Shown in pieces: positions 1 to 64,000 of a stretch of DNA of 64,000 bases; positions within the stretch are counted from its first letter, which is position 1, and every line of letters starts with the position of its first letter. The translations under genes and the position numbers were made by a program. The DNA comes from Candidatus Omnitrophota bacterium. Lineage in GTDB: Bacteria > Omnitrophota > Gorgyraeia > Gorgyraeales > Gorgyraeaceae. The stretch is taken from positions 39,984 through 103,983 of the forward strand of contig JBDRJN010000002.1 of NCBI GenBank assembly GCA_043814965.1, read 5' to 3'. Below the pieces are notes generated by a model. The model did not search any database. It saw nothing but the letters and a program-made list of their open reading frames with translations, and was not told the origin of the DNA.

Positions 1-65
1 AAGTAGAATTTGAAGTAGAGAAAGGACCTAAAGGAGATCAGGCTAAGAACGTAGTAAAGCTATAG
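1..65 (+). CDS. 3' end of an upstream CDS (partial, product unknown)
   Basis: Only frame 3 is open from the window start to TAG at 63-65 (..EFEVEKGPKGDQAKNVVKL*). A hairpin follows immediately. Confidence 0.3.
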   Translation, partial: VEFEVEKGPKGDQAKNVVKL

Positions 66-86
66 TCTTATAACTAAATAATCAGG

Positions 87-130
87 AAAAGATAAGGGCT
101 CGATGAAGATCGGGCCCTTATCTTTTGTAT
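87..130. terminator. Hairpin terminator, possibly bidirectional
   Basis: aaaaGATAAGGGC (87-99) pairs with GCCCTTATCtttt (114-126); 13 bp stem, 14 nt loop. A-run upstream and T-run downstream, between the upstream partial CDS and the permease gene. Confidence 0.55.
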
Positions 131-176
131 TGTAAAATCTAGTTATAAGCTATACAATATTCTTAAAGAGGGCTCT

Positions 177-2024
177 ATGAAAGAAAACTTAAAGAAAGAA
201 CTTAAACTTTTAGATATATTTTGTATTGCGACAGGAGCAATGATCTCTTCAGGCCTATTCATACTTCCCGGGCTTGCATTCAGTAAGGCTGGCCCAGCCG
301 TAGTCATATCCTATATATTATCAGGTATAATTTGTATCCCTACATTATGCAGTATGGCTGAACTGGTCACGGCTATGCCTAAAGCAGGAGGGGATTATTT
401 TTATATAATGCGCGGATTTGGGCCTCTATTGGGTACGGTAGCTGGATTCAGCTCGTGGTTCTCCCTGAGCCTTAAAGGCGCTTTTGCTTTAGTCGGCATG
501 GGAGCGTACCTGGCGTTGATAACAAACATACCTTTAAATATAATAGCATCTTTTTGCTGTATATTATTCATTGCGCTGAACCTGTTAGGGGTGAAAGAGG
601 CAGGGAGATTCCAAGTATTCTTGGTTTTCGGGCTTTTAGCGATACTTTTTTTATACATAGCATTAGGGGCCAGATCCATCAGTAGTTCAAATTTTTCACC
701 ATTTTTCTCTAAAGGCATGGGCTCTATATTTTCTACAGCGAGTTTTGTATTTATATCCTACGGGGGGCTTGTCAAGGTAGCTGCGCTTGCAGAAGAGACA
801 GAAAATCCAGGAAAGAACTTGCCGTTAGGTATGATGCTTTCTTTAGCGGTTACTACTATTATCTATGCATTAGTTGTCATAGTTACCGTGGGAATTCTCG
901 AGCCTATGGAACTCAGCAGTACTCTTATACCCATATCTGACGGCGCAAAAGCGCTTGGAGGCAGTGGGTTGACTATAGCTATAAGCATAGCAGCGTTCCT
1001 GGCGTTTATATCAACTGCTAATGCAGCAATAATGACAGCTTCGCGTTATCCTTTAAGTATGAGCAGGGATAAGCTGCTTCCGCCTTACTTCCAGAAACTG
1101 AGCAAGAATTCCAATATTCCATATATAGCAATATTATGCACTGGCAGTTTTATGATAGTTGCGCTTCTTTTTCTGAAACTTGAATTACTTGTAAAGGTAG
1201 CCTCAAGCATACTTATACTGCTTTTTATATTCGCAAATCTCACAGTGATACTTTTTAGGGAAAGCAAGATCCTTAGTTATAGGCCTAAATTTATTTCGCC
1301 ATTTTACCCGTATCTACAGATCATTGGTATAATAGGGGGGGCATTTTTATTGATGGAGATGGGTACATTTATAATATTTCTTACGATGATATTTCTTTTG
1401 TTGGGGTTAAGTTGGTATAAATTCTATGGGCAGAAAAGATCTAGCAAGGATTCCGCTCTTATCTATGTACTTGAAAGATTGGTGGCCAAGGACGAGGAAC
1501 TTGCTTCTGATAACCTGCTTACGGAACTAAAAGATATAGTCATAAAAAGGGATGAGGTCACTGAAGACAGATTTCATAGGTTGGTAGAAAATAGTCTTGT
1601 CGTTGATATAGAAGAACCTTTGAAGATGGAAGATTTTTTTGATAGGATCGCAGGGATGCTTTCCGATAGATTGGATCTGGATAAGGCAGAGTTATTTACA
1701 AAATTGCTAGGGAGAGAAAGAGAGTCAAGCACTGTCTTGAGAAAGGGCCTTGCTATTCCGCATATAGTCATCAAGGGTAAAAATATATTTACTATTATTT
1801 TAGTAAGGGCGAGGTCCGGTATTATATTTCCCGACGATAAATTAGCCCATATTATCTTTATATTAGCAGGCTCAAGCGACGAGAGAAACTTTCATTTAAA
1901 AGTTTTAGCCGCTATCGCTCAGATCACCGAGAACCCTGAATTTGATAGATCCTGGCTTGAAGCGCGGAACACCGATGAATTAAAAAATATAGTACTTCTC
2001 GCTGACAGGAGAAGGTCAGTCTAG
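177..2024 (+). CDS. APC-family amino acid permease fused to a C-terminal PTS EIIA type-2 (EIIA-Ntr/Fru-like) domain
   Basis: About 12 predicted TM helices with amino-acid-permease-like sequence in the N-terminal 430 aa. The C-terminal 150 aa carry the GLAIPH motif typical of PTS_EIIA_2, including the phosphorylatable His. Confidence 0.75.
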   Translation: MKENLKKELKLLDIFCIATGAMISSGLFILPGLAFSKAGPAVVISYILSGIICIPTLCSMAELVTAMPKAGGDYFYIMRGFGPLLGTVAGFSSWFSLSLKGAFALVGMGAYLALITNIPLNIIASFCCILFIALNLLGVKEAGRFQVFLVFGLLAILFLYIALGARSISSSNFSPFFSKGMGSIFSTASFVFISYGGLVKVAALAEETENPGKNLPLGMMLSLAVTTIIYALVVIVTVGILEPMELSSTLIPISDGAKALGGSGLTIAISIAAFLAFISTANAAIMTASRYPLSMSRDKLLPPYFQKLSKNSNIPYIAILCTGSFMIVALLFLKLELLVKVASSILILLFIFANLTVILFRESKILSYRPKFISPFYPYLQIIGIIGGAFLLMEMGTFIIFLTMIFLLLGLSWYKFYGQKRSSKDSALIYVLERLVAKDEELASDNLLTELKDIVIKRDEVTEDRFHRLVENSLVVDIEEPLKMEDFFDRIAGMLSDRLDLDKAELFTKLLGRERESSTVLRKGLAIPHIVIKGKNIFTIILVRARSGIIFPDDKLAHIIFILAGSSDERNFHLKVLAAIAQITENPEFDRSWLEARNTDELKNIVLLADRRRSV

Positions 2025-2157
2025 CTCTTTTAAAAATAAATAATTTTTTTTACCATTTTTATCTCCCTATCTCTTGACAAATCATCTATATGTGATATAC
2101 ATATAATAAAGAAATGTTTTTATGATTTTTTGAAAGAGAGTGTGAAGGGAGGTGAAT

Positions 2158-2208
2158 ATGGCGACAAAGAAAAAAGCAAAGAAAAAAGCAAAGAAAAAAA
2201 AGAAATAA
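2158..2208 (+). CDS. 16-codon lysine-rich mini-ORF (MATKKKAKKKAKKKKK)
   Basis: Strong SD (GGGAGGTG) 7 nt before ATG 2158. The body is a 12-bp A-rich unit (aagaaaaaagca) repeated three times. Stop TAA at 2206-2208. Confidence 0.3.
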   Translation: MATKKKAKKKAKKKKK

Positions 2209-2223
2209 ATCTTTATATTTTTG

Positions 2224-2277
2224 AAAAAGCTACATTTTTAGAAAAGGTTTTTATGATTTACTATGATGTAGCTTTTT
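2224..2277 (+). promoter_or_regulatory. 12-bp perfect-stem hairpin between the mini-ORF and the next gene
   Basis: aaaaagctacat (2224-2235) pairs with atgtagcttttt (2266-2277) around a 30 nt loop. The T-run is part of the 3' arm (attenuator-like geometry). Confidence 0.35.
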
Positions 2278-2293
2278 CATTTTAGGATTTTAT

Positions 2294-2869
2294 ATGAAAG
2301 AAGAAGATCAAAAACAAAGAATAAAGGACATAAAAGAGATATCCATCGCGATAGATACGTGGGATGATATCTTCTCGGATTTTGACCCAAGGCCTATGAA
2401 CGAGAGGGCATTGTCAGAGGATTTTAAGTCAGAGATAGCAAAAAGATATAGGGAGACCAGGAAGGGAGATTTTTTAGTCACTATATTTGCCCCAAATTCT
2501 TTAAATGACGGAAAATCCGAGAAGATCGTCATCCAGAGGCTTAAGAGGCATTTCAAGCACAAGGCGATGCAGAGTAAGAAAGAGATCTATGGTATAAGGA
2601 TCAGGGGAGTCTTTTTTGTGATAACCGGGATAATGTTCCTGGGTTTCTTGACGCTCGCAACATACCGCAAGCTTTTTAGAGATTTTACTATAGACATGCT
2701 AGGTATAATACTTTTGCCTCTGGGCTGGTTCGGGGTGTGGGAAGGTTTTTCAAAGATAGTAGATACGTCCATTTCTTTTATACAGGATCAAACCTTGTAC
2801 GATAAGCTCTCCAAAGCAAATTATAGATTTAAATATATAGAGGATGCTCCTAAAAAAGATGCTGTTTAA
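2294..2869 (+). CDS. Hypothetical membrane protein (2 TM helices in the C-terminal half)
   Basis: ORF with hydrophobic segments VFFVITGIMFLGFLTLA and MLGIILLPLGWFGVW. No recognisable family. Confidence 0.5.
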   Translation: MKEEDQKQRIKDIKEISIAIDTWDDIFSDFDPRPMNERALSEDFKSEIAKRYRETRKGDFLVTIFAPNSLNDGKSEKIVIQRLKRHFKHKAMQSKKEIYGIRIRGVFFVITGIMFLGFLTLATYRKLFRDFTIDMLGIILLPLGWFGVWEGFSKIVDTSISFIQDQTLYDKLSKANYRFKYIEDAPKKDAV

Positions 2870-3401
2870 AGAGCTTATATCTAACCGCAGGACACTCAGG
2901 AAATATTCCTCGGAAACTGTTCCGAGAGAAATCATAGACAGATGCCTTGACGCAGCGCGTCTTGCGCCTTCTGCCTGCAACAGCCAGCCATGGTATTTTG
3001 TAGTCATAGATGACGAGGGCTTAAGGAAGCGTGTTGGAGAGGCTGCCTTTTCAGGCGTATATTCTATGAATAGTTTTGCAAGGTCTGCGCCTATATTAAT
3101 AATAGTAGTGAGAGACTGCACAAAATATATAACAAAGCTTGGAGGATTCTTGAGGAAAGTTAATTTTAGCCTTATTGACATAGGTATCTCCTGCCAGAAT
3201 CTTGTTATGCAAGGAGAAGAAGAATCGCTCGGCAGCTGTTACCTGGGGTGGTTTGATGAAAAAAGAGTAAAAGGTATTTTAAATATCCCGAAAAATAAAA
3301 AAATAGACCTAATGATAAGCCTCGGTTACCCTGAAAAAGAAGAAAGGCCCATCAAAGAAAAGCTCCCTCTCGATAAAATAAGGTCCTTTAATAAAATCTA
3401 G
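2844..3401 (+). CDS. Nitroreductase-family flavoprotein
   Basis: RCLDAARLAPSACNSQPWYFVVI is nitroreductase-like, and the C-terminal GYP..E motif fits. The true start may be ATG 2859. Overlaps the upstream ORF. Confidence 0.8.
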   Translation: MLLKKMLFKELISNRRTLRKYSSETVPREIIDRCLDAARLAPSACNSQPWYFVVIDDEGLRKRVGEAAFSGVYSMNSFARSAPILIIVVRDCTKYITKLGGFLRKVNFSLIDIGISCQNLVMQGEEESLGSCYLGWFDEKRVKGILNIPKNKKIDLMISLGYPEKEERPIKEKLPLDKIRSFNKI

Positions 3402-3461
3402 ATCTTACTATATTATAAAGAGCAATAACGAAAACATTTTCGATGTGGATTGGGCACAGTC

Positions 3462-3633
3462 TTTTTTTATTGGTGAGAGTGCCTAGCAAAAAGCCTTTTT
3501 GTTTTGCGAAACACATAGATAATGCACTACAATTTAGATTGCCTGTCAAAACAAAACGGAGCGAAGCCCAACTTTACAAAACACTGATTCTGGCGCAGCG
3601 TCTTTTTGAAAGGCACTCTCACCAATAAAAAAA
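3462..3633. repeat. Structured repeat element, copy A (candidate ncRNA; see copy B at 59221-59340)
   Basis: A 23-bp perfect outer stem (3462-3484 pairs with 3611-3633) encloses a conserved core AAAAAGCCTTTTTGTTTTGCGAAAC..TGCCTGTCAAAACAAAACG. The inner ttttgtttt/aaaacaaaa stem shows compensatory changes in copy B. It lies between convergent genes. Confidence 0.5.
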
Positions 3634-3680
3634 CGAACAAGAGATATCATCTTGAGCGATTATCATCTCGTCCTGTCCGA

Positions 3681-6161
3681 TCAGACTCTTTTCTGTTGGC
3701 TTTCTAGATAGACATCTATGTTATTAATTGGTCTATTTGATGTAAGCTTTAGGAAGGTTTTCTTTTTTATAGGCGTATCTTTTGCGATACGCTCATTTAT
3801 AAGGACCTTTAATACTCTGTATTCTCCAAAATCAAGCCTCTCTGGATTGCGGTAGGTTATGTTTAAGCGCCTATTTAAAAAACTTGTCTCCAGGGAGATG
3901 GTCCCGGATGATTTGAACTGTTCTTTTACTAATTTCGGTTCTATCACAAGGTCTCCCATGTCTCCACGTACCCCGAAGACCTGTGTAATGAGCGTCAGCA
4001 TAAACCAGCTTGCGGAACCAGTAAGGTATGAATACATGCCTCTACCATCACTATTAAAATATTCAGGCAGGCATGGATAGATATTGCTTAGCTTGGTATT
4101 TTTGGACATATTGTATATGGAGTTCAGGACCTCGAAACCTTCTTTTACGAAGGCCCTTTTATATAATGAATAAGCGAACATTACGTTCATGTGGCTGAAA
4201 AACGCGCCATTCTCTTTTTCACCATATGCAAAACTAAACGCTCTTCCAAGCTCAGGATATATATCCTTAAAATCAGTATTAAGCCTGAAGCCTTTAAGGC
4301 CTTTATCCCATAGATATCTTTTAACGCTTTTATATATCTTTTTTATTTTTATAGGCTCTGCCACCCCGCTCATAATGGGGAATACCTGTCCGGTAAGGGT
4401 CATCCTGACGCCTTTTTTATTATTGCCTTCGACTTTCTTTGAAGAGTTGTCGTAGTAGCCATTAAAAAAACTATAGCCTGACTTTACAGTAAGCCACTCA
4501 TTTTTATTTATATTCTTTTTTAATCCTTCAGCTTTTTTTCTGAGCCATGTTATGGTATTTTTTTTATAATTTATCTTTTCAAGAAGGTTCGATAGCTCTA
4601 TCATATTGCCGATATAGGCAGCTGTAAATGCTACGCTCTCGCCATATTTATCAGCCATATCAAGCCCATCGTTCCAGTCGCCCCCCTCCAATAGGAAATT
4701 ACCATGGCGGGATATCTTGGAAAGCTCTCTTTTTATCTCTAGGAGTATATGATCAAGTACAGTATCTTTCTTTTTGCTTTCAAAATAGCCTACTTTTTCG
4801 AAGAGGATGCCAGTGTCCCCTGTCTGATTGATATATAGGTTGAGTGTTATAAACGGCCACAGGCCATGGTCCATCCATATCCTCTTGATATTATTTCTGT
4901 CGGGTATGAATTCCCCTAGTTTTTTGCCTATTATAGTGGCATTTGAACCATCTATACGTACACCCTTGAAGTTATTTAAAAGTATATTCCTGACGTCTCT
5001 GGGTGAGATAAGTAGGAGCGTAAGACAATCCTGCCATAGGTCGCGCCAGCCTCTCCCGCCCCTACCATAATCAAAATCAGGCAGGAATGAACACCCGAAT
5101 ATCTTCCTTAAGGTAGGCTGCAGCATCACCCAGTTTACCCATCTATCGAAATCATTGTCTTTTGTAGAGAGTTTTGCAGAGCTTACTACATTTTTCCAAT
5201 ATTTTTTAGTTGAGGCCAGGCTTGAGCGTATCTTCTGAACGGAGTTATATTTTTTTAATATCTGTATCGGGTCTTTTTTTTGGCTGATGCCAGCTATTGC
5301 TATATAGTAAACTGATCTATCAGGGGAGAGAAGGGTATTTTTAAATTTTAAGGCGCCTATAGCTTCTTTACCTTGCATGTTCTTTATGTCTATTGATTTA
5401 TCTTTGATGAGAGACATGGGCCTTTCCAGGTTTCCGCTTTCCCCAACAAAACTCTCTATTGTAGGATAGATCTTTAAAGGAGTTTTTCCCAGGCCGCTCG
5501 CGCCTAGTACAAAATAAGAGGTGTGGTTTACTTTATGGCCTTTCTCATAAAAGCTCATAGTAGGAGTCACTATGACCCCGTTTTTATGTAATTTTATGCG
5601 GTTCAAAAGAGAACTTACATGCCTATGGTCTCGCAGCCTATCCGCAGAACGAGCGAATATAGGTATAGCTATAGTAGGTTGTATATTTAATCTCTTCCTA
5701 GAGGTATTTGTGATCTTTATTAGCTCTAATTCTACAGCATCATCACTGATCGGCGCAAAATTTGTAAATTCCACTTTAAGCCCTGATCTTTTATTTATCC
5801 TGGTAAGTTTATGGTATAGAAAGCCTCCTTCTACATAGGAATTGGTAACCTCTCCTGACGCAGCTGACCAAAGAGAGTTATTATTTATCATTATCCAGAG
5901 ATTACGGTTGTACCTGGAATCTCTGAGGTCTTCAGTGGATTGGGGCACTGTGAGGAATGAATGTAGGCCTAGTTTTATATCGCCATGCAGCGTAGGGGTA
6001 ATGGATGAAAGCACTCCGTTGGGGCTGCAAAGAGGGAAATAGAGCCTGCTTATCTTATGAGGGTCTTTTGCGATAAAAGTACCTAAATCATCTATAAAGC
6101 GCCAGAAAGGTTTTTTTGAGATATTTTTTTTCATTTTTTTCACCTTTACCATTTTTCCCAA
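3681..6161 (-). CDS. Large glycoside hydrolase/phosphorylase, GH94-like (alpha/alpha)6-barrel family (cellobiose/chitobiose-phosphorylase-like)
   Basis: 826 aa. Motifs RGGRGWRDLWQD and LEGGDWNDGLDMA resemble the GH94 catalytic region. Family assignment is from memory and unverified. Confidence 0.55.
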   Translation of the reverse strand: MGKMVKVKKMKKNISKKPFWRFIDDLGTFIAKDPHKISRLYFPLCSPNGVLSSITPTLHGDIKLGLHSFLTVPQSTEDLRDSRYNRNLWIMINNNSLWSAASGEVTNSYVEGGFLYHKLTRINKRSGLKVEFTNFAPISDDAVELELIKITNTSRKRLNIQPTIAIPIFARSADRLRDHRHVSSLLNRIKLHKNGVIVTPTMSFYEKGHKVNHTSYFVLGASGLGKTPLKIYPTIESFVGESGNLERPMSLIKDKSIDIKNMQGKEAIGALKFKNTLLSPDRSVYYIAIAGISQKKDPIQILKKYNSVQKIRSSLASTKKYWKNVVSSAKLSTKDNDFDRWVNWVMLQPTLRKIFGCSFLPDFDYGRGGRGWRDLWQDCLTLLLISPRDVRNILLNNFKGVRIDGSNATIIGKKLGEFIPDRNNIKRIWMDHGLWPFITLNLYINQTGDTGILFEKVGYFESKKKDTVLDHILLEIKRELSKISRHGNFLLEGGDWNDGLDMADKYGESVAFTAAYIGNMIELSNLLEKINYKKNTITWLRKKAEGLKKNINKNEWLTVKSGYSFFNGYYDNSSKKVEGNNKKGVRMTLTGQVFPIMSGVAEPIKIKKIYKSVKRYLWDKGLKGFRLNTDFKDIYPELGRAFSFAYGEKENGAFFSHMNVMFAYSLYKRAFVKEGFEVLNSIYNMSKNTKLSNIYPCLPEYFNSDGRGMYSYLTGSASWFMLTLITQVFGVRGDMGDLVIEPKLVKEQFKSSGTISLETSFLNRRLNITYRNPERLDFGEYRVLKVLINERIAKDTPIKKKTFLKLTSNRPINNIDVYLESQQKRV

Positions 6162-6643
6162 TGCAGCATCTCTTTAATAGCCTTTTTTGCCTTAGGGCCT
6201 TCCTTAGGGTCTTTGGGGTAACCTACAGATATCATGCTGACGAGTCTATGACCTGAAGGGACATCAAGCATACCCCTTATAGTCTCTACATAGTCTTTTT
6301 TATCCCCAGCTACCCAACACCCTCCCAGGCCTAATGCCTCTATAGCAAGAAGCATGTTTTGTGTAGCAGCGGAGCAGTCTTCTATGTAGTATTTTGTATC
6401 TTTTGAGAATACTGCTATAAGGCATGATGCATCTTTTATAAAAGGCCCGTTCGGGCACATGCCGCATATCTTTTTTAGTATTTTCTTATCATATATTACT
6501 ATAAATTCCCATGGTTGTTCATTCCTTGCTGTGGCAGCAAGGCGGCCCGCGTCTATTATCTGTTCAATAAGAGATTTTTCAACCTTTTTATCAGAATATG
6601 ATCTTACGCTTTTCCTGTTTTTTATTATCTCGAAGAACTCCAT
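6146..6643 (-). CDS. Nitroreductase-family flavoprotein
   Basis: RKSVRSYSD..IIDAGRLAATARNEQPWEFIVI is nitroreductase-like. Overlaps the downstream GH gene by 16 nt, suggesting an operon. Confidence 0.8.
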   Translation of the reverse strand: MEFFEIIKNRKSVRSYSDKKVEKSLIEQIIDAGRLAATARNEQPWEFIVIYDKKILKKICGMCPNGPFIKDASCLIAVFSKDTKYYIEDCSAATQNMLLAIEALGLGGCWVAGDKKDYVETIRGMLDVPSGHRLVSMISVGYPKDPKEGPKAKKAIKEMLHWEKW

Positions 6644-6722
6644 AAAACCCCCTTGTTAGGTCAATGAATTCATTATTTATGGTAGGGAAGGTTTAGACCT
6701 CCCCTACCATAGTTATAGATCG

Positions 6723-7991
6723 TTAAGCTTTATTTAGTTTTGATGTAAACCTTCTTATCTTTTGTATATTCTCACTTGATCTCGGCTCGAGTAATTCAGA
6801 GAATATTGCCTTATTGTGCCATAGTGGGTCAGTGTCCTTTTTTAAGGTGTTGTTCTTTAACATGTTCTTATAATCCATGGTGCCTGGTATAGAGGAATAA
6901 CTTGCCAATACTACCTTTACTCCGAGAGAGTTTATAAATAATATATCTTTCATGGTCTTATCAATATTAAGCCAGTTTGCGCCTATTAATATGTATACGC
7001 CTAAGTCGCTTTTATTGAACCCGGCTTCTCTTAGATTGCGTATAGCCCTCTTTAAGTCTACATTAGTTACCTTTGCTCCTGTAAAGAACTGCAGGTCTTC
7101 ATCAGATGTCTCAAGAGATAATCTGAGTTCCTTGAAATTTGCATGTTTAAATAGATGGGCCAGGTCTTCATCTATGAATCTAGCATGGAGGCCATTCGGT
7201 GTATGGAATGTAAGTTTGCGTCCCGAAGCTATAACCATCCTCAGGAACTTTTTTATGCCAATGCCGCTCTTATAAATAAGGGCGTCATCGTAAAAGACGA
7301 ATTTATCCGTACCAAACGTATTATGATAATGCATGACCTCTTCAAATAGGTCTACAGGGTCTTTTAACATGAACCCTCCTGATATCATCCTGGATGCGCA
7401 GTAACTGCATCTAAAAGGACAGCCCTGAGTGAGCTGTATCGGGAGCATGTTTCTTTCAAATAATAGGTCGTAAGCTGGATAAAAACCTTTTTTAAAGAAG
7501 TAGTCTCTTTCGAGGTAATCTTTTTCCCATATAATATCTGCGCCACTATGTAGGGAGGCGTGTCTGGGGGAGAGCGTAGCGTATATGCCGCCAAGCGTGA
7601 TCTTTATATCTTTAAAATATTCTCTTAATGATTTTATAGTAAGTTGTACCCCAGGATACCAGTATGTCATGCCTGATGTAACAAATATCTCATCAATATC
7701 CTTTAAGGCGTTTAGTTTGTTTTTAAACTCCTCTATGGATATACCGTATCTAAAATAAGGCCTTTTAATGTCTTTTATAGTATCTGGTTTATCAACATTC
7801 TCTTTTCTGATCTTTGAGAAACCAAATTCGTCTTTACTCCTTCCGCAGTTCTCAAGGCAATCTACAAGATAGACGCGGCTGCCATCTCTACGCAGCGCCT
7901 CTCCTATACGTAGTAGCCCTATTGGCTTTATGCCGTAGTCGTGAGCAGCAAAATCATATATCCAAGGGTTTACAAGAAGGACTTTTCTCAT
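6723..7991 (-). CDS. B12-binding (class B) radical SAM enzyme
   Basis: N-terminal B12-binding-like fold (LLVNPWIYDF..). Radical SAM cluster QGCPFRCSYCAS (CxxxCxxC). Confidence 0.8.
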   Translation of the reverse strand: MRKVLLVNPWIYDFAAHDYGIKPIGLLRIGEALRRDGSRVYLVDCLENCGRSKDEFGFSKIRKENVDKPDTIKDIKRPYFRYGISIEEFKNKLNALKDIDEIFVTSGMTYWYPGVQLTIKSLREYFKDIKITLGGIYATLSPRHASLHSGADIIWEKDYLERDYFFKKGFYPAYDLLFERNMLPIQLTQGCPFRCSYCASRMISGGFMLKDPVDLFEEVMHYHNTFGTDKFVFYDDALIYKSGIGIKKFLRMVIASGRKLTFHTPNGLHARFIDEDLAHLFKHANFKELRLSLETSDEDLQFFTGAKVTNVDLKRAIRNLREAGFNKSDLGVYILIGANWLNIDKTMKDILFINSLGVKVVLASYSSIPGTMDYKNMLKNNTLKKDTDPLWHNKAIFSELLEPRSSENIQKIRRFTSKLNKA

Positions 7992-8365
7992 GTCATATTA
8001 TGTTATCATGATAGAATTTTAAAGGCAAGATTTAAGTCTCACAAAAGCATAGATCATTATAACCATAGCAAGACTTCCCTATAAGCTCAGGTGAAATTTT
8101 TCCCGAGTCCCGAAGTCTCTAGACTCGGGGCCGTCTTTTAAGGAGGTATTTTATATAGGGCTAAAAAAACTCGTCGCTAATATATATAGCAGGCTCAGAC
8201 AGTTTTTAGCCTATATTTAAAAGCTAAAATACTATTAATGAAAGACTAAACTTTCAATTTGCTTATATGGAAGCCTTACTATGGTTTATGGGTTTATTGC
8301 ATGTTTTTGGCTGAGCGTCTTTTTGAAGAGCTTCTGTCAGTCAAGAACAATAAGCAGCATAATTA

Positions 8366-9709
8366 TTAAAGGCTGGGATTTAAAGTAAGAGCTAATTCTT
8401 TCCACATGGATATGTGTTCCATACATAGGTATATTGGAAGGTCCTTGGAGTGTTTTCTCAAGGCTTCGAGTATCTTTTCATATATCGATCTTCTTAGCGC
8501 ATAAGGATACCTTAGCTTATTATCAAAACCTTTCAGGAGTTCTCCGTCGAGGATGGTATTATACGGGAAGCGTTTTTCAATAGTTGTCTTTACCTTTGGG
8601 TTGAACCTTAAGGTCCCTATACTGATCCATGCTATGTGTTTTGGCTTTATCCTGGAGAATAGGGCATCTATGAGTTTTTTATATTCTTTTTCCCATCCAA
8701 TAAAATATATCACTGGATCAAAATGTATACCTATCTTGTAACCTGCCTGAGCGCATAGTGCCATGGCCTCAAGCCTTTCCGAAAGAGAGGATGCGGAGAA
8801 TTCATTTTCATCGATCATCTTTTGAGGGTTGAGCGACCAGGAGGCTACTATATTGCCTGCATGCCGGGCGTTTAATAGATTTTTTATATTTTTGCTCTTT
8901 GTCTTAAATTCAAAACGGATGTTCGTATGGTCTTTAAAAAAATCTATTATATGGAGGGAGTATCCTGTTATATCATCGAGCATCAGGGAATCAGAAAATT
9001 CGCCTGTACCTATGCGCATACGACATTTTTTAAAGCCCTTGAAGCTATCAAAGAACTTATCAAGGTTTGACGGGAATATGATGCCAGGCGTATTTGTATA
9101 TTCCTGGAGGTAGCAGTAAGTGCAGTCATATATACACCCAAAGCTCAGGTTGAATATATTGTACCCGCAGCATACAGCTTTTTTTGTACAGGGGCATCTT
9201 TTAAAAAGATCATGCATCTCGTTGGTGATAAATACAGTATCAAGCCTTTTATTGTAGTCTTTTATCGAGAATCTCTTGTTGTGCTCCAAATAGCTCTTGA
9301 GGGAAGGGATCATCTTTATGCTAGACTCGGAAAATGCTTTTTTAAATGAATTTGCTAGCGAAGAGTCCGAGGATGCTTCTTCGATAAGTATATCTTTTGG
9401 ATAAAAGTGTTTTTCGGGTTTAGCTATAGAGCCCGGATCAAGTTCTAACTTTGGAAGGTGCGCATTTAACTCCCTATTAAGATATCCCTGAGGGAAACGT
9501 GTTTTAAGAAGGATATCTTTTATCTTGTGGAAGTCTTTTGTTTCAATACTGCTTAGGATATTGGATGGTTTGCGTGAATCCCTTTTTGATATCTCAAAAA
9601 CAAGCCTTACAAGTTCCTGGGCCTTGTTTACGCCGAGAGCTGGGAAGTCTTTTGATATGAGCTTTTTAATATCTTTTAAGAGCTCGATATTTTTTGTATG
9701 AACTTCCAT
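8366..9709 (-). CDS. Radical SAM protein, SPL-like family (spore-photoproduct-lyase/COG1533-like)
   Basis: CxxxCxxC in GCIYDCTYCYLQ, with extra upstream Cys (CPCTKKAVCCGYN). 447 aa. Confidence 0.7.
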   Translation of the reverse strand: MEVHTKNIELLKDIKKLISKDFPALGVNKAQELVRLVFEISKRDSRKPSNILSSIETKDFHKIKDILLKTRFPQGYLNRELNAHLPKLELDPGSIAKPEKHFYPKDILIEEASSDSSLANSFKKAFSESSIKMIPSLKSYLEHNKRFSIKDYNKRLDTVFITNEMHDLFKRCPCTKKAVCCGYNIFNLSFGCIYDCTYCYLQEYTNTPGIIFPSNLDKFFDSFKGFKKCRMRIGTGEFSDSLMLDDITGYSLHIIDFFKDHTNIRFEFKTKSKNIKNLLNARHAGNIVASWSLNPQKMIDENEFSASSLSERLEAMALCAQAGYKIGIHFDPVIYFIGWEKEYKKLIDALFSRIKPKHIAWISIGTLRFNPKVKTTIEKRFPYNTILDGELLKGFDNKLRYPYALRRSIYEKILEALRKHSKDLPIYLCMEHISMWKELALTLNPSL

Positions 9710-10395
9710 ATAAGGTCCAGTGAGAGTGATATAGAGCCCGAGAGCCTATCTTTTTCTTTACCTTCCAGCGGCACGTAAAATGGTTTTACATTTATGATAT
9801 CTGTTATATAAAAAAGCGCCATGGCGTTTAATCCAGCTTTACTGGCTGCAGAAAATAACGCAGAGCATTCCATATCTACGACGTCTATACCAAGAGAGCT
9901 GAATCTATCAATATAACCTTCTTCTAGAAGAAGGGAAGCCAGTGTAGCGCATGTGACTTTTTTGATAGATGATGAAATGTTATCTTCCAGGAATTTTTCT
10001 GAGAGCTCTCTATCAGGGTAGAACATCTTCGGGCCTTCAATGTCATTTAAGAGCATGTCGCTGAAGCTTTCAAATGCATAGCATTTATCAGGCATTACGA
10101 GGCTTGCTACATCTAAGTCGGGCGTTTTTTGTGTAAGGCCGCACGAGCCCAGTATTATTACGTTTTTGCATCCTGTGTTTTTTAGGTGCAGTACGCAATC
10201 ACCAGTCAGGGATGGGCCTATGCCAGTATGTATTACAGTAGAGAACTTATTCTCTGCAGATGAATATATCTTACCTCTTGAAAAATTTGTTATGTTGAAC
10301 TTTTTTAGGAGATCTTTTGGTATAAGGGGAAGGAGGATGCACGTGTCTTTGACCTGGGAACTATCTATGCCAAATAAGGCCTTGAATTTATTCAT
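9676..10395 (-). CDS. PNP_UDP_1-family nucleosidase, MTA/SAH (5'-deoxyadenosine) nucleosidase-like
   Basis: VIILGSCGL, VVDMECSALF and ALFYITDII match E. coli Pfs motifs (INTGSAGG, AVEMEATAIA, VVVRAISDV). A DeoD/MqnB-type function cannot be excluded. Confidence 0.65.
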   Translation of the reverse strand: MNKFKALFGIDSSQVKDTCILLPLIPKDLLKKFNITNFSRGKIYSSAENKFSTVIHTGIGPSLTGDCVLHLKNTGCKNVIILGSCGLTQKTPDLDVASLVMPDKCYAFESFSDMLLNDIEGPKMFYPDRELSEKFLEDNISSSIKKVTCATLASLLLEEGYIDRFSSLGIDVVDMECSALFSAASKAGLNAMALFYITDIINVKPFYVPLEGKEKDRLSGSISLSLDLIWKFIQKISSS

Positions 10396-11468
10396 AATTC
10401 AATAAGATTGTAATCTATGTTACCCAGGCCTATTTTGTGCGCGTATTCAAAGATCTTTTTATATGAGTTTCCCGGGCGTTCTTTTAGTATCACGTCACCA
10501 GCTTTATTCATGATATCTATAGTTGCTTTGTCCATGCTTAATATGTCGCGCGAGGCGATTATGCCTATATCATCCGATATCATGGGCTCATCCTTAGTGG
10601 ATATACAGTCGCATTCTTTGGTTATATCGAATGCAAAATTTATAAATAGCTTGTTTTTGAACTTTGATAGTATGAACTTTGCTACATCAACAGTCCTTTT
10701 GATAAATATATCGACATCCTCGTGCCAGTTTACGCCTATTGCATCGAATTTGCAGGCGCAGAGGCATTCTCCACAGCCAACGCATATAGATCTATCTATA
10801 GCAGCCTTAGAGGTGTCTTTGTCCGAAGTTATTGCGTTTACTGGGCATATTTTTATGCATAAGCCGCAGGCAGTACACTTTTTTTGTATCACCTGTGGTT
10901 TTAGCGAAGAATGCTGGATCTGTTTTGTGGATTTCGAGGACATGCCCATAGCGACATTTTTGATACCAGCTGCAAATCCAGAGAGTATGTGACTAGTGAC
11001 ATGGGAAAGGACTACAACGCTATCGACCATGCCTATAAAAGATGGGATCTTGACCTTTTTTATGTATTCCGAGTCTATGTCATAGGTCGATCCATCCTGG
11101 CCAAAGAGGCCGTCAGCTATTATAAATGGGGCGCCTATCCTGGAATGTGAAAATCTTTTATTTAAGGCCAGTGTCAAGTGGTCTACTGCATTAAGGCGGG
11201 AGCCCTTATATATGACATTTGTATCAAATAAGAATGGTTTTGCTTTTTTATCTTTTATGTCCGATATGACCAGTTTTACGAGCTCCGGGTCGACGTGATA
11301 TACGCATTCGCTGTCGCCTATAGTGATCTTTACAGGCACGAATTCGTCCTTTTTGTAGGCTATCTCAGGGCCTAATGCCTCTAGTAGTTTTAAAAGACAA
11401 TTCCTGCGTGACTGTAAGTCCTTGCCGTTAGATCTAACAAAATAAACCTTGCTTTTCATAGTAGTCAT
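10392..11468 (-). CDS. DUF362-domain protein with a C-terminal 2x[4Fe-4S] ferredoxin domain
   Basis: Two CxxCxxCxxxCP motifs (CTACGLCIKICPVNAI and CVGCGECLCACKFDAI). The N-terminal 200 aa are DUF362-like. Confidence 0.7.
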   Translation of the reverse strand: MTTMKSKVYFVRSNGKDLQSRRNCLLKLLEALGPEIAYKKDEFVPVKITIGDSECVYHVDPELVKLVISDIKDKKAKPFLFDTNVIYKGSRLNAVDHLTLALNKRFSHSRIGAPFIIADGLFGQDGSTYDIDSEYIKKVKIPSFIGMVDSVVVLSHVTSHILSGFAAGIKNVAMGMSSKSTKQIQHSSLKPQVIQKKCTACGLCIKICPVNAITSDKDTSKAAIDRSICVGCGECLCACKFDAIGVNWHEDVDIFIKRTVDVAKFILSKFKNKLFINFAFDITKECDCISTKDEPMISDDIGIIASRDILSMDKATIDIMNKAGDVILKERPGNSYKKIFEYAHKIGLGNIDYNLIEL

Positions 11469-11569
11469 TTTATTCCTATCGTGTTCTTAACTGGAGAGGC
11501 TTTTCAAAAAGACGTTCGGCCTATATTGTAATTTGTAAATGTGGGCCTCACCAGTGTTTATATATACTA

Positions 11570-11595
11570 GTAGGGGAGCTTTAAAGCTCCCCTAC
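11570..11595. repeat. REP-like perfect palindromic hairpin GTAGGGGAGCTTTAAAGCTCCCCTAC (copy 1 of the family)
   Basis: 26-nt perfect palindrome. It sits in a 130-bp element also seen at 16881-16995. A second 9-bp hairpin lies at 11639-11661. Confidence 0.6.
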
Positions 11596-11713
11596 TAAAG
11601 AAAAGGTTTAGGCGAGAGCGAAAAAGAAAATAGAGTAACCCTGCACCATACTGGTGCAGGGCACGCTGGTGAAATTTAACGTTCTCGAAAACAGCGCTTG
11701 CCCGCAGACAAGG

Positions 11714-12562
11714 TTAATATCTTTTATACTTATTGTCAAAATAAGCATCGAGCTTATGTATGTATATATTGTGATCTTTGCCAGAGGACTTTGCCTCTTT
11801 TTTGATGCTTTCCTCGATATTATACCAGAAAGAAGTGTAATAGTCTTTATCTTTTGAGAGCTTGGCGTAATTATCCTTTAATTCAGGATAGATGCCTACT
11901 ATGGCAGTTATTATATTTTTTATGTTTCCCACCATAAAATTCAACCCTTCAAACTCAACTGCTCTTGCCTTGGGAAATCTTGTAAATATGCCGCTAATAT
12001 CTGATACATAAGGCAGGATCGGAGAAAAGTACGGCGTGACATTGATGCCTTTTTCCAGAAGTCCATTTATAGCATTAAATCTATCTACATATTCAGGGCT
12101 TTTTGCCTCCAAGACATTTTTAAGCATAAAAGGGATGTTATTTATAGTAAAATATATATTTTTACAGAACCCTTGAGAAAGAAGGCCTGTGTATTCTGCT
12201 ATATAATTTGAACGCGTGAGGATGTTGTAATATACACCGTATCTATTTAATATCTCAAGGACCTGTTTTGTTATCCTATATTTTTTTTCAATATCCTGGA
12301 AGCAATCAGTGGTGGAGCCCAGGAGTACGCATTTTGGTTTTTTGAGGAGTATTTCTTTTTCAAGCAGTCTTGGCGCATTTACTCTTATATCAACATAGCT
12401 TCCCCAGGTCTCTTTTTTCTTTGATATGACTTTATTGTGCCTTACATAGCAATAAAGGCATGAATACTCGCATCCCATATATGGGTTTATGACGTATTCC
12501 CCGAGGTCTATGGAGGTCGGGTTAAGTATCCTGGATATCTTTACAGTATTAAAATCCGTCAT
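11714..12562 (-). CDS. Radical SAM protein, SPL-like family
   Basis: MGCEYSCLYCYVRHN (CxxxCxxC). 282 aa. Overlaps the upstream B12-radical SAM gene by 4 nt. Confidence 0.7.
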   Translation of the reverse strand: MTDFNTVKISRILNPTSIDLGEYVINPYMGCEYSCLYCYVRHNKVISKKKETWGSYVDIRVNAPRLLEKEILLKKPKCVLLGSTTDCFQDIEKKYRITKQVLEILNRYGVYYNILTRSNYIAEYTGLLSQGFCKNIYFTINNIPFMLKNVLEAKSPEYVDRFNAINGLLEKGINVTPYFSPILPYVSDISGIFTRFPKARAVEFEGLNFMVGNIKNIITAIVGIYPELKDNYAKLSKDKDYYTSFWYNIEESIKKEAKSSGKDHNIYIHKLDAYFDNKYKRY

Positions 12563-13869
12563 TTTTCTATCAGGTTGCCCAAAAAGGCGTTTGTGTACTT
12601 AAAGCCATGTCTTTTTATCTCGCTTACAAAATATTCATACCTTTTTATTGCAATACCATTGGTCGAATTGCCTGAACTTTTCTTAAGAGGGGTTCCTTCA
12701 TAGTAAGTAAAAGGGTTTATCTGTTCTATCTTTGGTATAAGAGTTTTATTTTTTATCAAAAATTCCAGGCTTTCCTCAAAGTCTTTTTCTGTCTCTCCTG
12801 GGTAGCCTGTTATCATGCTTATGCCAAATCTTAAGCCAGCATCCTGCAGATCCTTAAAGAATATCACCGCATCGCTGGTAGTAAAACCCTTATTCATATT
12901 CAGCAATGTACGATCACACCCTGACTCAAGTCCTACAAAGAGATTATAGCATCCGCTTTTTTTTATTTTTTCGAACAACTCTTTAGGCATATCTTTTCTT
13001 ATACATATCTGCGCTTCCCATGGGATGGATCTAAAATTTCTAATGATCTCTTCGGAAAGTCCGTCAAGTTTTCCTAGGTCAGCATTTATCATAGAGTCAT
13101 TGAATACAAAATTCCGCGCTATTTTATTATGAAGCTTGTGATATTCGACCTCATCCATGAGGCTTTCTATAGATCTTGCCCTAAATCTTTTATAAAGCAG
13201 GCGCTCGGAACAAAAAGAGCATTTTTTAATACACCCCCTTGATAAAAGGAGAGATATAGTTTTTTTTGGGTAACTAGATATGTCAATAGAGCGGTATTTT
13301 GGAAAGCTTGCGTCATCCAGGCACTTTAGTTCTTTAAAGCAGGATGTTTCATTAGTAGCGTTGTCAGGCCCTTTTATAAGGTCAAATAGCGAAAGCTCTC
13401 CTTCGCCAACCACGATATGGTCTACAAGGTTTTTTATTTCTTCAGGGAATGAGCCATTGTATTTAAAGAATAGCCTAGCTATCTCTGGCCCGCCGAGTAT
13501 TATCTTTGTAAGAGGCTTTTTTGATCTTATAAACTTTATTATTTTTATAGTCGATGAGAAATTACTTTTAAAACATGAAAACCCTATTATATCGCAGGAG
13601 AGGAGCTTATTTATAACATCATCGAACTTTTCAGGAAAATCTTTCTCTAGGAGAGACAGGATATTTTTTTCTAAAGCAGAATTACAGCTTATTGACCAGT
13701 CTTTTTTTAGGCTGCCAGAGGCCAGGTTATAAAATATATTATTTATATCCAGGATATCCGCATGAATGCCTTTTTCGATCAAAAAACTTTCAAGATAAGA
13801 TAGCCCCAGAGGCGGCATCATAGGATAGAAAACAGGAAGTATCGTGAGTAATATCTTTTGCTGGGCCAT
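12559..13869 (-). CDS. B12-binding (class B) radical SAM enzyme
   Basis: N-terminal B12-binding-like region. LLSRGCIKKCSFCSE (CxxxCxxC). Confidence 0.8.
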   Translation of the reverse strand: MAQQKILLTILPVFYPMMPPLGLSYLESFLIEKGIHADILDINNIFYNLASGSLKKDWSISCNSALEKNILSLLEKDFPEKFDDVINKLLSCDIIGFSCFKSNFSSTIKIIKFIRSKKPLTKIILGGPEIARLFFKYNGSFPEEIKNLVDHIVVGEGELSLFDLIKGPDNATNETSCFKELKCLDDASFPKYRSIDISSYPKKTISLLLSRGCIKKCSFCSERLLYKRFRARSIESLMDEVEYHKLHNKIARNFVFNDSMINADLGKLDGLSEEIIRNFRSIPWEAQICIRKDMPKELFEKIKKSGCYNLFVGLESGCDRTLLNMNKGFTTSDAVIFFKDLQDAGLRFGISMITGYPGETEKDFEESLEFLIKNKTLIPKIEQINPFTYYEGTPLKKSSGNSTNGIAIKRYEYFVSEIKRHGFKYTNAFLGNLIEK

Positions 13870-13889
13870 ATTTTATTGTAAAGGAAGGA

Positions 13890-15278
13890 TTAATTAGCGG
13901 AGTTATTATTTAACCAAAAAGGCTCGCCATTGTGTATATCAACTATATCCAGCGCGACCTTTACTATGTCTTTATCATATTTTGTGCCAGCATGGTCAGT
14001 GATCTCTTTTACAGCTTTATTGATCCCAAGAGCAGCTCTATATGGCCTATGGAATGTCATTGCCTCCAACACATCAGATATAGCAAGTATCCTTGCCTCT
14101 GGTATAATATCTTTTCCTGAAAGCCCCCTTGGGTACCCCTCGCCGTTTAGCCTTTCATGATGCTGGTATATAGCTTCTGGAAGAGGGAATGGGAATGTAT
14201 GGGGTTTAAGCATATCATAGCACTTTATTACATGTTCTCGTATCATCTCGTGTTCTAGCTTGGAAAGTATACCAGGTTTGTTGAGTATCTCAAGAGGAAT
14301 AAGTATTTTTCCTATATCATGCAGTTCCGCAGACATCTTTAACTCAAGTATCTTGTTTTCATCCCAGCCCATTGCCTGAGCTATTCTTTCAGCTATTATT
14401 GATACACGTCTAGTGTGTCCGAACGTATAAGGGTCTCTTATCTCAAGGACCTTATCAAGCACTTTTAGAGAGGTCACTACTATATTAAGGCGGCTTTTTT
14501 CCATCTTGTCATACGCAGTGATGTCTCTAGTGATACCCATAGTCCCTATGATAGTGCCGCGCTTATTGTGTATAGGTATCTTTGTGGTAGTAACGCAGTT
14601 ATAAGTGCCGTTTGGAAGAAGTGTGCGTTCGATCTTGCCTATGATAAGTTTTCCGGATTTAAGTACATATGTATCATCCTCGAACATTAACTTGGCCTGT
14701 TCTTTAGGGAAGAAATCAAAATCAGTCTTGCCCATGAGCTCTTCAGGCCTTTTCTTGAAACCATTAGCGTAAAAACGGTTCACTCTTATCAGCCTATTTT
14801 TATTGTCCTTAAAATATACTGCATCAGGCAGGTTATCAAGGAGGTTTTGAAAAAGCTCTTTTTCAAACGCGAAACTTTCTTCAAGCTGTTTGTGATCGGA
14901 TATATCTTCTATGACGCCTTCAAGGCAAAGATATCGGCTGTCATAAGGTGATTCTGTCACATACGCAGTAATGCCTACCCAGACATCTTTTCTGTCTTCC
15001 CTGATGAATTTTGCCTCATATAGCCTTACGATCTTTTCTTTCTTGAGGATATTAAAGAATATATTTGCGTCCTTCTGATGTTTAAAGAGGGACTTAAATG
15101 TAAGTTGTTGTATCTTGTCATCGGAGGAAAAACCCAGGATCTTGCTAAGGCTTGAATTTATAGCAAGAAACTTTTCATTAGGGGATAGCTGGTATCTAAA
15201 TAGACACAACCCTAACTTATCAGCTGTAGAGAACTTAAGATAAAACTTGTCTTTTCCTTTGGATTTGACTTTGATCAT
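13890..15278 (-). CDS. PAS-sensor HD-GYP c-di-GMP phosphodiesterase
   Basis: HDIGKILIP and HHERLNGEGYP (HD and GYP motifs). Two PAS-like segments in the N-terminal half. Confidence 0.75.
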   Translation of the reverse strand: MIKVKSKGKDKFYLKFSTADKLGLCLFRYQLSPNEKFLAINSSLSKILGFSSDDKIQQLTFKSLFKHQKDANIFFNILKKEKIVRLYEAKFIREDRKDVWVGITAYVTESPYDSRYLCLEGVIEDISDHKQLEESFAFEKELFQNLLDNLPDAVYFKDNKNRLIRVNRFYANGFKKRPEELMGKTDFDFFPKEQAKLMFEDDTYVLKSGKLIIGKIERTLLPNGTYNCVTTTKIPIHNKRGTIIGTMGITRDITAYDKMEKSRLNIVVTSLKVLDKVLEIRDPYTFGHTRRVSIIAERIAQAMGWDENKILELKMSAELHDIGKILIPLEILNKPGILSKLEHEMIREHVIKCYDMLKPHTFPFPLPEAIYQHHERLNGEGYPRGLSGKDIIPEARILAISDVLEAMTFHRPYRAALGINKAVKEITDHAGTKYDKDIVKVALDIVDIHNGEPFWLNNNSAN

Positions 15279-15365
15279 AGTGTATAATATATTAACATAT
15301 AGATAGCACCAAAGTAAAGTAAAATATAATATTATTTATAATATTTGTAGTAGTAAATGATCGTA

Positions 15366-15391
15366 GTAGGGGAGCTTTAAAGCTCCCCTAC
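15366..15391. repeat. REP-like palindromic hairpin GTAGGGGAGCTTTAAAGCTCCCCTAC (copy 2)
   Basis: Identical 26-nt palindrome, in the divergent intergenic region between the HD-GYP and pyruvate kinase genes. Confidence 0.6.
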
Positions 15392-15467
15392 TACCCCCTA
15401 CATTGTGGTTAGAATTGTCAGATTGGAATATAGTGTATCATATTAAATATAAAGGAGTTATAAACAT

Positions 15468-16478
15468 ATGGTAAAGACAAAGATCATCTGTACTCTTGGC
15501 CCAGCTAGCTCAAATGAGACAATTATAAGAAAAATGACGCTTTCCGGCATGGATGTAGCGAGGCTTAATTGCTCGCATGGGACATCTAAGAGCCAGGTAT
15601 CCAATATTGAGCTTGTAAGGAAGGTAAATAAAAAGTATAAAAGGGCTGTAAAGGTCCTTTTGGACCTCGAAGGCCCGAGGATAAGGATAGGGGACCTTAA
15701 GGATAAAAAACCCATATTACTTAAAAAAAGAGAGAGGTTCTATCTCTCAAAAAATAAAATTCACTCGGGAAATGTCATACCTTTTGACTATAAAGGCCCT
15801 CTTGATAGCATTAAAAAGGCGGAGTTTATCTATATTGATGACGGTAATATCATATTAAGAGTAAGATCTATTGATAAAAATAACGTAAAAGTAGAAGTGG
15901 TGATCGGCGGCATCTTAAAAGAGCATAAGGGTGTAAATATCCCCGGCGCAAGACTCGAGTTCCCTGTAATAAGCGAAAAAGATAAGCTGGATATTGAATT
16001 TGGAAATTCTTTTTTTGTCGACTATATTGCCCAGTCTTTTGTAAGAAATAAATTAGATGTATTGGAGCTTAAAAAAAGGATAAATTCTAAATCCGGGCCT
16101 CTAGTGATATCCAAGATAGAAAACCAGGATGGAGTAAAAAATATCGATTCGATCATAGATGAATCCGACGGCATAATGATAGCAAGGGGCGATATGGGAG
16201 TATCCCTACCTATATATAAAGTCCCGATCATACAAAAAGAGATCATTAAAAAGTGTAATAAGAAAAAAAAGTTTGTCATCACTGCTACACAGATGCTTGA
16301 GAGCATGACAGAGCATCTCCGCCCGACGAGGGCAGAAGTGACTGACGTTGCAAATGCGATAATAGACGGCACTGATTTTGTGATGCTATCAGGCGAAACA
16401 GCTATCGGCAAATACCCGGTAGAGTCAGTAAAAATGATGAATGATATCATCAAATTCACAGAGAAGCCTATCAAGTAG
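15468..16478 (+). CDS. pyk: Pyruvate kinase (barrel domains only; C-terminal alpha/beta domain absent)
   Basis: [25 protein letters not shown] is a PK signature. SD AAGGAG at 15451. The ORF ends after about 336 aa, where the C-terminal domain normally begins. Confidence 0.8.
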
Positions 16479-16880
16479 TTAAATATTTTTATAAACTAAA
16501 AAAGAGCCTTGTCCGCTCATGTGAAAATTTCCTTTCGTTCTGAGATTTCAAGACTCGAGGTCGCCTTTTATTCCTCATTTTGTCGGGGCTCGAAAAACTT
16601 GCCACCACAAAATCTGGCATGGTGGCTTCGGACAGTTTCGAGCCTTTTAAAAACCGACAAAATGTTTTATAAAAGGCTAAATTTTCAAATTCGCTTACAA
16701 GCCTCTTTTTTAGTTTATAACTGTGTTAGTTTATTTAATGGATTTGTCGATTTTAGTGCCTGAGTAGGCCTAAGAAAAGCCTTGTTTTTTTGAGCGGGCC
16801 CCGTACCAAATTTATTATACTTAATGTAACTGGTATAAATTTTGATACGGGGCGGGCATGGTTCGCCCTCGCATCTACTG

Positions 16881-16906
16881 GTAGGGGAGCCTTAAGGCTC
16901 CCCTAC
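16881..16906. repeat. REP-like palindromic hairpin GTAGGGGAGCCTTAAGGCTCCCCTAC (copy 3, compensatory variant)
   Basis: The palindrome is preserved with ctttaaag changed to ccttaagg. It is followed by AGGCGAGAGCGAAAAA..CTCGAAAACAGC, as in copy 1. Confidence 0.6.
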
Positions 16907-17101
16907 CTTAGACAAAGTTCAGGCGAGAGCGAAAAAAACGAGAGTAAAATTTCCACGCTGAGAAAATTTTACGTCCTCGAAAACAGCTCCCACAGATAGA
17001 TAAAAATGATCTTCCATTAGGATTTGTATTTACAAACATATATTATTTGTTATAATGGCACTTTGATGAACACAATATATTAAATTGAAAGGAGTCTTGC
17101 G

Positions 17102-18076
17102 ATGAGTGTTTCTTACAAAGAATTAGGACTGGTAAATACACGAGAGATGTTTAAAAAAGCAATGGCTGGCAAGTATGCTATTCCTGCATATAACTTCAAC
17201 AATATGGAGCAGTTACAAGCGATAATCACTGCCTGTATAGAGAGTAGATCACCTGTTATCTTACAAGTATCATCCGGCGCCAGAAAATACGCCAACCAGA
17301 TACTCTTAAGGCACATGGCAAAAGGCGCTATTGAGATAATAAAAGACTCTGGAAGCAATATTCCTGTTACGCTTCATCTAGACCATGGTGATACATATGA
17401 GCTATGCGTATCCTGCATAGAGAGCGGGTTTTCCAGTGTCATGATAGACGGCTCAAGCCACACATTTGAAGATAATATCAAACTGACAAAAAAGGTAGTT
17501 GAATACGCCCATAAATATGACGTGACAGTAGAGGGTGAGCTTGGCGTGTTAGCAGGCATAGAGGATGAAGTAAGCCATGAACAGTCTCACTATACCCACC
17601 CTGAAGAAGTAGAAGAATTTGTCAAAAAAACCGGTGTGGACAGCCTTGCGATATCTATCGGTACAAGCCATGGCGCTTATAAATTTAAATTAGCGCCAGG
17701 AGAGAGTGTGCCGGAATTACGTTTTGATATATTGCATGAAGTTGAGAAAAAACTTCCTGGTTTTCCAATAGTCTTGCATGGAGCAAGTTCTGTGCCAAAA
17801 GAATATGTGGATATCATCAATAAGTATGGCGGAAAAATGGAAAATACTGCAGGCGTGCCTGAAGATCAGCTCCGTAAAGCTACTCAATCAGCAGTATGTA
17901 AGATCAACATTGACTCAGACGGCCGCTTAGTAGTAACTGCAAAGATAAGGGAAGTATTCGCCAACTCTCCAAAAGAGTTTGACCCTCGTAAATACCTGGG
18001 CCCGGCAAGGACAGAACTTGTAAAGATGTATAAGCACAAGAATGAACATGTGCTTGGAAGCGCTGGAAAGGCGTAA
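17102..18076 (+). CDS. fba: Fructose-bisphosphate aldolase, class II
   Basis: N-terminal KYAIPAYNFNNMEQ and the LHLDHG motif. 324 aa. SD GGAG precedes the start. Confidence 0.85.
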   Translation: MSVSYKELGLVNTREMFKKAMAGKYAIPAYNFNNMEQLQAIITACIESRSPVILQVSSGARKYANQILLRHMAKGAIEIIKDSGSNIPVTLHLDHGDTYELCVSCIESGFSSVMIDGSSHTFEDNIKLTKKVVEYAHKYDVTVEGELGVLAGIEDEVSHEQSHYTHPEEVEEFVKKTGVDSLAISIGTSHGAYKFKLAPGESVPELRFDILHEVEKKLPGFPIVLHGASSVPKEYVDIINKYGGKMENTAGVPEDQLRKATQSAVCKINIDSDGRLVVTAKIREVFANSPKEFDPRKYLGPARTELVKMYKHKNEHVLGSAGKA

Positions 18077-18333
18077 TGATAGATAAGCTTGCTTTGATCA
18101 GCTCAATAATACTTCCTTTGTGGAACATTCCGCTTATTATAAAGATCATAAAGCGGCGTTCAGCCGAAGATATTAGTATGTCCTGGGCAATAGGTGTATG
18201 GACGTGCCTTTTAATAATGCTCCCATCTGGCCTAAAGACTGATTTTTTGGTCTGGAAGGCATTTACTGTATCTAACTTCATTTTATTCAGTGGGGTAGCT
18301 TTTTCTACGGTTTTGTTCCACAAGAAGAAATAA
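18076..18333 (+). CDS. Small membrane protein, function unknown
   Basis: 85 aa with 3 hydrophobic helices. Start overlaps the fba stop (ATGA), suggesting translational coupling. Confidence 0.4.
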   Translation: MIDKLALISSIILPLWNIPLIIKIIKRRSAEDISMSWAIGVWTCLLIMLPSGLKTDFLVWKAFTVSNFILFSGVAFSTVLFHKKK

Positions 18334-18391
18334 CCTATCATAATTTCTATAACTCTAATATTTACAATAAGTTAAAATCTCTTCCAAGCCC

Positions 18392-18419
18392 TTGAAATAC
18401 CCTTATAGTATGGTATAAT
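18392..18419 (+). promoter_or_regulatory. Sigma-70-like promoter for the giant gene
   Basis: TTGAAA (18392-18397), 16-nt spacer, TATAAT (18414-18419). About 130 nt upstream of ATG 18547. Confidence 0.5.
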
Positions 18420-18546
18420 TAATATATGGTAATACACGCTATATAAGAGCCTAAATAGCTCTAATATAGCTTTTATAAATAACCTTAAATCTATCCGATG
18501 GAACCAGTCTTTAGGCTGGGGAAAACGGAAATTTTTTACCCCTTTT

Positions 18547-21500
18547 ATGACACACTTTAAAAAACATTTAATTAAAAACCCCATCTCCAAGAAAGTCAAA
18601 GTTTATGGCTTTAAGCTTATGACTTTACTTATAGCATCTATATTTTTCTTAAATAATATAGCTTATGGGATGGATCTGTCTGGTACAGCCCACCTAAGAG
18701 GTAACTCTCCATTTGATAAGATAAATGAAAAAGAAGATAAAGACAGGGTCAATGAACTACTTAAAGCAGTCCAGGATGCATCTGAAAAGAAAAAAGAAAA
18801 CAAGGAAGACTCGAGAGGGCCATCTATTTCCTCGACAGGCGTAGGCGATGAACACCAGGCAAATAGAAATATCCTGGAGGGCATACTCAGCACTGCTTTA
18901 AGACAGGGAAAGATCGATCCTAAAGAAAAAGAAAGAAGATTAAAAGAGTTTGATGACTTTGGGAAAGCCTTATCAGATGATATCGACCTAGAAGTAGACA
19001 ATAAAAACGTATTTTTAATAAATGGGCAAAAGCTTATTGTTGTGGATGGAGTAGATGTTTTATCAACTACAGAAGAAGGGGAACAGTATGCTTCAGCAGG
19101 CCTTAGGAGAGGGGCAGTATATATTACGAGGAATAAGTTTAATGAATGGGTGCTTGCAGGTACGCTTATGCAGAAGATACGACACGAGCAGGATGAAGTC
19201 AGTCATTTATTAAAACAAGCTGAAAATATGGGCCTATCGAGCGAGGAATTGAGCGAATATCTGAAAGACCCTCGCAATAAAGCTTCTGCCAAAAACATGA
19301 TCCAGGATGCGCATAAATTTGCTGAAGAGAATGAAAGATTAAGCGCATTGCTTAGCGAGGCCTCAGAAGATGAGGCCAGGCAGTCCTTTAAAGATAAGTT
19401 TCTTGATATGTTTAGAGGAAGATCCAAGCTATTGCAGGCACAAAGAGAGAATGCTTTAGTCAGAGAGAATGGAAGGGAAGTAAAGGTGTTTAGAGATAAT
19501 AGCCTTACACAAGAGTTTGCAGATTTTACAAAATCTCTAAAACTTCAAAAAGTCAGAGTTGTAGAAGAAAGCAATAATGGAAAAAATAAGATATATGCTG
19601 TAGATGATGTTAACGATAATAGATTTTTAGTATTTGAAGAAGAAGGCCATGTTTACATGATAGCAGTAAAAGCTGCTACTTTGTCTACGGGAGAGTTTTT
19701 TATAGAGACAAAAGATGAGCAAGTGTTACAAGGTTTTAAGAAAGCATGGGATGGGTTTGGAAGCAGAAAGACTGGAAGATTCGACGAGCATAAATTTTTA
19801 TATGCGTCAGCATTTTCAAAGAGCGGGATAGAAGTTTTGTTGAATAAGGTAGCAGGCAACCCTATTTTACGCAATTTATTTGCTCTGATAATAGAAAGAT
19901 CTGATGAGCTGCGCTTAGCGGGCGGGTTCTTTCTGAGTGATAGACAAGACGCAGGCGGATTTTACATGCCATATTTGAAATTGATCTTGTGGAGAGCTAA
20001 GCATAGCATTCCTAGCGCAGGGCTTATAGGGCATGAAGCAATGCATCATCTATTTAGTGAAGATGGAGAAATCTATAAAAAATTCCATAAGTATATAGAA
20101 GAGAACCATGAAAAGCTTCTAAAAGAGCTAAGGCATAGCCCATTATATTCTTATTTATCCGAAAAGAACCTTATCGATGAAGTGATCGCGTATTTAATGG
20201 ATGGCATAGCAGATGGCCGCGTAGAAATATTTCAATTTGGTAGATTGAAATACGGAGATCTGAAGATGTTTAAACAAATAATCCCGTCACTTGAAGAATA
20301 TTTTCCAGAAGAACTTCTCTTGCGCTTTTCCGATGAAGATATTATACGCGGGAGATTTTTTGATCTGCTTAAAGAATTATATAAGATAAGATCTGAGAAC
20401 AAGGGAATGGATTTAAAAGACGCTCTTAGTGAATGCGCCAAGAGGGAATATGGAAAAGAAGCGCCATCTCATGAGACATTATTGATAGTGGCAGATTTTT
20501 TCAAAGAAGCAGGTGATCTTAAAAGAGCAGAAAATATATACAAAAGATTATTAGATAGTTCTGAAGTTGATATGGCAACAAAAGCGATCATACGATTAGG
20601 TTTGATAGACCTGTATGTAAAAGAAGGAGATGTGCCAGAAGCAGGTAAATTGTTTGAGGTTTCAAAGGAAGAACTTACAGATGCAGGGTTTACAGAAGAT
20701 CTAATTGATAAAGCTTTTTCAATGGTCATATATCCGTCCGAGGTTTTGGCTATTTTGCTTTCAGTGACAGATGCGGAAACCATAAGAGACATATTTTCTC
20801 ATACTATAAAGGCAATAGAGAGTAAGATCGTAAAGGTAAAAGAAAAACTACAGCCCACCACAGTTCAATTTGAAATTGGAGGCCGTACAATAGAATGGGA
20901 TAGAGAATTTGTCAACCCTTACGATGTTAATATTACAGATGAAAAAACGATAAGGGACAGTGTGACATCTGGCCTAATAAAGAAAAGGAAAGATCATGAT
21001 GAATTATTGAGTTTATTAAATAAATCCGCGTTTTTATATTATTTATCAGGAGATAATGAGAAATATGAGTCTACTTTAAAAGAAGTAGAAAAGACTGAGC
21101 AAGAGATTTTAATGTTGGAAGAAAAGATCGAAAGAAGGTTAGAAGAAGACAGAGAGGCCTCCGTAAACGAAAGTTTAGAAAAGAAAAAATCTGAAAATGA
21201 ATTTTGGGATAATTTACCTAATACAGATTGGCTTAGAGATATGAAGATAGAGGATTTCCAGCTAATATATGGTGAACTTGGTAAAGTTGAGCCAGTAAAT
21301 AACCAGGTAGCCGATATAGTACCTATATTTGGCTATATAGAAGACCTATCATCTCAAGAAGATATCAAGGCCCCTGAAGCAAGTGCTTTATTGTTAGAAG
21401 TCGAACAGTTTGATTATAGCGCTGGTATTGAGCTAGTAGAGTATGACCCAGAACTTATAAAGAATATGACCTTATTACACAAAAGAAACCACTCGTCATT

Positions 21501-24500
21501 ATTTAGATGGGTATTATCAGCTATCAAAAATATTATCGGAGATAAGAGTTTAGGTGAAAAAGACAAAAAATATTATATGAAGTTTGTTTTTGATATCCTG
21601 AAGACTTATCTTAAAAATACGATCTTAAAAGATAGATTAAGCAGTGCGTTCAGGGAAAGATTAGAATCATTAGGCCTAAGCAGTGATGCAATAGGCTCTA
21701 TTATAGAACGCGGGGCTTTATCTATAGAAGATGGGCAGGTAAGAGGCAACATGGATATATTGAAGTTAATAGCAGAGATAGAAGGAGTCAAAGTAGGTGA
21801 TGTCTTAAGAAGGAGCTTGTTCCACGAAAGAGCGCACGATATCCTTGAGCTTTTATTAAAAGAAGATAAAAAAGATGTGCTTAAGGATGTAAAAGATGGC
21901 CTTGGCAGTGACTATTATCTGGTAAAAGCTATTATGGAAGAAGAGTTCGGCGAGTTTGAAAGTGAACAGGAATTTTTAGAGGAATTAGTCGTCAAGTACT
22001 ATACGTACAGATTTTCCGGCAGTGATACTTCTATTTTTGAAAAAAGCGAGATGCTAAAAGTAGCTAGCGTTATAGATTCTTTAATGCCGGATGGCCTAAA
22101 GGAGCTATTTACTATAAAAGGAGAAAACACACAACATGCGCAGTCCGAGAAGTTGAAAGAGCTTTCCAGGGAATCCAAAAGATTAGGCGGAAAACTCGAG
22201 ATAGAATTTGAAGAAGGTGAAGCTATAAAAGAACTTTCTGATGAGATAAAAAATGTTATAGCTAGTATAAATATGACTCAAAGCGCACAAGACCCTGAAG
22301 AAGCTGTATCAATTAATGAAACTGTGTTAGGGCTAGGAGCTAAGATGGTGACTTTGCGAGATATAGATTTAGAAGAGATAAATAGGCTTAGGAGATCAAA
22401 TATAGACAAGTTTGTTATTGAAAGAAAACCAGGCCTAGAGCCAATAATAAATAGCGATACAAGAGATCAGCAGAATTGGCCATATACATATTCTGACCTA
22501 AATATCGTTGATTCCAATTTTGGCATAGATATATTTGATATGATAGAGAAAAAATCAGATTCCGAACCAGATAAGACTTTTACTGTAGTGGATTGGGGGT
22601 GTGGCGCAGGCATAGCCTTGAATGATATAGCAAAGAAGTTAAAAGAAAAAGGCATAAACAATGTAAGATTAATTGGTTTTGCTGATCAATATCATTCTGC
22701 GTGGGAGAAGGCTGACGAGAGTATAACCTTTATTTTAGACGAAGCCAAAGCGCTGCCCAAATATCGTGACGTATTAAAAAGCCCATATTTAATTTATAGT
22801 TTTATGGGCCTAAGGCACTTAATAGGAAAGAATATTGATGATCACTCTGATTATAGCGACTATATAATGGAGTTAACCGATAATTTATCCAAAGACGGGA
22901 AAATAATCACTGAATATGATAGATCTAAATATGAAAGGGTATATGAACATATAAAATCAGATTTAGCCTCCAAAGGGATCGAGTTCGAACAAGTAATAAA
23001 TCCAGTAAGAGGCTCTGCTATGATCATATCCAAAGAAGATCCAAATAAACAGCCTGCCTCAAGTGGAAAAATAGAAGAGCCGATGATCAGGTTTATTCCA
23101 GGTATAGTGGATATGGTAGATCTGGGAATTTTATTCAAGAAATATAAAGGAAACCTTTTTTATAGAGTTTCTGACGAAGGAGATACTAAAAAGGCAGTCG
23201 TATTTTCTCACGATAAGAACAAGAATGAAATAGTACGCGGTGAATGGCAGCTTGTAAATAGATTTGACCTTAATATATGGGAGCCAGTGTATATTCCCAG
23301 CTCTACAGCTTCATACGGAGAAAAGAAAGCATATGAATTTATAACTAAATTCGATGAGCTTATATATAAGATAGAACCTTTGAATTTTTTATTCCCAGAT
23401 ATAAATCTTAGGGATATCAGAAACCAGTCGATTTATCTAAGAGATATCGCTAGGAACCACAAAACTGAGCAGCAATTATTAAAGGTACTATCCAAGGCAA
23501 AAGATGCGATAGAGGACAAGGTGATAAAGCTGGCATTGAAGGACAGCAGTAAGTTTGACATCTCAAGACAGAATAGGATCAAAGAACGCCTAAAATCCAC
23601 AAAGTCAGATTTTAAAGGATTATACAATATCTTGTCTGACATAGAAAAGAATCTCAATAAAAAAGGCACAAAGACTAATATAGTAGGAAAATTGACTTTG
23701 TTCGCAGCAGGTGTTTTGAGTTCATTAGGCACTATGGAGGCAAGTGATATCTCAGGTCAAGATTTATCCCAGGTAAAAGACCCAGCACCCATAGTGCAGT
23801 ACGTAGATAATGCGCCAAATGCTATAGATCTATTAGAACAAGATCCTAAAGATTTAGCGCTTCAGGATGAGAGGTTTATTATAGACGTAGGAGGTATTGA
23901 GTTTGACCTTACTGGTAAAGCAATGCGGGAGGTGTTGGATGACGGGACTACCGTAGCTACAGTCCTGGAGTATATAAATATTAAAGATGGGAATTTTGAT
24001 ATAGGGACCCATAAAGACGTATTTATCTTCCATCCAAATGACAAGATAATAATATCTCCTGCGAAACCCGGCATACCCAGCATTATAACTTTGAATACTT
24101 CATGGGAGGTCACGCCTCCTTCTTTCGTTGATCTCGGCACTCTATACATTAAGGGTTCTGAAGAATATAAGACTATACTTACTTTGGTAACATATGGCAT
24201 GGGTAGTCTCGATGAAAACGATATCCCTGCATTTAATAATGGACGTATGACAGAGTTTGACATGGCGCCATATGAGTTATCAGGAAGCTTAATATTATAT
24301 CCCGCGTATGGCTCTTATGGTACTGGCCGCAATTCATCTACGGGGGAACTCGTAGGATTTATATTTATAGATAATAAAACCAAAGAAATATTGATGATAG
24401 ATAGAGAGAACTATAGTTTTAATGAACTTAAAATGTTATATGAAGCGACATATAAAGGAGTGACGAATATTGATGAATTTGAGACTGCTACAAACAGTCT

Positions 24501-27500
24501 TATAAAAAGAGGAGGTAGTATTTATAATGAATTACGCAGCGCCCGTTCCTATATATTGGACGCGGTTACTAATGATAAGGAATTTAAATTAGAACTTTTA
24601 GATGGATCAGGCAATAAGACAGGAGAATTCGTAATTTTTAATAAAGGAACAAGGATAGATATGAATACGATGATGCCTAAAGACGGCTCAAAGGGCCTTC
24701 TGAATGGAGATAGTTCTAAACCCGTAAGATATATGAAAGGTGATATCATAACCGAAGAAGAATATCAAAAAGACATGTTTTATGATGATGAGAACCAGGG
24801 TATGCTAGATCTGCAAAATACCTCGTTTTCCTTGAAACAGCCTGATCTGGCAGGGCTAAAGACTACCCATGATACAAAATCACGAGTTCTGTTAGAAAGC
24901 ATATTTGACAGTAGGAAAGTAGACCTTGGTAGATATGCGGTAGATGAGCCTGTAACCGAAGGGACAGGCGTGAATCTATACTGGGTCAAAGACACTCAAT
25001 CTGAACTAGAATTCTTTGTTTTGTGTGTAGACAGTAGGGGAAGCATTATTTTAATAGCTGAAGGTATGGAAGGCTATGATGAACTACTTTCTCCTTACAT
25101 TTCAAATGATATCGAACGCCTTAAAAACAAGATGGTTGAGATAATAAGCCGCGGTATAGATAATCCATATGGCATAGGAGACGTCATCCTCTTTGATAAA
25201 AATAATATTTCAGTAAGGCTCAATAATGGACAGGTGATAGACTATAAGTTTAGGTCAGAAGAAATAGACAATCCTGATGGAACAATAAGCTTGGTATATA
25301 TAGGTGATAAGCCTGTAAATGTAGGCAATCAGACCTTCGAGAAAGGCGACAAGATAGTCTTGGAATGGAGCGATGATAAGTACGGAAAGAGTGACACAGG
25401 ATTTATCATTAAAGAGATCGTAAAAGGAGAATTATATAAAGATATCATTGATACCCAGGATAAAAAAAGCGAGGAAAGCAAGATAGGTGATAAAGAAGTC
25501 CATTCTCTCATAGCTGTACTAAGAGCAGGTGATTATAATAAGATAATCTGGGCCAAAAAAATGTTGCTGCAAATGGGAGATATAGCAGTAGATCAGCTTA
25601 TTGAAGCGTTGAGCGATAGTTCAATAAAATCCAACGTTCTTAGTTCAATTATAGATATATTGGGAAATGTCGGTGATCCAAAGGCAATACAGCCATTATT
25701 GATTTCTATTGAGAAACAGTCTAATTATTTTGGTGCCTATTTGGCTGCAAAAGCAGTATTCAAGATCGATGAAGAAAAACTTTCTACAATATTCCAGGCC
25801 TTGGCAAATAGGGCTAAGGTTAAAGGCAATAGCTGGAGAAGCTATCTACTATTTGCAAATAGTCTAAATATGGGATTATCCGACCATCAAAAAGAACGTT
25901 ATAGTGTTTTCTATAATGGATTACAAGCTGGAATACAGGAAGGAGTTCTATGTATTCATGAAGCAGGTATGGACAATAATCAGATCGAGGATGTAGGAAT
26001 TCGTAGGGTATTTTCGAACATAGATGAAGTAAAGGAATGGATTAATAGAGATTATGAATTGGGTTTTCAATATTATCCTCCTTTTGACGAAATGTCAAAT
26101 ATGTTATCGCCAGATTTTATATTACAGATCAGTAATGGAAAAATTTCCATGGTTTATCATACAGATGTAAAACTTAGACAGATAGTTGGTGAAAAAGAAG
26201 TAGAAGAAGAGCTACGAAATATTGGCTTTATTGGTGGTTCTGGAATTATAGCAGTAGAGAAGGGAGGCGATATCGGGAATAATAGCCTATATCTAAGAGT
26301 TTTTAATAGTGTACATTCACATAGCCATCCTAAAAAATATGAATCGCATATCGTAGTTCCATCCGAGACAGATCTGAATTGTTATAAAGGTGAAATTGAT
26401 AAACGTAACGAGTTAGAGTTAGAAGATCAAAAAAAGGATCCTTCAAAGGCTGATACTTTGGCTGAATCAACTTATGTCTATACTAAAATATTGGGATTTG
26501 GGTACAAAGATAATGAAGCTGAGCGTATTACAAAAATGATCTCAGATTTTTATATGGAAAACAATATAAGTGTTTTAGAAAACTTACCAGAGTTGGAACA
26601 GATCAAAGGGCTCAAGGATATATTATCAGGTAATCTTGAGATAGAATTCGGACTTCCAACGAATTTAGAAGAAGTATTTACTGGAAGAAAGGCAAATTGT
26701 TATGGCAGCAGCCAACTGTTTAAGATATTAGGGGAAATGATAGGTTTGGATATAACTCCGTTAGAGATAATAGTGTCCAATGATAAACAACTGCATCTTT
26801 CTAGCCATGGAGCCTTATTAGTTAATTTAAGTAATGGCACTTCAGTAATTGTGGATATGGCTTTGCCTAGTATGGGTGAAAATGGCATTAGTGATGCTTT
26901 TTCTATAAATATGCAATACAAGAAAGAAGGGAACTATCTTATATTGAATGATAATGTCAACCCTTTAAATCTATACTATAAATTTAGAATAGGAGATATC
27001 GGGTTGATTAATTCATGGGTTATCTTATCGAATGTGCATTATCCCGATTCTTATACTATTCCGGATGTAGATAGTAATAATGTTAAGATAATAGAGAAAG
27101 CTATAGAGAAAGATCCTCTGTACATACGCTCATATTTTGGTCTAGCAAACGCGTATTGCACAAATATATTATACGCCAATGTTTATTCTGAAGATGATAT
27201 TATCAAATGGGTAAAAGATAATCCTGAAAATATAGAAAAGGCGTTGAAATTGATGGATAAGGCCTTAGGATTGGACCCTAAAAATGAACAGGGCCTATTG
27301 TACAAAAATAGACTAGAAGAATTGTTGGAAAAAGCAGAAAGCAGAGGAAGTCTTGAAGTTATTCCAAATTCCGACTCCGGCTCATTGATGCCTGAGTCAA
27401 GCATGCAGCCTCACAGATTAGAACTTTTAGATGGGACTGGCAATAAGACAGGAGAATTCGTTATTTTTAATAAGGGGACAAGGGTAAAACCTAGCACGAT

Positions 27501-29982
27501 GACACCCGAAGACGGCTCCAGGGGTTTCTTAAATGGCAATAGCTCAAAACCTGTTAGATATATGAATGGTAAGATAATAACCGAAGAGGAATATCAAAAA
27601 GATATGTTCTATGATGGCGGTAAAGATCAGGGCATGATAGATTGGAATAATATACCTTCTAATATATCTCCCAAGGTTCCTTTTACTATCTCTAGTATTA
27701 ATAGTTATGATTTTAAGCTAAATGGAGCATTAGATAGAAATAACGTGGCAAGTATCTTACCGGAAGGCCTTAGCGTAATCCCGTATTATACCGGAGGAGG
27801 TGTCTTACCTATTGGATTGACAGTAGGCTATGAGAATTTATTCGGGAATAATATGATAGGAGGAGGGTTTAATACTATAGGGCTGAACTTAAGAGAGTTC
27901 GAAGCTAAATACGGATATATGTTAGATAAAGATGAATATTTAGCTGGTTCAATCAAGCTGTTTGGGAAAGGTTACCATCCTCTTTTGGATAACACATTGA
28001 TAGCAAAGTTTCAGTATGCAGGCGGAAGACATCAATTAACAGCTGGATATGCAAACTTTCTTGCGCAGTTCGCTAATAAAAATATGAAAAATAGCTCTAC
28101 AAACCTGATATTTTCTAACTATATATATGATTATGACAAAAATATCAATGAAGGATTTGATTATTATTTAAATATAAATTTGAATGGGGGCTGGAACTCT
28201 GCAAATTCTGAAACATGGGAGTCTTTTTTGGGGTTGTTTGACGAAGGATTTTTAGCTTATAGTAGATTTTTAGGCAAGGCAAAATACGCATTATCCATAG
28301 ATGACCATTTTAATGCCTATGGCGAGAGCGTATTGGAACTTGGGGCCAGAACAGAGCTTAATAATATTTTGATGTTAAAATGGCGCTTGTCCCCGTCTAC
28401 AAAATTGTCAGGAGGGCTTCAAACCAGGCATAATCTAGACCTATGGTCTAGTGTCGCGCTTAGAGAAATTTATGGTTCTACAGAAGTTTTATTACCGTTT
28501 ATAATAGATTTAGAGCTTTACGGAAACTATCTGGAAGTAAAGGGCAATTATTACCCTAAGACTAATTTTTTAGGATTTGAACTTACACTTAGGACAGATT
28601 ATATATGGATAAAGGCATTTAAAGAATCTTATTTGTCAGATGTCCCAAGGTATGGCATAGGGCTTTCGGTTCCTTTGGGCAGGGATAAAGAAAGATATAT
28701 GCCAGATTTTTACCAGTTTGATAATAGAGATGTTTTTATAACTGATTCTATCGTGCAGATGCCTGAAAACATCTTAGCTTCTTTCGAAGAATATCCAGCA
28801 GAAGTTGTCCCGCAAGACCCTGCTTTTTATGAGGAGCTTAAAAAGAGATTAGTGGAGTCAGGCCTACTACGTCCGGAAATTCCCATAGAAGAGATAAAGT
28901 ACCATTATATACTGGAGCTAAAGGCATCAAGAGACATATTTGGCCTGACATCTGCAGAAGTAGTAAATAATTTTAGGAAATATAATTGGGGACTTAATGA
29001 ACTTTTATATCTTGGGAAGTCATTAGAGTGGGATTATCATGAAAGTATTTTTACTACTCCTCAAGAGACCTGGAGCAAAGAACCAAGTGTGTGCAGGGAC
29101 CATTCAGCTTTTCTTGCATTAATCATGAGAGATGGCATGGGATTGAGCACTGCAAGGGCGTATAATCTTATTGGTATGTATGGTTTTGCGCATGTAGTAG
29201 CAGTAGCTGTGGGAGAAAATGGGCATGGCAGAGAAGGATATGTTATGGTAGTTGATAAGGATAAGATCTATCTGCCAGGTGAGAATGGTTTTCCAGCAAT
29301 AAAATATGAGAATGAGGGCTCTTTTGTAAGGGCGTTGAGCTATATATATCCCAATGCTATTACTACACAGGGAGGAGATACATTTTTTGGAAAGATATTA
29401 AGAGATAATATAGAGAAGCCGATATTTGATATTAAAAGTAATAAAAATAATCCTTCACTGGAGGAAGAAGAATTAGAACAAGATGGGGTAAAAGAAGAAC
29501 AGAGAGATGATAAAGAAATAGAAAAACAGGAAGATAAAGAACAAGATAGTGATGGTTCTTTGATGATGCCTATACCATTGGTCCCTGTAGGAAAGAGAAA
29601 TAACAACACTTTTACTGATATACCCAAAAGATCTACGGCTAATAGTATGAGCCAGATCGAAGCTGTATTCGCAGATACTATCATAGGTAATGAAGAAAAA
29701 TTCGAAGACTGGCTGCGTGATAAGCGTAATGCAGGGCACCAGGTAGTGATAATATCAGAACCCGAAGATTTTAAGAATATAGAAAAATATAAAGAAATAG
29801 CCTATATAAAGGTTCTCGGGGAAGACATAAAGGATGAAAGTTATATAAATAAACTAAGGGAGTTAAGAGTATTATGTGAATTTAAGCCATTTAGTGGTTT
29901 TAATTTTGATGATCTACTGCAGGTAGAGTCGAATCTCGACCAATATAAAGAAGTCCTGGTATCAGTAGCAGGGGATATGTAA
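18547..29982 (+). CDS. Giant secreted/surface multidomain protein (3811 aa): HExxH x2, SAM-methyltransferase motif, HEAT/TPR, beta-rich aromatic region, transglutaminase-like core
   Basis: Uninterrupted 11.4 kb ORF with an N-terminal signal-like segment (LMTLLIASIFFLNNIAYG). HEAMHH at about 20032 and HERAHD at about 21823. VVDWGCGAGIAL at about 22590. CRDHSAFLALIMR..GFAHVV at about 29090. Own promoter and terminator. Confidence 0.85.
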   Translation: MTHFKKHLIKNPISKKVKVYGFKLMTLLIASIFFLNNIAYGMDLSGTAHLRGNSPFDKINEKEDKDRVNELLKAVQDASEKKKENKEDSRGPSISSTGVGDEHQANRNILEGILSTALRQGKIDPKEKERRLKEFDDFGKALSDDIDLEVDNKNVFLINGQKLIVVDGVDVLSTTEEGEQYASAGLRRGAVYITRNKFNEWVLAGTLMQKIRHEQDEVSHLLKQAENMGLSSEELSEYLKDPRNKASAKNMIQDAHKFAEENERLSALLSEASEDEARQSFKDKFLDMFRGRSKLLQAQRENALVRENGREVKVFRDNSLTQEFADFTKSLKLQKVRVVEESNNGKNKIYAVDDVNDNRFLVFEEEGHVYMIAVKAATLSTGEFFIETKDEQVLQGFKKAWDGFGSRKTGRFDEHKFLYASAFSKSGIEVLLNKVAGNPILRNLFALIIERSDELRLAGGFFLSDRQDAGGFYMPYLKLILWRAKHSIPSAGLIGHEAMHHLFSEDGEIYKKFHKYIEENHEKLLKELRHSPLYSYLSEKNLIDEVIAYLMDGIADGRVEIFQFGRLKYGDLKMFKQIIPSLEEYFPEELLLRFSDEDIIRGRFFDLLKELYKIRSENKGMDLKDALSECAKREYGKEAPSHETLLIVADFFKEAGDLKRAENIYKRLLDSSEVDMATKAIIRLGLIDLYVKEGDVPEAGKLFEVSKEELTDAGFTEDLIDKAFSMVIYPSEVLAILLSVTDAETIRDIFSHTIKAIESKIVKVKEKLQPTTVQFEIGGRTIEWDREFVNPYDVNITDEKTIRDSVTSGLIKKRKDHDELLSLLNKSAFLYYLSGDNEKYESTLKEVEKTEQEILMLEEKIERRLEEDREASVNESLEKKKSENEFWDNLPNTDWLRDMKIEDFQLIYGELGKVEPVNNQVADIVPIFGYIEDLSSQEDIKAPEASALLLEVEQFDYSAGIELVEYDPELIKNMTLLHKRNHSSLFRWVLSAIKNIIGDKSLGEKDKKYYMKFVFDILKTYLKNTILKDRLSSAFRERLESLGLSSDAIGSIIERGALSIEDGQVRGNMDILKLIAEIEGVKVGDVLRRSLFHERAHDILELLLKEDKKDVLKDVKDGLGSDYYLVKAIMEEEFGEFESEQEFLEELVVKYYTYRFSGSDTSIFEKSEMLKVASVIDSLMPDGLKELFTIKGENTQHAQSEKLKELSRESKRLGGKLEIEFEEGEAIKELSDEIKNVIASINMTQSAQDPEEAVSINETVLGLGAKMVTLRDIDLEEINRLRRSNIDKFVIERKPGLEPIINSDTRDQQNWPYTYSDLNIVDSNFGIDIFDMIEKKSDSEPDKTFTVVDWGCGAGIALNDIAKKLKEKGINNVRLIGFADQYHSAWEKADESITFILDEAKALPKYRDVLKSPYLIYSFMGLRHLIGKNIDDHSDYSDYIMELTDNLSKDGKIITEYDRSKYERVYEHIKSDLASKGIEFEQVINPVRGSAMIISKEDPNKQPASSGKIEEPMIRFIPGIVDMVDLGILFKKYKGNLFYRVSDEGDTKKAVVFSHDKNKNEIVRGEWQLVNRFDLNIWEPVYIPSSTASYGEKKAYEFITKFDELIYKIEPLNFLFPDINLRDIRNQSIYLRDIARNHKTEQQLLKVLSKAKDAIEDKVIKLALKDSSKFDISRQNRIKERLKSTKSDFKGLYNILSDIEKNLNKKGTKTNIVGKLTLFAAGVLSSLGTMEASDISGQDLSQVKDPAPIVQYVDNAPNAIDLLEQDPKDLALQDERFIIDVGGIEFDLTGKAMREVLDDGTTVATVLEYINIKDGNFDIGTHKDVFIFHPNDKIIISPAKPGIPSIITLNTSWEVTPPSFVDLGTLYIKGSEEYKTILTLVTYGMGSLDENDIPAFNNGRMTEFDMAPYELSGSLILYPAYGSYGTGRNSSTGELVGFIFIDNKTKEILMIDRENYSFNELKMLYEATYKGVTNIDEFETATNSLIKRGGSIYNELRSARSYILDAVTNDKEFKLELLDGSGNKTGEFVIFNKGTRIDMNTMMPKDGSKGLLNGDSSKPVRYMKGDIITEEEYQKDMFYDDENQGMLDLQNTSFSLKQPDLAGLKTTHDTKSRVLLESIFDSRKVDLGRYAVDEPVTEGTGVNLYWVKDTQSELEFFVLCVDSRGSIILIAEGMEGYDELLSPYISNDIERLKNKMVEIISRGIDNPYGIGDVILFDKNNISVRLNNGQVIDYKFRSEEIDNPDGTISLVYIGDKPVNVGNQTFEKGDKIVLEWSDDKYGKSDTGFIIKEIVKGELYKDIIDTQDKKSEESKIGDKEVHSLIAVLRAGDYNKIIWAKKMLLQMGDIAVDQLIEALSDSSIKSNVLSSIIDILGNVGDPKAIQPLLISIEKQSNYFGAYLAAKAVFKIDEEKLSTIFQALANRAKVKGNSWRSYLLFANSLNMGLSDHQKERYSVFYNGLQAGIQEGVLCIHEAGMDNNQIEDVGIRRVFSNIDEVKEWINRDYELGFQYYPPFDEMSNMLSPDFILQISNGKISMVYHTDVKLRQIVGEKEVEEELRNIGFIGGSGIIAVEKGGDIGNNSLYLRVFNSVHSHSHPKKYESHIVVPSETDLNCYKGEIDKRNELELEDQKKDPSKADTLAESTYVYTKILGFGYKDNEAERITKMISDFYMENNISVLENLPELEQIKGLKDILSGNLEIEFGLPTNLEEVFTGRKANCYGSSQLFKILGEMIGLDITPLEIIVSNDKQLHLSSHGALLVNLSNGTSVIVDMALPSMGENGISDAFSINMQYKKEGNYLILNDNVNPLNLYYKFRIGDIGLINSWVILSNVHYPDSYTIPDVDSNNVKIIEKAIEKDPLYIRSYFGLANAYCTNILYANVYSEDDIIKWVKDNPENIEKALKLMDKALGLDPKNEQGLLYKNRLEELLEKAESRGSLEVIPNSDSGSLMPESSMQPHRLELLDGTGNKTGEFVIFNKGTRVKPSTMTPEDGSRGFLNGNSSKPVRYMNGKIITEEEYQKDMFYDGGKDQGMIDWNNIPSNISPKVPFTISSINSYDFKLNGALDRNNVASILPEGLSVIPYYTGGGVLPIGLTVGYENLFGNNMIGGGFNTIGLNLREFEAKYGYMLDKDEYLAGSIKLFGKGYHPLLDNTLIAKFQYAGGRHQLTAGYANFLAQFANKNMKNSSTNLIFSNYIYDYDKNINEGFDYYLNINLNGGWNSANSETWESFLGLFDEGFLAYSRFLGKAKYALSIDDHFNAYGESVLELGARTELNNILMLKWRLSPSTKLSGGLQTRHNLDLWSSVALREIYGSTEVLLPFIIDLELYGNYLEVKGNYYPKTNFLGFELTLRTDYIWIKAFKESYLSDVPRYGIGLSVPLGRDKERYMPDFYQFDNRDVFITDSIVQMPENILASFEEYPAEVVPQDPAFYEELKKRLVESGLLRPEIPIEEIKYHYILELKASRDIFGLTSAEVVNNFRKYNWGLNELLYLGKSLEWDYHESIFTTPQETWSKEPSVCRDHSAFLALIMRDGMGLSTARAYNLIGMYGFAHVVAVAVGENGHGREGYVMVVDKDKIYLPGENGFPAIKYENEGSFVRALSYIYPNAITTQGGDTFFGKILRDNIEKPIFDIKSNKNNPSLEEEELEQDGVKEEQRDDKEIEKQEDKEQDSDGSLMMPIPLVPVGKRNNNTFTDIPKRSTANSMSQIEAVFADTIIGNEEKFEDWLRDKRNAGHQVVIISEPEDFKNIEKYKEIAYIKVLGEDIKDESYINKLRELRVLCEFKPFSGFNFDDLLQVESNLDQYKEVLVSVAGDM

Positions 29983-30007
29983 AACAAGACACAAGTTGCA
30001 AGACACA

Positions 30008-30040
30008 GGTCACAGGTAATGTATTGTGACCCTTTTTTAT
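30008..30040 (+). terminator. Rho-independent terminator of the giant gene
   Basis: ggtcaca (30008-30014) pairs with tgtgacc (30025-30031), followed by TTTTTT (30033-30038). It lies 26 nt after stop 29982. Confidence 0.6.
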
Positions 30041-30057
30041 TGTGTTATAATATCTCC

Positions 30058-31572
30058 ATGAAGATCATACCTATATTTATCCCGCATGCAGGGTGTCCAT
30101 ATAAGTGTATATATTGTGACCAGAATAAGATCTCAGGCGCAGTGAGGCTTCCTTCAAAAAAAGAGGTCCAATCTATAATAGATGAGAGGCTAAAAACCAT
30201 CCCAAAAGAAGAAGTAAAAGAAATAGCGTTCTTCGGCGGCACGTTCACATCTTTACCTAATAAATTACAAGAGGAATATCTGAGGATAGCCCACTCATAT
30301 GTGAAAAAAGGCGTAGTTGATTCTATTCGCATGTCTACCCACCCTGAATCAGTAACTAAGGAATCCATGAAAAGATTTAAAAGATACGGAGGAAGATTAG
30401 TAGAGCTTGGCATACAATCCCTGGATAAAAAGGTCTTAAAAAGTATTAAAAGAGAAGTAGATCTTAAGAATGTTAAAGATGCAGTTGAGATCATAAAGAG
30501 TTCAGGGCTTAAATTAGGGGTGCAGGTGATGCTGGGCCTTCCAGGAGATACACTTAAAAGGTCTATTGATACAGCCAAGAGACTTGTAAGATTCAAGCCA
30601 GAGACAGCCCGCATATATCCAGCGCTTGTCATAGAAGGGACAGAGTTAGCTGGTTTATATAAGAAAAGAAAATATAAACCAATGGCCTTAAAAAGAGCTA
30701 TAGAAGAAGCAAGTGTTATAACAGATATCTTTGAAAAGAATAAAGTAAAGGTTATCCGTATTGGCCTTCATCCTTCAAGGGACTTGGAATCAAAAGAGAC
30801 TTTGTTAGCCGGGCCGTACCATGTGAATTTTGGGAGTTTAGTGCGTTCTAGGATCATGCAAAATAAAACTAGAGATGTCAAAAAGGACATTGCTTTAATA
30901 GACCCACGGATGCCGAGGAAAGCCAAAGAAAAACTTAAGTGCCTAAATTTTAATTTAATCGAAGTACCATTGCATAAAAGGCTTCAAAAACCTATTAAAG
31001 GTCATACTGATATGATGATCTTTAAGTACAATAAAACTGTGGTATATGAACCGAGACTTGAAAAGATAGCAAGGATCTTGAGGCTAAATGGATATAAATG
31101 CATAAAGGGAGATGAGATCTTATCAGGTAGATACCCCAAAGATATAATCTATAATGCATGCAGTGTTGGTAGAGCGATAATCCATTATAAAGGTGATATT
31201 GATAAGCATATAAAATCTTTGAAAGCAGGGCATATACTGGTTAATCAGGGATATGCAAAATGCTCTATAGTGCCTGTAGATAATAAGCGCATTATTACAT
31301 CTGATACAGGTATAGCTAATGCTTGGACTAAAAAACGCGGGATGTCTCTACTCGTAAAGCCTGGGCATGTGAAGCTGCCTGGATATAAGGCTGGATTTAT
31401 AGGAGGCGCAACAGGAGTGACAGATAAGACAGTGTTTTTTGTAGGTAGACTAGATACTCACCCAGATTCTAGAAAGATAAGGAGTTTTATCAAAAAATCA
31501 GGCAAAAGCATAGTAGAGCTCTACGAGGGCCCGTTATATGATGTAGGGAGTGTAGTATTTTTTGATTGCTGA
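30058..31572 (+). CDS. Radical SAM protein with a C-terminal 250-aa domain of unknown function
   Basis: IPHAGCPYKCIYCDQ (CxxxCxxC), with the glycine-rich FFGGTFTSLP. Start moved to ATG 30058 because 30019 lies inside the upstream terminator. Confidence 0.75.
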   Translation: MKIIPIFIPHAGCPYKCIYCDQNKISGAVRLPSKKEVQSIIDERLKTIPKEEVKEIAFFGGTFTSLPNKLQEEYLRIAHSYVKKGVVDSIRMSTHPESVTKESMKRFKRYGGRLVELGIQSLDKKVLKSIKREVDLKNVKDAVEIIKSSGLKLGVQVMLGLPGDTLKRSIDTAKRLVRFKPETARIYPALVIEGTELAGLYKKRKYKPMALKRAIEEASVITDIFEKNKVKVIRIGLHPSRDLESKETLLAGPYHVNFGSLVRSRIMQNKTRDVKKDIALIDPRMPRKAKEKLKCLNFNLIEVPLHKRLQKPIKGHTDMMIFKYNKTVVYEPRLEKIARILRLNGYKCIKGDEILSGRYPKDIIYNACSVGRAIIHYKGDIDKHIKSLKAGHILVNQGYAKCSIVPVDNKRIITSDTGIANAWTKKRGMSLLVKPGHVKLPGYKAGFIGGATGVTDKTVFFVGRLDTHPDSRKIRSFIKKSGKSIVELYEGPLYDVGSVVFFDC

Positions 31573-31578
31573 ACAGGC

Positions 31579-31646
31579 GTAGGTGACACTTAAGGGTCAC
31601 CTACCGACTCGCATAAACCAGTAGGGGAGCCTTAAGGCTCCCCTAC
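31579..31646. repeat. Tandem pair of REP-like hairpins (copies 4a and 4b)
   Basis: GTAGGTGACACTTAAGGGTCACCTAC (31579-31604) and GTAGGGGAGCCTTAAGGCTCCCCTAC (31621-31646). Both start 7 nt after the radical SAM stop, with conserved GTAGG..CTTAAG..CCTAC ends. Confidence 0.6.
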
Positions 31647-31715
31647 TTGAGCTAAAGCCGGCTATCCTAAAATTACCTTGTTTATGCAAGCGCACGGTGT
31701 TATACTAAATTCACT

Positions 31716-32681
31716 ATGAAAATAAGCGATTTTTTAAAGAAAAATTTCAAGCATTTCAATGCAAGAGCGCTTATAGATGCTTCAGATAGCTATATAGAGC
31801 ACCTCGACAAGGGTGGCAAGATGCTTCTAGCAATGGCAGGAGCTATGAGTACAGCTGAGCTTGGGATAAGCCTTGCTGAGATGATAAGGCAGGACAAGAT
31901 CCATGCTGTATGTACTACTGGAGCGAACCTTGAAGAGGACATATTTAACCTTGTCGCGCACTCTCACTATAAAGTCATACCTAATTATAGGGACCTTTCT
32001 CCAGAGGACGAGCTCAAACTTCGCAAAAAAGGCCTCAACAGAGTGACAGATACCTGCATACCCGAAGAAGAGGCAATACGAAGGATCGAGGGTAAGATCC
32101 TCCCTTTGTGGGAAGAAGCCAGTAAAAATAATAAGAGATATTTTCCCTATGAATATTTTTATGAACTTATACGTAAAGATGAATTAAAGGAGTTTTATGA
32201 GATAGATCCTTTGGACAGTTGGGTAGTGGCTGCATCTAAAAAGAATATCCCTATATTTACTCCTGGGTGGGAAGACTCTACTTTAGGCAATGTTATAGTA
32301 GGACATCTTAAAAAAGGCGTTTTTAAGGGCCTTGGTTTTATAAAAAGCGGCTTGGAACAGATGTCGTATCTAGTGGACTGGTATCTTGAGAACACAAAGT
32401 GCTCTTCTATAGGGTTCTTTCAGATAGGAGGAGGGATCGCAGGTGACTTTCCTATATGCGTAGTGCCTCTTATAAGGCAGGACCTCGGAAAAGACTGTCC
32501 TCTCTGGGGATATTTTTGCCAGATAAGTGACTCTACCACATCCTATGGCTCCTATAGCGGGGCAGTGCCTAATGAAAAGATCACTTGGGAGAAGCTCGGA
32601 TTAGACACACCAAAGTTTTTAATAGAATCAGATGCCAGCATTGTAGCGCCTCTTATGTTCCAATATATCCTGGAAAAGTAA
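31716..32681 (+). CDS. Deoxyhypusine synthase-like protein
   Basis: MSTAELGISLAEMIRQDKIHAVCTTGANLEED and overall DHS-like layout. 321 aa. Confidence 0.65.
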   Translation: MKISDFLKKNFKHFNARALIDASDSYIEHLDKGGKMLLAMAGAMSTAELGISLAEMIRQDKIHAVCTTGANLEEDIFNLVAHSHYKVIPNYRDLSPEDELKLRKKGLNRVTDTCIPEEEAIRRIEGKILPLWEEASKNNKRYFPYEYFYELIRKDELKEFYEIDPLDSWVVAASKKNIPIFTPGWEDSTLGNVIVGHLKKGVFKGLGFIKSGLEQMSYLVDWYLENTKCSSIGFFQIGGGIAGDFPICVVPLIRQDLGKDCPLWGYFCQISDSTTSYGSYSGAVPNEKITWEKLGLDTPKFLIESDASIVAPLMFQYILEK

Positions 32682-32682
32682 T

Positions 32683-33549
32683 ATGCCCATTATATTCGGC
32701 GGAAAAGATACTGACTTTACTGCATTCAATCATTCAAAGGCTGTTATCGTGCCTGTTCCTTATGGAAAGACTGTAAGTTATAAGAAAGGCACAGAGCACG
32801 GGCCTCTTGCAATATTAAAGGCCTCGGATAACCTGGAGCTTTTTGATGAGGAATTAAACCTTGAAACATATAAATTCGGTATAGCTACACTTCCTTTTTT
32901 AAAGGTAGGAGGGCTTAAACCTGAAAAGATGATATCTCGAGTAGAAAAGAACGTATCAAAGGTTCTTGAAAAAGAAAAGTTTCCTATAGTGATAGGAGGA
33001 GAACACTCTGTTACTATCGGGGCTATAAAGGCTGTCAGAAAAAAACACAGTGATTTTTCAGTACTATATTTTGACGCGCACAGCGATTTAAGGGATAGTT
33101 ACAATCACTCAAAGTACAATCATGCGTGTGTAGCAAGAAGGATATTGGAGTATGCTGGTATAGTTGAGGTTGGCATAAGAAGCTTTAGTAAGGAAGAGAA
33201 TGATTTTTCTGTAGAAAATAAGCTTAATGTCATAAAGATGTTGGATGTATTGGAAGATAAAGACATAAAAAATTCTATAAAAAGAGGCTTAAAGCAAAAA
33301 GTATATATCAGTATAGACCTTGATGTATTTGATCCAAGTATCATGCCGTCGGTCGGCACTCCTGAGCCAGGCGGGATGAGCTGGTATGGTTTTTTAAATA
33401 TATTAAAGGAAGTAATAAAAGAAAAACACATAGTCGGGTTTGACGTAGTAGAGCTTTGCCCTACAAGGAACATGGTGAGGTCTGATTTTTTTGCAGCTAA
33501 ACTTATATATAAAACGCTCGGCTACATCTTTTCCAAAAAGGAGAGTTGA
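32683..33549 (+). CDS. speB: Agmatinase (arginase/ureohydrolase family)
   Basis: Mn-ligand motifs GGEHS, FDAHSDL and SIDLDVFDP. Confidence 0.75.
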   Translation: MPIIFGGKDTDFTAFNHSKAVIVPVPYGKTVSYKKGTEHGPLAILKASDNLELFDEELNLETYKFGIATLPFLKVGGLKPEKMISRVEKNVSKVLEKEKFPIVIGGEHSVTIGAIKAVRKKHSDFSVLYFDAHSDLRDSYNHSKYNHACVARRILEYAGIVEVGIRSFSKEENDFSVENKLNVIKMLDVLEDKDIKNSIKRGLKQKVYISIDLDVFDPSIMPSVGTPEPGGMSWYGFLNILKEVIKEKHIVGFDVVELCPTRNMVRSDFFAAKLIYKTLGYIFSKKES

Positions 33550-33552
33550 TAT

Positions 33553-34098
33553 ATGCTGGTACCGACCAAGGTATTCTTGACAAAAGGCGTTGGCTCAAAT
33601 AAAGAAGAGCTCAGGTCATTTGAGCTTGCATTGAGGGATGCTGGTATAGAAAAATGCAATCTTGTAGAAGGTTCTGGCATACTTCCTCCAGGATGCAAGA
33701 TAATATCTAAAAATGAAGGCATAAAGGAACTTAAACCAGGCATGATAACTTTTGCGGTTGTCTCCCGCTGTGCAAGCAATGAACCGAGGAGGCTTATAGC
33801 TGCTTCAATTGGCCTGGCAAAGCCAGCTGATGATGCTGCTTATGGATACCTTTCACAGAACTATGCATATGGCCAGACAGATGAAGTAGCAGGGGACTAT
33901 GCAGAGGATATGGCGGCTTGCATGCTTGCCTCTAGTCTCGGCATAGAATTTGACGAGGAAAAATCCTGGGACGAAAAAAAGGAATTTTTTAAAATAAATG
34001 AACAGATCATAAGGACCAGCAATATCACTCAATCTACTATTATAGGCAATAATGGCTGGTATTCGACTGTTATTGCAGCAGCAGTATTTATCTTCTAA
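33553..34098 (+). CDS. pdaD: Pyruvoyl-dependent arginine decarboxylase
   Basis: MLVPTKVFLTKGVG..LVEGSGILPPG is PdaD-like. 181 aa. Confidence 0.7.
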   Translation: MLVPTKVFLTKGVGSNKEELRSFELALRDAGIEKCNLVEGSGILPPGCKIISKNEGIKELKPGMITFAVVSRCASNEPRRLIAASIGLAKPADDAAYGYLSQNYAYGQTDEVAGDYAEDMAACMLASSLGIEFDEEKSWDEKKEFFKINEQIIRTSNITQSTIIGNNGWYSTVIAAAVFIF

Positions 34099-34101
34099 AA
34101 A

Positions 34102-34695
34102 ATGATCATTCTTGCATCGCGCTCAAAACGTAGGTCGCAGATACTTTCATCTTGTGGGATCAAGCATAAGGTTGTGATAAGCAAGATCTCTGAAGACATA
34201 TCAGGAGTTTCTCCAAAAAATATCTCTATTAAGAATGCAAGGCTCAAGGCAGTAGATATTGCAATGGGTCTAAAAGATGGTTATGTAATAGGCGCTGACA
34301 CTGTGGTACAGTTGGGTAAAAATATAATAGGCAAGCCAAAGGACGCTAAACATGCAAAGAGCATGCTAAAAGAGATATCAGGTAAGAGTATAGCCGTATA
34401 TACAGGATTATGTGTAGTGGATGTAAAGAAAAAAAACTTGGTTTTAGGATGCGAGAGGTCAATTGTCAAAGTGAAAAAGATCAAAAATAGCGAGTTCTCC
34501 CGCACGCTTAAGCTTCTTGCGCCTTATGATAAAGCAGGCGGGTTTTCTATAGAAGGAGTAGGATCCATGATATTTGATGATATAAAAGGGTCGTATTTTA
34601 ATATATTGGGCCTTCCGATGATATTACTGAAAGATATGTTTAATATATTAGGCGTAGATCTGTTTAAATTTGTAAATAAAAAGGTAAAATGCTGA
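34102..34695 (+). CDS. maf: Maf-like nucleoside-triphosphate pyrophosphatase
   Basis: MIILASRSKRRSQIL..GADTVV..KP and a C-terminal GF.IEG motif. Confidence 0.75.
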   Translation: MIILASRSKRRSQILSSCGIKHKVVISKISEDISGVSPKNISIKNARLKAVDIAMGLKDGYVIGADTVVQLGKNIIGKPKDAKHAKSMLKEISGKSIAVYTGLCVVDVKKKNLVLGCERSIVKVKKIKNSEFSRTLKLLAPYDKAGGFSIEGVGSMIFDDIKGSYFNILGLPMILLKDMFNILGVDLFKFVNKKVKC

Positions 34696-35666
34696 ATCTA
34701 GTTTTTTTGATAGTAGTGGTCTTATTTTTCTCAGGTATATGTTCCATGGTAGAAGCAGCTATCCTGAGCCTGCCTTTAGTAAGGGCAAGGATGCTTTTTG
34801 ACCAAAAACGTAAAGGCTCAAAAGACCTGCTTTTTATAAAGGAAAATATCCATGTAGCTGTTGCTACAGTAGTAGTCCTTAATAATTCTATAAATATTAT
34901 AGGTTCTATTTTTGTAGGACAGCGTGTTACAAGGATCTTTGGAAATGAATGGCTTGGGATGTCCTCAGCCATACTTACATTTTTGATAATAGTCCTTGCA
35001 GAGGTGATCCCTAAGACCATAGGTGAGCATTATAAGATAGCTATATCTTTGATGAGCGCCAAGCCATTGAGAGGCGTAACATGGGCCCTAAAGCCTTTCA
35101 TAAGATTACTTATACTCACAGCCACTATTTTTAAAGGTAAAGTAGCTGTCCCTAAGGTAACTGAAGAAGAGATAAAGGCTATGCTTAAACTGGGCAGGGA
35201 CTCAGGTACTGTAGAAGTGGATGAGGAGAACCTTTGCAACAAGGTCTTTAAGCTTAATGATGTAAAAGCCCATCATATCATGAAACCAATCGACAAGATC
35301 TATGCATTGCCAGTTGAGAGCAAACTAGTAGACATAAAAGACTCTATATTGGATTCGCAGTATAGCAGGATCGCTGTATATGATAAGGATACATCCAATA
35401 TTGTAGGCACAACTCAGCAAAGGGTCCTTTTAAGGGAGATCGCAAAGGATAATTATGAGGCAAAGGTAAAAGATTTTATGACCAGGCCGATATTTGTAAA
35501 TGAGTTTGAAAAGGCAGATGACCTTCTCAGTAAATTCCAGGCTTACCACCAGCACCTTTTTATAGTAAGGAATAAGGACAATAAGAATATCGGTATAGTA
35601 TCCATGGAAGATGTCTTAGAAGAGCTATTCGGAGAGATATACGACGAAAAGGATAAAGTTACCTAA
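34689..35666 (+). CDS. CNNM/DUF21 transmembrane domain plus CBS-pair protein (CorC/HlyC-like)
   Basis: 4 N-terminal TM helices followed by two CBS-like segments. Overlaps maf by 7 nt. Confidence 0.7.
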   Translation: MLNLVFLIVVVLFFSGICSMVEAAILSLPLVRARMLFDQKRKGSKDLLFIKENIHVAVATVVVLNNSINIIGSIFVGQRVTRIFGNEWLGMSSAILTFLIIVLAEVIPKTIGEHYKIAISLMSAKPLRGVTWALKPFIRLLILTATIFKGKVAVPKVTEEEIKAMLKLGRDSGTVEVDEENLCNKVFKLNDVKAHHIMKPIDKIYALPVESKLVDIKDSILDSQYSRIAVYDKDTSNIVGTTQQRVLLREIAKDNYEAKVKDFMTRPIFVNEFEKADDLLSKFQAYHQHLFIVRNKDNKNIGIVSMEDVLEELFGEIYDEKDKVT

Positions 35667-36250
35667 TCTAAGAGTATTGCTTTTTTGATCTTCAAAGAAG
35701 CCTCTTTACTTACCAGCATCTCAACTATTTTTAGTGAAAATAAGATTGCTGTAGCAGGCCCCTGGCTTGTTATAATATTTCCATCTACAACAACAGCTTC
35801 ATTTTTATATGAGGTATCTTTATTAAAAGTATCCTCCATCCCGGGATAGCACGTTGCTCTTTTACCATTGAGTACTCCCAGCGGCGCGAGTACTACTGCG
35901 GGCGAGGCGCAGATCGCAGCGATAAGTTTTTCTTTTTTGTACATATTTTCTATCAATAAGGTTACTTTATCTGACCTGGAAAGATTTGTTGCGCCAGGCA
36001 TACCGCCAGGCAGTATCAATGCGTCAAAATCATCTCCTGCGCCGCTCAGTTTTTTATCAGCCAAGATCACTGTGTTACGCGATGCCTTGACCTTTATATC
36101 CCCTATGCTGGCTACAGTAAGGCCTATACCAGCTCTTCTTAAGATATCTATGACACTTACTGCCTCTATGTCTTCAAACCCCTCTGCAAGTATTATAATA
36201 GCTTTTTTATTCATAACCTTATTATAGTATAGAAACGTTTTCTGAGTCAA
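35663..36250 (-). CDS. DJ-1/PfpI family protein
   Basis: AIIILAEGFEDIEAVSVIDILRRAG with a nucleophile-elbow AICASP. Confidence 0.75.
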   Translation of the reverse strand: MTQKTFLYYNKVMNKKAIIILAEGFEDIEAVSVIDILRRAGIGLTVASIGDIKVKASRNTVILADKKLSGAGDDFDALILPGGMPGATNLSRSDKVTLLIENMYKKEKLIAAICASPAVVLAPLGVLNGKRATCYPGMEDTFNKDTSYKNEAVVVDGNIITSQGPATAILFSLKIVEMLVSKEASLKIKKAILLD

Positions 36251-36359
36251 TCGGGAAACAGTTTAGACAAGGTTGTATTTTTAAGGATTATAGGGTAAAC
36301 TTCTTCTATTAAACGTGTTATATGCTATATTTATCTTATTATAATATATAGAAAGGGTT

Positions 36360-36626
36360 ATGGTTGTGCAAAAGGCTTCCGATAAAGAGCTAAAACAAAG
36401 ATTACTTAATTTACTGGCAGATATCGCAAGAATGGATGTTAACGACATAGATGAAAATGCCAGCATAAGAGATGATCTCGGCTTAGACTCCGTATCTTCC
36501 GTAGAGATACTTGCCGCTGTAGAAACGAGACTTGATATAAATATAGATGAAGCAAAGGCTATGGATGTTGTCTCAGTTAAAGATCTGATAAATTTAGTAT
36601 TTGCTACACTGAAAGAAAAGACATGA
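36360..36626 (+). CDS. Acyl carrier protein-like (stand-alone)
   Basis: DLGLDSVSSVEILAAVETRLDINIDE matches the phosphopantetheine-attachment pattern (DSL/DSV). 88 aa. Confidence 0.65.
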   Translation: MVVQKASDKELKQRLLNLLADIARMDVNDIDENASIRDDLGLDSVSSVEILAAVETRLDINIDEAKAMDVVSVKDLINLVFATLKEKT

Positions 36627-37939
36627 AACTCGCTTTGATTTCTCCCAAAGGCAAAATCAGTAACAATCCCGCTTTTATAGATTTTTGGAACAGTTCAAAA
36701 GACATAGATTTCTATCGTAACCATTTTACAGGCTCCAGTTCAGGATTATTGATAATGGCATCTTTAACTCCCAAAGATTGGGAGATAGATCTTATAGATG
36801 AGAATCTTGAAGATATAAATTTCGATAAGGATTATGATCTTATTGGATTAGGTTCTATGACTCAACAGGCAACCAGGGCTTATGAAATAGCAGATAAATT
36901 TAGAAAAAAGGGCAGCAAAGTAGTGATGGGAGGAATACATGCTACTGTTTTATTCGAAGAAGCTAAGGAACATGTAGATAGCGTAGTGATTGGAGAAGGG
37001 GAAGAGATATGGCCTAACGTATTGTCCGATTTTATAGATAATAAATTAAAACCATACTATAAATCAGAAAGTTTTTTTGATTTAACTAAATCTCCTATTC
37101 CTAGATACGATTTATTAGATCCCAATAAATATAAAACAATATGGATACAGACTACGCGGGGATGCCCTATAGATTGTGAATTCTGCTGCGCTTCCAATGT
37201 ATATGGATCTAAATTTAGATACAAGACTGTTAATCAGATAGTAAAAGAACTAGAGAAGATAAAATCTATTTGGGGGAGAAAGGCATTGATCAATTTTGCA
37301 GATGACAATATGTTTGTTAATAAGAAATTTTCCAGTGAATTGATAGCAGAAATAAAAAGATTAAAGATAAGATGGTTTGCGCAGACAGATATATCTGTCT
37401 CTGATGATGAGGATTTTTTGACACTTCTTAAAGATAGTGGTTGTGCTATATTATTCGTAGGATTCGAAAGTCTTAATTATGACAATTTCAAGACTATGAA
37501 TAAGAGCAATAAGAAAGCAAAATATTTTAAAGATTATTCAAAGATTATTGCAAAAATACAAAGACACGGCATTGGTATAATGGGAAGTTTTATAGTAGGA
37601 TTTGATGGGGATGATGTGTCGGTTTTTGATAAGACAGCTAATTTTATAATAGAAAACGATTTATTTGCTACGCAGGCTACGGTGTTGACTCCTTTACCAG
37701 GCACAAGACTGCAAAAACGGCTTTCAAAGGAAAATAGGTTAATTGTTTCTAAATGGGATAATTATACATTTACGAATGTTAATTTTAAGCCAAATAAAAT
37801 GTCCATAAGTGAATTGGAAAAAGGATTATTGAATATTTATAAGAAAGTATATTCTCGAGAAGTCACTCTTAAAAAGACCCAATATTTTAGAAAGATATAT
37901 ATCGACTTGGAAAGGCAGAAGATAGATAGAGGTATTTAA
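36623..37939 (+). CDS. B12-binding (class B) radical SAM enzyme
   Basis: N-terminal B12-binding-like region. TRGCPIDCEFCCAS (CxxxCxxC). Overlaps the ACP stop by 4 nt. Confidence 0.8.
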   Translation: MKLALISPKGKISNNPAFIDFWNSSKDIDFYRNHFTGSSSGLLIMASLTPKDWEIDLIDENLEDINFDKDYDLIGLGSMTQQATRAYEIADKFRKKGSKVVMGGIHATVLFEEAKEHVDSVVIGEGEEIWPNVLSDFIDNKLKPYYKSESFFDLTKSPIPRYDLLDPNKYKTIWIQTTRGCPIDCEFCCASNVYGSKFRYKTVNQIVKELEKIKSIWGRKALINFADDNMFVNKKFSSELIAEIKRLKIRWFAQTDISVSDDEDFLTLLKDSGCAILFVGFESLNYDNFKTMNKSNKKAKYFKDYSKIIAKIQRHGIGIMGSFIVGFDGDDVSVFDKTANFIIENDLFATQATVLTPLPGTRLQKRLSKENRLIVSKWDNYTFTNVNFKPNKMSISELEKGLLNIYKKVYSREVTLKKTQYFRKIYIDLERQKIDRGI

Positions 37940-37940
37940 G

Positions 37941-40124
37941 ATGAATTTATACGCAGTCCCTCTTTTACTGGCTGGTCTTTTAATGTTTTTGAATGGTCTT
38001 TTTATATTCTGGAACAATAAAAAATCCGAAGTCAACATTGCTTTTGCATTATTTAATCTATCCTGCACTATATGGCTTTTTGGGTACTCTTCTGTTTATT
38101 ATTTTGCAAAGACAGAAGAAGTAGCGCTTAATCTGGTAAAATTTCTTTATATAGGTGTATTGTTTATTCCTAGTACTTTCTATCATTTTAATATAAAATT
38201 TTTGAAGATAGAGAGAAAGAAGATTTATATAAAACTTTTTTATTTGGCAAGTTTTGTGCTTGTAGGGTTGCTTTATGCAACACCTTATGTAATCTCAGGC
38301 GTATATAAGTATTTTTGGGGATATTATGCAAAGGGCTCTTTTTTACATACGTTATATCTGGGGCTTTTAGGTTTTTCTGTTTTTAGATGCTTATTTCTTT
38401 TATATGTAAATTCTGAAGCAAAAAAACAAAAAGAGCCTCTTGAATCTTTAAGAATAAAGTATATTTTCTGGGCTTTTACCATAGGGTTTATGGGCGGTTT
38501 TCAGGATTTTGTACCAAATTATGGTATTATAGAATTTTATCCATTAGGCTCTATATTTGTAGCTATAGCAGCATCTGTTATTGCCTACACTATAATACAT
38601 TTGCACCTACTTGATATTAAACTAGTTTTTACCCGAGCCGGGATATTAACTCTAGTATATGCTCTTGTATTAGGCATTCCTTTTGGATTAGGAGCATTTA
38701 TAAACAAGGCTGAAGTTTATAGACTGTGGTTTTTACCAATGATATTAATGGCTGTTTTAGCTACAGCAGGCCCTTTTATATACCGCCGCTTACAGCAGAA
38801 AGCAGAAGATATATTATTAGCCAAGCAGAAACACTACCAAAGGCTCCTTCTCCAGGCAGGAGAAGGGATGGTAAGAGAGCATAACTTAGATAAGCTCCTT
38901 AACTTAATAGTGCATATTGTAAAAAAGGCAGTAAAAATTAAGTTTGCAGCTATATTTTTTCATGATAAAGCTAATAAGGCCTATACGCTAAAGGCTGTAA
39001 GAGACCATAAGGCCATTTCTCCTGATATAGCCTTAAAGGAAGATTCTTCTCTGATAAAATATATTAAGATAAGAGAAGGCCCTTTTCTCTCTGAAGAGAT
39101 GCCTTATGGTCTAAGGAAGCCACTGCAGGAGAAATTAAACTCTTCTTTTGATTTAATCGTCCCTTCTCTTATTGAAGACAGGATGTTAGGGTTCTTGATC
39201 CTGGGCCAAAAACTGAATAAGACTACTTATACCCAGGATGACATAAATGTATTTAATATCCTTTCTCATCAGACAGCCTTAGCTGTAGATTACTGTGTGT
39301 TCTTAGAAGAATTCAAAAAGAGCCAGCAAAGACTTTTCACCGCTGAAAAACTAGCTTCTATCGGAGGCATGGCATCAGGAGTAGCTCATCAGATAAGGAA
39401 CCGTTTAGGAGTATTCAGCGCCCATGCAGGAACGCAGGAGCTCGAGATACAGGATTTTATTGAAAAGCACCCTGATCTTATAATCAAGTACCCTGATCTT
39501 AAAAAAACCTTTGACCGCCTGATAGAAGAGGCAGGAGATATACAAGATAATGTCCAGAGAGCAGGTAAGCTCATAAAAGGTATTTTAGATTTTGCAGGCA
39601 CACAGGAAAGGGAGATATCTTTTTCATTTTTCCCTTTACAGGAGACTATAGATCTTTCAATATCTCCTCTTAGAGCAAAACATTCTATATCCGATGATTT
39701 CCCATTAGAGATAAGGACTGAAAACACTAATACTATTATTTATGCGTCCAAAGGACAGATGGCTGAAGTAATATTTAACTTTATAGATAATAGCTATGAA
39801 GCTATTATGGAGAAGATAAATCTTTGCTTGAATGAAGATGAGAAGGCAGCATTTAAGCCTTTTATTGAAATAAAGCTAAAAGAGACAGAAGCCTCTTTTA
39901 TAATCCAGATTTCAGACAATGGGATTGGCATGAAAGAAGAGGATAAATTAAGGATATTCTCGCCTTATTTTACTACAAAGATCTCTACCATATCAGGCAC
40001 AGGCATTGGCATGTTTGTAGTAAAAAGGATAATAGAGGAAAATCATAGAGGCAAAATATGGTTTGAATCTACATATATGAAAGGAACAACTTTCTTTATA
40101 GAGCTTCCTAAAAAGAAAGGATAA
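37941..40124 (+). CDS. Membrane sensor histidine kinase (multi-TM sensor, GAF-like, HisKA, HATPase_c)
   Basis: About 8 N-terminal TM helices. H-box ASGVAHQIRNRLGV. ATPase motifs ISDNGIGM and GTGIGM. Confidence 0.75.
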   Translation: MNLYAVPLLLAGLLMFLNGLFIFWNNKKSEVNIAFALFNLSCTIWLFGYSSVYYFAKTEEVALNLVKFLYIGVLFIPSTFYHFNIKFLKIERKKIYIKLFYLASFVLVGLLYATPYVISGVYKYFWGYYAKGSFLHTLYLGLLGFSVFRCLFLLYVNSEAKKQKEPLESLRIKYIFWAFTIGFMGGFQDFVPNYGIIEFYPLGSIFVAIAASVIAYTIIHLHLLDIKLVFTRAGILTLVYALVLGIPFGLGAFINKAEVYRLWFLPMILMAVLATAGPFIYRRLQQKAEDILLAKQKHYQRLLLQAGEGMVREHNLDKLLNLIVHIVKKAVKIKFAAIFFHDKANKAYTLKAVRDHKAISPDIALKEDSSLIKYIKIREGPFLSEEMPYGLRKPLQEKLNSSFDLIVPSLIEDRMLGFLILGQKLNKTTYTQDDINVFNILSHQTALAVDYCVFLEEFKKSQQRLFTAEKLASIGGMASGVAHQIRNRLGVFSAHAGTQELEIQDFIEKHPDLIIKYPDLKKTFDRLIEEAGDIQDNVQRAGKLIKGILDFAGTQEREISFSFFPLQETIDLSISPLRAKHSISDDFPLEIRTENTNTIIYASKGQMAEVIFNFIDNSYEAIMEKINLCLNEDEKAAFKPFIEIKLKETEASFIIQISDNGIGMKEEDKLRIFSPYFTTKISTISGTGIGMFVVKRIIEENHRGKIWFESTYMKGTTFFIELPKKKG

Positions 40125-40128
40125 TTTA

Positions 40129-40494
40129 ATGAAGGCTATTTTAATTGTTGATGATGAAAAAGAATTAATAGGGTATCTTTCCATGTTTATAGAAAGAAAA
40201 GGTTTTAAAGCCTTAACTGCTTCTACAGGAGAAAAAGGAATAGAACTCTATAAAGAAAATCTGCCAATCTGCGTATTTTTAGATCTGCATCTTCCCAAGA
40301 TGGACGGCATTACTGTATTGAAGAAAATAAAAGAAATAAACCCTGATCCATGCGTTTATCTAGTTACAGGGGATGACAGCCCTGAACTTCGCCAAAAAGG
40401 AGAACAGCTTGGGATAAAAGGTTATCTCTTGAAACCTTTAGATATAAGAATTATTATAAAGATACTGGATGACCTGAAAAAAGAAGGAGTTTAG
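40129..40494 (+). CDS. Single-domain response regulator (receiver only)
   Basis: ILIVDDE..DLHLPKMDG..K receiver motifs. 121 aa. Confidence 0.75.
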   Translation: MKAILIVDDEKELIGYLSMFIERKGFKALTASTGEKGIELYKENLPICVFLDLHLPKMDGITVLKKIKEINPDPCVYLVTGDDSPELRQKGEQLGIKGYLLKPLDIRIIIKILDDLKKEGV

Positions 40495-40498
40495 CTTT

Positions 40499-40759
40499 AT
40501 GAAAGAAATAAGGATGGGTTTTCATGATCTGGCTAATAAACTTAATAAGGTCTCTATTGAAGGAGGCTCAGTCGTAGAGATCGCCAAACTAAAAGATATT
40601 GATAAGATGAGTCCTGAAGAGCTAAAGAAAGAGCTTAAAAAAGCTCTTGATACCCTTTCTAACGCAGTAGACTATGCCCTCGAAGCAGGAACGCTTCTAA
40701 GTAACCTTAAAAAGACTATCTATAAAGAGTTTAATATAGATACAACAGAATCCATATAA
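40499..40759 (+). CDS. Hypothetical protein
   Basis: 86-aa ORF tightly following the RR. No recognisable family. Confidence 0.35.
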   Translation: MKEIRMGFHDLANKLNKVSIEGGSVVEIAKLKDIDKMSPEELKKELKKALDTLSNAVDYALEAGTLLSNLKKTIYKEFNIDTTESI

Positions 40760-40787
40760 TAGGACTTTAACCAGAAAGGACTAACTC

Positions 40788-41075
40788 ATGGCAGGCTTAT
40801 TTTTTAAAAGACGCAAGGCTAAACCGGTAGATGAAGATGTCTTTATTAAAGTAAGGTCCATTCTTGCTAAACAAGCTAACATACATGAAGATAAAATTAC
40901 TCTTGAGACAAGATTAATCGATGATATGAATATTGACTCACTCCAGAGTATAAAGCTTGTTATAGAGCTTGAAGAAGTTTTTGATATAGAGATACCGGAT
41001 GAGGATGCTGAGAAGGCGCTCACAGTAAGAGACATTGATTCCTATATAACCGCCAAACTTAAAGAACAGAAGTAA
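40788..41075 (+). CDS. Acyl carrier protein-like (second stand-alone copy)
   Basis: DMNIDSLQSIKLVIELEEVFDIEIPDEDAE matches the ACP helix II-III pattern. Confidence 0.6.
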   Translation: MAGLFFKRRKAKPVDEDVFIKVRSILAKQANIHEDKITLETRLIDDMNIDSLQSIKLVIELEEVFDIEIPDEDAEKALTVRDIDSYITAKLKEQK

Positions 41076-41170
41076 TCCCTATCATGTGTTTAATGGAGCC
41101 GATAGATTCCTTTCAATAACAGAAAAAGGGCGGTTTCCTTCTCGGCTTGGAAAACGTCTCTGGTTTTTTC

Positions 41171-41199
41171 TTGACATGGTACGAATTTATGTTAATATA
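41171..41199 (+). promoter_or_regulatory. Candidate sigma-70 promoter of pflBA
   Basis: TTGACA (41171-41176), 16-17 nt spacer, TAATAT/AATATA (41193-41199). This would give a leader of about 200 nt. Confidence 0.45.
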
Positions 41200-41311
41200 A
41201 AGATACAAAATTAAATATCCCGCGCAACTGGTGTCTTACATGGGAAACCATGAGGAAGCGCGTAAAAAATAAACGGTAAATCGTCCACCTGGGTTTTATA
41301 ACCCGGGTTTT

Positions 41312-41346
41312 TTGTTTTTAGGCAACATAAAGTTGCCTAAAAACAA
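41312..41346 (+). promoter_or_regulatory. 15-bp perfect-stem hairpin in the pfl leader
   Basis: ttgtttttaggcaac pairs with gttgcctaaaaacaa around loop ATAAA. It is preceded by the AACCCGGGTT mini-palindrome. No U-tract follows, so it is not a simple terminator. Confidence 0.5.
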
Positions 41347-41405
41347 TCCCGAGCCGCTTTTGTATGATACTATGTGGCGAGGGATAAAGAAAGGTAAGGT
41401 GCGAT

Positions 41406-43616
41406 ATGTTTACAAGAGGAAGATGGGACAAGACGATCGATGTAAGGGATTTTATCAATCGTAATTACACTCCTTATGACGGAGACAGTTCTTTTTTGAA
41501 AGGCCCTACAGAGCGCACAAAAAGACTCTGGGCAAAATGCCTGGAACTTTTTGAAGAAGAAAGAAAACGCGGCGGAGTCCTGGATATAGATACATCTACT
41601 GTCTCGACCATCGCAAGCCATAAGGCCGGATATATTGATAAAAAACTGGAGATAATAAAGGGCCTGCAGACAGATAAGCCTTTAAAAAGGGCAATAAAAC
41701 CGCTGGGCGGTATAAAGATAGTCGAGAAAGCCTGCAAGGACTATGGGTATAGCCTTGATAAAAAAGTAAAGGATATCTACCTAAAATATAGAAAAACACA
41801 TAATGACGCTGTATTTGATGCTTATACAGAGGATATATTGAGGGCCCGCCGCAATGGCCTTATAACAGGGCTCCCTGACAATTATTCAAGGGGAAGGATA
41901 ATAGGGGACTATAGGAGAGTCGCTCTTTATGGTATAGATAGGTTGATAGATTCCAAGAAAAAATATAAAAGGATACTTGAGGACTATTCTACTAATGAAG
42001 CTCTCCAGCTCAGGGAAGAGATAGCGGATCAGATCACAGCGTTAAATGAAATGAAAGAACTTGGCAGTATCTATGGATTTGATATCTCAAAACCAGCTAA
42101 AGACGCTAAAGAGGCAATACAGTGGACATATTTCGGGTATCTAGCAGCTATAAAAGAGCAGGATGGAGCTGCGATGAGCCTGGGGAGTGTAAGTAATTTC
42201 TTCGATGTATTTGTAGAAAGGGATATCCAGAATCACAGATTGACAGAGGATGAAGCGCAGGAACTGATAGATGATTTTGTGATAAAGCTGAGGCTTGTAA
42301 GGCAGTTAAGGACAAAGGCCTACACTGATATCTTTGCAGGAGATCCTGTATGGGTGACTGAAGCGATAGGAGGCATGACAATAGATGGAAGGCACAAGGT
42401 CACAAAATCATCCTTTAGGTTTTTACAGACCCTCTTCAATCTTGGGCCATCGCCTGAGCCGAATCTAACTATACTTTGGTCAAATAGGCTGCCAGAAAAC
42501 TTTAAGAAATTCTGCAGTTTTACCTCTATAAAGACAAGCTCCATACAGTATGAAAATGACGACCTTATGAGGATGATGGGAGGCGATGACTATAGTATTT
42601 CCTGCTGTGTATCGCTTTTAAAAAATGGGAGCGAGATGCAGTATTTTGGCGCAAGATGCAACCTGGCAAAAGTACTTTTATACGCGCTTAATAGAGGCAG
42701 AGATGAAGTGACTGGCGAAAAAGTAGTCCCTAATATCGCGCCTATCTTATCTGACCCGTTTGATTTTAACGAAGTAAAAGAAAGGTTCCACCAGGTATTG
42801 CGCTGGACCATTAATACTTATGTAGAGGCTCTCAATATAATACACTCTATGCATGATAAATATTATTACGAGAGGGCTCAGATGGCGCTTCTGGACAGTG
42901 AACTTACCAGATATATGGCATTTGGTGTAGCTGGGTTAAGCGTGGCAGCGGATTCCTTGAGCGCGATAAGATACGCAAAAGTAAAACCCGTCAGAAATAA
43001 AAAAGGAGTTGCAATCGACTTTAATGTAAAGGGCGATTTTCCTAAATTCGGCAATGATGATGATAGAGTAGACGGGAGAGCAGTGGATCTCGTGACAAGT
43101 TTTCTGGGAGAATTAAAAAAACACCCTCTTCACAGAAACTCTATACCAGCTATCTCTATACTTACTATAACTTCCAATGTCATGTATGGCAAAAAGACTG
43201 GCGCGACCCCTGACGGAAGAAAAAAGGGCGACCCATTTGCGCCAGGAGCCAGCCCTATGCATGGAAGAGATGAAAACGGCATTATAGCCAGCCTTAATTC
43301 AGTCGCAGGCCTTCCTTATAGCGAGTGCAGGGATGGTATCTCGAACACTTTTACTGTAATACCATCCATATTAGGCAAGCTGGAAGAAGAAAGAATAGAT
43401 AATCTGTCGCATTTACTGGAAGGTTATTTTACAAAAGGCGCTCATCACCTCAATGTAAATGTGATAGACAAAGATACATTAAAAGACGCAATAAAAAATC
43501 CACATAAATACCCTCAGCTTACAATAAGGGTATCAGGATACGCGGTTCACTTCAGTAAATTGTCGTTAGAGCAGCAAAAAGAAGTTCTATCAAGGACATT
43601 CCATGAAAACATGTAA
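41406..43616 (+). CDS. pflB: Pyruvate formate-lyase (formate C-acetyltransferase)
   Basis: 736 aa. C-terminal glycyl-radical motif [11 protein letters not shown]. Overall PFL-like. Confidence 0.9.
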
Positions 43617-44346
43617 AGATCGTGATAATAGTTCAGGAAGGATCCATTCTTTTGAAAGCTTCAGTACGCTGGACGGGCCAGGCATAAGGTATGTTGTATT
43701 TATGCAGGGGTGCCTTGGAAGGTGCATCTATTGCCAGAACCCAGATACCTGGAAACTTAACGCCGGTGATCTATATACGGCTAAAGAGGTGTTCCATAAA
43801 ATAGAAAAGTGTATTCCCTATATGGCTTCATCTAATGGAGGGGTGACGCTTTCAGGCGGAGAGCCGCTGTTACAGCCTGATTTTATAATAGAGCTGTTTA
43901 AGTTGTGCAGGGCTAGTTCTATCCATACTACGATAGACACAAGCGCTTTTTATGCTAAGTCCCTATCCAAAGAAAAACTAGATAAGATAACAGCTCTTAC
44001 TGGCCTATTTATGGTTGATTTAAAAGCCTCTTCTAAAAAACTGCATAAGGATATAACAGGGAGAGAGATGGGAGAAGCAGTCTCTTTTATAGAAGATCTG
44101 GAAGAAAAAAAGAAGCCTTACTGGATCAGGTATGTGCTTGTACCTGGTTTAAATGATTCAGAAAAAGATATATCAGGTTTAAAAGAGATATTAAGTACTC
44201 TTAGATATTGCAAGAATTTTGAGTTCTTGCCATATCACACGCTCGGTAACCACAAGTGGAGCCACCTAGGATTAAAGTATAGACTCAAAGACACCCCGCC
44301 TGCCGCCAAAGAAGACATCAAAAAAGCTGAAAAATTATTAAGTTAA
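43603..44346 (+). CDS. pflA: Pyruvate formate-lyase activating enzyme (radical SAM)
   Basis: [15 protein letters not shown] (CxxxCxxC). Overlaps the pflB stop. Confidence 0.85.
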
Positions 44347-44390
44347 AATAAGTTTATTTTATTCTATTTTAATGTATAATCAGTAATTAT

Positions 44391-45059
44391 ATGAAGGTAC
44401 TTCTTGTGGAAGATGAAAAGAAGATAGCCAGCTTTATCAATAGAGGCCTTAAGGAAGAGCATTATGCCGTAGATATAGCATATGACGGGGAAGAGGGCCT
44501 TTTTTTAGCCAAGGCCAATGTATATGACCTCGTAATACTTGATGTGATGCTTCCAAAAAAAGACGGGATAACATTATGCAGGGAACTTAGGCATAGCAAG
44601 ATTGATGTCCCGATATTGATGCTGACAGCAAAGGACAGGATCATCGATAAGGTCTCCGGATTAGATGCTGGAGCGGATGATTATCTTACAAAGCCTTTTT
44701 CATTTCAGGAGTTTTTAGCCAGGATCAGGTCTTTACTCAGGAGAAAAAGGGATGAAAAGGTAAATCTGCTTAAAGTAGGGGATTTGGAGCTTGACCAATT
44801 GACCCACAAGGTAAAGAGACAGGACAAAGAAATATCGCTTACCAGCAAAGAATACGCTCTCCTCGAGTATCTTATGCTCAATGCTGATCAGATCGTCACC
44901 AGGACAATGATCTCGGAACATGTATGGAATGAAGATTTTGACAGTTTTACCAATGTTATAGATGTCTATGTAAACTATCTTCGGAATAAAATAGATTCTG
45001 ATTTCAAAAAAAAGCTTATCCATACTATCCGCGGCGCAGGGTATATAATAAAAGATTAA
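44391..45059 (+). CDS. OmpR-family response regulator
   Basis: Receiver (MKVLLVEDE..D..K) plus a winged-helix output domain (TIRGAGY). Confidence 0.85.
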   Translation: MKVLLVEDEKKIASFINRGLKEEHYAVDIAYDGEEGLFLAKANVYDLVILDVMLPKKDGITLCRELRHSKIDVPILMLTAKDRIIDKVSGLDAGADDYLTKPFSFQEFLARIRSLLRRKRDEKVNLLKVGDLELDQLTHKVKRQDKEISLTSKEYALLEYLMLNADQIVTRTMISEHVWNEDFDSFTNVIDVYVNYLRNKIDSDFKKKLIHTIRGAGYIIKD

Positions 45060-45060
45060 T

Positions 45061-46551
45061 ATGAAACTAAACTCAGTAAGGTTTAAGATCAGCGTTTTAT
45101 ATGTAGCTATTCTTGGCGTGATCCTAGTTACGTACAGCGCGTTTTTATATCTTTCTTTACACTACACTCTCTATGATGAGCTTGATGATGAGCTTCATGT
45201 AAAGGTCAATGGGATAAATTCTGCCATTAACCTTTACAAAGAAATACTCCCGGATAATAAGGATTCTTTTTTATTTTCAGTTAAAAAGGCTGTTACGCTG
45301 GAAGGTTCTTATCCAGATCAAGGTAAGATGCTTGAGATAGATCAGCTTGAAAGATTGTGGCTTGGTAAAGTAGATATATTCAACCTGAGAGAGGATTTTA
45401 TAGCATTTATGGATCAGGATGGAAAGGTTCTTGTAAACTCCAGACCCACGCCTCCAGACCTTAAAGCCGCCTTTTTAAAAAATTCTAAACTGCTGGACAA
45501 AGATGAAGCGATATATAAAAGTGTAAAACATGACAAAAAAGACCTAAGAGTCATTACAAAGGTATTTATCTATAACGGCAAAAATTATTATATCCATATA
45601 GCCACATCTTTAAAGCCTGTTATACATCTTTTAAGGATAAGACTGGCGCATATCTTGACAAGCATTCCGATAATACTGATAATAGCGAGTTTTATAGGCC
45701 AGCTTTTTGCGACCCGTATCCTTACCCCTGTCCTAGAGATCACTAAGACCGCAGAAAATATTACCCACGAGGACCTTAGCTTGAGAGTAAAAAGCCTTCA
45801 CGCTGACTCTGAGATGAAGTATCTTGTAGATGCTTTTAATGATATGATAGCGCGCCTTGAAAAATCGTTCAAATATATAGCGGAGTTTAGTTCTTACGCA
45901 TCTCATGAGCTGAAGACACCTTTGGCTATAATAAGAGGAGAGTCAGAGGTCGCGCTTAGAAAAGACCGCGATATAGAAGAATATAAAAGGGTCATCAGGA
46001 TAAATATCGAGGAAACAGAAAGGATGCTTAAGCTCATAGAAGACCTCCTTCTCCTTACAAAACTTGATTACAAGCCCGAGGTTTTTAAGTTTGAGAGATT
46101 TGACCTTGTTGGGTTTTTGAAGGAGATATATGAACAGACAGAACTTCTTTCAGGTAAAAAAAATATAGAAGTTACTTTAAGAGGGAGTATAGATAAGCCT
46201 ATTTTTATTAAAGGAGACAGGCTTCACCTGAGGCGGCTTTTTTTTAATCTGATAAGTAATGCAATCAAATTTAGTTTTAAAGACGGGAGAATAGACATCA
46301 GATTAAATAAAGAAGACAAAAAAGCCGTTATATCTATCTCTGACATAGGTATTGGCATAGATAAAGATGATATACCTCACATATTCAACAAGTTCTTCCA
46401 CAAAGACACGTTAAATGAAGATGATACGTCGGGAAATGGGCTTGGCCTGAGCATAGCCCAGTCGATCGTCAATATACACCAGGGATATATTGGAGTTAAG
46501 TCTGTTCCCAACAAGGGCTCCACCTTTACTGTATTTTTACCTATCTTTTGA
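45061..46551 (+). CDS. Sensor histidine kinase (2 TM, HAMP, HisKA, HATPase_c)
   Basis: H-box SHELKTPL. N/G boxes ISNAIKF, DIGIGI and GNGLGLSIA. Confidence 0.8.
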   Translation: MKLNSVRFKISVLYVAILGVILVTYSAFLYLSLHYTLYDELDDELHVKVNGINSAINLYKEILPDNKDSFLFSVKKAVTLEGSYPDQGKMLEIDQLERLWLGKVDIFNLREDFIAFMDQDGKVLVNSRPTPPDLKAAFLKNSKLLDKDEAIYKSVKHDKKDLRVITKVFIYNGKNYYIHIATSLKPVIHLLRIRLAHILTSIPIILIIASFIGQLFATRILTPVLEITKTAENITHEDLSLRVKSLHADSEMKYLVDAFNDMIARLEKSFKYIAEFSSYASHELKTPLAIIRGESEVALRKDRDIEEYKRVIRINIEETERMLKLIEDLLLLTKLDYKPEVFKFERFDLVGFLKEIYEQTELLSGKKNIEVTLRGSIDKPIFIKGDRLHLRRLFFNLISNAIKFSFKDGRIDIRLNKEDKKAVISISDIGIGIDKDDIPHIFNKFFHKDTLNEDDTSGNGLGLSIAQSIVNIHQGYIGVKSVPNKGSTFTVFLPIF

Positions 46552-46647
46552 TCGCCTCCAACATTAGAAAAATTTAATATTGTTCTAATCTTCTTTTAAT
46601 GGTCTTTATGCTAAGCTCTACGCGAGTGATAGAAAGAGAGGGCTTTT

Positions 46648-47010
46648 ATGAAGAAGATACTTGTGGTTGACGACGAAAAAAAGATAAGAAAGATTTATGT
46701 TAAATTGCTGAGCGCAGAAGGGTATGAAGTCGTAGAGTCACTGAATCCAATGCAGGCCAGCGAGATACTTGTCAAGGAGCGTATAGATCTTGTTTTACTT
46801 GATATAAACATGCCAGAGGTCGATGGAAGCGTGCTTTATGATGTAATGCAGCTTTTTCATAAAAAGGTAAAAGTAATAGTCGCCAGTGTATATCCTCTTG
46901 ACGAACAAAAGCACAGGATAAAGGATGCATATGACTATTATGATAAATCAGACGGCAGCGAGATATTGCTTTATAAGATAAAAAAAGCACTTGAGAACGG
47001 GGTTTCTTGA
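46648..47010 (+). CDS. Single-domain response regulator
   Basis: MKKILVVDDE..DINMPEVDG receiver motifs. 120 aa. Confidence 0.7.
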   Translation: MKKILVVDDEKKIRKIYVKLLSAEGYEVVESLNPMQASEILVKERIDLVLLDINMPEVDGSVLYDVMQLFHKKVKVIVASVYPLDEQKHRIKDAYDYYDKSDGSEILLYKIKKALENGVS

Positions 47011-47034
47011 TCTCTAAAAAACTAAGGAGGCGGT

Positions 47035-47586
47035 ATGGCTGTTTTGTATATATTTAAGAGATTTTTAATATACCTATCTCTTGTTATAGGAGGAGTGCTC
47101 TTGTTTTCAGGATGCGGTAATATGGATCTAGCGGCAAAGAAGGCTTCTCAGGAAGAAAAAGAGATATTTGGGCCTCTAACAGGATATAATTATCTAGCCA
47201 AAGAAGCGGAGATCTGCTTGGATAAAGCTGGTTTTGATCCAGGCCCTATAGATGGAGTGTTGGATGGGGCTGCGCGAAAAGCTGTAATAGGATTCCAGAA
47301 ATCAAATAATTTAAAGATGTCGGCATTTATTGATAAAACAACTTGGGAGAAGCTCAGGCCGTATAAGATAACCAGTAAGATAGATCGTAAAGAAAAAGTG
47401 TCTATAAAGAGTATACAGCAGGCATTAAAAACTGCTGGATTCGACCCTGGGCCGATAGATGGGAAAATGGGCCCTAAGACTAAAAAAGCAGTTACTGATT
47501 TTCAGAGGAAAGTAGGTTTAGCCGATAGCGGGAAATTAGACCCCAAGACATTAGAAAAATTAAAAACATATATTGCAATAAAATAA
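47035..47586 (+). CDS. Lipoprotein with two peptidoglycan-binding (PG_binding_1-like) domains
   Basis: Lipobox LLFSGC. Two G(F/Y)DPGPIDG(x)..TKKAV..FQ repeats. Confidence 0.65.
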   Translation: MAVLYIFKRFLIYLSLVIGGVLLFSGCGNMDLAAKKASQEEKEIFGPLTGYNYLAKEAEICLDKAGFDPGPIDGVLDGAARKAVIGFQKSNNLKMSAFIDKTTWEKLRPYKITSKIDRKEKVSIKSIQQALKTAGFDPGPIDGKMGPKTKKAVTDFQRKVGLADSGKLDPKTLEKLKTYIAIK

Positions 47587-47600
47587 TAAGGAGGAGATGG

Positions 47601-48050
47601 ATGAAAAGAAATTTGATGAGCGTATTATTTATCACTTTAATATTAACGGGCTGCGCTACTACAGGAAGGGGCCTTAAAAGCCAGGAATACAAGAGCCTTC
47701 AATGTAAGGTAGCAAATCTTGAAACTGAGTTAAGGGAAAAAGACAGATTGATCTCTGAGCTTGAATATCAGCTGGAAGAAAAAAAGGCCGAGCCAGCAAA
47801 ACCCGCTTATATAACACCTAGTAAAAAAGCAGTTAGCCAAAAAAGCGAAAAGAAAAAGACTTACAAAAAGACCCCTGAAAGGATCCAGAAAGCCCTTAAA
47901 AACGCAGGTTTTTATAAAGGGCCGATAGATTCTAAGATAGGAAAGAACACAAAGAAGGCTATTTCTGACTTTCAAAAGGCGAACGGTATAACATCCGATG
48001 GAGTAGTAGGAAAAAAGACCTGGTCTAAGCTGAGTAAATTTTTAGAGTAA
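47601..48050 (+). CDS. Lipoprotein with a coiled coil and a peptidoglycan-binding domain
   Basis: Lipobox LTGCAT. GFYKGPIDSKIGKNTKKAISDFQKANG. Confidence 0.6.
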   Translation: MKRNLMSVLFITLILTGCATTGRGLKSQEYKSLQCKVANLETELREKDRLISELEYQLEEKKAEPAKPAYITPSKKAVSQKSEKKKTYKKTPERIQKALKNAGFYKGPIDSKIGKNTKKAISDFQKANGITSDGVVGKKTWSKLSKFLE

Positions 48051-48082
48051 AAAGATACCAATAATAAGGGAGGTGTGTTAAA

Positions 48083-48391
48083 ATGATTAAGACAAGTTAT
48101 ATTACATTATTAACAATAGTATTGGCATTTACTTTATTATCCTGTACTGGTACGCAGAAAGGCGCTGGATTGGGGACTTTGGTAGGCGCTGGGGCTGGAG
48201 CTATAATAGGCCATCAATCAGGGCATGCCAAAGAAGGAGCTCTCATAGGCGGCGTAGCAGGTGCAGCAGGAGGAGCCCTTATAGGTAACAGTATGGAGAC
48301 AAAGTTTTGTCCTGCGTGTGGAGCTAGTTATGGCTCAAGCGTAACATATTGCCCTAAAGATGGCTCAGAGTTAAAAGCCAAACAAAAATAA
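48083..48391 (+). CDS. Glycine-zipper lipoprotein with a C-terminal zinc ribbon
   Basis: Lipobox LLSCTG. GAGLGTLVGAGAGAIIG..GGVAGAAGGALIG. CPACG..CPKDG. Confidence 0.5.
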   Translation: MIKTSYITLLTIVLAFTLLSCTGTQKGAGLGTLVGAGAGAIIGHQSGHAKEGALIGGVAGAAGGALIGNSMETKFCPACGASYGSSVTYCPKDGSELKAKQK

Positions 48392-48409
48392 AAAAGGAGA
48401 AGTTTATAT

Positions 48410-49375
48410 ATGGATAGACTACTCAAGATATTTATATGCGTTATTCTTTTTCTAGCAATTTTAGACCTTAATCTTTATAGCCAGGCAGCCCAAAAGGCCG
48501 AAGGGGTGAGGGAACAGCTTGAGAATATGCAGAAGGAGTTTGACTGGTGGCCTACAGATGCAAAGCCAGGGCCTTACAAAGATATGGATAAAGGCGGTTA
48601 CTGGTGGTGGCCTGAAGAACCAGGAAAGGCCAGGCCTTGGGGTAATAGAGGCTATATATATGTATATAAGATAATATTTGATTACAAGGAAGAGGAACTT
48701 CCTCCTCCGAAACAAAAAGAACTCAGGCCGTCATTGCTGATAAAAAAGATAATAAAGAATGTAAAGGTATATTTTGATTATGACAAGTCTGACTTAAGAA
48801 GCGATGCTGCAAAGATATTGGAAGATGCAGTAGGAACACTTAGAAGGAGCCCTGAGACAAGCATACTTATAACTGGTAATTGTGATATAAGGGGCACTGA
48901 AAAATACAATGAAAAATTGGGTAGGCACAGGGCAGAGTCTGTCAGGAGATTTATGCTTGGTAAAGGCTTGCCAGAAGACCGCATCAAAATAGTAAGCAGG
49001 GGAAAGCTGGATGCGATAGCTCATGTGACAGACCTTGAAGGTATGCAGAAAGATAGAAACGCCCAGTTCATGGTTGCTGAAGTCGAAGAGGTCATGATCC
49101 CTTATGAAGGGGCTGAGAGATTAGAGGCGTCTCCCGAGATGGAAGCAATAGATGAAAATAAATATCTAGTTGAGGAAGAAGAAAACCTGGAATCAGAAAT
49201 AAAAGTCTCGACAAAAGAATATATTGTAAAAAAAGGCGATACTTTATCAAAGATAGCAAAGGATGAGCTGGGCAGCGCTCATAGATGGAAGTATCTCTAT
49301 CAGGTAAATAAGGATAGGATAAAGAACCCGGATAAGCTCAGGCCAGGCCAGAAAATAATCATACCGATAGAGTAG
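48410..49375 (+). CDS. OmpA-family peptidoglycan-associated protein with a C-terminal LysM domain
   Basis: Signal peptide. OmpA_C-like segment VYFDYDKSDL..TGNCDIRGTEKYNEKLGRHRAESV. LysM EYIVKKGDTLSKIA..PGQKIIIP. Confidence 0.75.
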   Translation: MDRLLKIFICVILFLAILDLNLYSQAAQKAEGVREQLENMQKEFDWWPTDAKPGPYKDMDKGGYWWWPEEPGKARPWGNRGYIYVYKIIFDYKEEELPPPKQKELRPSLLIKKIIKNVKVYFDYDKSDLRSDAAKILEDAVGTLRRSPETSILITGNCDIRGTEKYNEKLGRHRAESVRRFMLGKGLPEDRIKIVSRGKLDAIAHVTDLEGMQKDRNAQFMVAEVEEVMIPYEGAERLEASPEMEAIDENKYLVEEEENLESEIKVSTKEYIVKKGDTLSKIAKDELGSAHRWKYLYQVNKDRIKNPDKLRPGQKIIIPIE

Positions 49376-49432
49376 TTTGTAGTTTTATTGACATAGATTG
49401 CTTATATAAGCATAAGGTATTGTGAAGGTTTT

Positions 49433-49894
49433 ATGAAGAGAAGCCAGCTTGCAATGATATGGTTTTTACCTTTGATCATTATAGGAGGGATTTTTAATCC
49501 ATTACTTGGATATTTAGTTTTAGGAATGATGATATTTTTTCTGACATTATCTGTTTTTAAGGGAAGATATTGGTGCTGGAACTTATGCCCAAGAGGCGCT
49601 TTTTTAGACTCTGTTTTATCAAAGATCAGTCGTAAAAAACCTACACCTAAACTTTTTACAAAACAATATTTTCGCTGGATAGTTTTTGTATTACTTACGA
49701 GTTTTTTGATTTTACGTATTATCGCTAAAGGCAAAAGCTTGGCCGCTATTGGTTCTATTTTGATAGTCATGTGTATAATAACAACTATTATCTCTATCGT
49801 ACTGGGTATTATCATGAAACATAGGACATGGTGTATGATATGCCCTATGGGAACTTTGCAGGATAAGATCGGTAAGTTATCTGATTCTAAATAA
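49433..49894 (+). CDS. 4-TM membrane protein with two CxxC motifs (metal or Fe-S binding?)
   Basis: CWNLCPRG and CMICPMG flank TM helices. Family unknown. Confidence 0.45.
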   Translation: MKRSQLAMIWFLPLIIIGGIFNPLLGYLVLGMMIFFLTLSVFKGRYWCWNLCPRGAFLDSVLSKISRKKPTPKLFTKQYFRWIVFVLLTSFLILRIIAKGKSLAAIGSILIVMCIITTIISIVLGIIMKHRTWCMICPMGTLQDKIGKLSDSK

Positions 49895-49910
49895 GATAAA
49901 AATAGATATA

Positions 49911-51203
49911 TTATTTTGTGAGAGGGTCTTTAAATCTTTCTTTTATAGAAGTTATTTCCGGAAGCAGCTCTTTAAATTTTTCAACTAACCTCGGTTCAAA
50001 ATAAGTCCCGCTTGATCTTTGTATCTCTTCCACGGCATTTTCTATTGACCACGCTTCTTTATAGGTACGTTTTGAAGTCAAGGCGTCAAATACATCGCAT
50101 AATCCTACGATACGGCCTGTAACTGGTATCTCTTCTTTTGAAAGGCTATTAGGATATCCTGAACCATCCCATTTTTCATGATGGGTCAGTGCTATTGTCT
50201 GAGCGAGTTGTAAGAGTTTGGAATTATTTATGGAAAGTATCTTTGAACCTATTGTAGTATGAGTCTTCATGAGGTCGTATTCTTCAGGCGTCAAGCGGCC
50301 AGGCTTTAGGAGTATCGAGTCAGGTATGCCTATCTTGCCTATATCATGCATTTGACTGGCATGGAACAAGAGATGGCAGTCTTTTCCTTGCATCCCGATA
50401 GCGTGCGCCAGTACTGCACAGTAATGGCTCATGCGTTTTATATGAGAACCAGTCTCATTGTCCCTATATTCAGCTGCTACACCCAGGGTATAGACTATCT
50501 CCTGTTGTGTATCATGCAGTTCTTTGGTGCGTTCCTGTACTTTTAATTCAAGATTATCTCTATGTTCTTCAAGAAGCTTTGAATGCAGGAAGTTTTTTCT
50601 GGCAAAAAGTTCCATGGTATAGCATACATACATGCCTATAAAATTACCCATTATAAGAAAAAAACTATTATTTATGAACATGGCTATAGGCACATGCCTG
50701 ATGAAAATAGATACTGCTATATGAGAAGAGAGTATTACAAGGCCCGTTATTGATGCAGGTATAAACCTATTACGCATAGTAGCGTATCCATATATGAATA
50801 TGATAATGAGACTGGCATTCCATATGGAACTTATCTCAGAAGGAAGCATCGCGAATTTAGCGACAACGCCTAATCCGCATGCACCTATTCCCATAGAGAT
50901 AGCAATATCCAGGTATTTTTTAGGTTTTTTAGTAAAACTCAGCGCAAAAGAAATAAGCATCACTGGCCAGACAAATGCGTAACGCATTAAAAGTAGTTTT
51001 GGCATTACTTCTTTTGGGGCAAAGAAAGAGTCTATGATACCAAAAAGGCCCCATATGATTATGCCTAGTATCATGGACATGCGCATATTATTTAGATAGT
51101 GTGAGAAATAATAAGTACGGAACTTTTCTTCCAGTGCCTTATTGAAGGAAAGCGTGATGGGGTTTATCTTTACATTTTCAAACTGTGAATTGAGATCTCG
51201 CAT
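49911..51203 (-). CDS. Membrane-anchored HD-GYP c-di-GMP phosphodiesterase
   Basis: 6 N-terminal TM helices. HDIGKIGIP and HHEKWDGSGYP. Confidence 0.75.
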   Translation of the reverse strand: MRDLNSQFENVKINPITLSFNKALEEKFRTYYFSHYLNNMRMSMILGIIIWGLFGIIDSFFAPKEVMPKLLLMRYAFVWPVMLISFALSFTKKPKKYLDIAISMGIGACGLGVVAKFAMLPSEISSIWNASLIIIFIYGYATMRNRFIPASITGLVILSSHIAVSIFIRHVPIAMFINNSFFLIMGNFIGMYVCYTMELFARKNFLHSKLLEEHRDNLELKVQERTKELHDTQQEIVYTLGVAAEYRDNETGSHIKRMSHYCAVLAHAIGMQGKDCHLLFHASQMHDIGKIGIPDSILLKPGRLTPEEYDLMKTHTTIGSKILSINNSKLLQLAQTIALTHHEKWDGSGYPNSLSKEEIPVTGRIVGLCDVFDALTSKRTYKEAWSIENAVEEIQRSSGTYFEPRLVEKFKELLPEITSIKERFKDPLTK

Positions 51204-51290
51204 AAGTCTTTATATATTATACACATATAAAGACTGGTAGTACAACATTTTTTACGATATAGATTATGTAATGTCAATGGATTAAAATTG

Positions 51291-51434
51291 TTCTTGGTAA
51301 GCATACGAAAAGACGCTTGATTACCCCAGCGTGGTAATCTTCGCTCGGTGCCGCTTCTCGCTCATCCGCCATAAATCTTGGCGGATACCATGCCCGCTCA
51401 AACCGGCAACGCTTTTCTTTAGGCTTACCAAGAA
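51291..51434. other. GC-rich structured element flanked by 12-bp inverted repeats (candidate ncRNA or MITE)
   Basis: ttcttggtaagc (51291-51302) pairs with gcttaccaagaa (51423-51434). Internal hairpins lie at 51319-51339 and 51366-51384. About 50% GC in a 35% GC genome. Confidence 0.4.
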
Positions 51435-51475
51435 TAATTGCGGTTTGGCGTATTATTTAAGCATTAGATTGTACA

Positions 51476-52312
51476 ATGCAGATTATTACTAGATTATTGA
51501 TATTAAAGGTGTATAATAATATATCAATCATGAATAAATCCGATAGCAGTTATAAATATATATACGGCCCGGTCTCATCATGGAGGCTTGGAAATTCACT
51601 AGGGGTGGACCTTATATCCAAAAAGGAAAAGACCTGTACATTCGATTGCGCGTATTGCCAGATAGGAAAGACTGAAGACTTTCTAGACCAGAGAAAGATC
51701 TTTGTAAAGACAAAGGACGTATTAAAAGAGATAAATCTAGTAGAGGCTGGTAATATTGATTATATAACGTTCTCAGGCAAGGGTGAGCCGACACTGGCAT
51801 CTAATCTTGGAGATGTAATAGAGGGGATAAGGAAGATAAGGCATGAGAAGATAGCTATTATAACGAATACCTCCTTGATAGACAGGCCAGATGTACAGCA
51901 GGACCTGAAATTAGCGGATATTGTCATGATCAAGATAGATGCATGTAATGAGGACCTTTTTTTAAAGATCAATAGACCCATGAAAGATATGCGCCTAAAA
52001 AATATGATCGAAGGTATAAAAGAATTTAGATCTAGTTATAAGGGGAAGATAGCCTTACAGATCATGTTCGTAGAAGATAATAAAAAATACGCGCAGGAAT
52101 TTGCCAAGATAGCCAAGGATATTTCACCAAATGAAGTAGATATAAATACTCCATTAAGGCCTAGCCCTGTAAAGCCATTATCCAAGAAAGGCATAGATCT
52201 GATATTGCCTTATTTTAAAGGACAAAATGCGATATCTGTATATGATTCTTATAGAAAGCCTATAACACCTTTAAGCACAAAAGATACATTGAAGAGAAGG
52301 GGATCTCTCTGA
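51476..52312 (+). CDS. Radical SAM protein
   Basis: KTCTFDCAYCQIGK (CxxxCxxC). The real start may be ATG 51530. Function not assignable. Confidence 0.7.
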   Translation: MQIITRLLILKVYNNISIMNKSDSSYKYIYGPVSSWRLGNSLGVDLISKKEKTCTFDCAYCQIGKTEDFLDQRKIFVKTKDVLKEINLVEAGNIDYITFSGKGEPTLASNLGDVIEGIRKIRHEKIAIITNTSLIDRPDVQQDLKLADIVMIKIDACNEDLFLKINRPMKDMRLKNMIEGIKEFRSSYKGKIALQIMFVEDNKKYAQEFAKIAKDISPNEVDINTPLRPSPVKPLSKKGIDLILPYFKGQNAISVYDSYRKPITPLSTKDTLKRRGSL

Positions 52313-52321
52313 GCTTGCGAT

Positions 52322-52978
52322 ATGATACAAGAGAATGTCCAAAAAATACTTAGAGAATTGCCTGTAGGAGTAAAACTTGTAGCTGCGGCAAAGGCAAGGT
52401 CTCCTGAGGAGATTTTAGAGGCATTAGATAGCGGTGTAGAGATAATAGGCGAGAATTATATACAAGAAGCTGAACTTGCTTTTAAGGTAATAGGAAAAAA
52501 AGCAAGATGGCATTTTATAGGCCACTTGCAAAAAAACAAAGTCAAAAAAGCAGTCAGTATATTCGACATGATAGAGACAGTTGATTCTTTTGGCCTGGCA
52601 GAGGAGATAGGTAAATATTCAGGCAAGATCAATAAGCCGATGGAGGTCTTGATAGAGATAAATAGTGGAGAAGAGCTGCAAAAGTCCGGCGTATTTCCAA
52701 AAGATGCGGAGAGCATTATAAGAAAGGCAGCTGGCTTAAAGAATATAAAGGTAATGGGGCTTATGACAATGGGGCCCTTAAAAGATGACCCTGAAGACAT
52801 AAGGCCATATTTTATTAAAACTAGAGAGGTTTTTGAAAAAATAAGGTCATTGAGCATAGAGAACGTGGAGATGAAATACCTTTCTATGGGGATGAGTGAT
52901 AGTTATAAAGTTGCCATAGAAGAAGGCGCTAATATGGTGAGGATCGGTACCAGGATATTTGGGGAGAGAAAAATATGA
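52322..52978 (+). CDS. YggS-family PLP-binding protein (PLP homeostasis)
   Basis: KLVAAAKARS..IIGENYIQE..HFIGHLQKNK resembles the alanine-racemase N-terminal fold. 218 aa. Confidence 0.8.
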   Translation: MIQENVQKILRELPVGVKLVAAAKARSPEEILEALDSGVEIIGENYIQEAELAFKVIGKKARWHFIGHLQKNKVKKAVSIFDMIETVDSFGLAEEIGKYSGKINKPMEVLIEINSGEELQKSGVFPKDAESIIRKAAGLKNIKVMGLMTMGPLKDDPEDIRPYFIKTREVFEKIRSLSIENVEMKYLSMGMSDSYKVAIEEGANMVRIGTRIFGERKI

Positions 52979-53919
52979 TATACGATGTAATTATTATAGG
53001 CGGCGGGCCAGCCGGGCTTACAGCCAGCCTTTATAGTTCACGAGCAAGGCTAAAGACACTGGTCATTGAAAGCTACATGGTAGCAGTACAGGCGGTCTTG
53101 ACTGAAAAAATAGAGAATTACCCTGGTTTTCCAGGAGGCATAGGCGGATTTGAGCTTATAGAGAACTTTAAGAAACAATCCAGGGAATTTGGATCAGAGT
53201 TTATCATAGGAGATGTTAAAAATATAGAAGAGACTATACAGGATAATAAAAGATATTTTAATGTGATAACAGATGACAAGTCATTTACTGCCTTATCAAT
53301 TATCATTGCTTCAGGCGCAAAGCTGAAAGAACTAGGAGTAGAAGGCGAAAAAAAGTTCCAGGGAAGAGGCGTATCATATTGCGCTACTTGCGATGGAGCG
53401 TTCTTCAAAGACAAGGATATAGTTGTCATAGGAGGAGGAGATACTGCGGTTGAGGAGGCCTTATTTTTGACAAGGTTTGGTAAAAAGGTGACGCTTATCC
53501 ATCGTAAAGACAGGTTAAGAGCTACGAAGGTGCTGCAAGAGAGGGCATTTGAGAATAAAAAACTTGATATCATATGGGATTCTACTTTGGTCAAGATCTT
53601 AGGTAAAGACAAAATCGAGAGCTGTTTACTAAAGAATATAAAGACCAATGAAGAGAAAAGCATAGAATGCAGCGGTGTATTTATCTTTGTCGGCTATATA
53701 CCTAATGCAAGTTTTAGTAAGGATATCTTAAAATTAGACAAGGATGGATATATAATCACGGATAAAGAGATGGGTACTTCTAAAAAAGGCATATTTGCTT
53801 GCGGTGATTGTACTAGTAAGAGGCTTCGCCAGGTAGTAACAGCATGCGGAGACGGCGCAACAGCTTCTTTTAGCGCCCAGGCTTATGTAGAGGACTTAAA
53901 AGGTATAGCATATAAGTAG
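52975..53919 (+). CDS. trxB: Thioredoxin reductase
   Basis: IIIGGGPAGLTAS and the redox motif CATCDG. 314 aa. Confidence 0.85.
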   Translation: MIYDVIIIGGGPAGLTASLYSSRARLKTLVIESYMVAVQAVLTEKIENYPGFPGGIGGFELIENFKKQSREFGSEFIIGDVKNIEETIQDNKRYFNVITDDKSFTALSIIIASGAKLKELGVEGEKKFQGRGVSYCATCDGAFFKDKDIVVIGGGDTAVEEALFLTRFGKKVTLIHRKDRLRATKVLQERAFENKKLDIIWDSTLVKILGKDKIESCLLKNIKTNEEKSIECSGVFIFVGYIPNASFSKDILKLDKDGYIITDKEMGTSKKGIFACGDCTSKRLRQVVTACGDGATASFSAQAYVEDLKGIAYK

Positions 53920-53932
53920 AAAGGGGGAGGTC

Positions 53933-54310
53933 ATGAGAAAAATATTGGTTGTTTCCATGTTAGCGGTATTTTCTCTAGGGATAATAGGTATATCTTACGG
54001 AGAAGATATAGCAGCTACTGAAGAAGCTGTTCCAAAATGCGAGATGTGCAAGATGCGCATGAAAAAAGATGGTGAAAAAGGCGGCATGCATGAGATGAAG
54101 TCAATGATGATGAAAGGCATGATGCAGAAGGAGATGGTGCCTACCAAGGACGGAGGAGTGATAGTCCTTTCAGGGAATAAACTTTTGCAATATGACAAGG
54201 ACCTAAACCTTAAGAAAGAGGTTGAGATCAAGACAGATATGGAATGCATGATGAAAAAGATGAAGAAGTGCATGGAAGACAAAGAAAAGACGAAAGAAGA
54301 GCCTCAATAA
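53933..54310 (+). CDS. Secreted Met/Lys-rich protein (putative Cu(I)/Ag(I)-binding)
   Basis: Signal peptide. MHEMKSMMMKGMMQKEM and CMMKKMKKCM. Met-rich Mx(n)M clusters as in CusF/CopC/PcoC-type metallochaperones. Confidence 0.5.
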   Translation: MRKILVVSMLAVFSLGIIGISYGEDIAATEEAVPKCEMCKMRMKKDGEKGGMHEMKSMMMKGMMQKEMVPTKDGGVIVLSGNKLLQYDKDLNLKKEVEIKTDMECMMKKMKKCMEDKEKTKEEPQ

Positions 54311-54322
54311 AAGGAAGCCCTT

Positions 54323-55477
54323 ATGGCAAAAGACCCAGTATGCGGTATGGATGTGGATGTATCCAGGTCTTTAAAGCTTACAAAAAATAACGAGGTGTAT
54401 TATTTTTGCAGTAAGCATTGCCTTGAAAAATTTTTAGGCTCTAGAAATATAGCTGGCTCTCAACTAAAAGGTTGTATAGTTGAGAGCCAGTCAAAATGGT
54501 ACCATAATAGACTTTTTATCGCATCGCTGGTTTTGTTTTTTATATATAGCTTGTCTTTTATCCTGCCTATTCTAGCCCCATTCAGGGAAAATCTTATAAT
54601 GTATTTCAAAAAGATGTGGTGGGCTGTCTCGTTGGGCCTTATATTGGGCGGAGTCATAGACCATTTTATACCGAGAGAGTATGTTTCGCATATATTGTCA
54701 AAACCGCGTAAACGCACGATCCTGTATTCGGTCATACTTGGGTTTTTTATGAGCGCATGCAGTCATGGGATACTGGCTTTATCCATTGAGCTGCATAAAA
54801 AAGGCGCGTCCAATCCTGCGGTAGTCGCATTTTTACTCGCAAGTCCCTGGGCGAACCTGCCTCTTACAATAATGCTTCTGGCGTTTTTTGGCCTCAAGGC
54901 ATTGTATATAATAGTAGCTGCTGTGATAATAGCCATAACAACAGGCTTTATATACCAGGTCTTGGAGTCAAAGAACCTGATAGAGATAAATAAGAACATT
55001 TTAGAGACCAAAAAAGATTTTTCTATAGCCAAAGATATAAGAAGCAGGTTTTTCTCTCATAAATTTTCAATGGAAGACATCAAAGGTATATATAGAGGAA
55101 GTGTATCGTTAGCTAATATGGTGCTTTGGTGGATAATCATAGGCATGGTGTTCGCAAGCCTGGCCAGCAGCTATGTTCCCCGCAGTGTGTTCCAAAATTA
55201 TATGGGCCCAAGCATATTTGGCATGCTGGTTACCCTAACTGTTGCGACTATACTCGAGGTGTGTTCTGAAGGTACAGCGCCTTTGGCATTTGAGATATAT
55301 AGACAGACGCTCGCATTCGGTAATGCATTTGTGTTTTTAATGGCAGGGGTAGTGACTGACTATACAGAGATCGGGCTTTTGTATTTTAATGTAGGTAAAC
55401 GCGTTGCAATATTACTGCCTATAATAACAGTCCCCCAGGTAATAATCTTTGGTATAATAGCAAATAAGTTGTTCTGA
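54323..55477 (+). CDS. YHS/TRASH-domain-fused membrane permease (DUF318-like)
   Basis: N-terminal CGMDVD..YYFCSKHC (YHS/TRASH) followed by about 8 TM helices. Confidence 0.65.
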   Translation: MAKDPVCGMDVDVSRSLKLTKNNEVYYFCSKHCLEKFLGSRNIAGSQLKGCIVESQSKWYHNRLFIASLVLFFIYSLSFILPILAPFRENLIMYFKKMWWAVSLGLILGGVIDHFIPREYVSHILSKPRKRTILYSVILGFFMSACSHGILALSIELHKKGASNPAVVAFLLASPWANLPLTIMLLAFFGLKALYIIVAAVIIAITTGFIYQVLESKNLIEINKNILETKKDFSIAKDIRSRFFSHKFSMEDIKGIYRGSVSLANMVLWWIIIGMVFASLASSYVPRSVFQNYMGPSIFGMLVTLTVATILEVCSEGTAPLAFEIYRQTLAFGNAFVFLMAGVVTDYTEIGLLYFNVGKRVAILLPIITVPQVIIFGIIANKLF

Positions 55478-55594
55478 GGTTCTTAGGTTATTGAATCCAA
55501 GTTTAAAGTTGGCTGTCTATATTTTTATTGATTCATAGTTATAACTTGAAAAATAATACAATTTGCCTTAGTATAACATAAAAAGGAGAGTCGT

Positions 55595-56116
55595 ATGGCA
55601 GATGAGCGCAAGATCACGATCAAAGGAAATCCTCTTACTTTATTGGGCAGTGAGCTCGATGTAGGCGGAAAAGTTGCAAATTTTAAAGTATTGGATAGCG
55701 AGCTCAAGGAGGTATCTTCGGGAGATTTCTCTGGAAAGATAAAACTTATAGCTTCAGTCCCGTCCCTGGATACGCCTGTATGCGATACAGAGATAAAGCG
55801 TTTCAATGATGAGGCAAGTAAATCATCAAAGGACCTTGTCGTACTTTTTATATCAATGGATCTTCCTTTTGCGCAAAAAAGATTCTGCCAGATGAATAAT
55901 ATAAAAAATATAAAGACCTTATCTGACCATAGAGATGCTGATTTTGGCATGAAGTATGGGGTTCTTATAAAGGAGCTTAGGCTTCTAGCCAGGGCTATAT
56001 TTATAGTTGATAAAGATGATATATTAAGATATCATGAACTAGTAAAAGAGCTTTCATCCCCGCCGGATTATGATAAGGCATTGGGGGCTTTAAAGGCTGT
56101 AACAGCTAAAAAATAA
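55595..56116 (+). CDS. tpx: Thiol peroxidase (Tpx-type peroxiredoxin)
   Basis: SVPSLDTPVCDTE active-site context. 173 aa. Promoter-like TTGAAA..TAGTAT at 55520-55550. Confidence 0.8.
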   Translation: MADERKITIKGNPLTLLGSELDVGGKVANFKVLDSELKEVSSGDFSGKIKLIASVPSLDTPVCDTEIKRFNDEASKSSKDLVVLFISMDLPFAQKRFCQMNNIKNIKTLSDHRDADFGMKYGVLIKELRLLARAIFIVDKDDILRYHELVKELSSPPDYDKALGALKAVTAKK

Positions 56117-56131
56117 ACAGGAGGAGTAAAG

Positions 56132-56272
56132 ATGAAGAAATATAAATGCACAGTATGTGATTATATATATGACCCAAAGGAAAACGGCAATGTCGCGTTT
56201 AGTGATCTACCCGATGATTGGGTATGCCCTGAATGTGGTGTAGGAAAAGATATGTTCGAGGCGGAAGGTTAA
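56132..56272 (+). CDS. Rubredoxin (46 aa; below the ORF-track cutoff)
   Basis: Hand translation gives [46 protein letters not shown], with CxxC..CPxCG. SD GGAGGAG at 56119. Confidence 0.85.
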
Positions 56273-56326
56273 AAATAGAGCAGTGAACTGATTTACAGCG
56301 CAGCTTCAGCAACTTAAGGATTCTAG

Positions 56327-56749
56327 ATGAAAGAAAAAAGTTTTGTCTGCCATGATTGTTTTAAATTAAAGAATTGCAAAGAATCAGGCCTATCATGGCT
56401 ATTCTTTTTTATTGCCTTAGTAGCTGTCATAGCATTGAGAGCAGTAAATCTAGTATTTGATTTTAACCCGTTATTCGCAAAATCTCTTTGGTATCTGGGC
56501 GTGACTGGTTTTTTTGTATTTTTTATATATAAATTCAGGTATGACCAGATACTGCATAAAGAACTTTATAAGACCAGGCTCAAAGACAAACTTCTCAATA
56601 AAGAAGACCTCACCGAGCATGACAAAGAAGTTCTTGGGACTATAGTATGTAAGTTGAGTTCGAGAAAGGATAAGATAAATTATTTTTTTATATTTGTGTC
56701 TTCTTTTTTAGCATTGGTCTTCGGAGTATACCTAGATTTTTTTAAATAA
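56327..56749 (+). CDS. Membrane protein with an N-terminal CxxC motif, function unknown
   Basis: CHDCFKLKNC followed by 3 TM helices. Confidence 0.4.
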   Translation: MKEKSFVCHDCFKLKNCKESGLSWLFFFIALVAVIALRAVNLVFDFNPLFAKSLWYLGVTGFFVFFIYKFRYDQILHKELYKTRLKDKLLNKEDLTEHDKEVLGTIVCKLSSRKDKINYFFIFVSSFLALVFGVYLDFFK

Positions 56750-56775
56750 AAAAGAAAGGAAAAAAAGGTGTCTAT

Positions 56776-57168
56776 ATGCCAGAAGCAAAATACACATGTA
56801 ATGATGATATCCTTTGCGGAGTAAATGTCCCTAAGGATAAAAACAACCTGGCTGACCTTGAGAAGAAACATTTACCTGTAATAGATAGCCCTGAAAAAGT
56901 GAAAAAGGATGGGGCCTTTGAGATCAAAATAGAAGTAGGCGGCATAGATGGAGTAATCCATCCTAACGAAGCAGCTCATTTTATTGAATGGATAGAACTA
57001 TACTGCGGAGATACATTTTTAGGCAGGTCATCTTTTAGCGGCGGAACTAGCTATGGCGTGGCAAGGTTTAAGGTAAGGTTAAGTCATACGCATGGCTCTA
57101 TAAAAGCCAGAGCAAAATGTAATCTTCACGGACTTTGGGAAAGCTCCAGGGATATCACTATAGAATAA
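56776..57168 (+). CDS. Superoxide reductase (1Fe-SOR/neelaredoxin-like)
   Basis: EKKHLPVID (compare the EKHVP motif). HPNEAAHFIEWIELYCGD..H ligand pattern. 130 aa. Confidence 0.65.
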   Translation: MPEAKYTCNDDILCGVNVPKDKNNLADLEKKHLPVIDSPEKVKKDGAFEIKIEVGGIDGVIHPNEAAHFIEWIELYCGDTFLGRSSFSGGTSYGVARFKVRLSHTHGSIKARAKCNLHGLWESSRDITIE

Positions 57169-57629
57169 TGCAGAAACTTACAGAAGGCGTAATCAGATTT
57201 TTTTATCACCAACCGTATACTGTTATCACTACTATAGATGGTAATGGCTATCCTCATAATTCTTGTAAAGGTATAGTAGATATTGAGAAAGACAATAAAG
57301 TATATTTGATAGACCTTTATAAGAAGAAGACTTATGAAAACCTTAGAGTCAACCCAAACATAAGCATCACTGCTGTAGATGAGCATAAGTTTATGGGTTT
57401 TTCTTTAAAGGGTAAGGGTAAACTGGTAGATATAGAAGCAGTTTCTGAAGACAGCCTCAAAAAATGGGAAGATAAGATACTTAAGAGAATATCCTATAGG
57501 CTTGTAAAGAACTTAAAAGGCGAAAAAGGGCATCCACGGCACCCAGAGTCGCTCTTACCAAAACCAGAATATCTTATTTTAGTAGAAGTCGAAGAAGTAA
57601 TAGACCTTACACCGCATAATATAAAATAA
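57169..57629 (+). CDS. Pyridoxamine-5'-phosphate-oxidase-like FMN-binding family protein (start adjusted)
   Basis: MQKLTEGVIRFFYHQPYTVITTIDGNGYPH. Start placed at ATG 57169, directly after the SOR stop. Confidence 0.45.
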
Positions 57630-57633
57630 AATC

Positions 57634-58536
57634 ATGCTAGACCTTATTATAATAGGCGCAGGGCCTGCAGGTATTACTGCATCGGTCTATGCAGCCAGGA
57701 AAAAAATGGATTTTCTTGTTATCTCAGAAGATATAGGAGGCCAGACTGCCTGGAGCGGAGACATAGAGAACTATACTGGGTATCAGTTTGTGAGCGGCCC
57801 TGAATTAGTCGCTAAGTTTGAAGAACATATGCGCAGCTACGGGACAAGCTTAAAAGAGAATGAAAGAGTTGAAGAAGTCAAAAAGCTGGACAATAGTATC
57901 TATATAAAGACCAATAAAGGAGAATATCATTCGAAGACAGCTATTATAGCATCCGGGAAACGCTCAAGAGAACTAGGTGTCAGTGGAGAAAAAGAATTCA
58001 AGAACAAGGGGCTTACGTATTGCGCGACCTGTGACGGCCCGCTCTTTGCAGGCAAGGATGTTGCGGTAATAGGCGGAGGGAATTCCGCGCTGGATGCAGC
58101 GCTGCAGCTAATCAGGATAGCAAGCCATGTATATATCATAAATATTGCTAAGGGCCTTACAGGCGATGCTATAATGCAGGAGAAATTAAGGCGGTCAAAG
58201 AATGTCACTATATTAAATGATACTAAGATCCAGTCTATATATGGAGAAAAGTTCGTAAATGGCATAAAGATAAAAAGTTCTTCTAAGGAAAAAGATATAA
58301 AAGTAGAAGGGATATTTGTAGAGATAGGCCTTATACCTAATTCTTTTTTTATAGATGGAGTAGAAAAGAACAAGGCTGGAGAGATAAAGGTAAATTCTTA
58401 TAACGAGACCAATATCCCAGGCATCTTTGCTGCAGGAGATGTCACAGATATACCTGAAAAACAGATCATAATAGCTGCAGGAGAAGGCGCGAAAGCAGCT
58501 CTTAGCGCCTTTAGATACCTATCGCGTCTTAAATAA
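57634..58536 (+). CDS. Thioredoxin-reductase-like pyridine nucleotide-disulfide oxidoreductase (second copy)
   Basis: IIIGAGPAGITAS and CATCDG. 300 aa. Confidence 0.75.
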   Translation: MLDLIIIGAGPAGITASVYAARKKMDFLVISEDIGGQTAWSGDIENYTGYQFVSGPELVAKFEEHMRSYGTSLKENERVEEVKKLDNSIYIKTNKGEYHSKTAIIASGKRSRELGVSGEKEFKNKGLTYCATCDGPLFAGKDVAVIGGGNSALDAALQLIRIASHVYIINIAKGLTGDAIMQEKLRRSKNVTILNDTKIQSIYGEKFVNGIKIKSSSKEKDIKVEGIFVEIGLIPNSFFIDGVEKNKAGEIKVNSYNETNIPGIFAAGDVTDIPEKQIIIAAGEGAKAALSAFRYLSRLK

Positions 58537-58551
58537 TTTTCTACTATACTG

Positions 58552-59190
58552 ATGAAACCTATAAAGATAAGAGTAGTAGAGATAATAAAGACCTTACGGA
58601 AATTATATCCAAAAAGCCGCACAGCTTTATGCTATAGGTCTCCTTTGGAGATACTTGTGGCGACTATACTTTCAGCTCAGTGTACGGATAAGAGAGTCAA
58701 TAAAGTTACCCCGGGCCTATTTAAAAAATATAAAAATGTATATGGTTTTTCCAGGGCTAAACAAGCTAGTCTTGAAAAAGATATCCACTCGTGCGGTTTT
58801 TTTAGATCTAAGGCAAAAAATATTATAGCCAGTTCCAGGAGGATCGTAGAAGTTTTCAGCGGAAAGGTCCCGGACACAATAGATGACCTATTGACCCTTC
58901 CGGGAGTTGCGCGTAAGACAGCAAATATAGTTTTATCGAGTGCGTTTAAAAAATCAGAAGGTATAGCAGTAGATACCCATGTAAAGAGGCTTTCCGGAAG
59001 ATTAGGCCTTAGTAAAAATCTCGATCCAAATAAGATCGAGGAGGACCTATTAAAAATAGTGCCTAAAAAATACTGGATAGATTTTAATTATATATTAGTG
59101 GACCATGGCCGCGCGATCTGTGATGCAAGGAAACCGCTATGCAGTGAATGCGCTATTAGGAAGCTTTGCCCCTCGCTTAATAAGATTTGA
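58552..59190 (+). CDS. nth: Endonuclease III
   Basis: HhH-GPD segment LPGVARKTANIVL and a [4Fe-4S] loop CDARKPLCSECAIRKLC. Confidence 0.85.
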   Translation: MKPIKIRVVEIIKTLRKLYPKSRTALCYRSPLEILVATILSAQCTDKRVNKVTPGLFKKYKNVYGFSRAKQASLEKDIHSCGFFRSKAKNIIASSRRIVEVFSGKVPDTIDDLLTLPGVARKTANIVLSSAFKKSEGIAVDTHVKRLSGRLGLSKNLDPNKIEEDLLKIVPKKYWIDFNYILVDHGRAICDARKPLCSECAIRKLCPSLNKI

Positions 59191-59220
59191 TTGTTAGGAT
59201 AGGTTCTTGGCTTATATTGT

Positions 59221-59340
59221 TTTTGATTTGGCGAGGTCTGAAAAAAGCCTTTTTATTTTGCGAAACCTATAGATCTTGCATTACATAATATACTGCCTGT
59301 CAAAATAAAACGTCTTTTTGAAGACCTTGCCGAATCAAAA
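59221..59340. repeat. Structured repeat element, copy B (same family as 3462-3633)
   Basis: Outer stem ttttgatttggcgaggtctgaaaaaagcc pairs with gtctttttgaagaccttgccgaatcaaaa. Conserved core AAAAAGCCTTTTTATTTTGCGAAAC..TGCCTGTCAAAATAAAACG with a compensatory G-to-A/C-to-T pair relative to copy A. Ends 44 nt before the radical SAM gene. Confidence 0.5.
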
Positions 59341-59383
59341 TATACTAGGAATAAATTTACGTCTTCGAATACTTTAAATTATT

Positions 59384-60391
59384 ATGTTAAAAGAAGCATT
59401 ATTATACGATAAGTTAAGTGATTCGAAAGTGCAGTGCATATTGTGCAGGCATAATTGCACTATATTACCTGGTGAATTCGGAATATGCGGGGTCAGGAAG
59501 AATATAGATGGAAAACTTTACACTTATGCTTTCGGCAGTGTAATAGCTAGCCATGTTGATCCTGTCGAGAAAAAGCCTTTATATCATTTTTTACCCGGCT
59601 CGATGTCTTTTTCCATAGCTACTATAGGGTGCAATTTTAAATGTTCTTTCTGCCAGAACCACGAGATATCCCAGCGCTCATTTAAAGATGGAGAAAATGA
59701 AGGATATGCGATGTCTCCCGAGGAAGTAGCAAAAGAGGCAAAGAAGAATAATTGTAAGAGTGTATCCTATACATATACAGAGCCGACAATATTTTTTGAG
59801 TATGCTTATGAGTGTAGTAAACTTGCTAAAAAAGCAGGGCTTAAGAATGTCTTTGTCACCAACGGTTATATGACTGAAAAAGCGCTTAATATGATATCTC
59901 CGTATCTAGATGCATGCAATGTAGACTTAAAGAGCTTTAATAAAGGTTTCTATAAAAATATATGCGGCGCTGACCTTGATGGTGTCTTGGATTCAATAAG
60001 GATAATGAAAAAACAAGGCATTTGGATAGAGATAACTACTTTGGTCGTGACAGGAGAGAATGACTCAGAAAAGGAACTCAAAGATGTAGCTCGTTTTATA
60101 TCCAGCTTGGATAAAAATATCCCATGGCATGTAAGTAGATATCACCCTGATTATAAATATGTCAAAGGTGGGCCTACTCCTATAGAGAGATTGCGATTAG
60201 CAAGATCCATAGGTGAAAACGCGGGTCTTAGATATATATATCTAGGTAATGTCCTTGAAGGAGGAAACACTTATTGTTATAATTGTAGGAAGCTTCTAGT
60301 AGAAAGAGAAACATTCAGCGTAAGAGAAGGCTATGTAAGACAAAATAAATGCCCCAATTGTTCTAAGGAAATAGAAGGGAGATGGCAATGA
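59384..60391 (+). CDS. AmmeMemoRadiSam-type (PFL-activase-like) radical SAM enzyme
   Basis: N-terminal CILCRHNC and GCNFKCSFCQNHEIS clusters. No AMMECR1 or Memo gene adjacent. Confidence 0.75.
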   Translation: MLKEALLYDKLSDSKVQCILCRHNCTILPGEFGICGVRKNIDGKLYTYAFGSVIASHVDPVEKKPLYHFLPGSMSFSIATIGCNFKCSFCQNHEISQRSFKDGENEGYAMSPEEVAKEAKKNNCKSVSYTYTEPTIFFEYAYECSKLAKKAGLKNVFVTNGYMTEKALNMISPYLDACNVDLKSFNKGFYKNICGADLDGVLDSIRIMKKQGIWIEITTLVVTGENDSEKELKDVARFISSLDKNIPWHVSRYHPDYKYVKGGPTPIERLRLARSIGENAGLRYIYLGNVLEGGNTYCYNCRKLLVERETFSVREGYVRQNKCPNCSKEIEGRWQ

Positions 60392-61488
60392 AAAAAGCTA
60401 TTCTTGGAAATTTGGCTGAGGCCGGACAAAGCGCTTGGCTTGATAATATCAATAGGTCCATGTTAGAGTCCGGCAAATTGTCGGGCTTAGTATATCTTGG
60501 ATTACGCGGTATGACATCTAACCCAGCTATATTTGATAAATCTATACGCTTAAGTGATGATTATGATAGATATATAGAGGAATTGGCAAATGCTGGAAAA
60601 AGCGCATTCGAGATATATGACGCATTGACTATAAAAGATGTGCAAGATGCATCGGATATATTTAAACCTGTATATGAGAAGACCAATAGAGTAGACGGAT
60701 ATGTGAGTTTAGAGGTAAACCCAAAATTAGCTTTTAATAAAGAAGAGACTATAAAAGACGCCCTAAGACTTCATAAAAGCGTAAATAGGGAAAACGTAAT
60801 GTTCAAAATACCTGCGACAGATGAGGGATGCGCTGCTATAGAAGAATTATTGGGGCAAGGCATCAACATAAATGCAACGCTTATATTTTCTAGAGCGCAG
60901 TATATAAAAGTAGCAGATAGTTTTATAAAAGGCATAAGGAGATTTTTAAAAAAGGGAGGAGATATAACTAAAGTTCATTCTGTGGCAAGTGTATTTGTAA
61001 GCCGCATAGATTCAACTATTGATAAATTACTTGATGAAAAAGATGCTAAAGGCCTAGAAGGAAAGGCTGCTGTAGCAAATTCCAGAGCGATATATAAAAG
61101 TTATCTTGAGATCTTCGGAGAAAAGGATTTTAAGAGCTTAAAAGAAAAAGGCGCTAATATACAAAGGGTCTTATGGGCATCTACCAGCACAAAGAACCCT
61201 AATTACAGTGACCTTAAATATGTAGAGGAGCTGATAGGAAAAGATACTGTAAATACAATGCCGGACAATACGCTTGATGCATTTTTGGATCATGGCAGCG
61301 TAAAAGATGCATTAAATGGAGATCTTAGTGAAGACGATATTGCCATAGAAGAGTTAAACAAACTAGGTATCAATGTAGATGATGTATGTTTAACTCTTCT
61401 AAAGGACGGCCTCACAGCATTTGAAAAATCGTTCGACGCGCTTTTATCTTCGATAGAAAATAAAATAAAGGATTTGTGTAGTATATGA
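60382..61488 (+). CDS. tal: Transaldolase
   Basis: GMTSNPAIF, VSLEV, FKIPAT, TLIFS and VFVSRID motifs. 368 aa. Confidence 0.8.
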   Translation: MAMKKAILGNLAEAGQSAWLDNINRSMLESGKLSGLVYLGLRGMTSNPAIFDKSIRLSDDYDRYIEELANAGKSAFEIYDALTIKDVQDASDIFKPVYEKTNRVDGYVSLEVNPKLAFNKEETIKDALRLHKSVNRENVMFKIPATDEGCAAIEELLGQGININATLIFSRAQYIKVADSFIKGIRRFLKKGGDITKVHSVASVFVSRIDSTIDKLLDEKDAKGLEGKAAVANSRAIYKSYLEIFGEKDFKSLKEKGANIQRVLWASTSTKNPNYSDLKYVEELIGKDTVNTMPDNTLDAFLDHGSVKDALNGDLSEDDIAIEELNKLGINVDDVCLTLLKDGLTAFEKSFDALLSSIENKIKDLCSI

Positions 61489-61631
61489 TATTAGGTATAC
61501 AAGATTCGACCTTTATAAATGCCCAGCCTATGGATGCGCTTGGAATAGAAGCGCGAGAGTCCAAGATCAAAGAAGCATCCCGGATAGCAATAGACCTAGC
61601 AAACAAGCTTTAGTGTTTAAGTAGAATTATA

Positions 61632-61683
61632 TTGACATTGTAAAGCAATCTGTTATAATTGATATTGAATTTCAATATCAATT
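61632..61683 (+). promoter_or_regulatory. fur-feoAB promoter with an overlapping Fur-box-like 13-1-13 palindrome
   Basis: TTGACA (61632-61637), 16 nt spacer, TATAAT (61653-61658). AATTGATATTGAA T TTCAATATCAATT (61657-61683) is a perfect inverted repeat overlapping the -10 and +1 region. Confidence 0.55.
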
Positions 61684-61696
61684 TAAATGGAGGCAC

Positions 61697-62146
61697 ATGA
61701 TGCCTAAAGAATTCGAGATATTTACCGATTACTTAAAGCAAAAAGACCTCAAGCTTACCAGCCAGAGAAAAGAGATCCTAGGCCAGTTCCTAAAGATAGA
61801 CAAACACCTGAGCGTTGAGGACCTGTATGATATTGTGAAGAAAAAAGACCCTTCCATAGGCCAGGCCACTGTATTTAGGACCATGAAGCTACTATGCGAA
61901 GCAGATATTGCAAAAGAGGTGACCCTAGGCGGAAAGATAGCAAGATATGAGCATAAATACGGCCACAAACACCACGACCACCTTATATGTACTGAGTGCA
62001 GGAGTTTTATAGAGGCAGTGGACCCTAGGATAGAAGAGCTTCAGGAAAAACTATGTAAAAAATTTGAATTTATATCAAAGCGCCACAAGATGGAGATATT
62101 TGGCCTGTGCAAAAAATGTGCTTCAAAGAAAGAGGTTAAAAAATGA
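61697..62146 (+). CDS. fur: Fur-family metalloregulator
   Basis: N-terminal DNA-binding helix (LKLTSQRKEIL). HHDHLICTEC and CKKC metal sites. Confidence 0.8.
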   Translation: MMPKEFEIFTDYLKQKDLKLTSQRKEILGQFLKIDKHLSVEDLYDIVKKKDPSIGQATVFRTMKLLCEADIAKEVTLGGKIARYEHKYGHKHHDHLICTECRSFIEAVDPRIEELQEKLCKKFEFISKRHKMEIFGLCKKCASKKEVKK

Positions 62147-62376
62147 TACTGGACCTTACGAAGTTAAGGCACGACGAAGAAGGAGTGATAGCTGAATTTG
62201 ATGGAGGAAGCGGTTTTTCTATGCGTATGGAAAAGATGGGCATAAGGACCGGTAAAAGGATAAAGAAGATAAGTAGTCATTTTTGGGGAGGCCCTCAGAC
62301 CATAGAGATAGATAAGGCGAGATTTGCTATTGGGCATGGTATGGCGAAAAAAGTTCTTGTAGAGGTAGATAGATGA
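62143..62376 (+). CDS. feoA: Ferrous iron transport protein A
   Basis: GVIAEFDGGSGFSMRMEKMGIRTGKRI is FeoA SH3-like. Overlaps the fur stop (ATGA). Confidence 0.8.
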   Translation: MILDLTKLRHDEEGVIAEFDGGSGFSMRMEKMGIRTGKRIKKISSHFWGGPQTIEIDKARFAIGHGMAKKVLVEVDR

Positions 62377-63998
62377 GCATGAAAAATATACTCCTGATGG
62401 GAAATCCTAATGTCGGAAAAAGCGCTATTTTTTCAAGGCTCACAGGAGCTAAGATAGCGATCTCAAATTATCCTGGGTCTACAGTAGAATTTTGTCAAGG
62501 CAGGATGAAAATAGATGACGAGATGCATATAGTTATAGATGTTCCAGGTACATATGACCTAAAGGCATCCTGCAAAGCAGAGGAAGTAGCTTGCAATATG
62601 GTGTTGGAGGGAGATTTTATTATAAATGTGGTCAATGCTACGAATCTAGAGAGGAATCTATATCTTACTCTGGAGCTTATAGAAAAAAACATTCCTATGG
62701 TAGTGTGCCTAAACATGTGGGATGAGACTAGGCATCAAGGGATCAGTATAGATGTAAAAGAACTCGAGAGAAAATTAGGCATTCCAGTTATCGCTACATG
62801 TGCTTTGACTGGTGAAGGCATAAAAGAGATGATAGAGCGGTTGAAAGCCGCAAAACCATTGCTATCACACAAGACCAATGGTAAGGATAAATGGAAAATA
62901 ATAGGAGAGATAGTAGATAGTGTACAGAAGCTTACTCACCATCATCATACAATTCTTCAGAGATTAGAGGACCTCAGTATAAGGCCTGTCACAGGTATAC
63001 CTATAGCATTAGGTATGATATACGCATCTTTTTGGATCATCAGGTTCATTGGAGAGGGCCTCATAGGATTTTTATTTGAACCGTTGTTTAAAAAAATATG
63101 GCTCCCTATAATACTTGAACTAAGCGATCTTCTGGGAAAAGAAAGTCTATTAAGTAATATACTCATAGGTAACTTTATTGATGGAAAAATAGACTTTGGC
63201 CAGTCTTTCGGAGTTTTAACCACAGGACTTTTTGTACCAATAGCAATGGTGTTACCTTATATATTAAGTTTTTATCTAGTACTTGGCATATTGGAAGACC
63301 TTGGATATCTTCCTCGTCTCGCAGTATTAGTGGATAACATCATGCATAAGATAGGCTTACATGGCTATGCAATAATACCTATGATGCTTGGCTTAGGTTG
63401 CAATGTGCCGGGGGCTCTTGCATTGAGATTGCTAGAAGGAAGGCGCGAGAAGTTTATAGCAGCCACCTTGTTAGCCATATCAGTTCCGTGCATGGCGCAG
63501 ATCGCCATGATAGTAGGCCTTTTAGGTAAAAGAGGCGGCGGGCCATTACTGATAGTGTTTGGAACATTGTTTTCTCTGTTGGTCATAAAGGGGCTTCTTT
63601 TGAATAGATTTTTGAAAGGCGCGTCTCCCGAAATACTTTTAGAGATACCGCCATATAGAAAACCTCAGATCCAGGCAGTACTTAAGAAACTCTGGATGAG
63701 GGTGTCTGGATTTTTAAAAGAAGCAGTGCCATATGTGCTCTTAGGTGTATTCATAGTAAATATACTTTATTTATTAAATGTGATAGATTTTTTATCTAAT
63801 ATATTCGCGCCTGTATTCACTAAGCTTTGGGGCCTTCCAAAAGAGGCAATATCCGCGCTTTTAGTAGGTTTTTTAAGAAAAGACGTTGCAGTGGGTATGC
63901 TTGCCCCGCTAAATCTGACAACAAAAGAGCTTATCATAGGTTCAGTAATACTTTCTGTCTATTTTCCGTGTATAGCTACATTTATAGTATTGGTAAAA
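62373..63998 (+). CDS. feoB: Ferrous iron transporter FeoB (3' end beyond the window)
   Basis: N-terminal G-protein MSMKNILLMGNPNVGKSAIFSRLTG. Open to the end of the window with later TM segments. Start overlaps the feoA stop. Confidence 0.85.
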   Translation, partial: MSMKNILLMGNPNVGKSAIFSRLTGAKIAISNYPGSTVEFCQGRMKIDDEMHIVIDVPGTYDLKASCKAEEVACNMVLEGDFIINVVNATNLERNLYLTLELIEKNIPMVVCLNMWDETRHQGISIDVKELERKLGIPVIATCALTGEGIKEMIERLKAAKPLLSHKTNGKDKWKIIGEIVDSVQKLTHHHHTILQRLEDLSIRPVTGIPIALGMIYASFWIIRFIGEGLIGFLFEPLFKKIWLPIILELSDLLGKESLLSNILIGNFIDGKIDFGQSFGVLTTGLFVPIAMVLPYILSFYLVLGILEDLGYLPRLAVLVDNIMHKIGLHGYAIIPMMLGLGCNVPGALALRLLEGRREKFIAATLLAISVPCMAQIAMIVGLLGKRGGGPLLIVFGTLFSLLVIKGLLLNRFLKGASPEILLEIPPYRKPQIQAVLKKLWMRVSGFLKEAVPYVLLGVFIVNILYLLNVIDFLSNIFAPVFTKLWGLPKEAISALLVGFLRKDVAVGMLAPLNLTTKELIIGSVILSVYFPCIATFIVLVK

Positions 63999-64000
63999 GA

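Follow-up and report, generated by a model that had tools for sequence, protein, structure and literature searches.

Introduction

What is the palindromic element at positions 3462-3633 of the window, the 64,000-nucleotide stretch of an Omnitrophota contig analysed in this study? A preliminary description had read it as copy A of a candidate novel family of structured non-coding RNAs, with copy B (59221-59340) as the second copy. Omnitrophota have compact genomes, have not been cultivated and are often ultra-small (PMC10066038); a repeat family filling many of their short intergenic spacers is unexpected. The analysis described here indicates that the family most likely consists of Omnitrophota-specific, non-coding, intergenic nested-palindrome repeats, which would belong to the functional class of the REP/BIME-REPIN, ERIC, BOX and Correia repeats. 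The family is also of practical relevance to genome binners and annotators, as a marker that breaks assemblies and as a source of spurious small ORFs, such as the 61-aa call over copy A (3443-3628). Loci outside the window are labelled with L-numbers (L058, L040, L074 and so on).

Results

Structure of the unit and its copies in the window

Both copies proved to be real, with the boundaries given in Table 1. The outer stem of copy A is, as had been described, a perfect helix of 23 bp (3462-3484 with 3611-3633), and, with 94% complementarity, it continues to 32 nt (3462-3493 with 3602-3633). Its inner stem pairs ttttgtttt (3497-3505) with aaaacaaaa (3548-3556). The double change from a G-C to an A-T pair in copy B is also genuine, the inner stem there being ttttatttt with aaaataaaa. 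Compared with dinucleotide shuffles, the folding of copy A gave z = -7.0 as RNA and -7.2 as DNA, and that of copy B gave z = -8.1.

Table 1. Positions of the family members and relatives in the window and of their parts.
Feature	Position	Strand	Remark
Copy A, canonical full-length inner module (172 nt; P1+P2+P3)	3462-3633	+	covariance model 131.5 bits
Copy A, P1 5' arm, 32 nt, outer 23 nt perfectly paired	3462-3493	+	repeat I3, 94% complementary
Copy A, P2 5' strand (CCTTTTTGTTTTGCG)	3494-3508	+	includes covarying positions 3495 and 3501
Copy A, P2 loop	3509-3543	+	variable middle; 3' end is the conserved TTGCC of YTGCCTGTCAAAA
Copy A, P2 3' strand (TGTCAAAACAAAACGG)	3544-3559	+	
Copy A, P3 arm, 42 nt	3559-3600	+	slightly degenerate GAGYGA-GGCC..loop..GGCC-GARCG
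Copy A, P1 3' arm	3602-3633	+	
Copy B, P3-deleted derivative, 120 nt	59221-59340	+	covariance model 72.2 bits
Copy B, P1	59221-59247 with 59313-59340	+	
Copy B, P2	59248-59262 with 59298-59312	+	
Copy C, fragment retaining P3 and the 3' arm	11496-11590	-	30.3 bits, E 2.5e-5
Framework-only relative, 154-bp nested palindrome between divergent genes	51286-51439	+	without the P1-P2-P3 module

The canonical unit of the family measures 158-187 nt and consists of a stem, P1, capped by a conserved three-way junction with two further helices, P2 and P3. P1 is 25-32 bp long and differs in sequence among the copies. P2 is a 14-bp helix, in which CNT.TTTRTTTTGCG pairs with TGTCAAAAYAAA.NNG, and closes a loop of about 36 nt. 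Family-wide conservation in this loop is confined to its two ends, TTTTGCG and YTGCCTGTCAAAA. These two parts of the core originally proposed therefore stood, while its TAGAT, TGCA and TACA blocks turned out not to be conserved. P3 reads GAGYGA-GGCC, then an A/C-rich loop whose length varies among the copies (20-45 nt), then GGCC-GARCG, with two G-A appositions adjoining the GGCC helix.

Copy B is 52 nt shorter than copy A. The difference had been ascribed to a 40-nt insertion in copy A, which has the polarity reversed: the segment concerned is the 42-nt helix P3, and it is deleted from copy B. A genome scan that did not depend on P3 recovered it in every other full copy, and 64 of the 65 hits of the covariance model described below also have it. 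Since nearly all other full copies have P3, copy B lost 42 nt and copy A gained nothing.

Copy A is flanked by two genes that point towards it, one for a nitroreductase (2844-3401, +) and one for a GH94 protein (3681-6161, -). Copy B is preceded by the gene for endonuclease III (58552-59190, +) and followed by one for a radical-SAM protein (59384-60391, +). The endonuclease III of the window has a counterpart with 100% identity in a Candidatus Omnitrophota MAG; an exact look-up of the window proteins flanking the copies matched no record.

Copies A and B have further relatives in the window. A fragment, copy C, and a framework-only palindrome were also found (Table 1). Ahead of copy C (11600-11665) lie left-flank motifs of the framework, CCAGCGTG..TTACTC..CGCTC. 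The order on the minus strand of 11496-11665 is the left flank of the framework, a small hairpin (CCCTGCACC..GGTGCAGGG), an unrelated hairpin, P3 and the 3' arm; a hairpin identical to the small one occurs in L074.

Modular construction

In several genomes, the P1-P2-P3 unit is enclosed by the larger palindromic framework just mentioned. The framework has an outer 28-bp stem, a side hairpin (loop CCCAGCGTGG) and an internal loop that is asymmetric, its two sides carrying CTCGCTC and ACCRTGCCCGCTCG. Together, framework and unit fold into a rod of about 290 nt whose minimum free energy is -161 kcal/mol (z = -14.8), and a comparable hairpin of 284 nt in L027 reached -165 kcal/mol.

The two parts also occur separately and in other arrangements. 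The framework is found without the unit in L074 and at 51286-51439 of the window. The latter is built of an outer 20-bp stem, a side hairpin (loop CCCCAGCGTGG), CTCGCTC, a small central hairpin and ACCATGCCCGCTCA, a design that it shares with L074:746-900. The unit is found without a clear framework in, for example, copy B, and it is flipped relative to the framework in L051, in L012/L045 and, tentatively, in copy A. In a variant at L004:4860-5100, P1, P2 and P3 are kept and the P2 loop is replaced by a small framework hairpin in reverse orientation. The framework-only, unit-only, flipped and loop-replaced forms show that the system is modular and nested.

At L017:1130-1200 and in the right halves of L013/L040, L039, L050, L065 and L071, a repeat of a second palindromic family (cattgcgagg..., ccttcgacaagctcagga...) interrupts either the P3 loop or the stretch that separates P3 from the 3' arm. 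The repeats of these genomes thus insert into one another.

Extent of the family

A pattern anchored on the two core ends retrieved 29 loci in five MAGs, all of which are Omnitrophota or unclassified PVC bins. A second pattern, anchored on the P2/P3 junction alone, retrieved 44 metagenome loci, 42 of them real. A covariance model, built from 22 copies from other genomes, was then used in the search for further copies that had been recommended at the outset, and it found 65 full copies in at least five Omnitrophota MAGs and in metagenome contigs. Two copies lie head to head at L003:800-1138 with 60 nt between them, and two direct copies at L043:6352-7876 enclose 1.2 kb with ordinary genes, one DUF523-like and one encoding a HAD hydrolase.

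The Rfam scan, likewise recommended, gave no match to an Rfam 15 family at copies A and B. Permissive Rfam scans of the element yielded generic long-hairpin (miRNA precursor) matches alone, far below threshold. Searches of viral contigs, plasmids and phages gave no match to the family, and an origin from a phage or plasmid was rejected on these grounds. Literature searches on Omnitrophota repeats or RNAs turned up nothing relevant. As far as the searched databases and literature go, the repeat family is undescribed.

Covariation and evolution of the stems

In an alignment of 63 distinct copies, standard pairs occupy 95-96% of the cells, compared with 79-80% after column shuffles and at most 57% in slid controls. 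Double changes were observed in 21-22 of the 36 pairs, across P1, P2 and P3, and nearly every pair of P1 covaries; these covariation figures are somewhat inflated by the fitting of the alignment to the model, and the key pairs are visible in the raw listings too. The observed covariation measures were reached in none of 500 shuffles. The P2 inner-stem pair that differs between copies A and B is A-U in 42 copies, G-C in 20 and unpaired in one, and a covarying pair of P3 is C-G in 31 copies and U-A in 29. An extra pair at the junction was detected by mutual information (T-A 28, C-G 20, A-T 13). On this point the preliminary description is supported: the family is real, structured and multi-copy, it covaries strongly, and its apical domain is conserved.

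The arms and the apex evolve differently. P1 stems are 94.7% complementary inside a copy and their arms are 32-41% identical between copies, while the apical segments are 83% identical between copies, a figure partly raised by the way in which copies were ascertained. Copies in the same genome can have near-identical P1, P2 and P3, with outer stems that differ by matched substitutions on both arms. The idea that a small mobile core hit unrelated target hairpins was rejected as the main cause of this pattern: in one subfamily the stems are homologous (GTYTYYYNGNCAG...), with matched substitutions. Such fast, compensated stems around an invariant head in one genome should help to separate RNA-level selection from palindrome maintenance at the DNA level.

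Covariation had been taken as the hallmark of a functional RNA or structured DNA element. It is real and strong here, but it does not by itself indicate RNA, because compensatory changes across the hairpin are common in REPINs, which are mobile DNA (PMC3116915).

Genomic distribution

None of 69 copies lies inside an ORF of at least 120 aa. Between co-directional genes the element has the same orientation as the genes in 17 cases and the opposite one in 13; seven copies lie between divergent genes and three between convergent genes. At least 12 copies lie within 150 nt of a contig end, as expected of multi-copy repeats. The 104 neighbouring proteins belong to 142 Pfam families and represent unrelated housekeeping genes. 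A nitroreductase gene adjoins four copies and cysS three or four, these recurrent neighbours coming in part from orthologous loci, and a functional tie to the neighbour genes was rejected in view of the 142 families.

Presence of the element varies at syntenic sites. The syntenic contigs L058 and L040 (82-86% amino-acid identity) show reciprocal presence and absence: the spacer after a 670-aa gene holds a 290-nt composite in L058 and a plain hairpin in L040, and in the spacer after a 559-aa gene a copy is found in L040 but is lacking from L058. The spacer between nth and the radical-SAM gene is occupied by copy B in the window, by a framework without the unit in L074 (69-71% identity) and by an unrelated palindrome in L076. 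The latter, at L076:3140-3195, is perfect and GC-rich (TTAACCACCCCCACCGCGGGGGTG..) and fills the spacer orthologous to that of copy B. L074 also has, directly upstream of its radical-SAM gene (940-1030), a GC-rich, structured-looking segment closed by CAGCGGGT..ACCCGCTG, which has no counterpart in the window. Some spacers are shared by distant species: the one between cysS and tmk, for example, is occupied in both L048 and L064, which come from species with 66-73% identical proteins; this shared occupancy could reflect retention by function.

No transposase, RAYT or recombinase was present among the listed families of the 104 neighbour proteins at the retrieved loci, and a tblastn search of these loci with an approximate IS200 TnpA query gave no match (best E 1.6). 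The stem feet show no consistent direct repeat. Neither a target-site duplication nor a clean excision footprint was seen. The CGCTC on both sides of framework-embedded copies could be a target-site duplication.

Discussion

Comparison with known repeats and RNAs

Classical MITEs carry terminal inverted repeats that are conserved between copies and shared with a parent IS, and they are flanked by a target-site duplication. The Omnitrophota element resembles them in being small, non-coding and multi-copy, with a presence that varies between relatives. The earlier statement that it is not a MITE of this kind nevertheless holds, given the low identity of the arms compared with the apex and the lack of a parent IS at the retrieved loci.

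REPINs and REP/BIMEs are short, multi-copy and non-coding and lie strictly outside genes; as single-stranded DNA or mRNA they fold into a long hairpin, and they are arranged in higher-order mosaics and maintained over long periods within lineages (PMC3116915). The combination of a single-strand hairpin, compensatory changes and an extragenic position is found in the Omnitrophota element as well. In REPINs, however, the 16-mer REP ends with their GTAG-type motif are conserved and the middle varies, REPs being palindromes of 20-40 nt that stand in inverted pairs with the motif at the 5' side, whereas here the apex is conserved and the arms vary; no GTAG-like motif is present at the ends of the Omnitrophota element, and its conserved part is central. 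Its unit is also larger (160-300 nt) and has a three-way junction. REPINs are mobilised by RAYTs, Y1 HUH transposases whose genes usually have the repeats on their flanks, and no RAYT was found beside the copies at the retrieved loci.

Correia elements (NEMIS) of Neisseria consist of inverted repeats and a conserved core, and the hairpin of their transcript is cleaved by RNase III (PMC2649163). They too are intergenic, with 100-160 bp and inverted repeats around the core, and they come in a long form and a short one that lacks about 50 bp internally (PMC2649163), which parallels the difference between copies A and B. The 26-bp inverted repeats of Correia elements are conserved between copies, unlike the Omnitrophota arms, and their TA duplication, IHF and promoter motifs were not found here. 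By-eye inspection of the family for the IHF site (WATCAANNNNTTR) showed it not to be consistently present. ERIC/IRU and the pneumococcal BOX, RUP and SPRITE repeats are imperfect palindromes in transcribed intergenic regions, present in both orientations and built of modules with discrete insertion and deletion variants (PMC3049150, PMC2229807). They have no sequence relation to the Omnitrophota family, come from a different phylum and are conserved over their whole length, in contrast to the hypervariable, compensated stems and nested shells described above.

The HEARO/omega RNA of IscB and the IS605-orfB RNAs share with the element a large, highly structured, multi-copy design with conserved loops and covarying stems. 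These RNAs are found beside a gene for IscB or TnpB, or originate from one, and are recognised by Rfam models; the Omnitrophota element has neither an IscB/TnpB neighbour among the listed families nor an Rfam match. Three further candidates were rejected. The hammerhead ribozyme, suggested by CGAAAC ... GUC, has a CUGANGA box and three helices around its core; no conserved CUGANGA was present 5' of GAAAC, and Rfam gave no match even at E <= 10. Integron attC sites have conserved R''/R' core sites (RYYYAAC/GTTRRRY) at their ends, stand in cassette arrays and have IntI nearby, while the ends of our element are variable, its neighbours are housekeeping genes and it forms no arrays. A dif/Xer site was considered since the loop of copy B resembles the XerD arm TATATTATGTAA, which copy A and the rest of the family lack.

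A dispersed DNA repeat or an RNA gene

We favour, with modest confidence, the interpretation that copy A is a palindromic intergenic repeat of the REP/ERIC/Correia type that acts via its folded single strand, effects on transcripts being secondary. The original proposal of a candidate novel non-coding RNA family was right as regards a novel, structured, multi-copy family, but the element is independent of orientation, intergenic, breaks assemblies and varies at syntenic sites. A DNA repeat is preferred to an RNA gene because of the intergenic position, random orientation, location at contig ends, presence and absence among relatives, nested and occasionally flipped modules, lack of a family-wide promoter or terminator signal and weak strand bias.

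Since no partner enzyme was found beside the copies, we infer the following mechanism. The repeat would propagate and persist at the DNA level as a non-autonomous module, and the folded single strand would be what matters. The conserved apical domain may serve as the recognition surface for a putative trans-acting transposase, recombinase or nucleoid protein; if such a partner enzyme exists, the head domain, at 3494-3600 of copy A, offers a defined handle for finding it. The stems would need pairing alone and could drift through compensated changes, the source of which might be selection on the hairpin or template switching from arm to arm. Read-through from neighbour genes would turn the 25-30 bp perfect duplex into double-stranded RNA, which might be cut by RNase III or stabilise transcripts, as in Correia and ERIC repeats.

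It is worth noting that the conserved apex and variable arms count against the DNA-repeat interpretation, being the reverse of what is seen in MITEs and REPINs. A conserved apex with variable arms is the look of structured RNAs. Each copy might accordingly be transcribed into a strand-specific, rod-like non-coding RNA of 170-300 nt with a three-way-junction head, for example a protein-binding scaffold or the partner of a mobile-element enzyme. We regard this as possible but rather unlikely. The conserved loops with variable, compensated stems at every level and the extra covarying pair at the junction speak for it. So do the non-Watson-Crick features, namely the tandem G-A by the GGCC helix and a G-U in P2, which are strand-asymmetric and conserved on the plus strand only, and a weak excess of wobble pairs on that strand (stem mismatches G-T 35 vs A-C 19, p = 0.04, uncorrected for relatedness). 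In addition, genomes that share about 70% identity in their Nth proteins have a conserved core in common, and the RNA would be new, since it has no Rfam match. On the other hand, G-U pairs make up just about 2% of the stem cells and are rarer than plain mismatches (about 7%). The random orientation to co-directional genes and the variable flanks mean that there is no conserved upstream promoter; a promoter-like match inside the element does not exceed what shuffled loops give, whichever strand is taken, and no terminator was found. The variable presence at syntenic sites and the persistence of deleted and fragmentary copies also argue against an RNA gene.

The same features could be combined in another way, which we consider unlikely. 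The copies might be DNA-encoded rod-shaped RNAs or single-stranded DNA intermediates of a self-propagating system, with a head recognised by an enzyme. The module would enter existing hairpins at the apex, or take the place of the apex, and so build the nested shells, and each round of copying would restore the complementarity of the stems, perhaps through fold-back templated synthesis.

Switches, regulatory hairpins and coding sequence

An inverton, a flip-flop switch with the P1 arms as its inverted repeats and a promoter in the loop, is quite improbable. It was suggested by TTGCGA-18-TACAAT in the P2 loop of copy A and by the occurrence of the P1-P2-P3 module in both orientations relative to the asymmetric motifs of the framework. 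A promoter in the P2 loop was rejected: the opposite strand holds a perfect TTGACA, but when 65 distinct cores were compared with shuffled loops, neither strand had a better top -10 match at the appropriate spacing. The inverted repeats differ among copies, so that there is no common recombinase site, and no invertase is among the listed neighbour families. Loci represented in different samples have one orientation (L012/L045, L001/L053, L019/L059), and some copies lie between convergent genes.

It is very improbable that the element is an ordinary transcription terminator or another fixed cis-regulatory hairpin of the flanking genes. It is always intergenic, and a plain hairpin fills the spacer at syntenic 'empty' sites, which speaks for such a role. 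Intrinsic terminators are GC-rich hairpins with a short loop and a U tract behind them. No U tract, however, follows the stem on either strand; copy A has a T run 5' and an A run 3', and copies A and B contain no intrinsic terminator sites. Canonical hairpin-plus-U terminators stand beside the element in the same genomes, seven copies lie between divergent gene starts, and the neighbour genes are functionally unrelated.

That copy A is a protein-coding gene, or a chance palindrome, can practically be dismissed: the 61-aa ORF is callable but is an artefact, as had been suspected, with no Pfam match, a palindromic site, a second, overlapping ORF on the opposite strand, copy length differences that are not multiples of three, an ATG that is not conserved and a reading frame not preserved among copies, and chance is excluded by 65 homologous copies and by z-scores from -7 to -18. 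An ATG-led ORF runs through P3 in one subfamily; its coding potential was rejected as the ATG is not conserved.

Other structured elements in the window

A separate nested palindrome of 232 bp lies at 16489-16720, flanked by two plus-strand genes. It has outer arms of 42 nt, inner arms of 24 nt and a hairpin at its centre. The architecture is similar to that of the family, to which it may be related; the score with model R1 is only 11.6 bits. Two more short, near-perfect palindromes with 18-nt arms lie at 87-126 and 61346-61401. The sole Rfam match in the window is a ZMP/ZTP riboswitch (RF01750) at 41214-41301 on the plus strand, with 43.6 bits against a gathering score of 39.

Follow-up and report, generated by a model that had tools for sequence, protein, structure and literature searches.

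A Co-Conserved Five-Gene Radical SAM Module with a Probable Nucleoside Hydrolase in Candidatus Omnitrophota

Introduction

The combination of a radical SAM enzyme and a nucleosidase in two consecutive steps has precedents in the MqnE/MqnB, HpnH/HpnG and QueK/QueL systems (PMC13459092; PMC11570991). The first pair comprises aminofutalosine synthase and futalosine hydrolase, and the second adenosylhopane synthase and a PNP-like nucleosidase, with the GT2 HpnI and the B12-type radical SAM HpnJ alongside. In both systems, an enzyme of the PNP_UDP_1 fold removes the purine from the radical SAM product. QueK and QueL, of queuosine salvage in C. difficile, are a nucleoside hydrolase and a radical queuine lyase, which act on the same modified nucleoside or its base. 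Here we describe a locus of an uncultured Candidatus Omnitrophota where a small nucleosidase-like gene of the nucleoside-phosphorylase fold (NP-I) overlaps that of a radical SAM enzyme resembling spore photoproduct lyase (SPL), which repairs DNA.

Layout of the Locus

The window, a 64-kb stretch of DNA, was analysed through its ORFs and their Pfam and NCBIfam domain calls, which confirmed the eight co-oriented minus-strand genes at 3681-13869, with overlaps of 4-34 nt and a 374-bp gap, that an earlier note had described. The features of the region are:

12559-13869, minus strand: B12-type radical SAM 'a', 436 aa; Pfam B12-binding (35.2 bits, cutoff 32.1) and Radical_SAM
11714-12562, minus strand: small radical SAM of the SPL superfamily, 282 aa; Radical_SAM; closest in NCBIfam to PA0069, Rv2578c and mobile-pair-B
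10392-11468, minus strand: DUF362 protein, 358 aa; inserted 2x[4Fe-4S] domain
9676-10395, minus strand: NP-I nucleosidase-like enzyme, 239 aa; PNP_UDP_1
8366-9709, minus strand: SPL-like radical SAM, 447 aa; SPL family
6723-7991, minus strand: radical SAM 'b', 422 aa; Radical_SAM; N-terminal B12-binding-like domain, sub-threshold at 24.8 bits (cutoff 32.1)
6146-6643, minus strand: small nitroreductase-family flavoprotein, 165 aa; Pfam Nitroreductase 1.1e-26
3681-6161, minus strand: GH94 phosphorylase, 826-aa ORF; GH94
13890-15278, minus strand: PAS-PAS-HD-GYP gene; Pfam HD_5 1.2e-40 and PAS domains
11638-11662, minus strand: terminator-like hairpin; 11-bp stem with 7 GC pairs, T-rich tail

Overlaps of 4 nt join the gene of B12-type radical SAM (B12-rSAM) 'a' to the 282-aa gene and the DUF362 gene to that of the NP-I enzyme, which in turn shares 34 nt with the SPL-like gene downstream of it. 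The 16-nt overlap of the nitroreductase and GH94 ORFs becomes an 11-nt gap with the GH94 start of the NCBI record (817 aa, about position 6134). Two gaps, of 245 and 374 bp, interrupt the cluster, the former following the 282-aa gene and containing the hairpin, which is the best terminator-like candidate of the region. Spacing varies among relatives, being only 2-3 bp in loci L003 and L005 (the 245-bp gap is 2 bp in L003), and no conserved precursor peptide was found in a search of the two gaps, where the note had suggested looking for a small ORF. The PAS-PAS-HD-GYP gene, likely encoding a c-di-GMP phosphodiesterase-type regulator to judge by its domains, abuts the cluster as a ninth co-oriented gene, and lies upstream in 14/15 closest-clade loci, 2/13 of the next tier and 0/20 distant ones.

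None of the eight genes reaches an NCBIfam curated cutoff, an outcome that includes the subfamily HMM assignment of the radical SAM genes and agrees with the earlier statement that the cluster matches no described pathway. Searches for a riboswitch, a defence-system match or a known-pathway match likewise found none for the gene cluster. Since the 64 kb of the window contain six radical SAM genes, the adjacency of such genes is by itself weak evidence here.

Conservation of the Five-Gene Module

The comparison of gene neighbourhoods covered 80 loci from genomes and 80 from metagenomes. The pair formed by the NP-I and SPL-like genes is present across Omnitrophota, Elusimicrobiota and Auribacterota. 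In the genome loci, which include unrelated flanks and several phyla, the SPL-like gene has nearby the NP-I gene in 51/72 cases, the DUF362 gene, upstream of the pair, in 31/64, the 282-aa gene in 15/60 and B12-rSAM 'a' in 12/53. From the side of the nucleosidase, the SPL-like gene or the B12-rSAM/282-aa pair adjoins NP-I in 41 of the 45 metagenomic loci with flanks, so that the proposed tie of NP-I to these radical SAM genes holds: the SPL-like gene is adjacent in 30, the B12-rSAM/282-aa pair is found instead in 10 more, and of the 15 loci lacking an adjacent SPL-like gene, four have no radical SAM gene of these kinds in the neighbourhood. The NP-I/SPL overlap, 34 nt in the window, measures 31 nt in L001 and 25 nt in L003. 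In every case, distant loci included, the 282-aa gene is partnered with an upstream B12-rSAM gene, and it also accompanies NP-I where SPL is not adjacent. A GT2 glycosyltransferase follows the SPL-like gene in six loci, and a PP-loop ATPase, a TadA-like deaminase and a Macro domain protein are occasional neighbours.

The five-gene core, of which the SPL-like gene is the core gene, is co-conserved beyond chance, as it turns up in many genomes whose flanks differ; the module is uncharacterised and corresponds to no described pathway. The single multi-step radical pathway first proposed survives as a multi-enzyme radical SAM module conserved across phyla, but not with all eight genes, as the nitroreductase and GH94 are confined to the closest clade.

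The Enzymes of the Module

The NP-I enzyme scores 22.6 bits with the MTAN model (cutoff 161) and is no nearer to MTA nucleosidase than to the purine and uridine phosphorylases. It keeps Glu176 and Asp199, and is probably hydrolytic because the equivalent of Arg87, the phosphate-binding Arg, is lost. From these residues it is probably a nucleoside hydrolase, and it forms an orphan clade that is very small, with 180 clusters at 50% identity. Its role may be either the clearance of by-product 5'-deoxyadenosine or the processing of a pathway intermediate.

The SPL-like enzyme has 22% identity with SPL and scores 119 bits against an equivalog cutoff of 400. At its N-terminus, about 100 aa form an additional helical domain, and it has four further invariant Cys (C172, C174, C181 and C429), suggestive of a second metal site (Cys4). 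The position of the SPL H-donor, Cys140, is occupied by an invariant Glu, and the thymine-binding Arg193 and Glu268 of SPL are replaced by Ser/Ala/Gly and by Gly, respectively. On account of these replacements, the extra Cys and the added domain, an identity of the 447-aa enzyme as SPL was rejected. Its Arg368, which corresponds to SPL Arg273, is conserved, and a CxxxCxYCY motif is common to the 447-aa and 282-aa enzymes. To our knowledge, neither adenosylation nor nucleoside lyase chemistry is known for any SPL-family member.

In the DUF362 protein, the Pfam DUF362 domain spans residues 46-318 and Fer4 residues 190-245, which places the ferredoxin inside the larger domain as an insert, the only part with PDB matches. 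DUF362 is uncharacterised, with a Pfam clan in common with the LarA N-terminal domain. To read the protein as a simple electron-donor ferredoxin says too little, since DUF362, of the LarA clan, has the size of an enzyme domain. The 282-aa enzyme scores 100 bits with TIGR04470 (cutoff 410) and 94 bits with NF033668 (cutoff 360), and B12-rSAM 'a' has best NCBIfam matches of at most 100 bits against cutoffs of at least 360, with MgmA (9ccb, 1.2e-11) as its top PDB match.

Radical SAM 'b', Nitroreductase and GH94

Two class-B radical SAM enzymes had been claimed for the cluster; 'a' exceeds the B12-binding threshold, whereas 'b' stays below it. Radical SAM 'b' (Pfam Radical_SAM 9.8e-20), for which no PDB relative was found, is not a close paralogue of 'a'. 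It directly follows the SPL-like gene in L005, L027, L031 (Auribacterota) and L122. Where the block is inverted (L003, L024 and L025), it moves together with the nitroreductase, and it is thus loosely associated with both the core module and the nitroreductase group.

The GH94 protein aligns with the laminaribiose phosphorylase of PDB 6GGY over residues 19-790 (E 3.4e-236), the catalytic DWNDGLD segment included; the label 'GH94-like' was right about the family but understated this closeness. By this alignment, the gene is taken to encode a laminaribiose-phosphorylase-type catabolic enzyme. The nitroreductase adjoins GH94 in nearly all loci with a full GH94 gene, and is near the core in 14/14 loci of the closest syntenic clade, 1/13 of the next tier and 0/15 distant ones, the figures for GH94 being 13/14, 2/13 and 0/14. 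Within the closest clade, where pyruvate kinase and FBP aldolase are also held in synteny, the position and orientation of both genes are variable. GH94 has more than 7200 homologues; in the distant ones whose neighbourhoods were inspected, no nitroreductase or radical SAM neighbours were found, and unrelated genes lie there instead. GH94 is thus a neighbour outside the radical module, the nitroreductase is probably outside it as well, and GH94 as a hint of a glycosylated product is not supported.

A Three-Unit Model and Its Alternatives

Tentatively, and with somewhat less than even confidence, we propose three adjacent units rather than an eight-gene pathway, with NP-I and the SPL-like enzyme acting in sequence on one nucleoside-type substrate. 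Unit 1 (8366-13869) would be the conserved radical SAM module, with the translationally coupled NP-I and SPL-like pair as its nucleus; gene coupling and analogy suggest that both enzymes act consecutively on the same molecule. The SPL-like enzyme, through its [4Fe-4S]/SAM site and probably the Cys4 site, would use the 5'-deoxyadenosyl radical to act on a base or ribose other than spore photoproduct, and NP-I, in which the ribose-binding Glu and the catalytic Asp are retained, would cleave an N-glycosidic bond hydrolytically. The DUF362/2x[4Fe-4S] protein may supply or consume electrons, and B12-rSAM 'a' and the 282-aa enzyme may carry out accessory tailoring, e.g., C-methylation. Unit 2 (6723-7991) would be radical SAM 'b', with loose ties to unit 1 and to the nitroreductase, and unit 3 (3681-6643) the nitroreductase and the laminaribiose-type phosphorylase, presumably devoted to sugar catabolism and placed nearby by lineage-specific synteny. 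Against this proposal, the hairpin divides unit 1 in this genome, NP-I stands without an adjacent SPL-like gene in 15/45 loci, and in several genomes 'b' connects unit 1 with unit 3, so that a wider functional link is possible.

NP-I could instead be a dedicated hydrolase of inhibitory 5'-deoxyadenosine, and of SAH for the B12 enzyme, with a non-nucleoside radical substrate, a reading that follows the role given to NP-I in the earlier note and that we consider rather unlikely. Radical SAM enzymes are inhibited by 5'-dAdo (PMC8102628; PMC6079011), and SAM cleavage could be the common denominator of the 41/45 loci in which NP-I adjoins the SPL-like gene or the B12-rSAM/282-aa pair. An association with several radical SAM genes would be equally expected of such a by-product nucleosidase, and the Asp and Glu of NP-I are common to MTAN and PNP, with the phosphate-binding Arg missing as in hydrolases. 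However, NP-I scores far below the MTAN cutoff and is no nearer to MTAN than to UP/PNP. Its small clade goes with the same handful of radical SAM families rather than with such genes in general, the other radical SAM genes of the window have no NP-I beside them, and a conserved overlap of 25-34 nt with one particular enzyme points to partners that work in stoichiometric amounts. It is quite improbable that both SPL-superfamily enzymes act on DNA or RNA bases while NP-I recycles an excised or damaged nucleoside: the replaced lesion-binding residues and H-donor Cys argue against it, as do the free nucleosides or nucleotides, not polymers, used by NP-I enzymes, although SPL is the sole characterised member of the fold and Arg368 matches the Arg273 that contacts SAM and the lesion phosphate. 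PA0069 and Rv2578c, to which the 282-aa enzyme is closest among named families, are LexA/SOS genes, but this enzyme scores far below their cutoffs, and the PP-loop ATPase, deaminase and Macro domain protein belong to a heterogeneous set of neighbours. As far as we know, spore or UV biology is not expected in these anaerobes either.

We give little credence to one eight-gene pathway for building or modifying a carbohydrate-containing product. The genes are co-oriented and tightly packed, 'b' provides a chain of association between SPL and the inverted nitroreductase, and the GT2 gene follows SPL in six loci; nevertheless, the nitroreductase and GH94 are absent from distant SPL loci and belong to one clade with glycolytic genes nearby, the laminaribiose-phosphorylase-type GH94 stands alone in other lineages, block spacing and orientation vary, and the cluster contains a terminator-like site and unconserved gaps. 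A chance grouping of unrelated genes is barely credible: the genome is rich in radical SAM genes (the six in 64 kb) and close relatives keep long-range synteny including housekeeping genes, but the same five families occur together in distant genomes of several phyla, with different flanks and rearranged orders.

Comparison with Known Systems

Compared with SPL (SplB, Geobacillus thermodenitrificans 4FHC), the SPL-like enzyme occurs in non-sporulating candidate phyla and has an NP-I partner in most genome loci, which SPL lacks. The GH94 protein matches the Paenibacillus sp. laminaribiose phosphorylase (6GGY) in full length and has both the GH94 supersandwich and the catalytic domain; it is about 90 residues shorter and set apart by its tight pairing with the small nitroreductase in this clade.

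As in HpnH/HpnG and MqnE/MqnB, a radical SAM enzyme goes here with a PNP_UDP_1-fold enzyme, and B12-type radical SAM genes, with GT2 in six loci, recall the Hpn system. The radical SAM partner, however, has the SPL fold and not that of the HpnH or MqnE/ThiH type, and adenosylation as by HpnH is only putative for it. Genes of the module reach 20 bits with the HpnG model (cutoff 187) and 89 bits with that of HpnJ (cutoff 578), the HpnH and futalosine hydrolase models match none of them, and no squalene-hopene cyclase or other mqn gene lies near the module. QueK/QueL follow a similar two-gene logic, but QueK is an IUNH-family hydrolase (IPR023186), QueL carries only the generic radical SAM entry IPR006638, and no preQ1 riboswitch, transporter or tgt gene was found near the module; one Omnitrophica genome encodes QueC, QueD, QueE and QueF, of de novo synthesis. 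Finally, Pfs/MtnN, the MTA/SAH/5'-deoxyadenosine nucleosidase, has the NP-I fold, the ribose-binding Glu and the catalytic Asp in common with the probably hydrolytic enzyme described here.

Gene Content of the Cluster

In this window, which derives from a metagenome-assembled genome of Candidatus Omnitrophota, eight co-oriented ORFs occupy the minus strand at 3681-13869, and our own ORF calls gave coordinates identical to those of the earlier note, where these genes had been described from the sequence alone. The domain content proposed there matches our Pfam and NCBIfam domain calls, and the same overlaps (4, 4, 34 and 16 nt) and gaps (245 and 374 bp) were obtained. With the GH94 start of the NCBI record, the protein has 817 aa and the 16-nt overlap with the nitroreductase becomes a short gap.

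Genes of the cluster (window positions, strand, assignment from domain calls)
13890-15278, PAS-PAS-HD-GYP protein, a ninth co-oriented gene abutting the cluster
12559-13869, minus, B12-binding radical SAM enzyme 'a'
11714-12562, minus, 282-aa radical SAM enzyme, nearest NCBIfam families PA0069, Rv2578c and 'mobile pair B'
10392-11468, minus, DUF362 protein with an inserted 2x[4Fe-4S] domain
9676-10395, minus, PNP_UDP_1 nucleosidase-like protein (NP-I)
8366-9709, minus, SPL-family radical SAM enzyme of 447 aa (SPL-like)
6723-7991, minus, radical SAM enzyme 'b', B12-binding match sub-threshold
6146-6643, minus, nitroreductase
3681-6161, minus, GH94 protein

None of the cluster's proteins reaches a curated NCBIfam cutoff for any model, and memberships in hopanoid, futalosine, BzaD, PhpK, ladderane or MCR-methylase systems were rejected, all the scores lying far under the cutoffs. 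The enzyme 'a' has the domains of a class B radical SAM protein (PF02310 at 35.2 bits for a cutoff of 32.1, PF04055 at 63.7 bits), reaches no named equivalog cutoff and finds its best solved relative in MgmA (1e-11). Its counterpart 'b', which is not a close paralogue, shows a clear radical SAM core and a PF02310 match of 24.8 bits (E 2e-5), under the 32.1 cutoff; no relative was found for it among PDB structures. Between the 282-aa and the 447-aa enzymes, the cluster motif is the sole common sequence feature. DUF362 is an uncharacterised domain of the same Pfam clan as the N-terminal domain of LarA; matches of the DUF362 protein to solved structures cover the ferredoxin insert only, and a literature search on DUF362 function found nothing.

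At the other end of the cluster, the GH94 protein contains supersandwich and catalytic domains (PF17167, 140.8 bits; PF06165, 30.1 bits) and aligns over residues 19-790 with the laminaribiose phosphorylase 6GGY (E 3.4e-236), conserving the catalytic-Asp segment DWNDGLD, which classes it as a predicted laminaribiose-phosphorylase-type enzyme. A second gene of the nitroreductase family (2844-3401, plus strand) converges on GH94, and the same order of GH94 followed by an opposite-strand nitroreductase occurs in four loci of relatives (L016, L017, L022 and L047). Thus, two nitroreductase paralogues flank GH94 in the closest clade, for no evident reason.

A search of the two intergenic gaps for a small precursor-peptide ORF had been suggested as a check, and it returned only unconserved ORFs of 29-67 aa. 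Moreover, each gap is absent in a relative: the 282-aa gene and DUF362 stand 2 bp apart in locus L003, and in L005 the SPL-like gene and 'b' are separated by 3 bp. A RiPP cluster was discarded on the lack of a conserved precursor ORF, the vanishing of the gaps in relatives and the absence of any protease or transporter gene. Inside the 245-bp gap, at 11662-11638, lies a terminator-like hairpin, the strongest one in the region. Rfam searches at E<=1 over window positions 3000-16000 gave no family, apart from one sub-threshold match to SprD, and at gathering thresholds 20 related loci gave tRNA and rRNA only. A role in anti-phage defence was also rejected, since PADLOC offered just weak generic radical SAM matches to candidate PDC families and left the SPL-like enzyme, NP-I and the DUF362 protein without a match. 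Our literature search on Omnitrophota found nothing on this gene cluster.

Conservation of the Neighbourhood

We aligned 26 homologues of the 447-aa protein and, with this alignment, searched one genome for each GTDB species, which revealed 277 stretches with a relative of the SPL-like enzyme. The best 80 of these 277 loci were fetched with flanks of up to 10 kb, and their ORFs were scored against nine window proteins. The hosts of these 80 loci are Omnitrophota, Elusimicrobiota (including Endomicrobium), Auribacterota, Erginobacter and a few differently labelled MAGs, and the SPL-like family keeps 44-63% identity across phyla.

Genes around the SPL-like gene (position, loci with the gene among loci with sufficient flank)
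NP-I, directly upstream, 51/72; anywhere in the locus, 59/72
DUF362, upstream, 31/64
282-aa radical SAM, upstream, 15/60
B12-radical SAM 'a', upstream, 12/53
PAS-HD-GYP, upstream, 16/48
Radical SAM 'b', downstream inside the flank, 9/42
Nitroreductase, downstream inside the flank, 15/42
GH94, downstream inside the flank, 15/41

The nitroreductase and GH94 genes are confined near the SPL-like gene to its closest relatives. Sorted by tier of relatedness (closest, next and distant), the former is found in 14/14, 1/13 and 0/15 loci, and the latter in 13/14, 2/13 and 0/14. Within the closest clade the nitroreductase-GH94 block, with 'b' if present, follows the SPL-like gene directly, stands 1-7 kb away or is inverted (L003, L024 and L025). 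The conserved synteny of this clade also holds pyruvate kinase, class II fructose-bisphosphate aldolase and radical SAM-DUF6873 genes, as well as deoxyhypusine-synthase-like and agmatinase-like ones, and co-location there is therefore a poor guide to function. The order 'a', 282-aa, DUF362, NP-I and SPL-like, on the other hand, was found again in distant genomes whose flanking genes are unrelated (L037, L039, L042, L043 and L053). Conservation of the neighbourhood therefore holds for these five genes, and for the nitroreductase and GH94 in the closest relatives only. Homologues of GH94 in other lineages (46-51% identity) have no nitroreductase or radical SAM gene beside them, and this gene is independent of the radical module.

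Several additional genes accompany the cluster in relatives. A GT2 glycosyltransferase follows the SPL-like gene in six loci, and a PP-loop ATPase (PF01171, ~241 aa), not present in the window, stands between PAS-HD-GYP and 'a' in L003 (5351-6076), L011 (5332-6075) and L023. Many relatives carry a divergent gene set between the SPL-like gene and 'b' (L003 11288-14442; downstream of the SPL-like gene in L009, L011 and L014). Its members are a membrane polyferredoxin (Fer4_5, ~483 aa), a DUF362 protein and, in six loci, TatC, for which other genes stand in elsewhere. A representative of this second DUF362 protein starts with what, by eye, resembles a twin-arginine signal. The set is absent from the window and from L005, and the unconserved 374-bp gap (7992-8365) may be the scar of its deletion.

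The neighbourhood was also examined from the side of the nucleosidase. The NP-I family profile detected 216 relatives in metagenome contigs, of which 80 loci were fetched and 45, those with at least 1 kb on each side, were counted. The SPL-like gene is directly downstream in 22/45 and divergently upstream in 8/45, whereas ten loci lack an adjoining SPL-like gene and have the 'a'/282-aa pair; one more has DUF362 alone, and four have none of the module genes. This makes NP-I a hub around which the same few radical SAM families gather, and both groups contain an enzyme of the SPL superfamily. The NP-I and SPL-like genes overlap by 34 nt in the window, 31 nt in L001 and 25 nt in L003, which suggests translational coupling. 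Where the pair occurs bare, in Elusimicrobiota and elsewhere, its neighbours are heterogeneous (AsmA, DUF2062, ValRS, Maf, aldo-keto reductase, Sir2, PilZ, Macro, TadA-like and YgjP) and showed no functional theme. In a few metagenome contigs NP-I is retained and the SPL-like gene is gone or replaced by ORF fragments of ~105 aa (L088 3480-4500, L092 3243-3700 and L097 2504-3300), which may reflect gene decay or faulty assembly.

The rest of the window offers its own observations. The cluster is flanked by genes for a pyruvate kinase with the barrel domain only (336 aa; 15468-16478, plus) and a class II fructose-bisphosphate aldolase (17102-18076, plus), both syntenic with it in close relatives, and by one for an amino-acid permease that carries a fused PTS EIIA-2 domain (177-2024, plus). 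A single ORF of 3811 aa (18547-29982, plus), Pfam-less at E<=1e-4, is set in DNA of strongly positive GC skew; Omnitrophota are known to encode giant proteins (bioRxiv 10.64898/2026.06.07.730766). Six radical SAM genes occur in these 64 kb, including one with Radical_SAM_C and DUF6873 domains (30019-31572, plus) and a third B12-binding one with DUF4070 (36623-37939, plus). A PFL-like glycyl radical enzyme is also encoded (41406-43616, plus), for which a 247-aa ORF (43603-44346) could be the activase.

Active Sites of the SPL-Like Enzyme and the Predicted Nucleosidase

The SPL-like enzyme has both the three-dimensional fold of spore photoproduct lyase (SPL; PF20903) and the radical SAM CxxxCxxC cluster, but stays far from the SPL equivalog models (TIGR04070, 118.9 bits for a cutoff of 400; TIGR03886, 53.5 bits for 437.6). 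It was aligned with HMMER to the Geobacillus thermodenitrificans SPL, taking residue roles from Benjdia et al. and conservation from 80 family members. In that SPL, Lys174, Ser195 and Arg273 bind SAM, Cys140 is the H-atom donor, and Arg193 and Glu268 bind the thymine (PMC3467042). The SAM binders are kept as Lys271 (80/80), Ser292 (78/80) and Arg368 (80/80), whereas the H-atom donor (Cys140/141) is replaced by Glu237, a Glu in 79/80, and the lesion-base binders by Ser/Ala/Gly290 and by Gly365 (80/80). With scaffold and SAM site in common but these active-site residues replaced, the family is predicted to be incapable of the known SPL reaction, the repair of 5-thyminyl-5,6-dihydrothymine in spore DNA. 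Four extra cysteines, C172, C174 and C181 (80/80) and C429 (79/80), form a putative second metal site, and Pfam found nothing in the N-terminal 186 residues, even at E<=10. Spore formation is not known from Omnitrophota or Elusimicrobiota, the phyla of the host MAGs.

The NP-I family profile gave DeoD-type PNPs as top matches (7e-12). Met175-Glu176, the ribose-binding pair, and the catalytic Asp199 are invariant, and the position of the phosphate-binding Arg87 of DeoD is occupied by Phe or Leu, so the protein is predicted to be a hydrolase and not a phosphorylase. Although catalytic Asp, ribose-binding Glu and lack of a phosphate site recall the MTA/SAH/5'-dAdo nucleosidase Pfs/MtnN (MTAN), these features are common to other NP-I hydrolases; the protein scores 22.6 bits against the MTAN model NF005522 (cutoff 161), and its structure resembles MTAN no more than it does the rest of the NP-I family. 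The clade is small: at E<=1e-30, a set of 1.84 billion proteins yielded 180 clusters (50% identity), whose members all measure ~230-250 aa. The 150 best representatives include no fusion protein, and database names are 'hypothetical' or generic PNP.

A Possible Nucleoside-Directed Radical Module

Gene content, conservation hierarchy, active-site differences and both the identity and the independence of GH94 are established by the analysis, and the function that we infer starts from the fixed overlapping pairing of NP-I with the SPL-like gene. As this pairing mirrors MqnE/MqnB, HpnH/HpnG and QueK/QueL, we favour sequential action: by analogy, the two enzymes would act one after the other on a single nucleoside-type substrate, with the DUF362/2x[4Fe-4S] protein as redox partner and the 'a' and 282-aa radical SAM pair in accessory steps. 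The whole of this scheme is advanced tentatively, at a little under an even chance. With more reserve, the module might be a new two-enzyme radical pathway of Omnitrophota, Elusimicrobiota and relatives, built on an auxiliary-Cys4 SPL-superfamily enzyme, an orphan nucleosidase and a DUF362 redox partner. The SPL-like enzyme would then carry out on a nucleoside a chemistry new to the family (5'-deoxyadenosyl addition, C-C lyase or rearrangement), after which the orphan NP-I would free the base or a modified ribosyl product.

The main rival is that NP-I merely clears 5'-dAdo/SAH. Its hub-like association with radical SAM families agrees with such a task. The small and specialised clade suits it less well, and so do the lack of any particular likeness to MTAN and the absence of such a gene next to the remaining radical SAM genes of the window; we consider this explanation rather unlikely. 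More improbable is a role in nucleic-acid repair or modification. PA0069 and Rv2578c, the named families nearest to the 282-aa protein, are LexA/SOS genes and speak for it, but that protein scores far under the cutoffs of both. The earlier note had joined all eight genes into one radical pathway with a carbohydrate or glycosylated substrate or product. The observation of the cluster was confirmed and its interpretation supported in part. The reading of all eight genes as one route to a glycosylated product does not stand up, and we now hold it very improbable, even with 'b' linked to both the SPL-like gene and the nitroreductase in several genomes. For genome mining, the lesson is that in lineages rich in radical SAM genes and strong in synteny, an orderly run of co-oriented genes can be pieced together from unrelated units.

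The new two-enzyme pathway considered above, if true, would supply a first function both for an SPL-fold protein other than SPL and for the NP-I clade, and would give the DUF362/2x[4Fe-4S] protein, as redox partner, its first functional assignment. The SPL superfamily has one biochemically understood member, and here we find a large and strongly conserved sister family in 277 species-representative genomes, whose constant partner enzyme restricts the likely substrates to nucleoside-like molecules. Solving this module, a well-defined target for enzymology with no mechanistic surprise so far, could provide DUF362 proteins and the orphan NP-I clade with a first function and expose a conserved metabolism of uncultured Omnitrophota and Elusimicrobiota, including the reduced Endomicrobium symbionts.

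Comparison with Known Systems

Among known systems, MqnE/MqnB and HpnH/HpnG perform a radical SAM adenosylation followed by base removal (PMC13459092), and QueK/QueL combine a nucleoside hydrolase with a radical lyase (PMC11570991), the same logic as the pairing described here. The proteins of the hopanoid module are nevertheless distant, with HpnG (TIGR03468) at 20 bits against 187, HpnJ (TIGR03471) at 89 against 578 and no match to HpnH, and no cyclase gene appears in the examined neighbourhoods. Queuosine salvage by QueK/QueL was rejected as well, the likeness being one of logic only: QueK is of the IUNH type (IPR023186) and the hydrolase here of the NP-I family, while QueL is assigned just the generic radical SAM entry IPR006638. 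Rfam matched no preQ1 riboswitch in the window region or the 20 loci, and a Q-precursor transporter gene is likewise missing from the cluster. One Omnitrophica contig (JAQTLW010000001.1; L166 1-1993) carries QueF, a QueE-like radical SAM, QueC and QueD (PTPS) in a row, so at least this genome is capable of de novo preQ1 synthesis, an argument against obligate queuine salvage by the NP-I/SPL-like pair. Altogether, the module is of the radical SAM plus nucleosidase kind, its partners being an SPL-fold enzyme and a protein of an orphan NP-I clade, and is widespread in candidate phyla.

Follow-up and report, generated by a model that had tools for sequence, protein, structure and literature searches.

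Nine radical SAM genes in 64 kb of a Candidatus Omnitrophota chromosome: a conserved neighbourhood of about seven probably independent units

The window, a 64,000-nucleotide stretch of DNA from a Candidatus Omnitrophota bacterium, encodes nine radical SAM proteins, all of which were confirmed as genuine radical SAM enzymes. Their high number is probably due to a syntenic neighbourhood, conserved within one Omnitrophota sub-lineage, in which several of the units have stayed close together. The joint reading that we favor, i.e., nine genuine enzymes in about seven independent units, local synteny, no single pathway, and the function proposed below for the first unit, is in our judgment quite probable. 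The window appears to be ordinary chromosome of a strictly anaerobic organism, and Pfam scans identified an anaerobic gene content (PFL, desulfoferrodoxin, nitroreductases, ferredoxins). All ten proteins that were looked up are identical to proteins in the range MFH1478237-284 of an NCBI Candidatus Omnitrophota MAG (164.5-kb contig), in which most of the nine are already annotated.

Radical SAM genes make up 9 of the 56 window ORFs of at least 80 aa. Compared with published genome averages (15 to more than 40 radical SAM genes per genome; PMC8102628), this bears out the statement in a preliminary description that the density is far above the bacterial norm. If one gene per 35-120 kb is assumed, nine or more radical SAM genes would fall within 64 kb with a Poisson probability of 1e-4 to 6e-9; with seven independent units in place of nine genes this becomes 3e-3 to 1.5e-6. 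Such clustering is improbable under uniform placement even for seven units. Some tendency of these genes to co-localize remains.

The preliminary description took the density as a sign that the lineage had expanded its radical chemistry. For comparison we used 77 unique related metagenomic loci (802 kb); the background estimated from them refers to the surroundings of anchor genes on metagenomic contigs of relatives, some of them distant, and not to a random sampling of genomes. Pfam confirmed 60 of the 74 non-anchor radical SAM candidates in these loci, and an in-house radical SAM profile gave 59. The density appears to be local, since 54 of these 59 genes are orthologous to five of the genes in the window, and the 51 loci without orthologues of the window's other radical SAM genes carry just three further ones in 431 kb. 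Four further Omnitrophota loci around B12-binding radical SAM homologues (L086-L089, about 78 kb with about 73 kb of flank) contained no radical SAM gene beyond the anchor, and neither did the related loci L004 and L005. A lineage-wide expansion is thus not suggested by the related loci. We consider it unlikely, though worth keeping in mind, that radical SAM genes have expanded genome-wide in Omnitrophota or in this clade, with the window being a representative sample of a radical SAM-rich genome. The share of radical SAM genes among the window ORFs would agree with this, as would the hundreds to thousands of homologues of each examined family in Omnitrophota metagenomes and the occurrence of two paralogous cassettes of an acyl carrier protein (ACP) and a B12-binding radical SAM protein in one Omnitrophota MAG, but the sparsely populated or empty flanks described above argue against it, and we found no report of radical SAM enrichment in Omnitrophota in the literature. 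A precedent exists in groundwater Elusimicrobia, where up to 13 radical SAM genes lie close together in neighbourhoods beside nitrogenase paralogues (10.1101/765248), but this is a local cluster too. These neighbourhoods resemble the window in containing many closely spaced radical SAM genes, some B12-fused, in an uncultured groundwater anaerobe; however, they surround one nif-like system and were proposed to serve one cofactor pathway (10.1101/765248), whereas the units of the window are separable and have no common core.

The nine genes appear to form about seven units, which we regard as independent because housekeeping genes lie between them, both strands are used (Pfam scans of window ORFs), and their contexts are separately conserved. 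One large gene cluster from 6.7 to 60 kb, for a cofactor, lipid, RiPP or natural product and comprising most of the nine, would accommodate the presence of ACPs and of several B12-dependent radical SAM genes of tailoring-like type. It would also accommodate that the gene for a protein resembling spore photoproduct lyase (SPL) is adjoined by differing radical SAM genes in different relatives, i.e., by the AmmeMemoRadiSam gene in L007, L008 and L024 and by rSAM422 in L024, L026 and L046. Such a cluster is nevertheless very improbable, since genes for glycolysis, two-component systems, the cell envelope, oxidative stress and transport intervene on both strands, and the units dissociate independently in relatives. 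Moreover, no RiPP recognition element, polyketide or non-ribosomal peptide synthetase, or other biosynthetic core enzyme was found among the window ORFs of 80 aa or more that were scanned with Pfam, and PADLOC gave nothing significant.

In radical SAM enzymes, a [4Fe-4S] cluster on a CxxxCxxC motif cleaves S-adenosylmethionine reductively, which starts radical chemistry. All nine CxxxCxxC proteins of the preliminary description were recovered as ORFs that match family models and carry a single motif each, with Tyr or Phe preceding the third cysteine (CxxxCx[Y/F]C). Among six-frame ORFs with 80 codons or more, CxxxCx[Y/F]C occurs in just one further place, a spurious frame of 92 codons (2571, minus strand), and Pfam scans of the remaining 47 window ORFs gave no additional radical SAM domain. 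Against radical SAM HMMs, by which that description proposed to judge the motifs, seven ORFs score above the PF04055 gathering score of 29.5 bits (54-90 bits). The ORF at 8366 lies below it (20.6 bits) and passes the SPL family model PF20903 (104 bits, cut-off 27); the ORF at 11714 (28.6 bits) misses it by 0.9 bit. That chance motifs in proteins of other kinds inflate the count is hardly conceivable in spite of these two low PF04055 scores, since the predicted model of the 8366 protein superposes on SPL structures, the 11714 protein matches three COG1533-type radical SAM models of NCBIfam (E 1e-20 to 1e-28) and keeps the motif in all its orthologues, and PF04055 also matched most of the candidate relatives. 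Of three proteins earlier assigned to cobalamin-binding class B, those at 12559 (35.2 bits) and 36623 (42.7 bits) exceed the PF02310 gathering score of 32.1, while the one at 6723 is borderline and fails (24.8 bits, E 2e-5). The view that substrates are mostly unassignable was upheld by subfamily HMMs: an NCBIfam cut-off was passed only by PflA, at equivalog level (TIGR02493), and by the AmmeMemoRadiSam enzyme, with a family-level model (TIGR04337), and PflA alone has an assignable substrate.

The most interesting uncharacterised piece of the window is a pair consisting of a nucleosidase-like protein and an SPL-fold radical SAM protein with four extra invariant cysteines. The latter (447 aa; 8366-9709, minus strand) gave an AlphaFold2 model with a pLDDT of 85.3, and its best fold matches in the PDB are the SPL entries 4fhc and 4fhe (E 1e-20, target-normalised TM 0.78-0.82 over about 360 columns). 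With SplB (TIGR04070, PDB 4FHC) it shares this fold, the PF20903 match and the placement of the CxxxCxxC motif. On the other hand, identity is 22-24%, and the protein has a helical N-terminal extension of roughly 90 aa, four cysteines in addition to the motif (C172, C174, C181 and C429, invariant in 16 homologues), and, in the alignment, a glutamate ('TGEFSD') at the position of SPL Cys140. In SPL, Cys140 is the H-atom donor, and it is mutated in PDB entries 4fhe, 4fhg and 4rh0. Assignment as a true spore photoproduct lyase was rejected on the basis of this glutamate and a TIGR04070 score of 118.9 bits against a cut-off of 400; to our knowledge, the Omnitrophota phylum is not spore-forming. 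More than 1400 homologues were found, and those with a named source are nearly all from Omnitrophota.

Gene context also distinguishes the SPL-fold protein from SplB. Its gene is coupled to that of a 239-aa PNP_UDP_1-family protein (9676-10395, minus strand; PF01048 57.5 bits), the stop of which overlaps the start of the SPL-like gene by 34 nt. The PNP-like gene is directly upstream in 34 of the 35 loci with close SPL homologues, most commonly with this same overlap (23 loci), whereas distant SPL-like homologues are coupled instead to aldo/keto reductases, GT2 glycosyltransferases or a Zn-dependent alcohol dehydrogenase. The PNP-like protein reached no NCBIfam cut-off (best 33 bits vs 338). 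With DeoD-type phosphorylases and MTA/SAH nucleosidases it shares the fold family, the GSxG loop, and the Met-Glu and Asp motifs, which in DeoD bind ribose and act in catalysis, respectively. In contrast, profile alignment to DeoD structures indicates that the phosphate-binding arginine of DeoD ('iiRvGSCG') is lost ('ilFGSCG', with Phe or Leu at this position), in which the protein resembles the hydrolases of the family; it also has five nearly invariant cysteines. Further upstream lies a gene for a DUF362 protein into which a 2x[4Fe-4S] ferredoxin domain is inserted (10392-11468, minus strand; PF04015 93.5 bits, PF00037 43.9 bits); this gene is found ahead of the pair in 19 of the 27 close loci, L002, L003 and L005 among them. 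From residue conservation, the modeled fold and gene context, we infer that the SPL-fold enzyme may direct its radical chemistry at a substrate of nucleoside or sugar type and not at DNA photoproducts, and that the four extra cysteines probably form a second metal or Fe-S site. The DUF362-ferredoxin would supply its electrons, and the translationally coupled PNP-family protein would be a hydrolytic nucleosidase whose target is either this substrate or the by-product 5'-deoxyadenosine, a compound that inhibits radical SAM enzymes and must be removed (PMC8102628).

These three genes would form the downstream part of unit 1, a minus-strand block that opens with a gene for a PAS-PAS-HD-GYP protein (13890-15278, minus strand; PF13487 139.5 bits plus PAS domains). 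In L002 and L003 this gene is found at the corresponding place, and it is present in 11 of 32 loci. It lies 20 nt upstream of B12rSAM436 (12559-13869, minus strand; PF04055 63.7 bits), which by its sequence is a class-B-type radical SAM protein with a B12-binding domain. Its best NCBIfam matches reach about 100 bits where the cut-offs are 360-600, and it occurs in 10 of the 22 close loci. The stop of B12rSAM436 overlaps by 4 nt the start of rSAM282 (11714-12562, minus strand; motif CEYSCLYC), which is annotated by NCBI as 'hypothetical protein' (ABIG92_00515) and occurs in 14 of the 24 close loci. The latter protein looks like a small COG1533-type enzyme (PA0069 / Rv2578c / mobile-pair-B-like): the COG1533-type models rSAM_mob_pairB and PA0069 matched with E values of 1e-28 to 1e-27 without reaching their cut-offs (TIGR04470 100.3 bits vs 410; NF033668 94.3 bits vs 360), and no sequence relative was found in the PDB. 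A terminator-like 11-bp hairpin (11662-11638) separates rSAM282 from the DUF362-ferredoxin gene.

Unit 2 would comprise rSAM422 (6723-7991, minus strand; PF04055 71.8 bits), a nitroreductase gene (6146-6643) and a GH94 gene (3681-6161). The 422-aa radical SAM protein carries the motif CPFRCSYC and a weak, sub-threshold B12-binding-like domain at its N-terminus. It is listed by NCBI as 'radical SAM protein' (MFH1478237.1) and has no sequence relative in the PDB. Among 11 loci, orthologues adjoin the nitroreductase gene in eight and, as in the window, come right after the SPL-like gene in three. In unit 3, the putative order is FBA, orf85, a giant gene, rSAM-DUF6873 (30019/30058-31572, plus strand) and polyamine genes. 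The start at 30058 is that used by NCBI (504 aa), and the protein combines a radical SAM domain (PF04055 86.4 bits), Radical_SAM_C (PF16199 57.6 bits) and a C-terminal DUF6873 domain (PF21778 217 bits) that is named 'GME fold' by NCBI. Its core is Elp3/YtqA-like (Elp3 93 bits vs 350; MnmL 89 bits vs 180), with Elp3 as the closest PDB sequences. The order FBA, orf85, rSAM-DUF6873 is kept in 8 of 10 loci. Downstream are deoxyhypusine-synthase-like, agmatinase/arginase-family and pyruvoyl arginine decarboxylase genes of polyamine or guanidino metabolism (31716-34098, plus strand; PF01916, PF00491, PF01862), the first two of which also lie 3' of the orthologue in L002.

The fourth unit appears to be an ACP, B12-binding radical SAM protein, sensor kinase and receiver cassette. 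The gene for the ACP (88 aa with a DSV serine; 36360-36626, plus strand; PF00550 47.5 bits) overlaps by 4 nt the start of B12rSAM438 (36623-37939, plus strand; PF04055 68.9 bits), which ends in a DUF4070 tail (PF13282 34.3 bits). It is followed by a gene for a GAF histidine kinase and receiver protein (37941-40494, plus strand; PF02518, GAF, PF00072) and a second ACP (40788-41075; PF00550 38.5 bits). B12rSAM438 has more than 5700 homologues in several phyla, and in all five related loci examined, one of them on a Desulfobacula contig, the gene occurs together with an ACP and with a 7TM/GAF or hybrid histidine kinase. The ACP gene immediately precedes it in three of these and lies two genes upstream in the other two; the kinase gene immediately follows it in three and is a short distance downstream in two. 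Characterized class B proteins such as HpnP/HpnR, BchE, PhpK, MgmA (PDB 9CCB) and AprD4 share with B12rSAM436 and B12rSAM438 the N-terminal B12-binding domain and the radical SAM core; the B12 domain of rSAM422 is below threshold. However, the two proteins score about 100 bits against curated family cut-offs of 360-775, and B12rSAM438 is set in the ACP/kinase cassette, not in a hopanoid or chlorophyll cluster. DUF4070 comes up in two papers on hopanoids, one of which deals with the C-2 methylase HpnP. MgmA is an MCR glutamine methylase, and HpnP itself carries DUF4070.

Of the remaining units, the seventh would be a lone AmmeMemoRadiSam-system radical SAM enzyme (59384-60391, plus strand). It passes the curated TIGR04337 cut-off (334.2 bits vs 220) but differs from the known system in that the AMMECR1 and Memo partners (PF01871, PF01875) gave no match among the window ORFs. 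Unit 6 would pair rSAM278 (51476-52312, plus strand; PF04055 54.3 bits) with the YggS gene 3' of it (TIGR00044 175.8 bits vs 106). By NCBIfam cut-offs, rSAM278 is a small radical SAM protein outside any curated family, with viperin_w_prok as its best match (49.4 bits vs 180) and E values of 1e-4 at best against PDB viperins. A PADLOC match to pVip (50 bits) was read as generic cross-matching and rejected. The putative unit 5 consists of a ZMP/ZTP riboswitch (pfl motif; 41214-41301, plus strand; RF01750 43.6 bits vs a gathering score of 39), pyruvate formate-lyase, a glycyl radical enzyme (41406-43616, plus strand; PF02901 646.9 bits, PF01228 122.9 bits), and PflA (43603-44346, plus strand), the start of which overlaps the end of pflB. 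The earlier identification of the latter protein as PflA is secure (TIGR02493 283.6 bits vs 231.75; PF04055 80.4 bits, Fer4_12 69.9 bits), and its substrate is the adjacent pyruvate formate-lyase. With a PflA at equivalog level, a glycyl-radical PFL beside it and RF01750 upstream, the unit matches the established PflA-PflB system with its riboswitch in full and with no notable difference, and it is already known biology.

All nine radical SAM (rSAM) ORFs were confirmed at 6723, 8366, 11714, 12559, 30058, 36623, 43603, 51476 and 59384. Each contains exactly one CxxxCxxC motif, in which the third Cys is preceded by Tyr or Phe. The only further such motif in six-frame ORFs of at least 80 codons belongs to a 92-codon frame at 2571 (-), which is spurious. 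Seven of the nine ORFs match PF04055 at 54-90 bits (gathering score 29.5). The ORF at 8366 scores 20.6 bits with this model and 104 bits with PF20903, the spore photoproduct lyase (SPL) rSAM family, and the ORF at 11714 stays 0.9 bit under the gathering score (28.6 bits) and matches three COG1533-type rSAM NCBIfam models with E-values of 1e-20 to 1e-28. Since Pfam detected no additional rSAM domain among all other ORFs of the window, the window has exactly nine rSAM genes among its 56 ORFs of 80 aa or more. PDB sequence searches with 6723 and 11714 returned no relatives.

The nine proteins and the PNP-like protein encoded at 9676-10395 (-) match NCBI entries MFH1478237-MFH1478284 exactly (164.5-kb contig, locus tags ABIG92_005xx). 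Most of the nine are already labelled radical SAM in the public annotation. Four carry the name "radical SAM protein"; the others are listed as SPL family protein (8366), PflA (43603), AmmeMemoRadiSam enzyme (59384), "DUF6873 family GME fold protein" (30058) and hypothetical protein (11714). The finding as first stated is a correct gene count in a MAG that was already annotated. The accompanying assignment of three enzymes to class B holds firmly for two, as the B12-binding model PF02310 (threshold 32.1 bits) matches 12559 at 35.2 and 36623 at 42.7 bits; 6723 is borderline at 24.8 bits (E 2e-5). Rfam detected no cobalamin or SAM riboswitch in the window, and no cobalamin synthesis or transport genes were present among the Pfam-scanned ORFs.

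Given the genome sizes, published rSAM counts correspond to at most about one gene per 40-60 kb. Reported numbers per genome are 15 for Bacillus thuringiensis, 18 for Synechococcus elongatus, 25 for Rhodospirillum rubrum, 30 for Methanocaldococcus jannaschii and more than 40 for other Firmicutes (PMC8102628). If rSAM genes occurred once per 35-120 kb, nine or more of them would fall within 64 kb with a Poisson probability of 1e-4 to 6e-9. Gene context divides the nine into about seven units, and counting seven independent units still gives 3e-3 to 1.5e-6. The local enrichment is therefore real, also statistically, and the density is indeed far above typical.

The preliminary description took this density to suggest a lineage-wide expansion of anaerobic radical chemistry. 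Homologues of the SPL-like protein 8366 were aligned and used to scan metagenomes, which gave 80 more loci; together with loci L001-L005 and after deduplication, 802 kb in 77 unique loci were available. Candidates were all ORFs that contained a CxxxCxxC motif or matched a profile of the nine rSAM cores. Apart from the anchors, i.e., the genes used to find the loci, there were 74 candidates, of which Pfam confirmed 60 as Radical_SAM and 13 were polyferredoxins; PF02310 matched 22 of the 74. Our own rSAM profile matched 59 non-anchor proteins, and 54 of these are orthologous to five genes of the window: rSAM282 (11714; 17 orthologues), B12rSAM436 (12559; 13), rSAM422 (6723; 11), rSAM-DUF6873 (30058; 10) and the AmmeMemoRadiSam enzyme (59384; 3).

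The distribution of these genes over the loci is uneven. The 26 syntenic loci (371 kb) contain 56 non-anchor rSAM genes, whereas only 3 lie in the other 51 loci (431 kb), which lack these orthologues. Four further Omnitrophota loci around homologues of B12rSAM438 (36623), covering about 78 kb, had no other rSAM gene. Beyond the neighbourhood, the sampled DNA, which consists of flanks of chosen genes and not of whole genomes, has an ordinary rSAM density, with one gene in roughly 100-170 kb. We therefore read the pile-up as a neighbourhood conserved in one sub-lineage, with a genome-wide expansion in this MAG as the less likely alternative. No paper on rSAM enrichment in Omnitrophota turned up in the literature searched. 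Groundwater Elusimicrobia offer a local precedent, with up to 13 rSAM genes grouped around nif paralogues (10.1101/765248).

The neighbours within this region also vary. In L007, L008 and L024 the AmmeMemoRadiSam gene is convergent to and directly adjoins the SPL-like gene, and in L024, L026 and L046 the SPL-like gene is directly followed by rSAM422. Different rSAM genes are thus neighbours in different genomes, so that they tend to co-localize. The nine genes represent about seven rSAM units, mostly uncharacterized but individually ordinary, that lie side by side in a conserved Omnitrophota neighbourhood. The original observation was correct and its interpretation only partly right. Its main value is a caution, as a local rSAM pile-up is no evidence of lineage-wide expansion.

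Unit 1 is a block on the minus strand. It starts with a PAS-HD-GYP gene (13890-15278), followed by B12rSAM436 (12559) and by rSAM282 (11714), which overlap by 4 nt. A gap of 245 nt with an 11-bp terminator-like hairpin (11662-11638) comes next, and then genes for a DUF362 protein with a 2x[4Fe-4S] ferredoxin (10392), the PNP_UDP_1-family (PNP-like) protein (9676-10395; 4-nt overlap) and the SPL-fold rSAM protein (8366-9709), the last two overlapping by 34 nt (9676-9709). L002 and L003, both Omnitrophota contigs, have the identical order. Of two more distant contigs, L005 retains only DUF362, PNP and SPL and L004 only PNP and SPL, and the distant L001 (46% identity), the sole locus from one contig scan, lacks the operon. 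The PNP-like gene lies directly upstream of the SPL-like gene in 34 of 35 close loci (SPL scores of 520 or higher) and in 44 of 59 overall, so this pair forms the core of the unit. The other members are less constant: in close loci the DUF362-ferredoxin is present in 19 of 27, rSAM282 in 14 of 24 and B12rSAM436 in 10 of 22, and PAS-HD-GYP heads the unit in 11 of 32 loci. The 34-nt overlap is the commonest arrangement (23 loci), which implies translational coupling that was kept across the clade. A promoter scan performed no better than on shuffled sequence (28 sites versus 32 expected).

A hopanoid (HpnG/HpnJ) or a futalosine pathway does not account for this block of PNP-family and rSAM genes. 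No Mqn match was found that would indicate the futalosine (MqnB) pathway, and the hopanoid proteins scored far below their cut-offs (HpnG 20 bits versus 187, HpnJ 89-101 versus 578).

SPL itself was considered as an assignment for 8366. An AlphaFold2 model of the protein (pLDDT 85.3, pTM 0.85) was matched by Foldseek to Geobacillus SPL structures with an E-value of 1e-20, a target-normalized TM-score of 0.78-0.82 and 22-24% identity, so that the two are predicted to have the SPL fold in common. However, the score with TIGR04070 is 118.9 bits versus an equivalog cut-off of 400, and that with TIGR03886, a related family model, is 53.5 bits versus 437.6. Furthermore, the position of Cys140 in G. 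thermodenitrificans SPL, which we take to be the H-atom donor, is occupied by the Glu of an invariant GTGEFSD motif. Four cysteines outside the rSAM triad, C172 and C174 (CPCT), C181 and C429 (YLCME), distinguish 8366 from SPL and are invariant in 16 homologues. They may constitute an additional site for an Fe-S cluster or Zn, which to our knowledge has no counterpart in true SPL. In the model, 8366 also has a helical N-terminal extension of roughly 90 residues, and we know of no spore formation in the phylum Omnitrophota. For these reasons 8366 is not an SPL despite its fold.

The PNP-like partner aligns to DeoD-type phosphorylases and keeps the Met-Glu and Asp motifs. It is hardly a DeoD-type purine nucleoside phosphorylase, as the best NCBIfam score is 33.4 bits versus 338 and the Arg of the "RvGSCG" motif, presumably the phosphate binder in E. 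coli PNP, is Phe or Leu in 22 of 22 orthologues. As judged from the sequence, loss of this Arg points to a hydrolytic nucleosidase. Five nearly invariant cysteines in the family (C19, C76, C85, C177 and C230) are, as far as we know, unusual for PNP_UDP_1 proteins.

Our best inference is that the SPL-fold enzyme would use a substrate of the nucleoside or sugar type for its radical chemistry, with the DUF362-ferredoxin as the probable reductant. The nucleosidase may act on the same substrate or else on inhibitory 5'-deoxyadenosine, the toxicity of which has been described (PMC8102628). The gene translationally coupled upstream of distant SPL-like homologues encodes an aldo/keto reductase in 3 loci, a GT2 glycosyltransferase in 2 and a Zn-dependent alcohol dehydrogenase in 1, and the SPL-like gene of L004 is surrounded by genes for glycosyltransferases and a DegT aminotransferase.

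Unit 4 is a cassette on the plus strand (36360-41075). An 88-aa ACP (36360-36626) overlaps by 4 nt with B12rSAM438 (36623), which carries a DUF4070 tail; next come genes for a histidine kinase with a GAF domain, a receiver protein and another ACP. In each of the five other loci examined, four from Omnitrophota (L086-L089) and one from a Desulfobacula contig, the B12-rSAM gene is found together with genes for an ACP and for a kinase of the 7TM/GAF or hybrid type. The ACP gene is located directly upstream of the B12-rSAM gene in three of them and two genes upstream in the other two. Additional genes encode an AMP-ligase (4 loci), an HD-GYP response regulator (3 loci, with the gene after the cassette in L086 and L089) and a FadL-like channel with an NAD-dependent reductase (2 loci), and MAG GCA_043821705.1 carries two copies of the cassette. 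The gene content suggests that the cassette modifies an acyl group tethered to ACP and that this is linked to signalling. No description of such a cassette was found in the literature searched.

Taken together, we tentatively consider a broader reading, which we hold to be somewhat doubtful. The DUF362-ferredoxin, the Arg-less PNP-family nucleosidase and the SPL-fold rSAM enzyme with its second, four-cysteine metal site might constitute a previously undescribed radical pathway for a substrate resembling a nucleoside or sugar. This pathway would be present almost throughout a large clade of Omnitrophota, and many genomes would add to it a B12-rSAM and an rSAM of the COG1533 type. Separately, the ACP, B12-rSAM, 7TM-GAF kinase and HD-GYP cassette might make and sense an acyl-derived signal, and the window would then contain at least two unknown radical systems side by side. 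The nucleosidase-like/SPL-fold pair with its four-Cys motif and the cross-phylum cassette are the most interesting leads. Both offer tractable entry points to rSAM chemistry in a phylum without ordinary pure cultures, and pursuing them would also probe recruitment of the SPL fold to substrates beyond DNA photoproducts.

The remaining units are simpler. In unit 2, rSAM422 (6723) precedes genes for a nitroreductase and a GH94 protein. Orthologues of rSAM422 adjoin a nitroreductase gene in 8 of 11 loci and, as in the window, directly follow the SPL-like gene in 3 of the 11. Unit 3 comprises FBA, orf85 and rSAM-DUF6873 (30058), in an order that is held in 8 of 10 loci. Genes for a deoxyhypusine-synthase-like protein, agmatinase and pyruvoyl arginine decarboxylase come after rSAM-DUF6873, and such genes also follow its orthologue in L002. 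Together with the NCBI label "GME fold", which we take to mean a guanidino-group-modifying enzyme, these polyamine-type neighbours suggest that rSAM-DUF6873 may catalyze arginine- or agmatine-related chemistry. No paper on DUF6873 was found in the literature searched. Assignment as Elp3 (93.1 bits versus 350; the C-terminus is DUF6873, not GNAT) or MnmL(YtqA) (89.3 versus 180) was rejected. A giant ORF of 3811 aa (18547-29982 (+)), with only sub-threshold TPR and HEAT matches, separates orf85 from rSAM-DUF6873 exactly where the relatives (8 of 10 loci) have both adjacent. Very long proteins have been described for Omnitrophota (10.64898/2026.06.07.730766), and the ORF looks like a lineage-specific insertion of such a protein.

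Unit 5 is textbook biology. A ZMP/ZTP riboswitch (pfl motif) at 41214-41301 (+), with a full-length match (1-86) to RF01750 at 43.6 bits (gathering score 39), is the only Rfam family at threshold in the window. It precedes pflB (41406-43616; PFL-like and Gly_radical domains) by about 100 nt, and pflB adjoins the gene for PflA (43603; TIGR02493 283.6 bits, cut-off 231.75). In unit 6, rSAM278 (51476) is followed by a YggS gene and matches no curated family. A viperin was considered, and NF038283 gave 49.4 bits versus 180, and PDB viperins matched the core with an E-value no better than 1e-4. The PADLOC pVip model gave 50 bits with 51476 and, since it also gave 39 bits with 59384, we regard this as generic cross-matching; PADLOC thus returned only weak, generic rSAM hits and no sign of a defence island. 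A second HD-GYP (c-di-GMP phosphodiesterase-type) protein beside an rSAM unit, after that of unit 1, is encoded at 49911-51203 (-), preceding rSAM278 on the opposite strand. In unit 7, 59384 scores 334.2 bits with TIGR04337 (cut-off 220) and is flanked by endonuclease III and transaldolase genes; the AMMECR1 and Memo partners (PF01871 and PF01875) had no match in any ORF of the window.

The remaining genes of the window describe a strict anaerobe. They encode, besides the giant ORF, PFL, desulfoferrodoxin, two nitroreductases, a peroxiredoxin, two thioredoxin-reductase-like proteins, Fur, FeoB, ferredoxins, glycolytic enzymes, two-component systems and cell-envelope proteins. A redox run at 52975-62146 (+) contains the two thioredoxin-reductase-like flavoproteins, the peroxiredoxin, the desulfoferrodoxin-type superoxide reductase, a PNPOx-like protein, endonuclease III and the Fur-family regulator, which places oxygen-defence genes beside oxygen-sensitive radical enzymes. 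FeoB is located at the window end (62373-64000).
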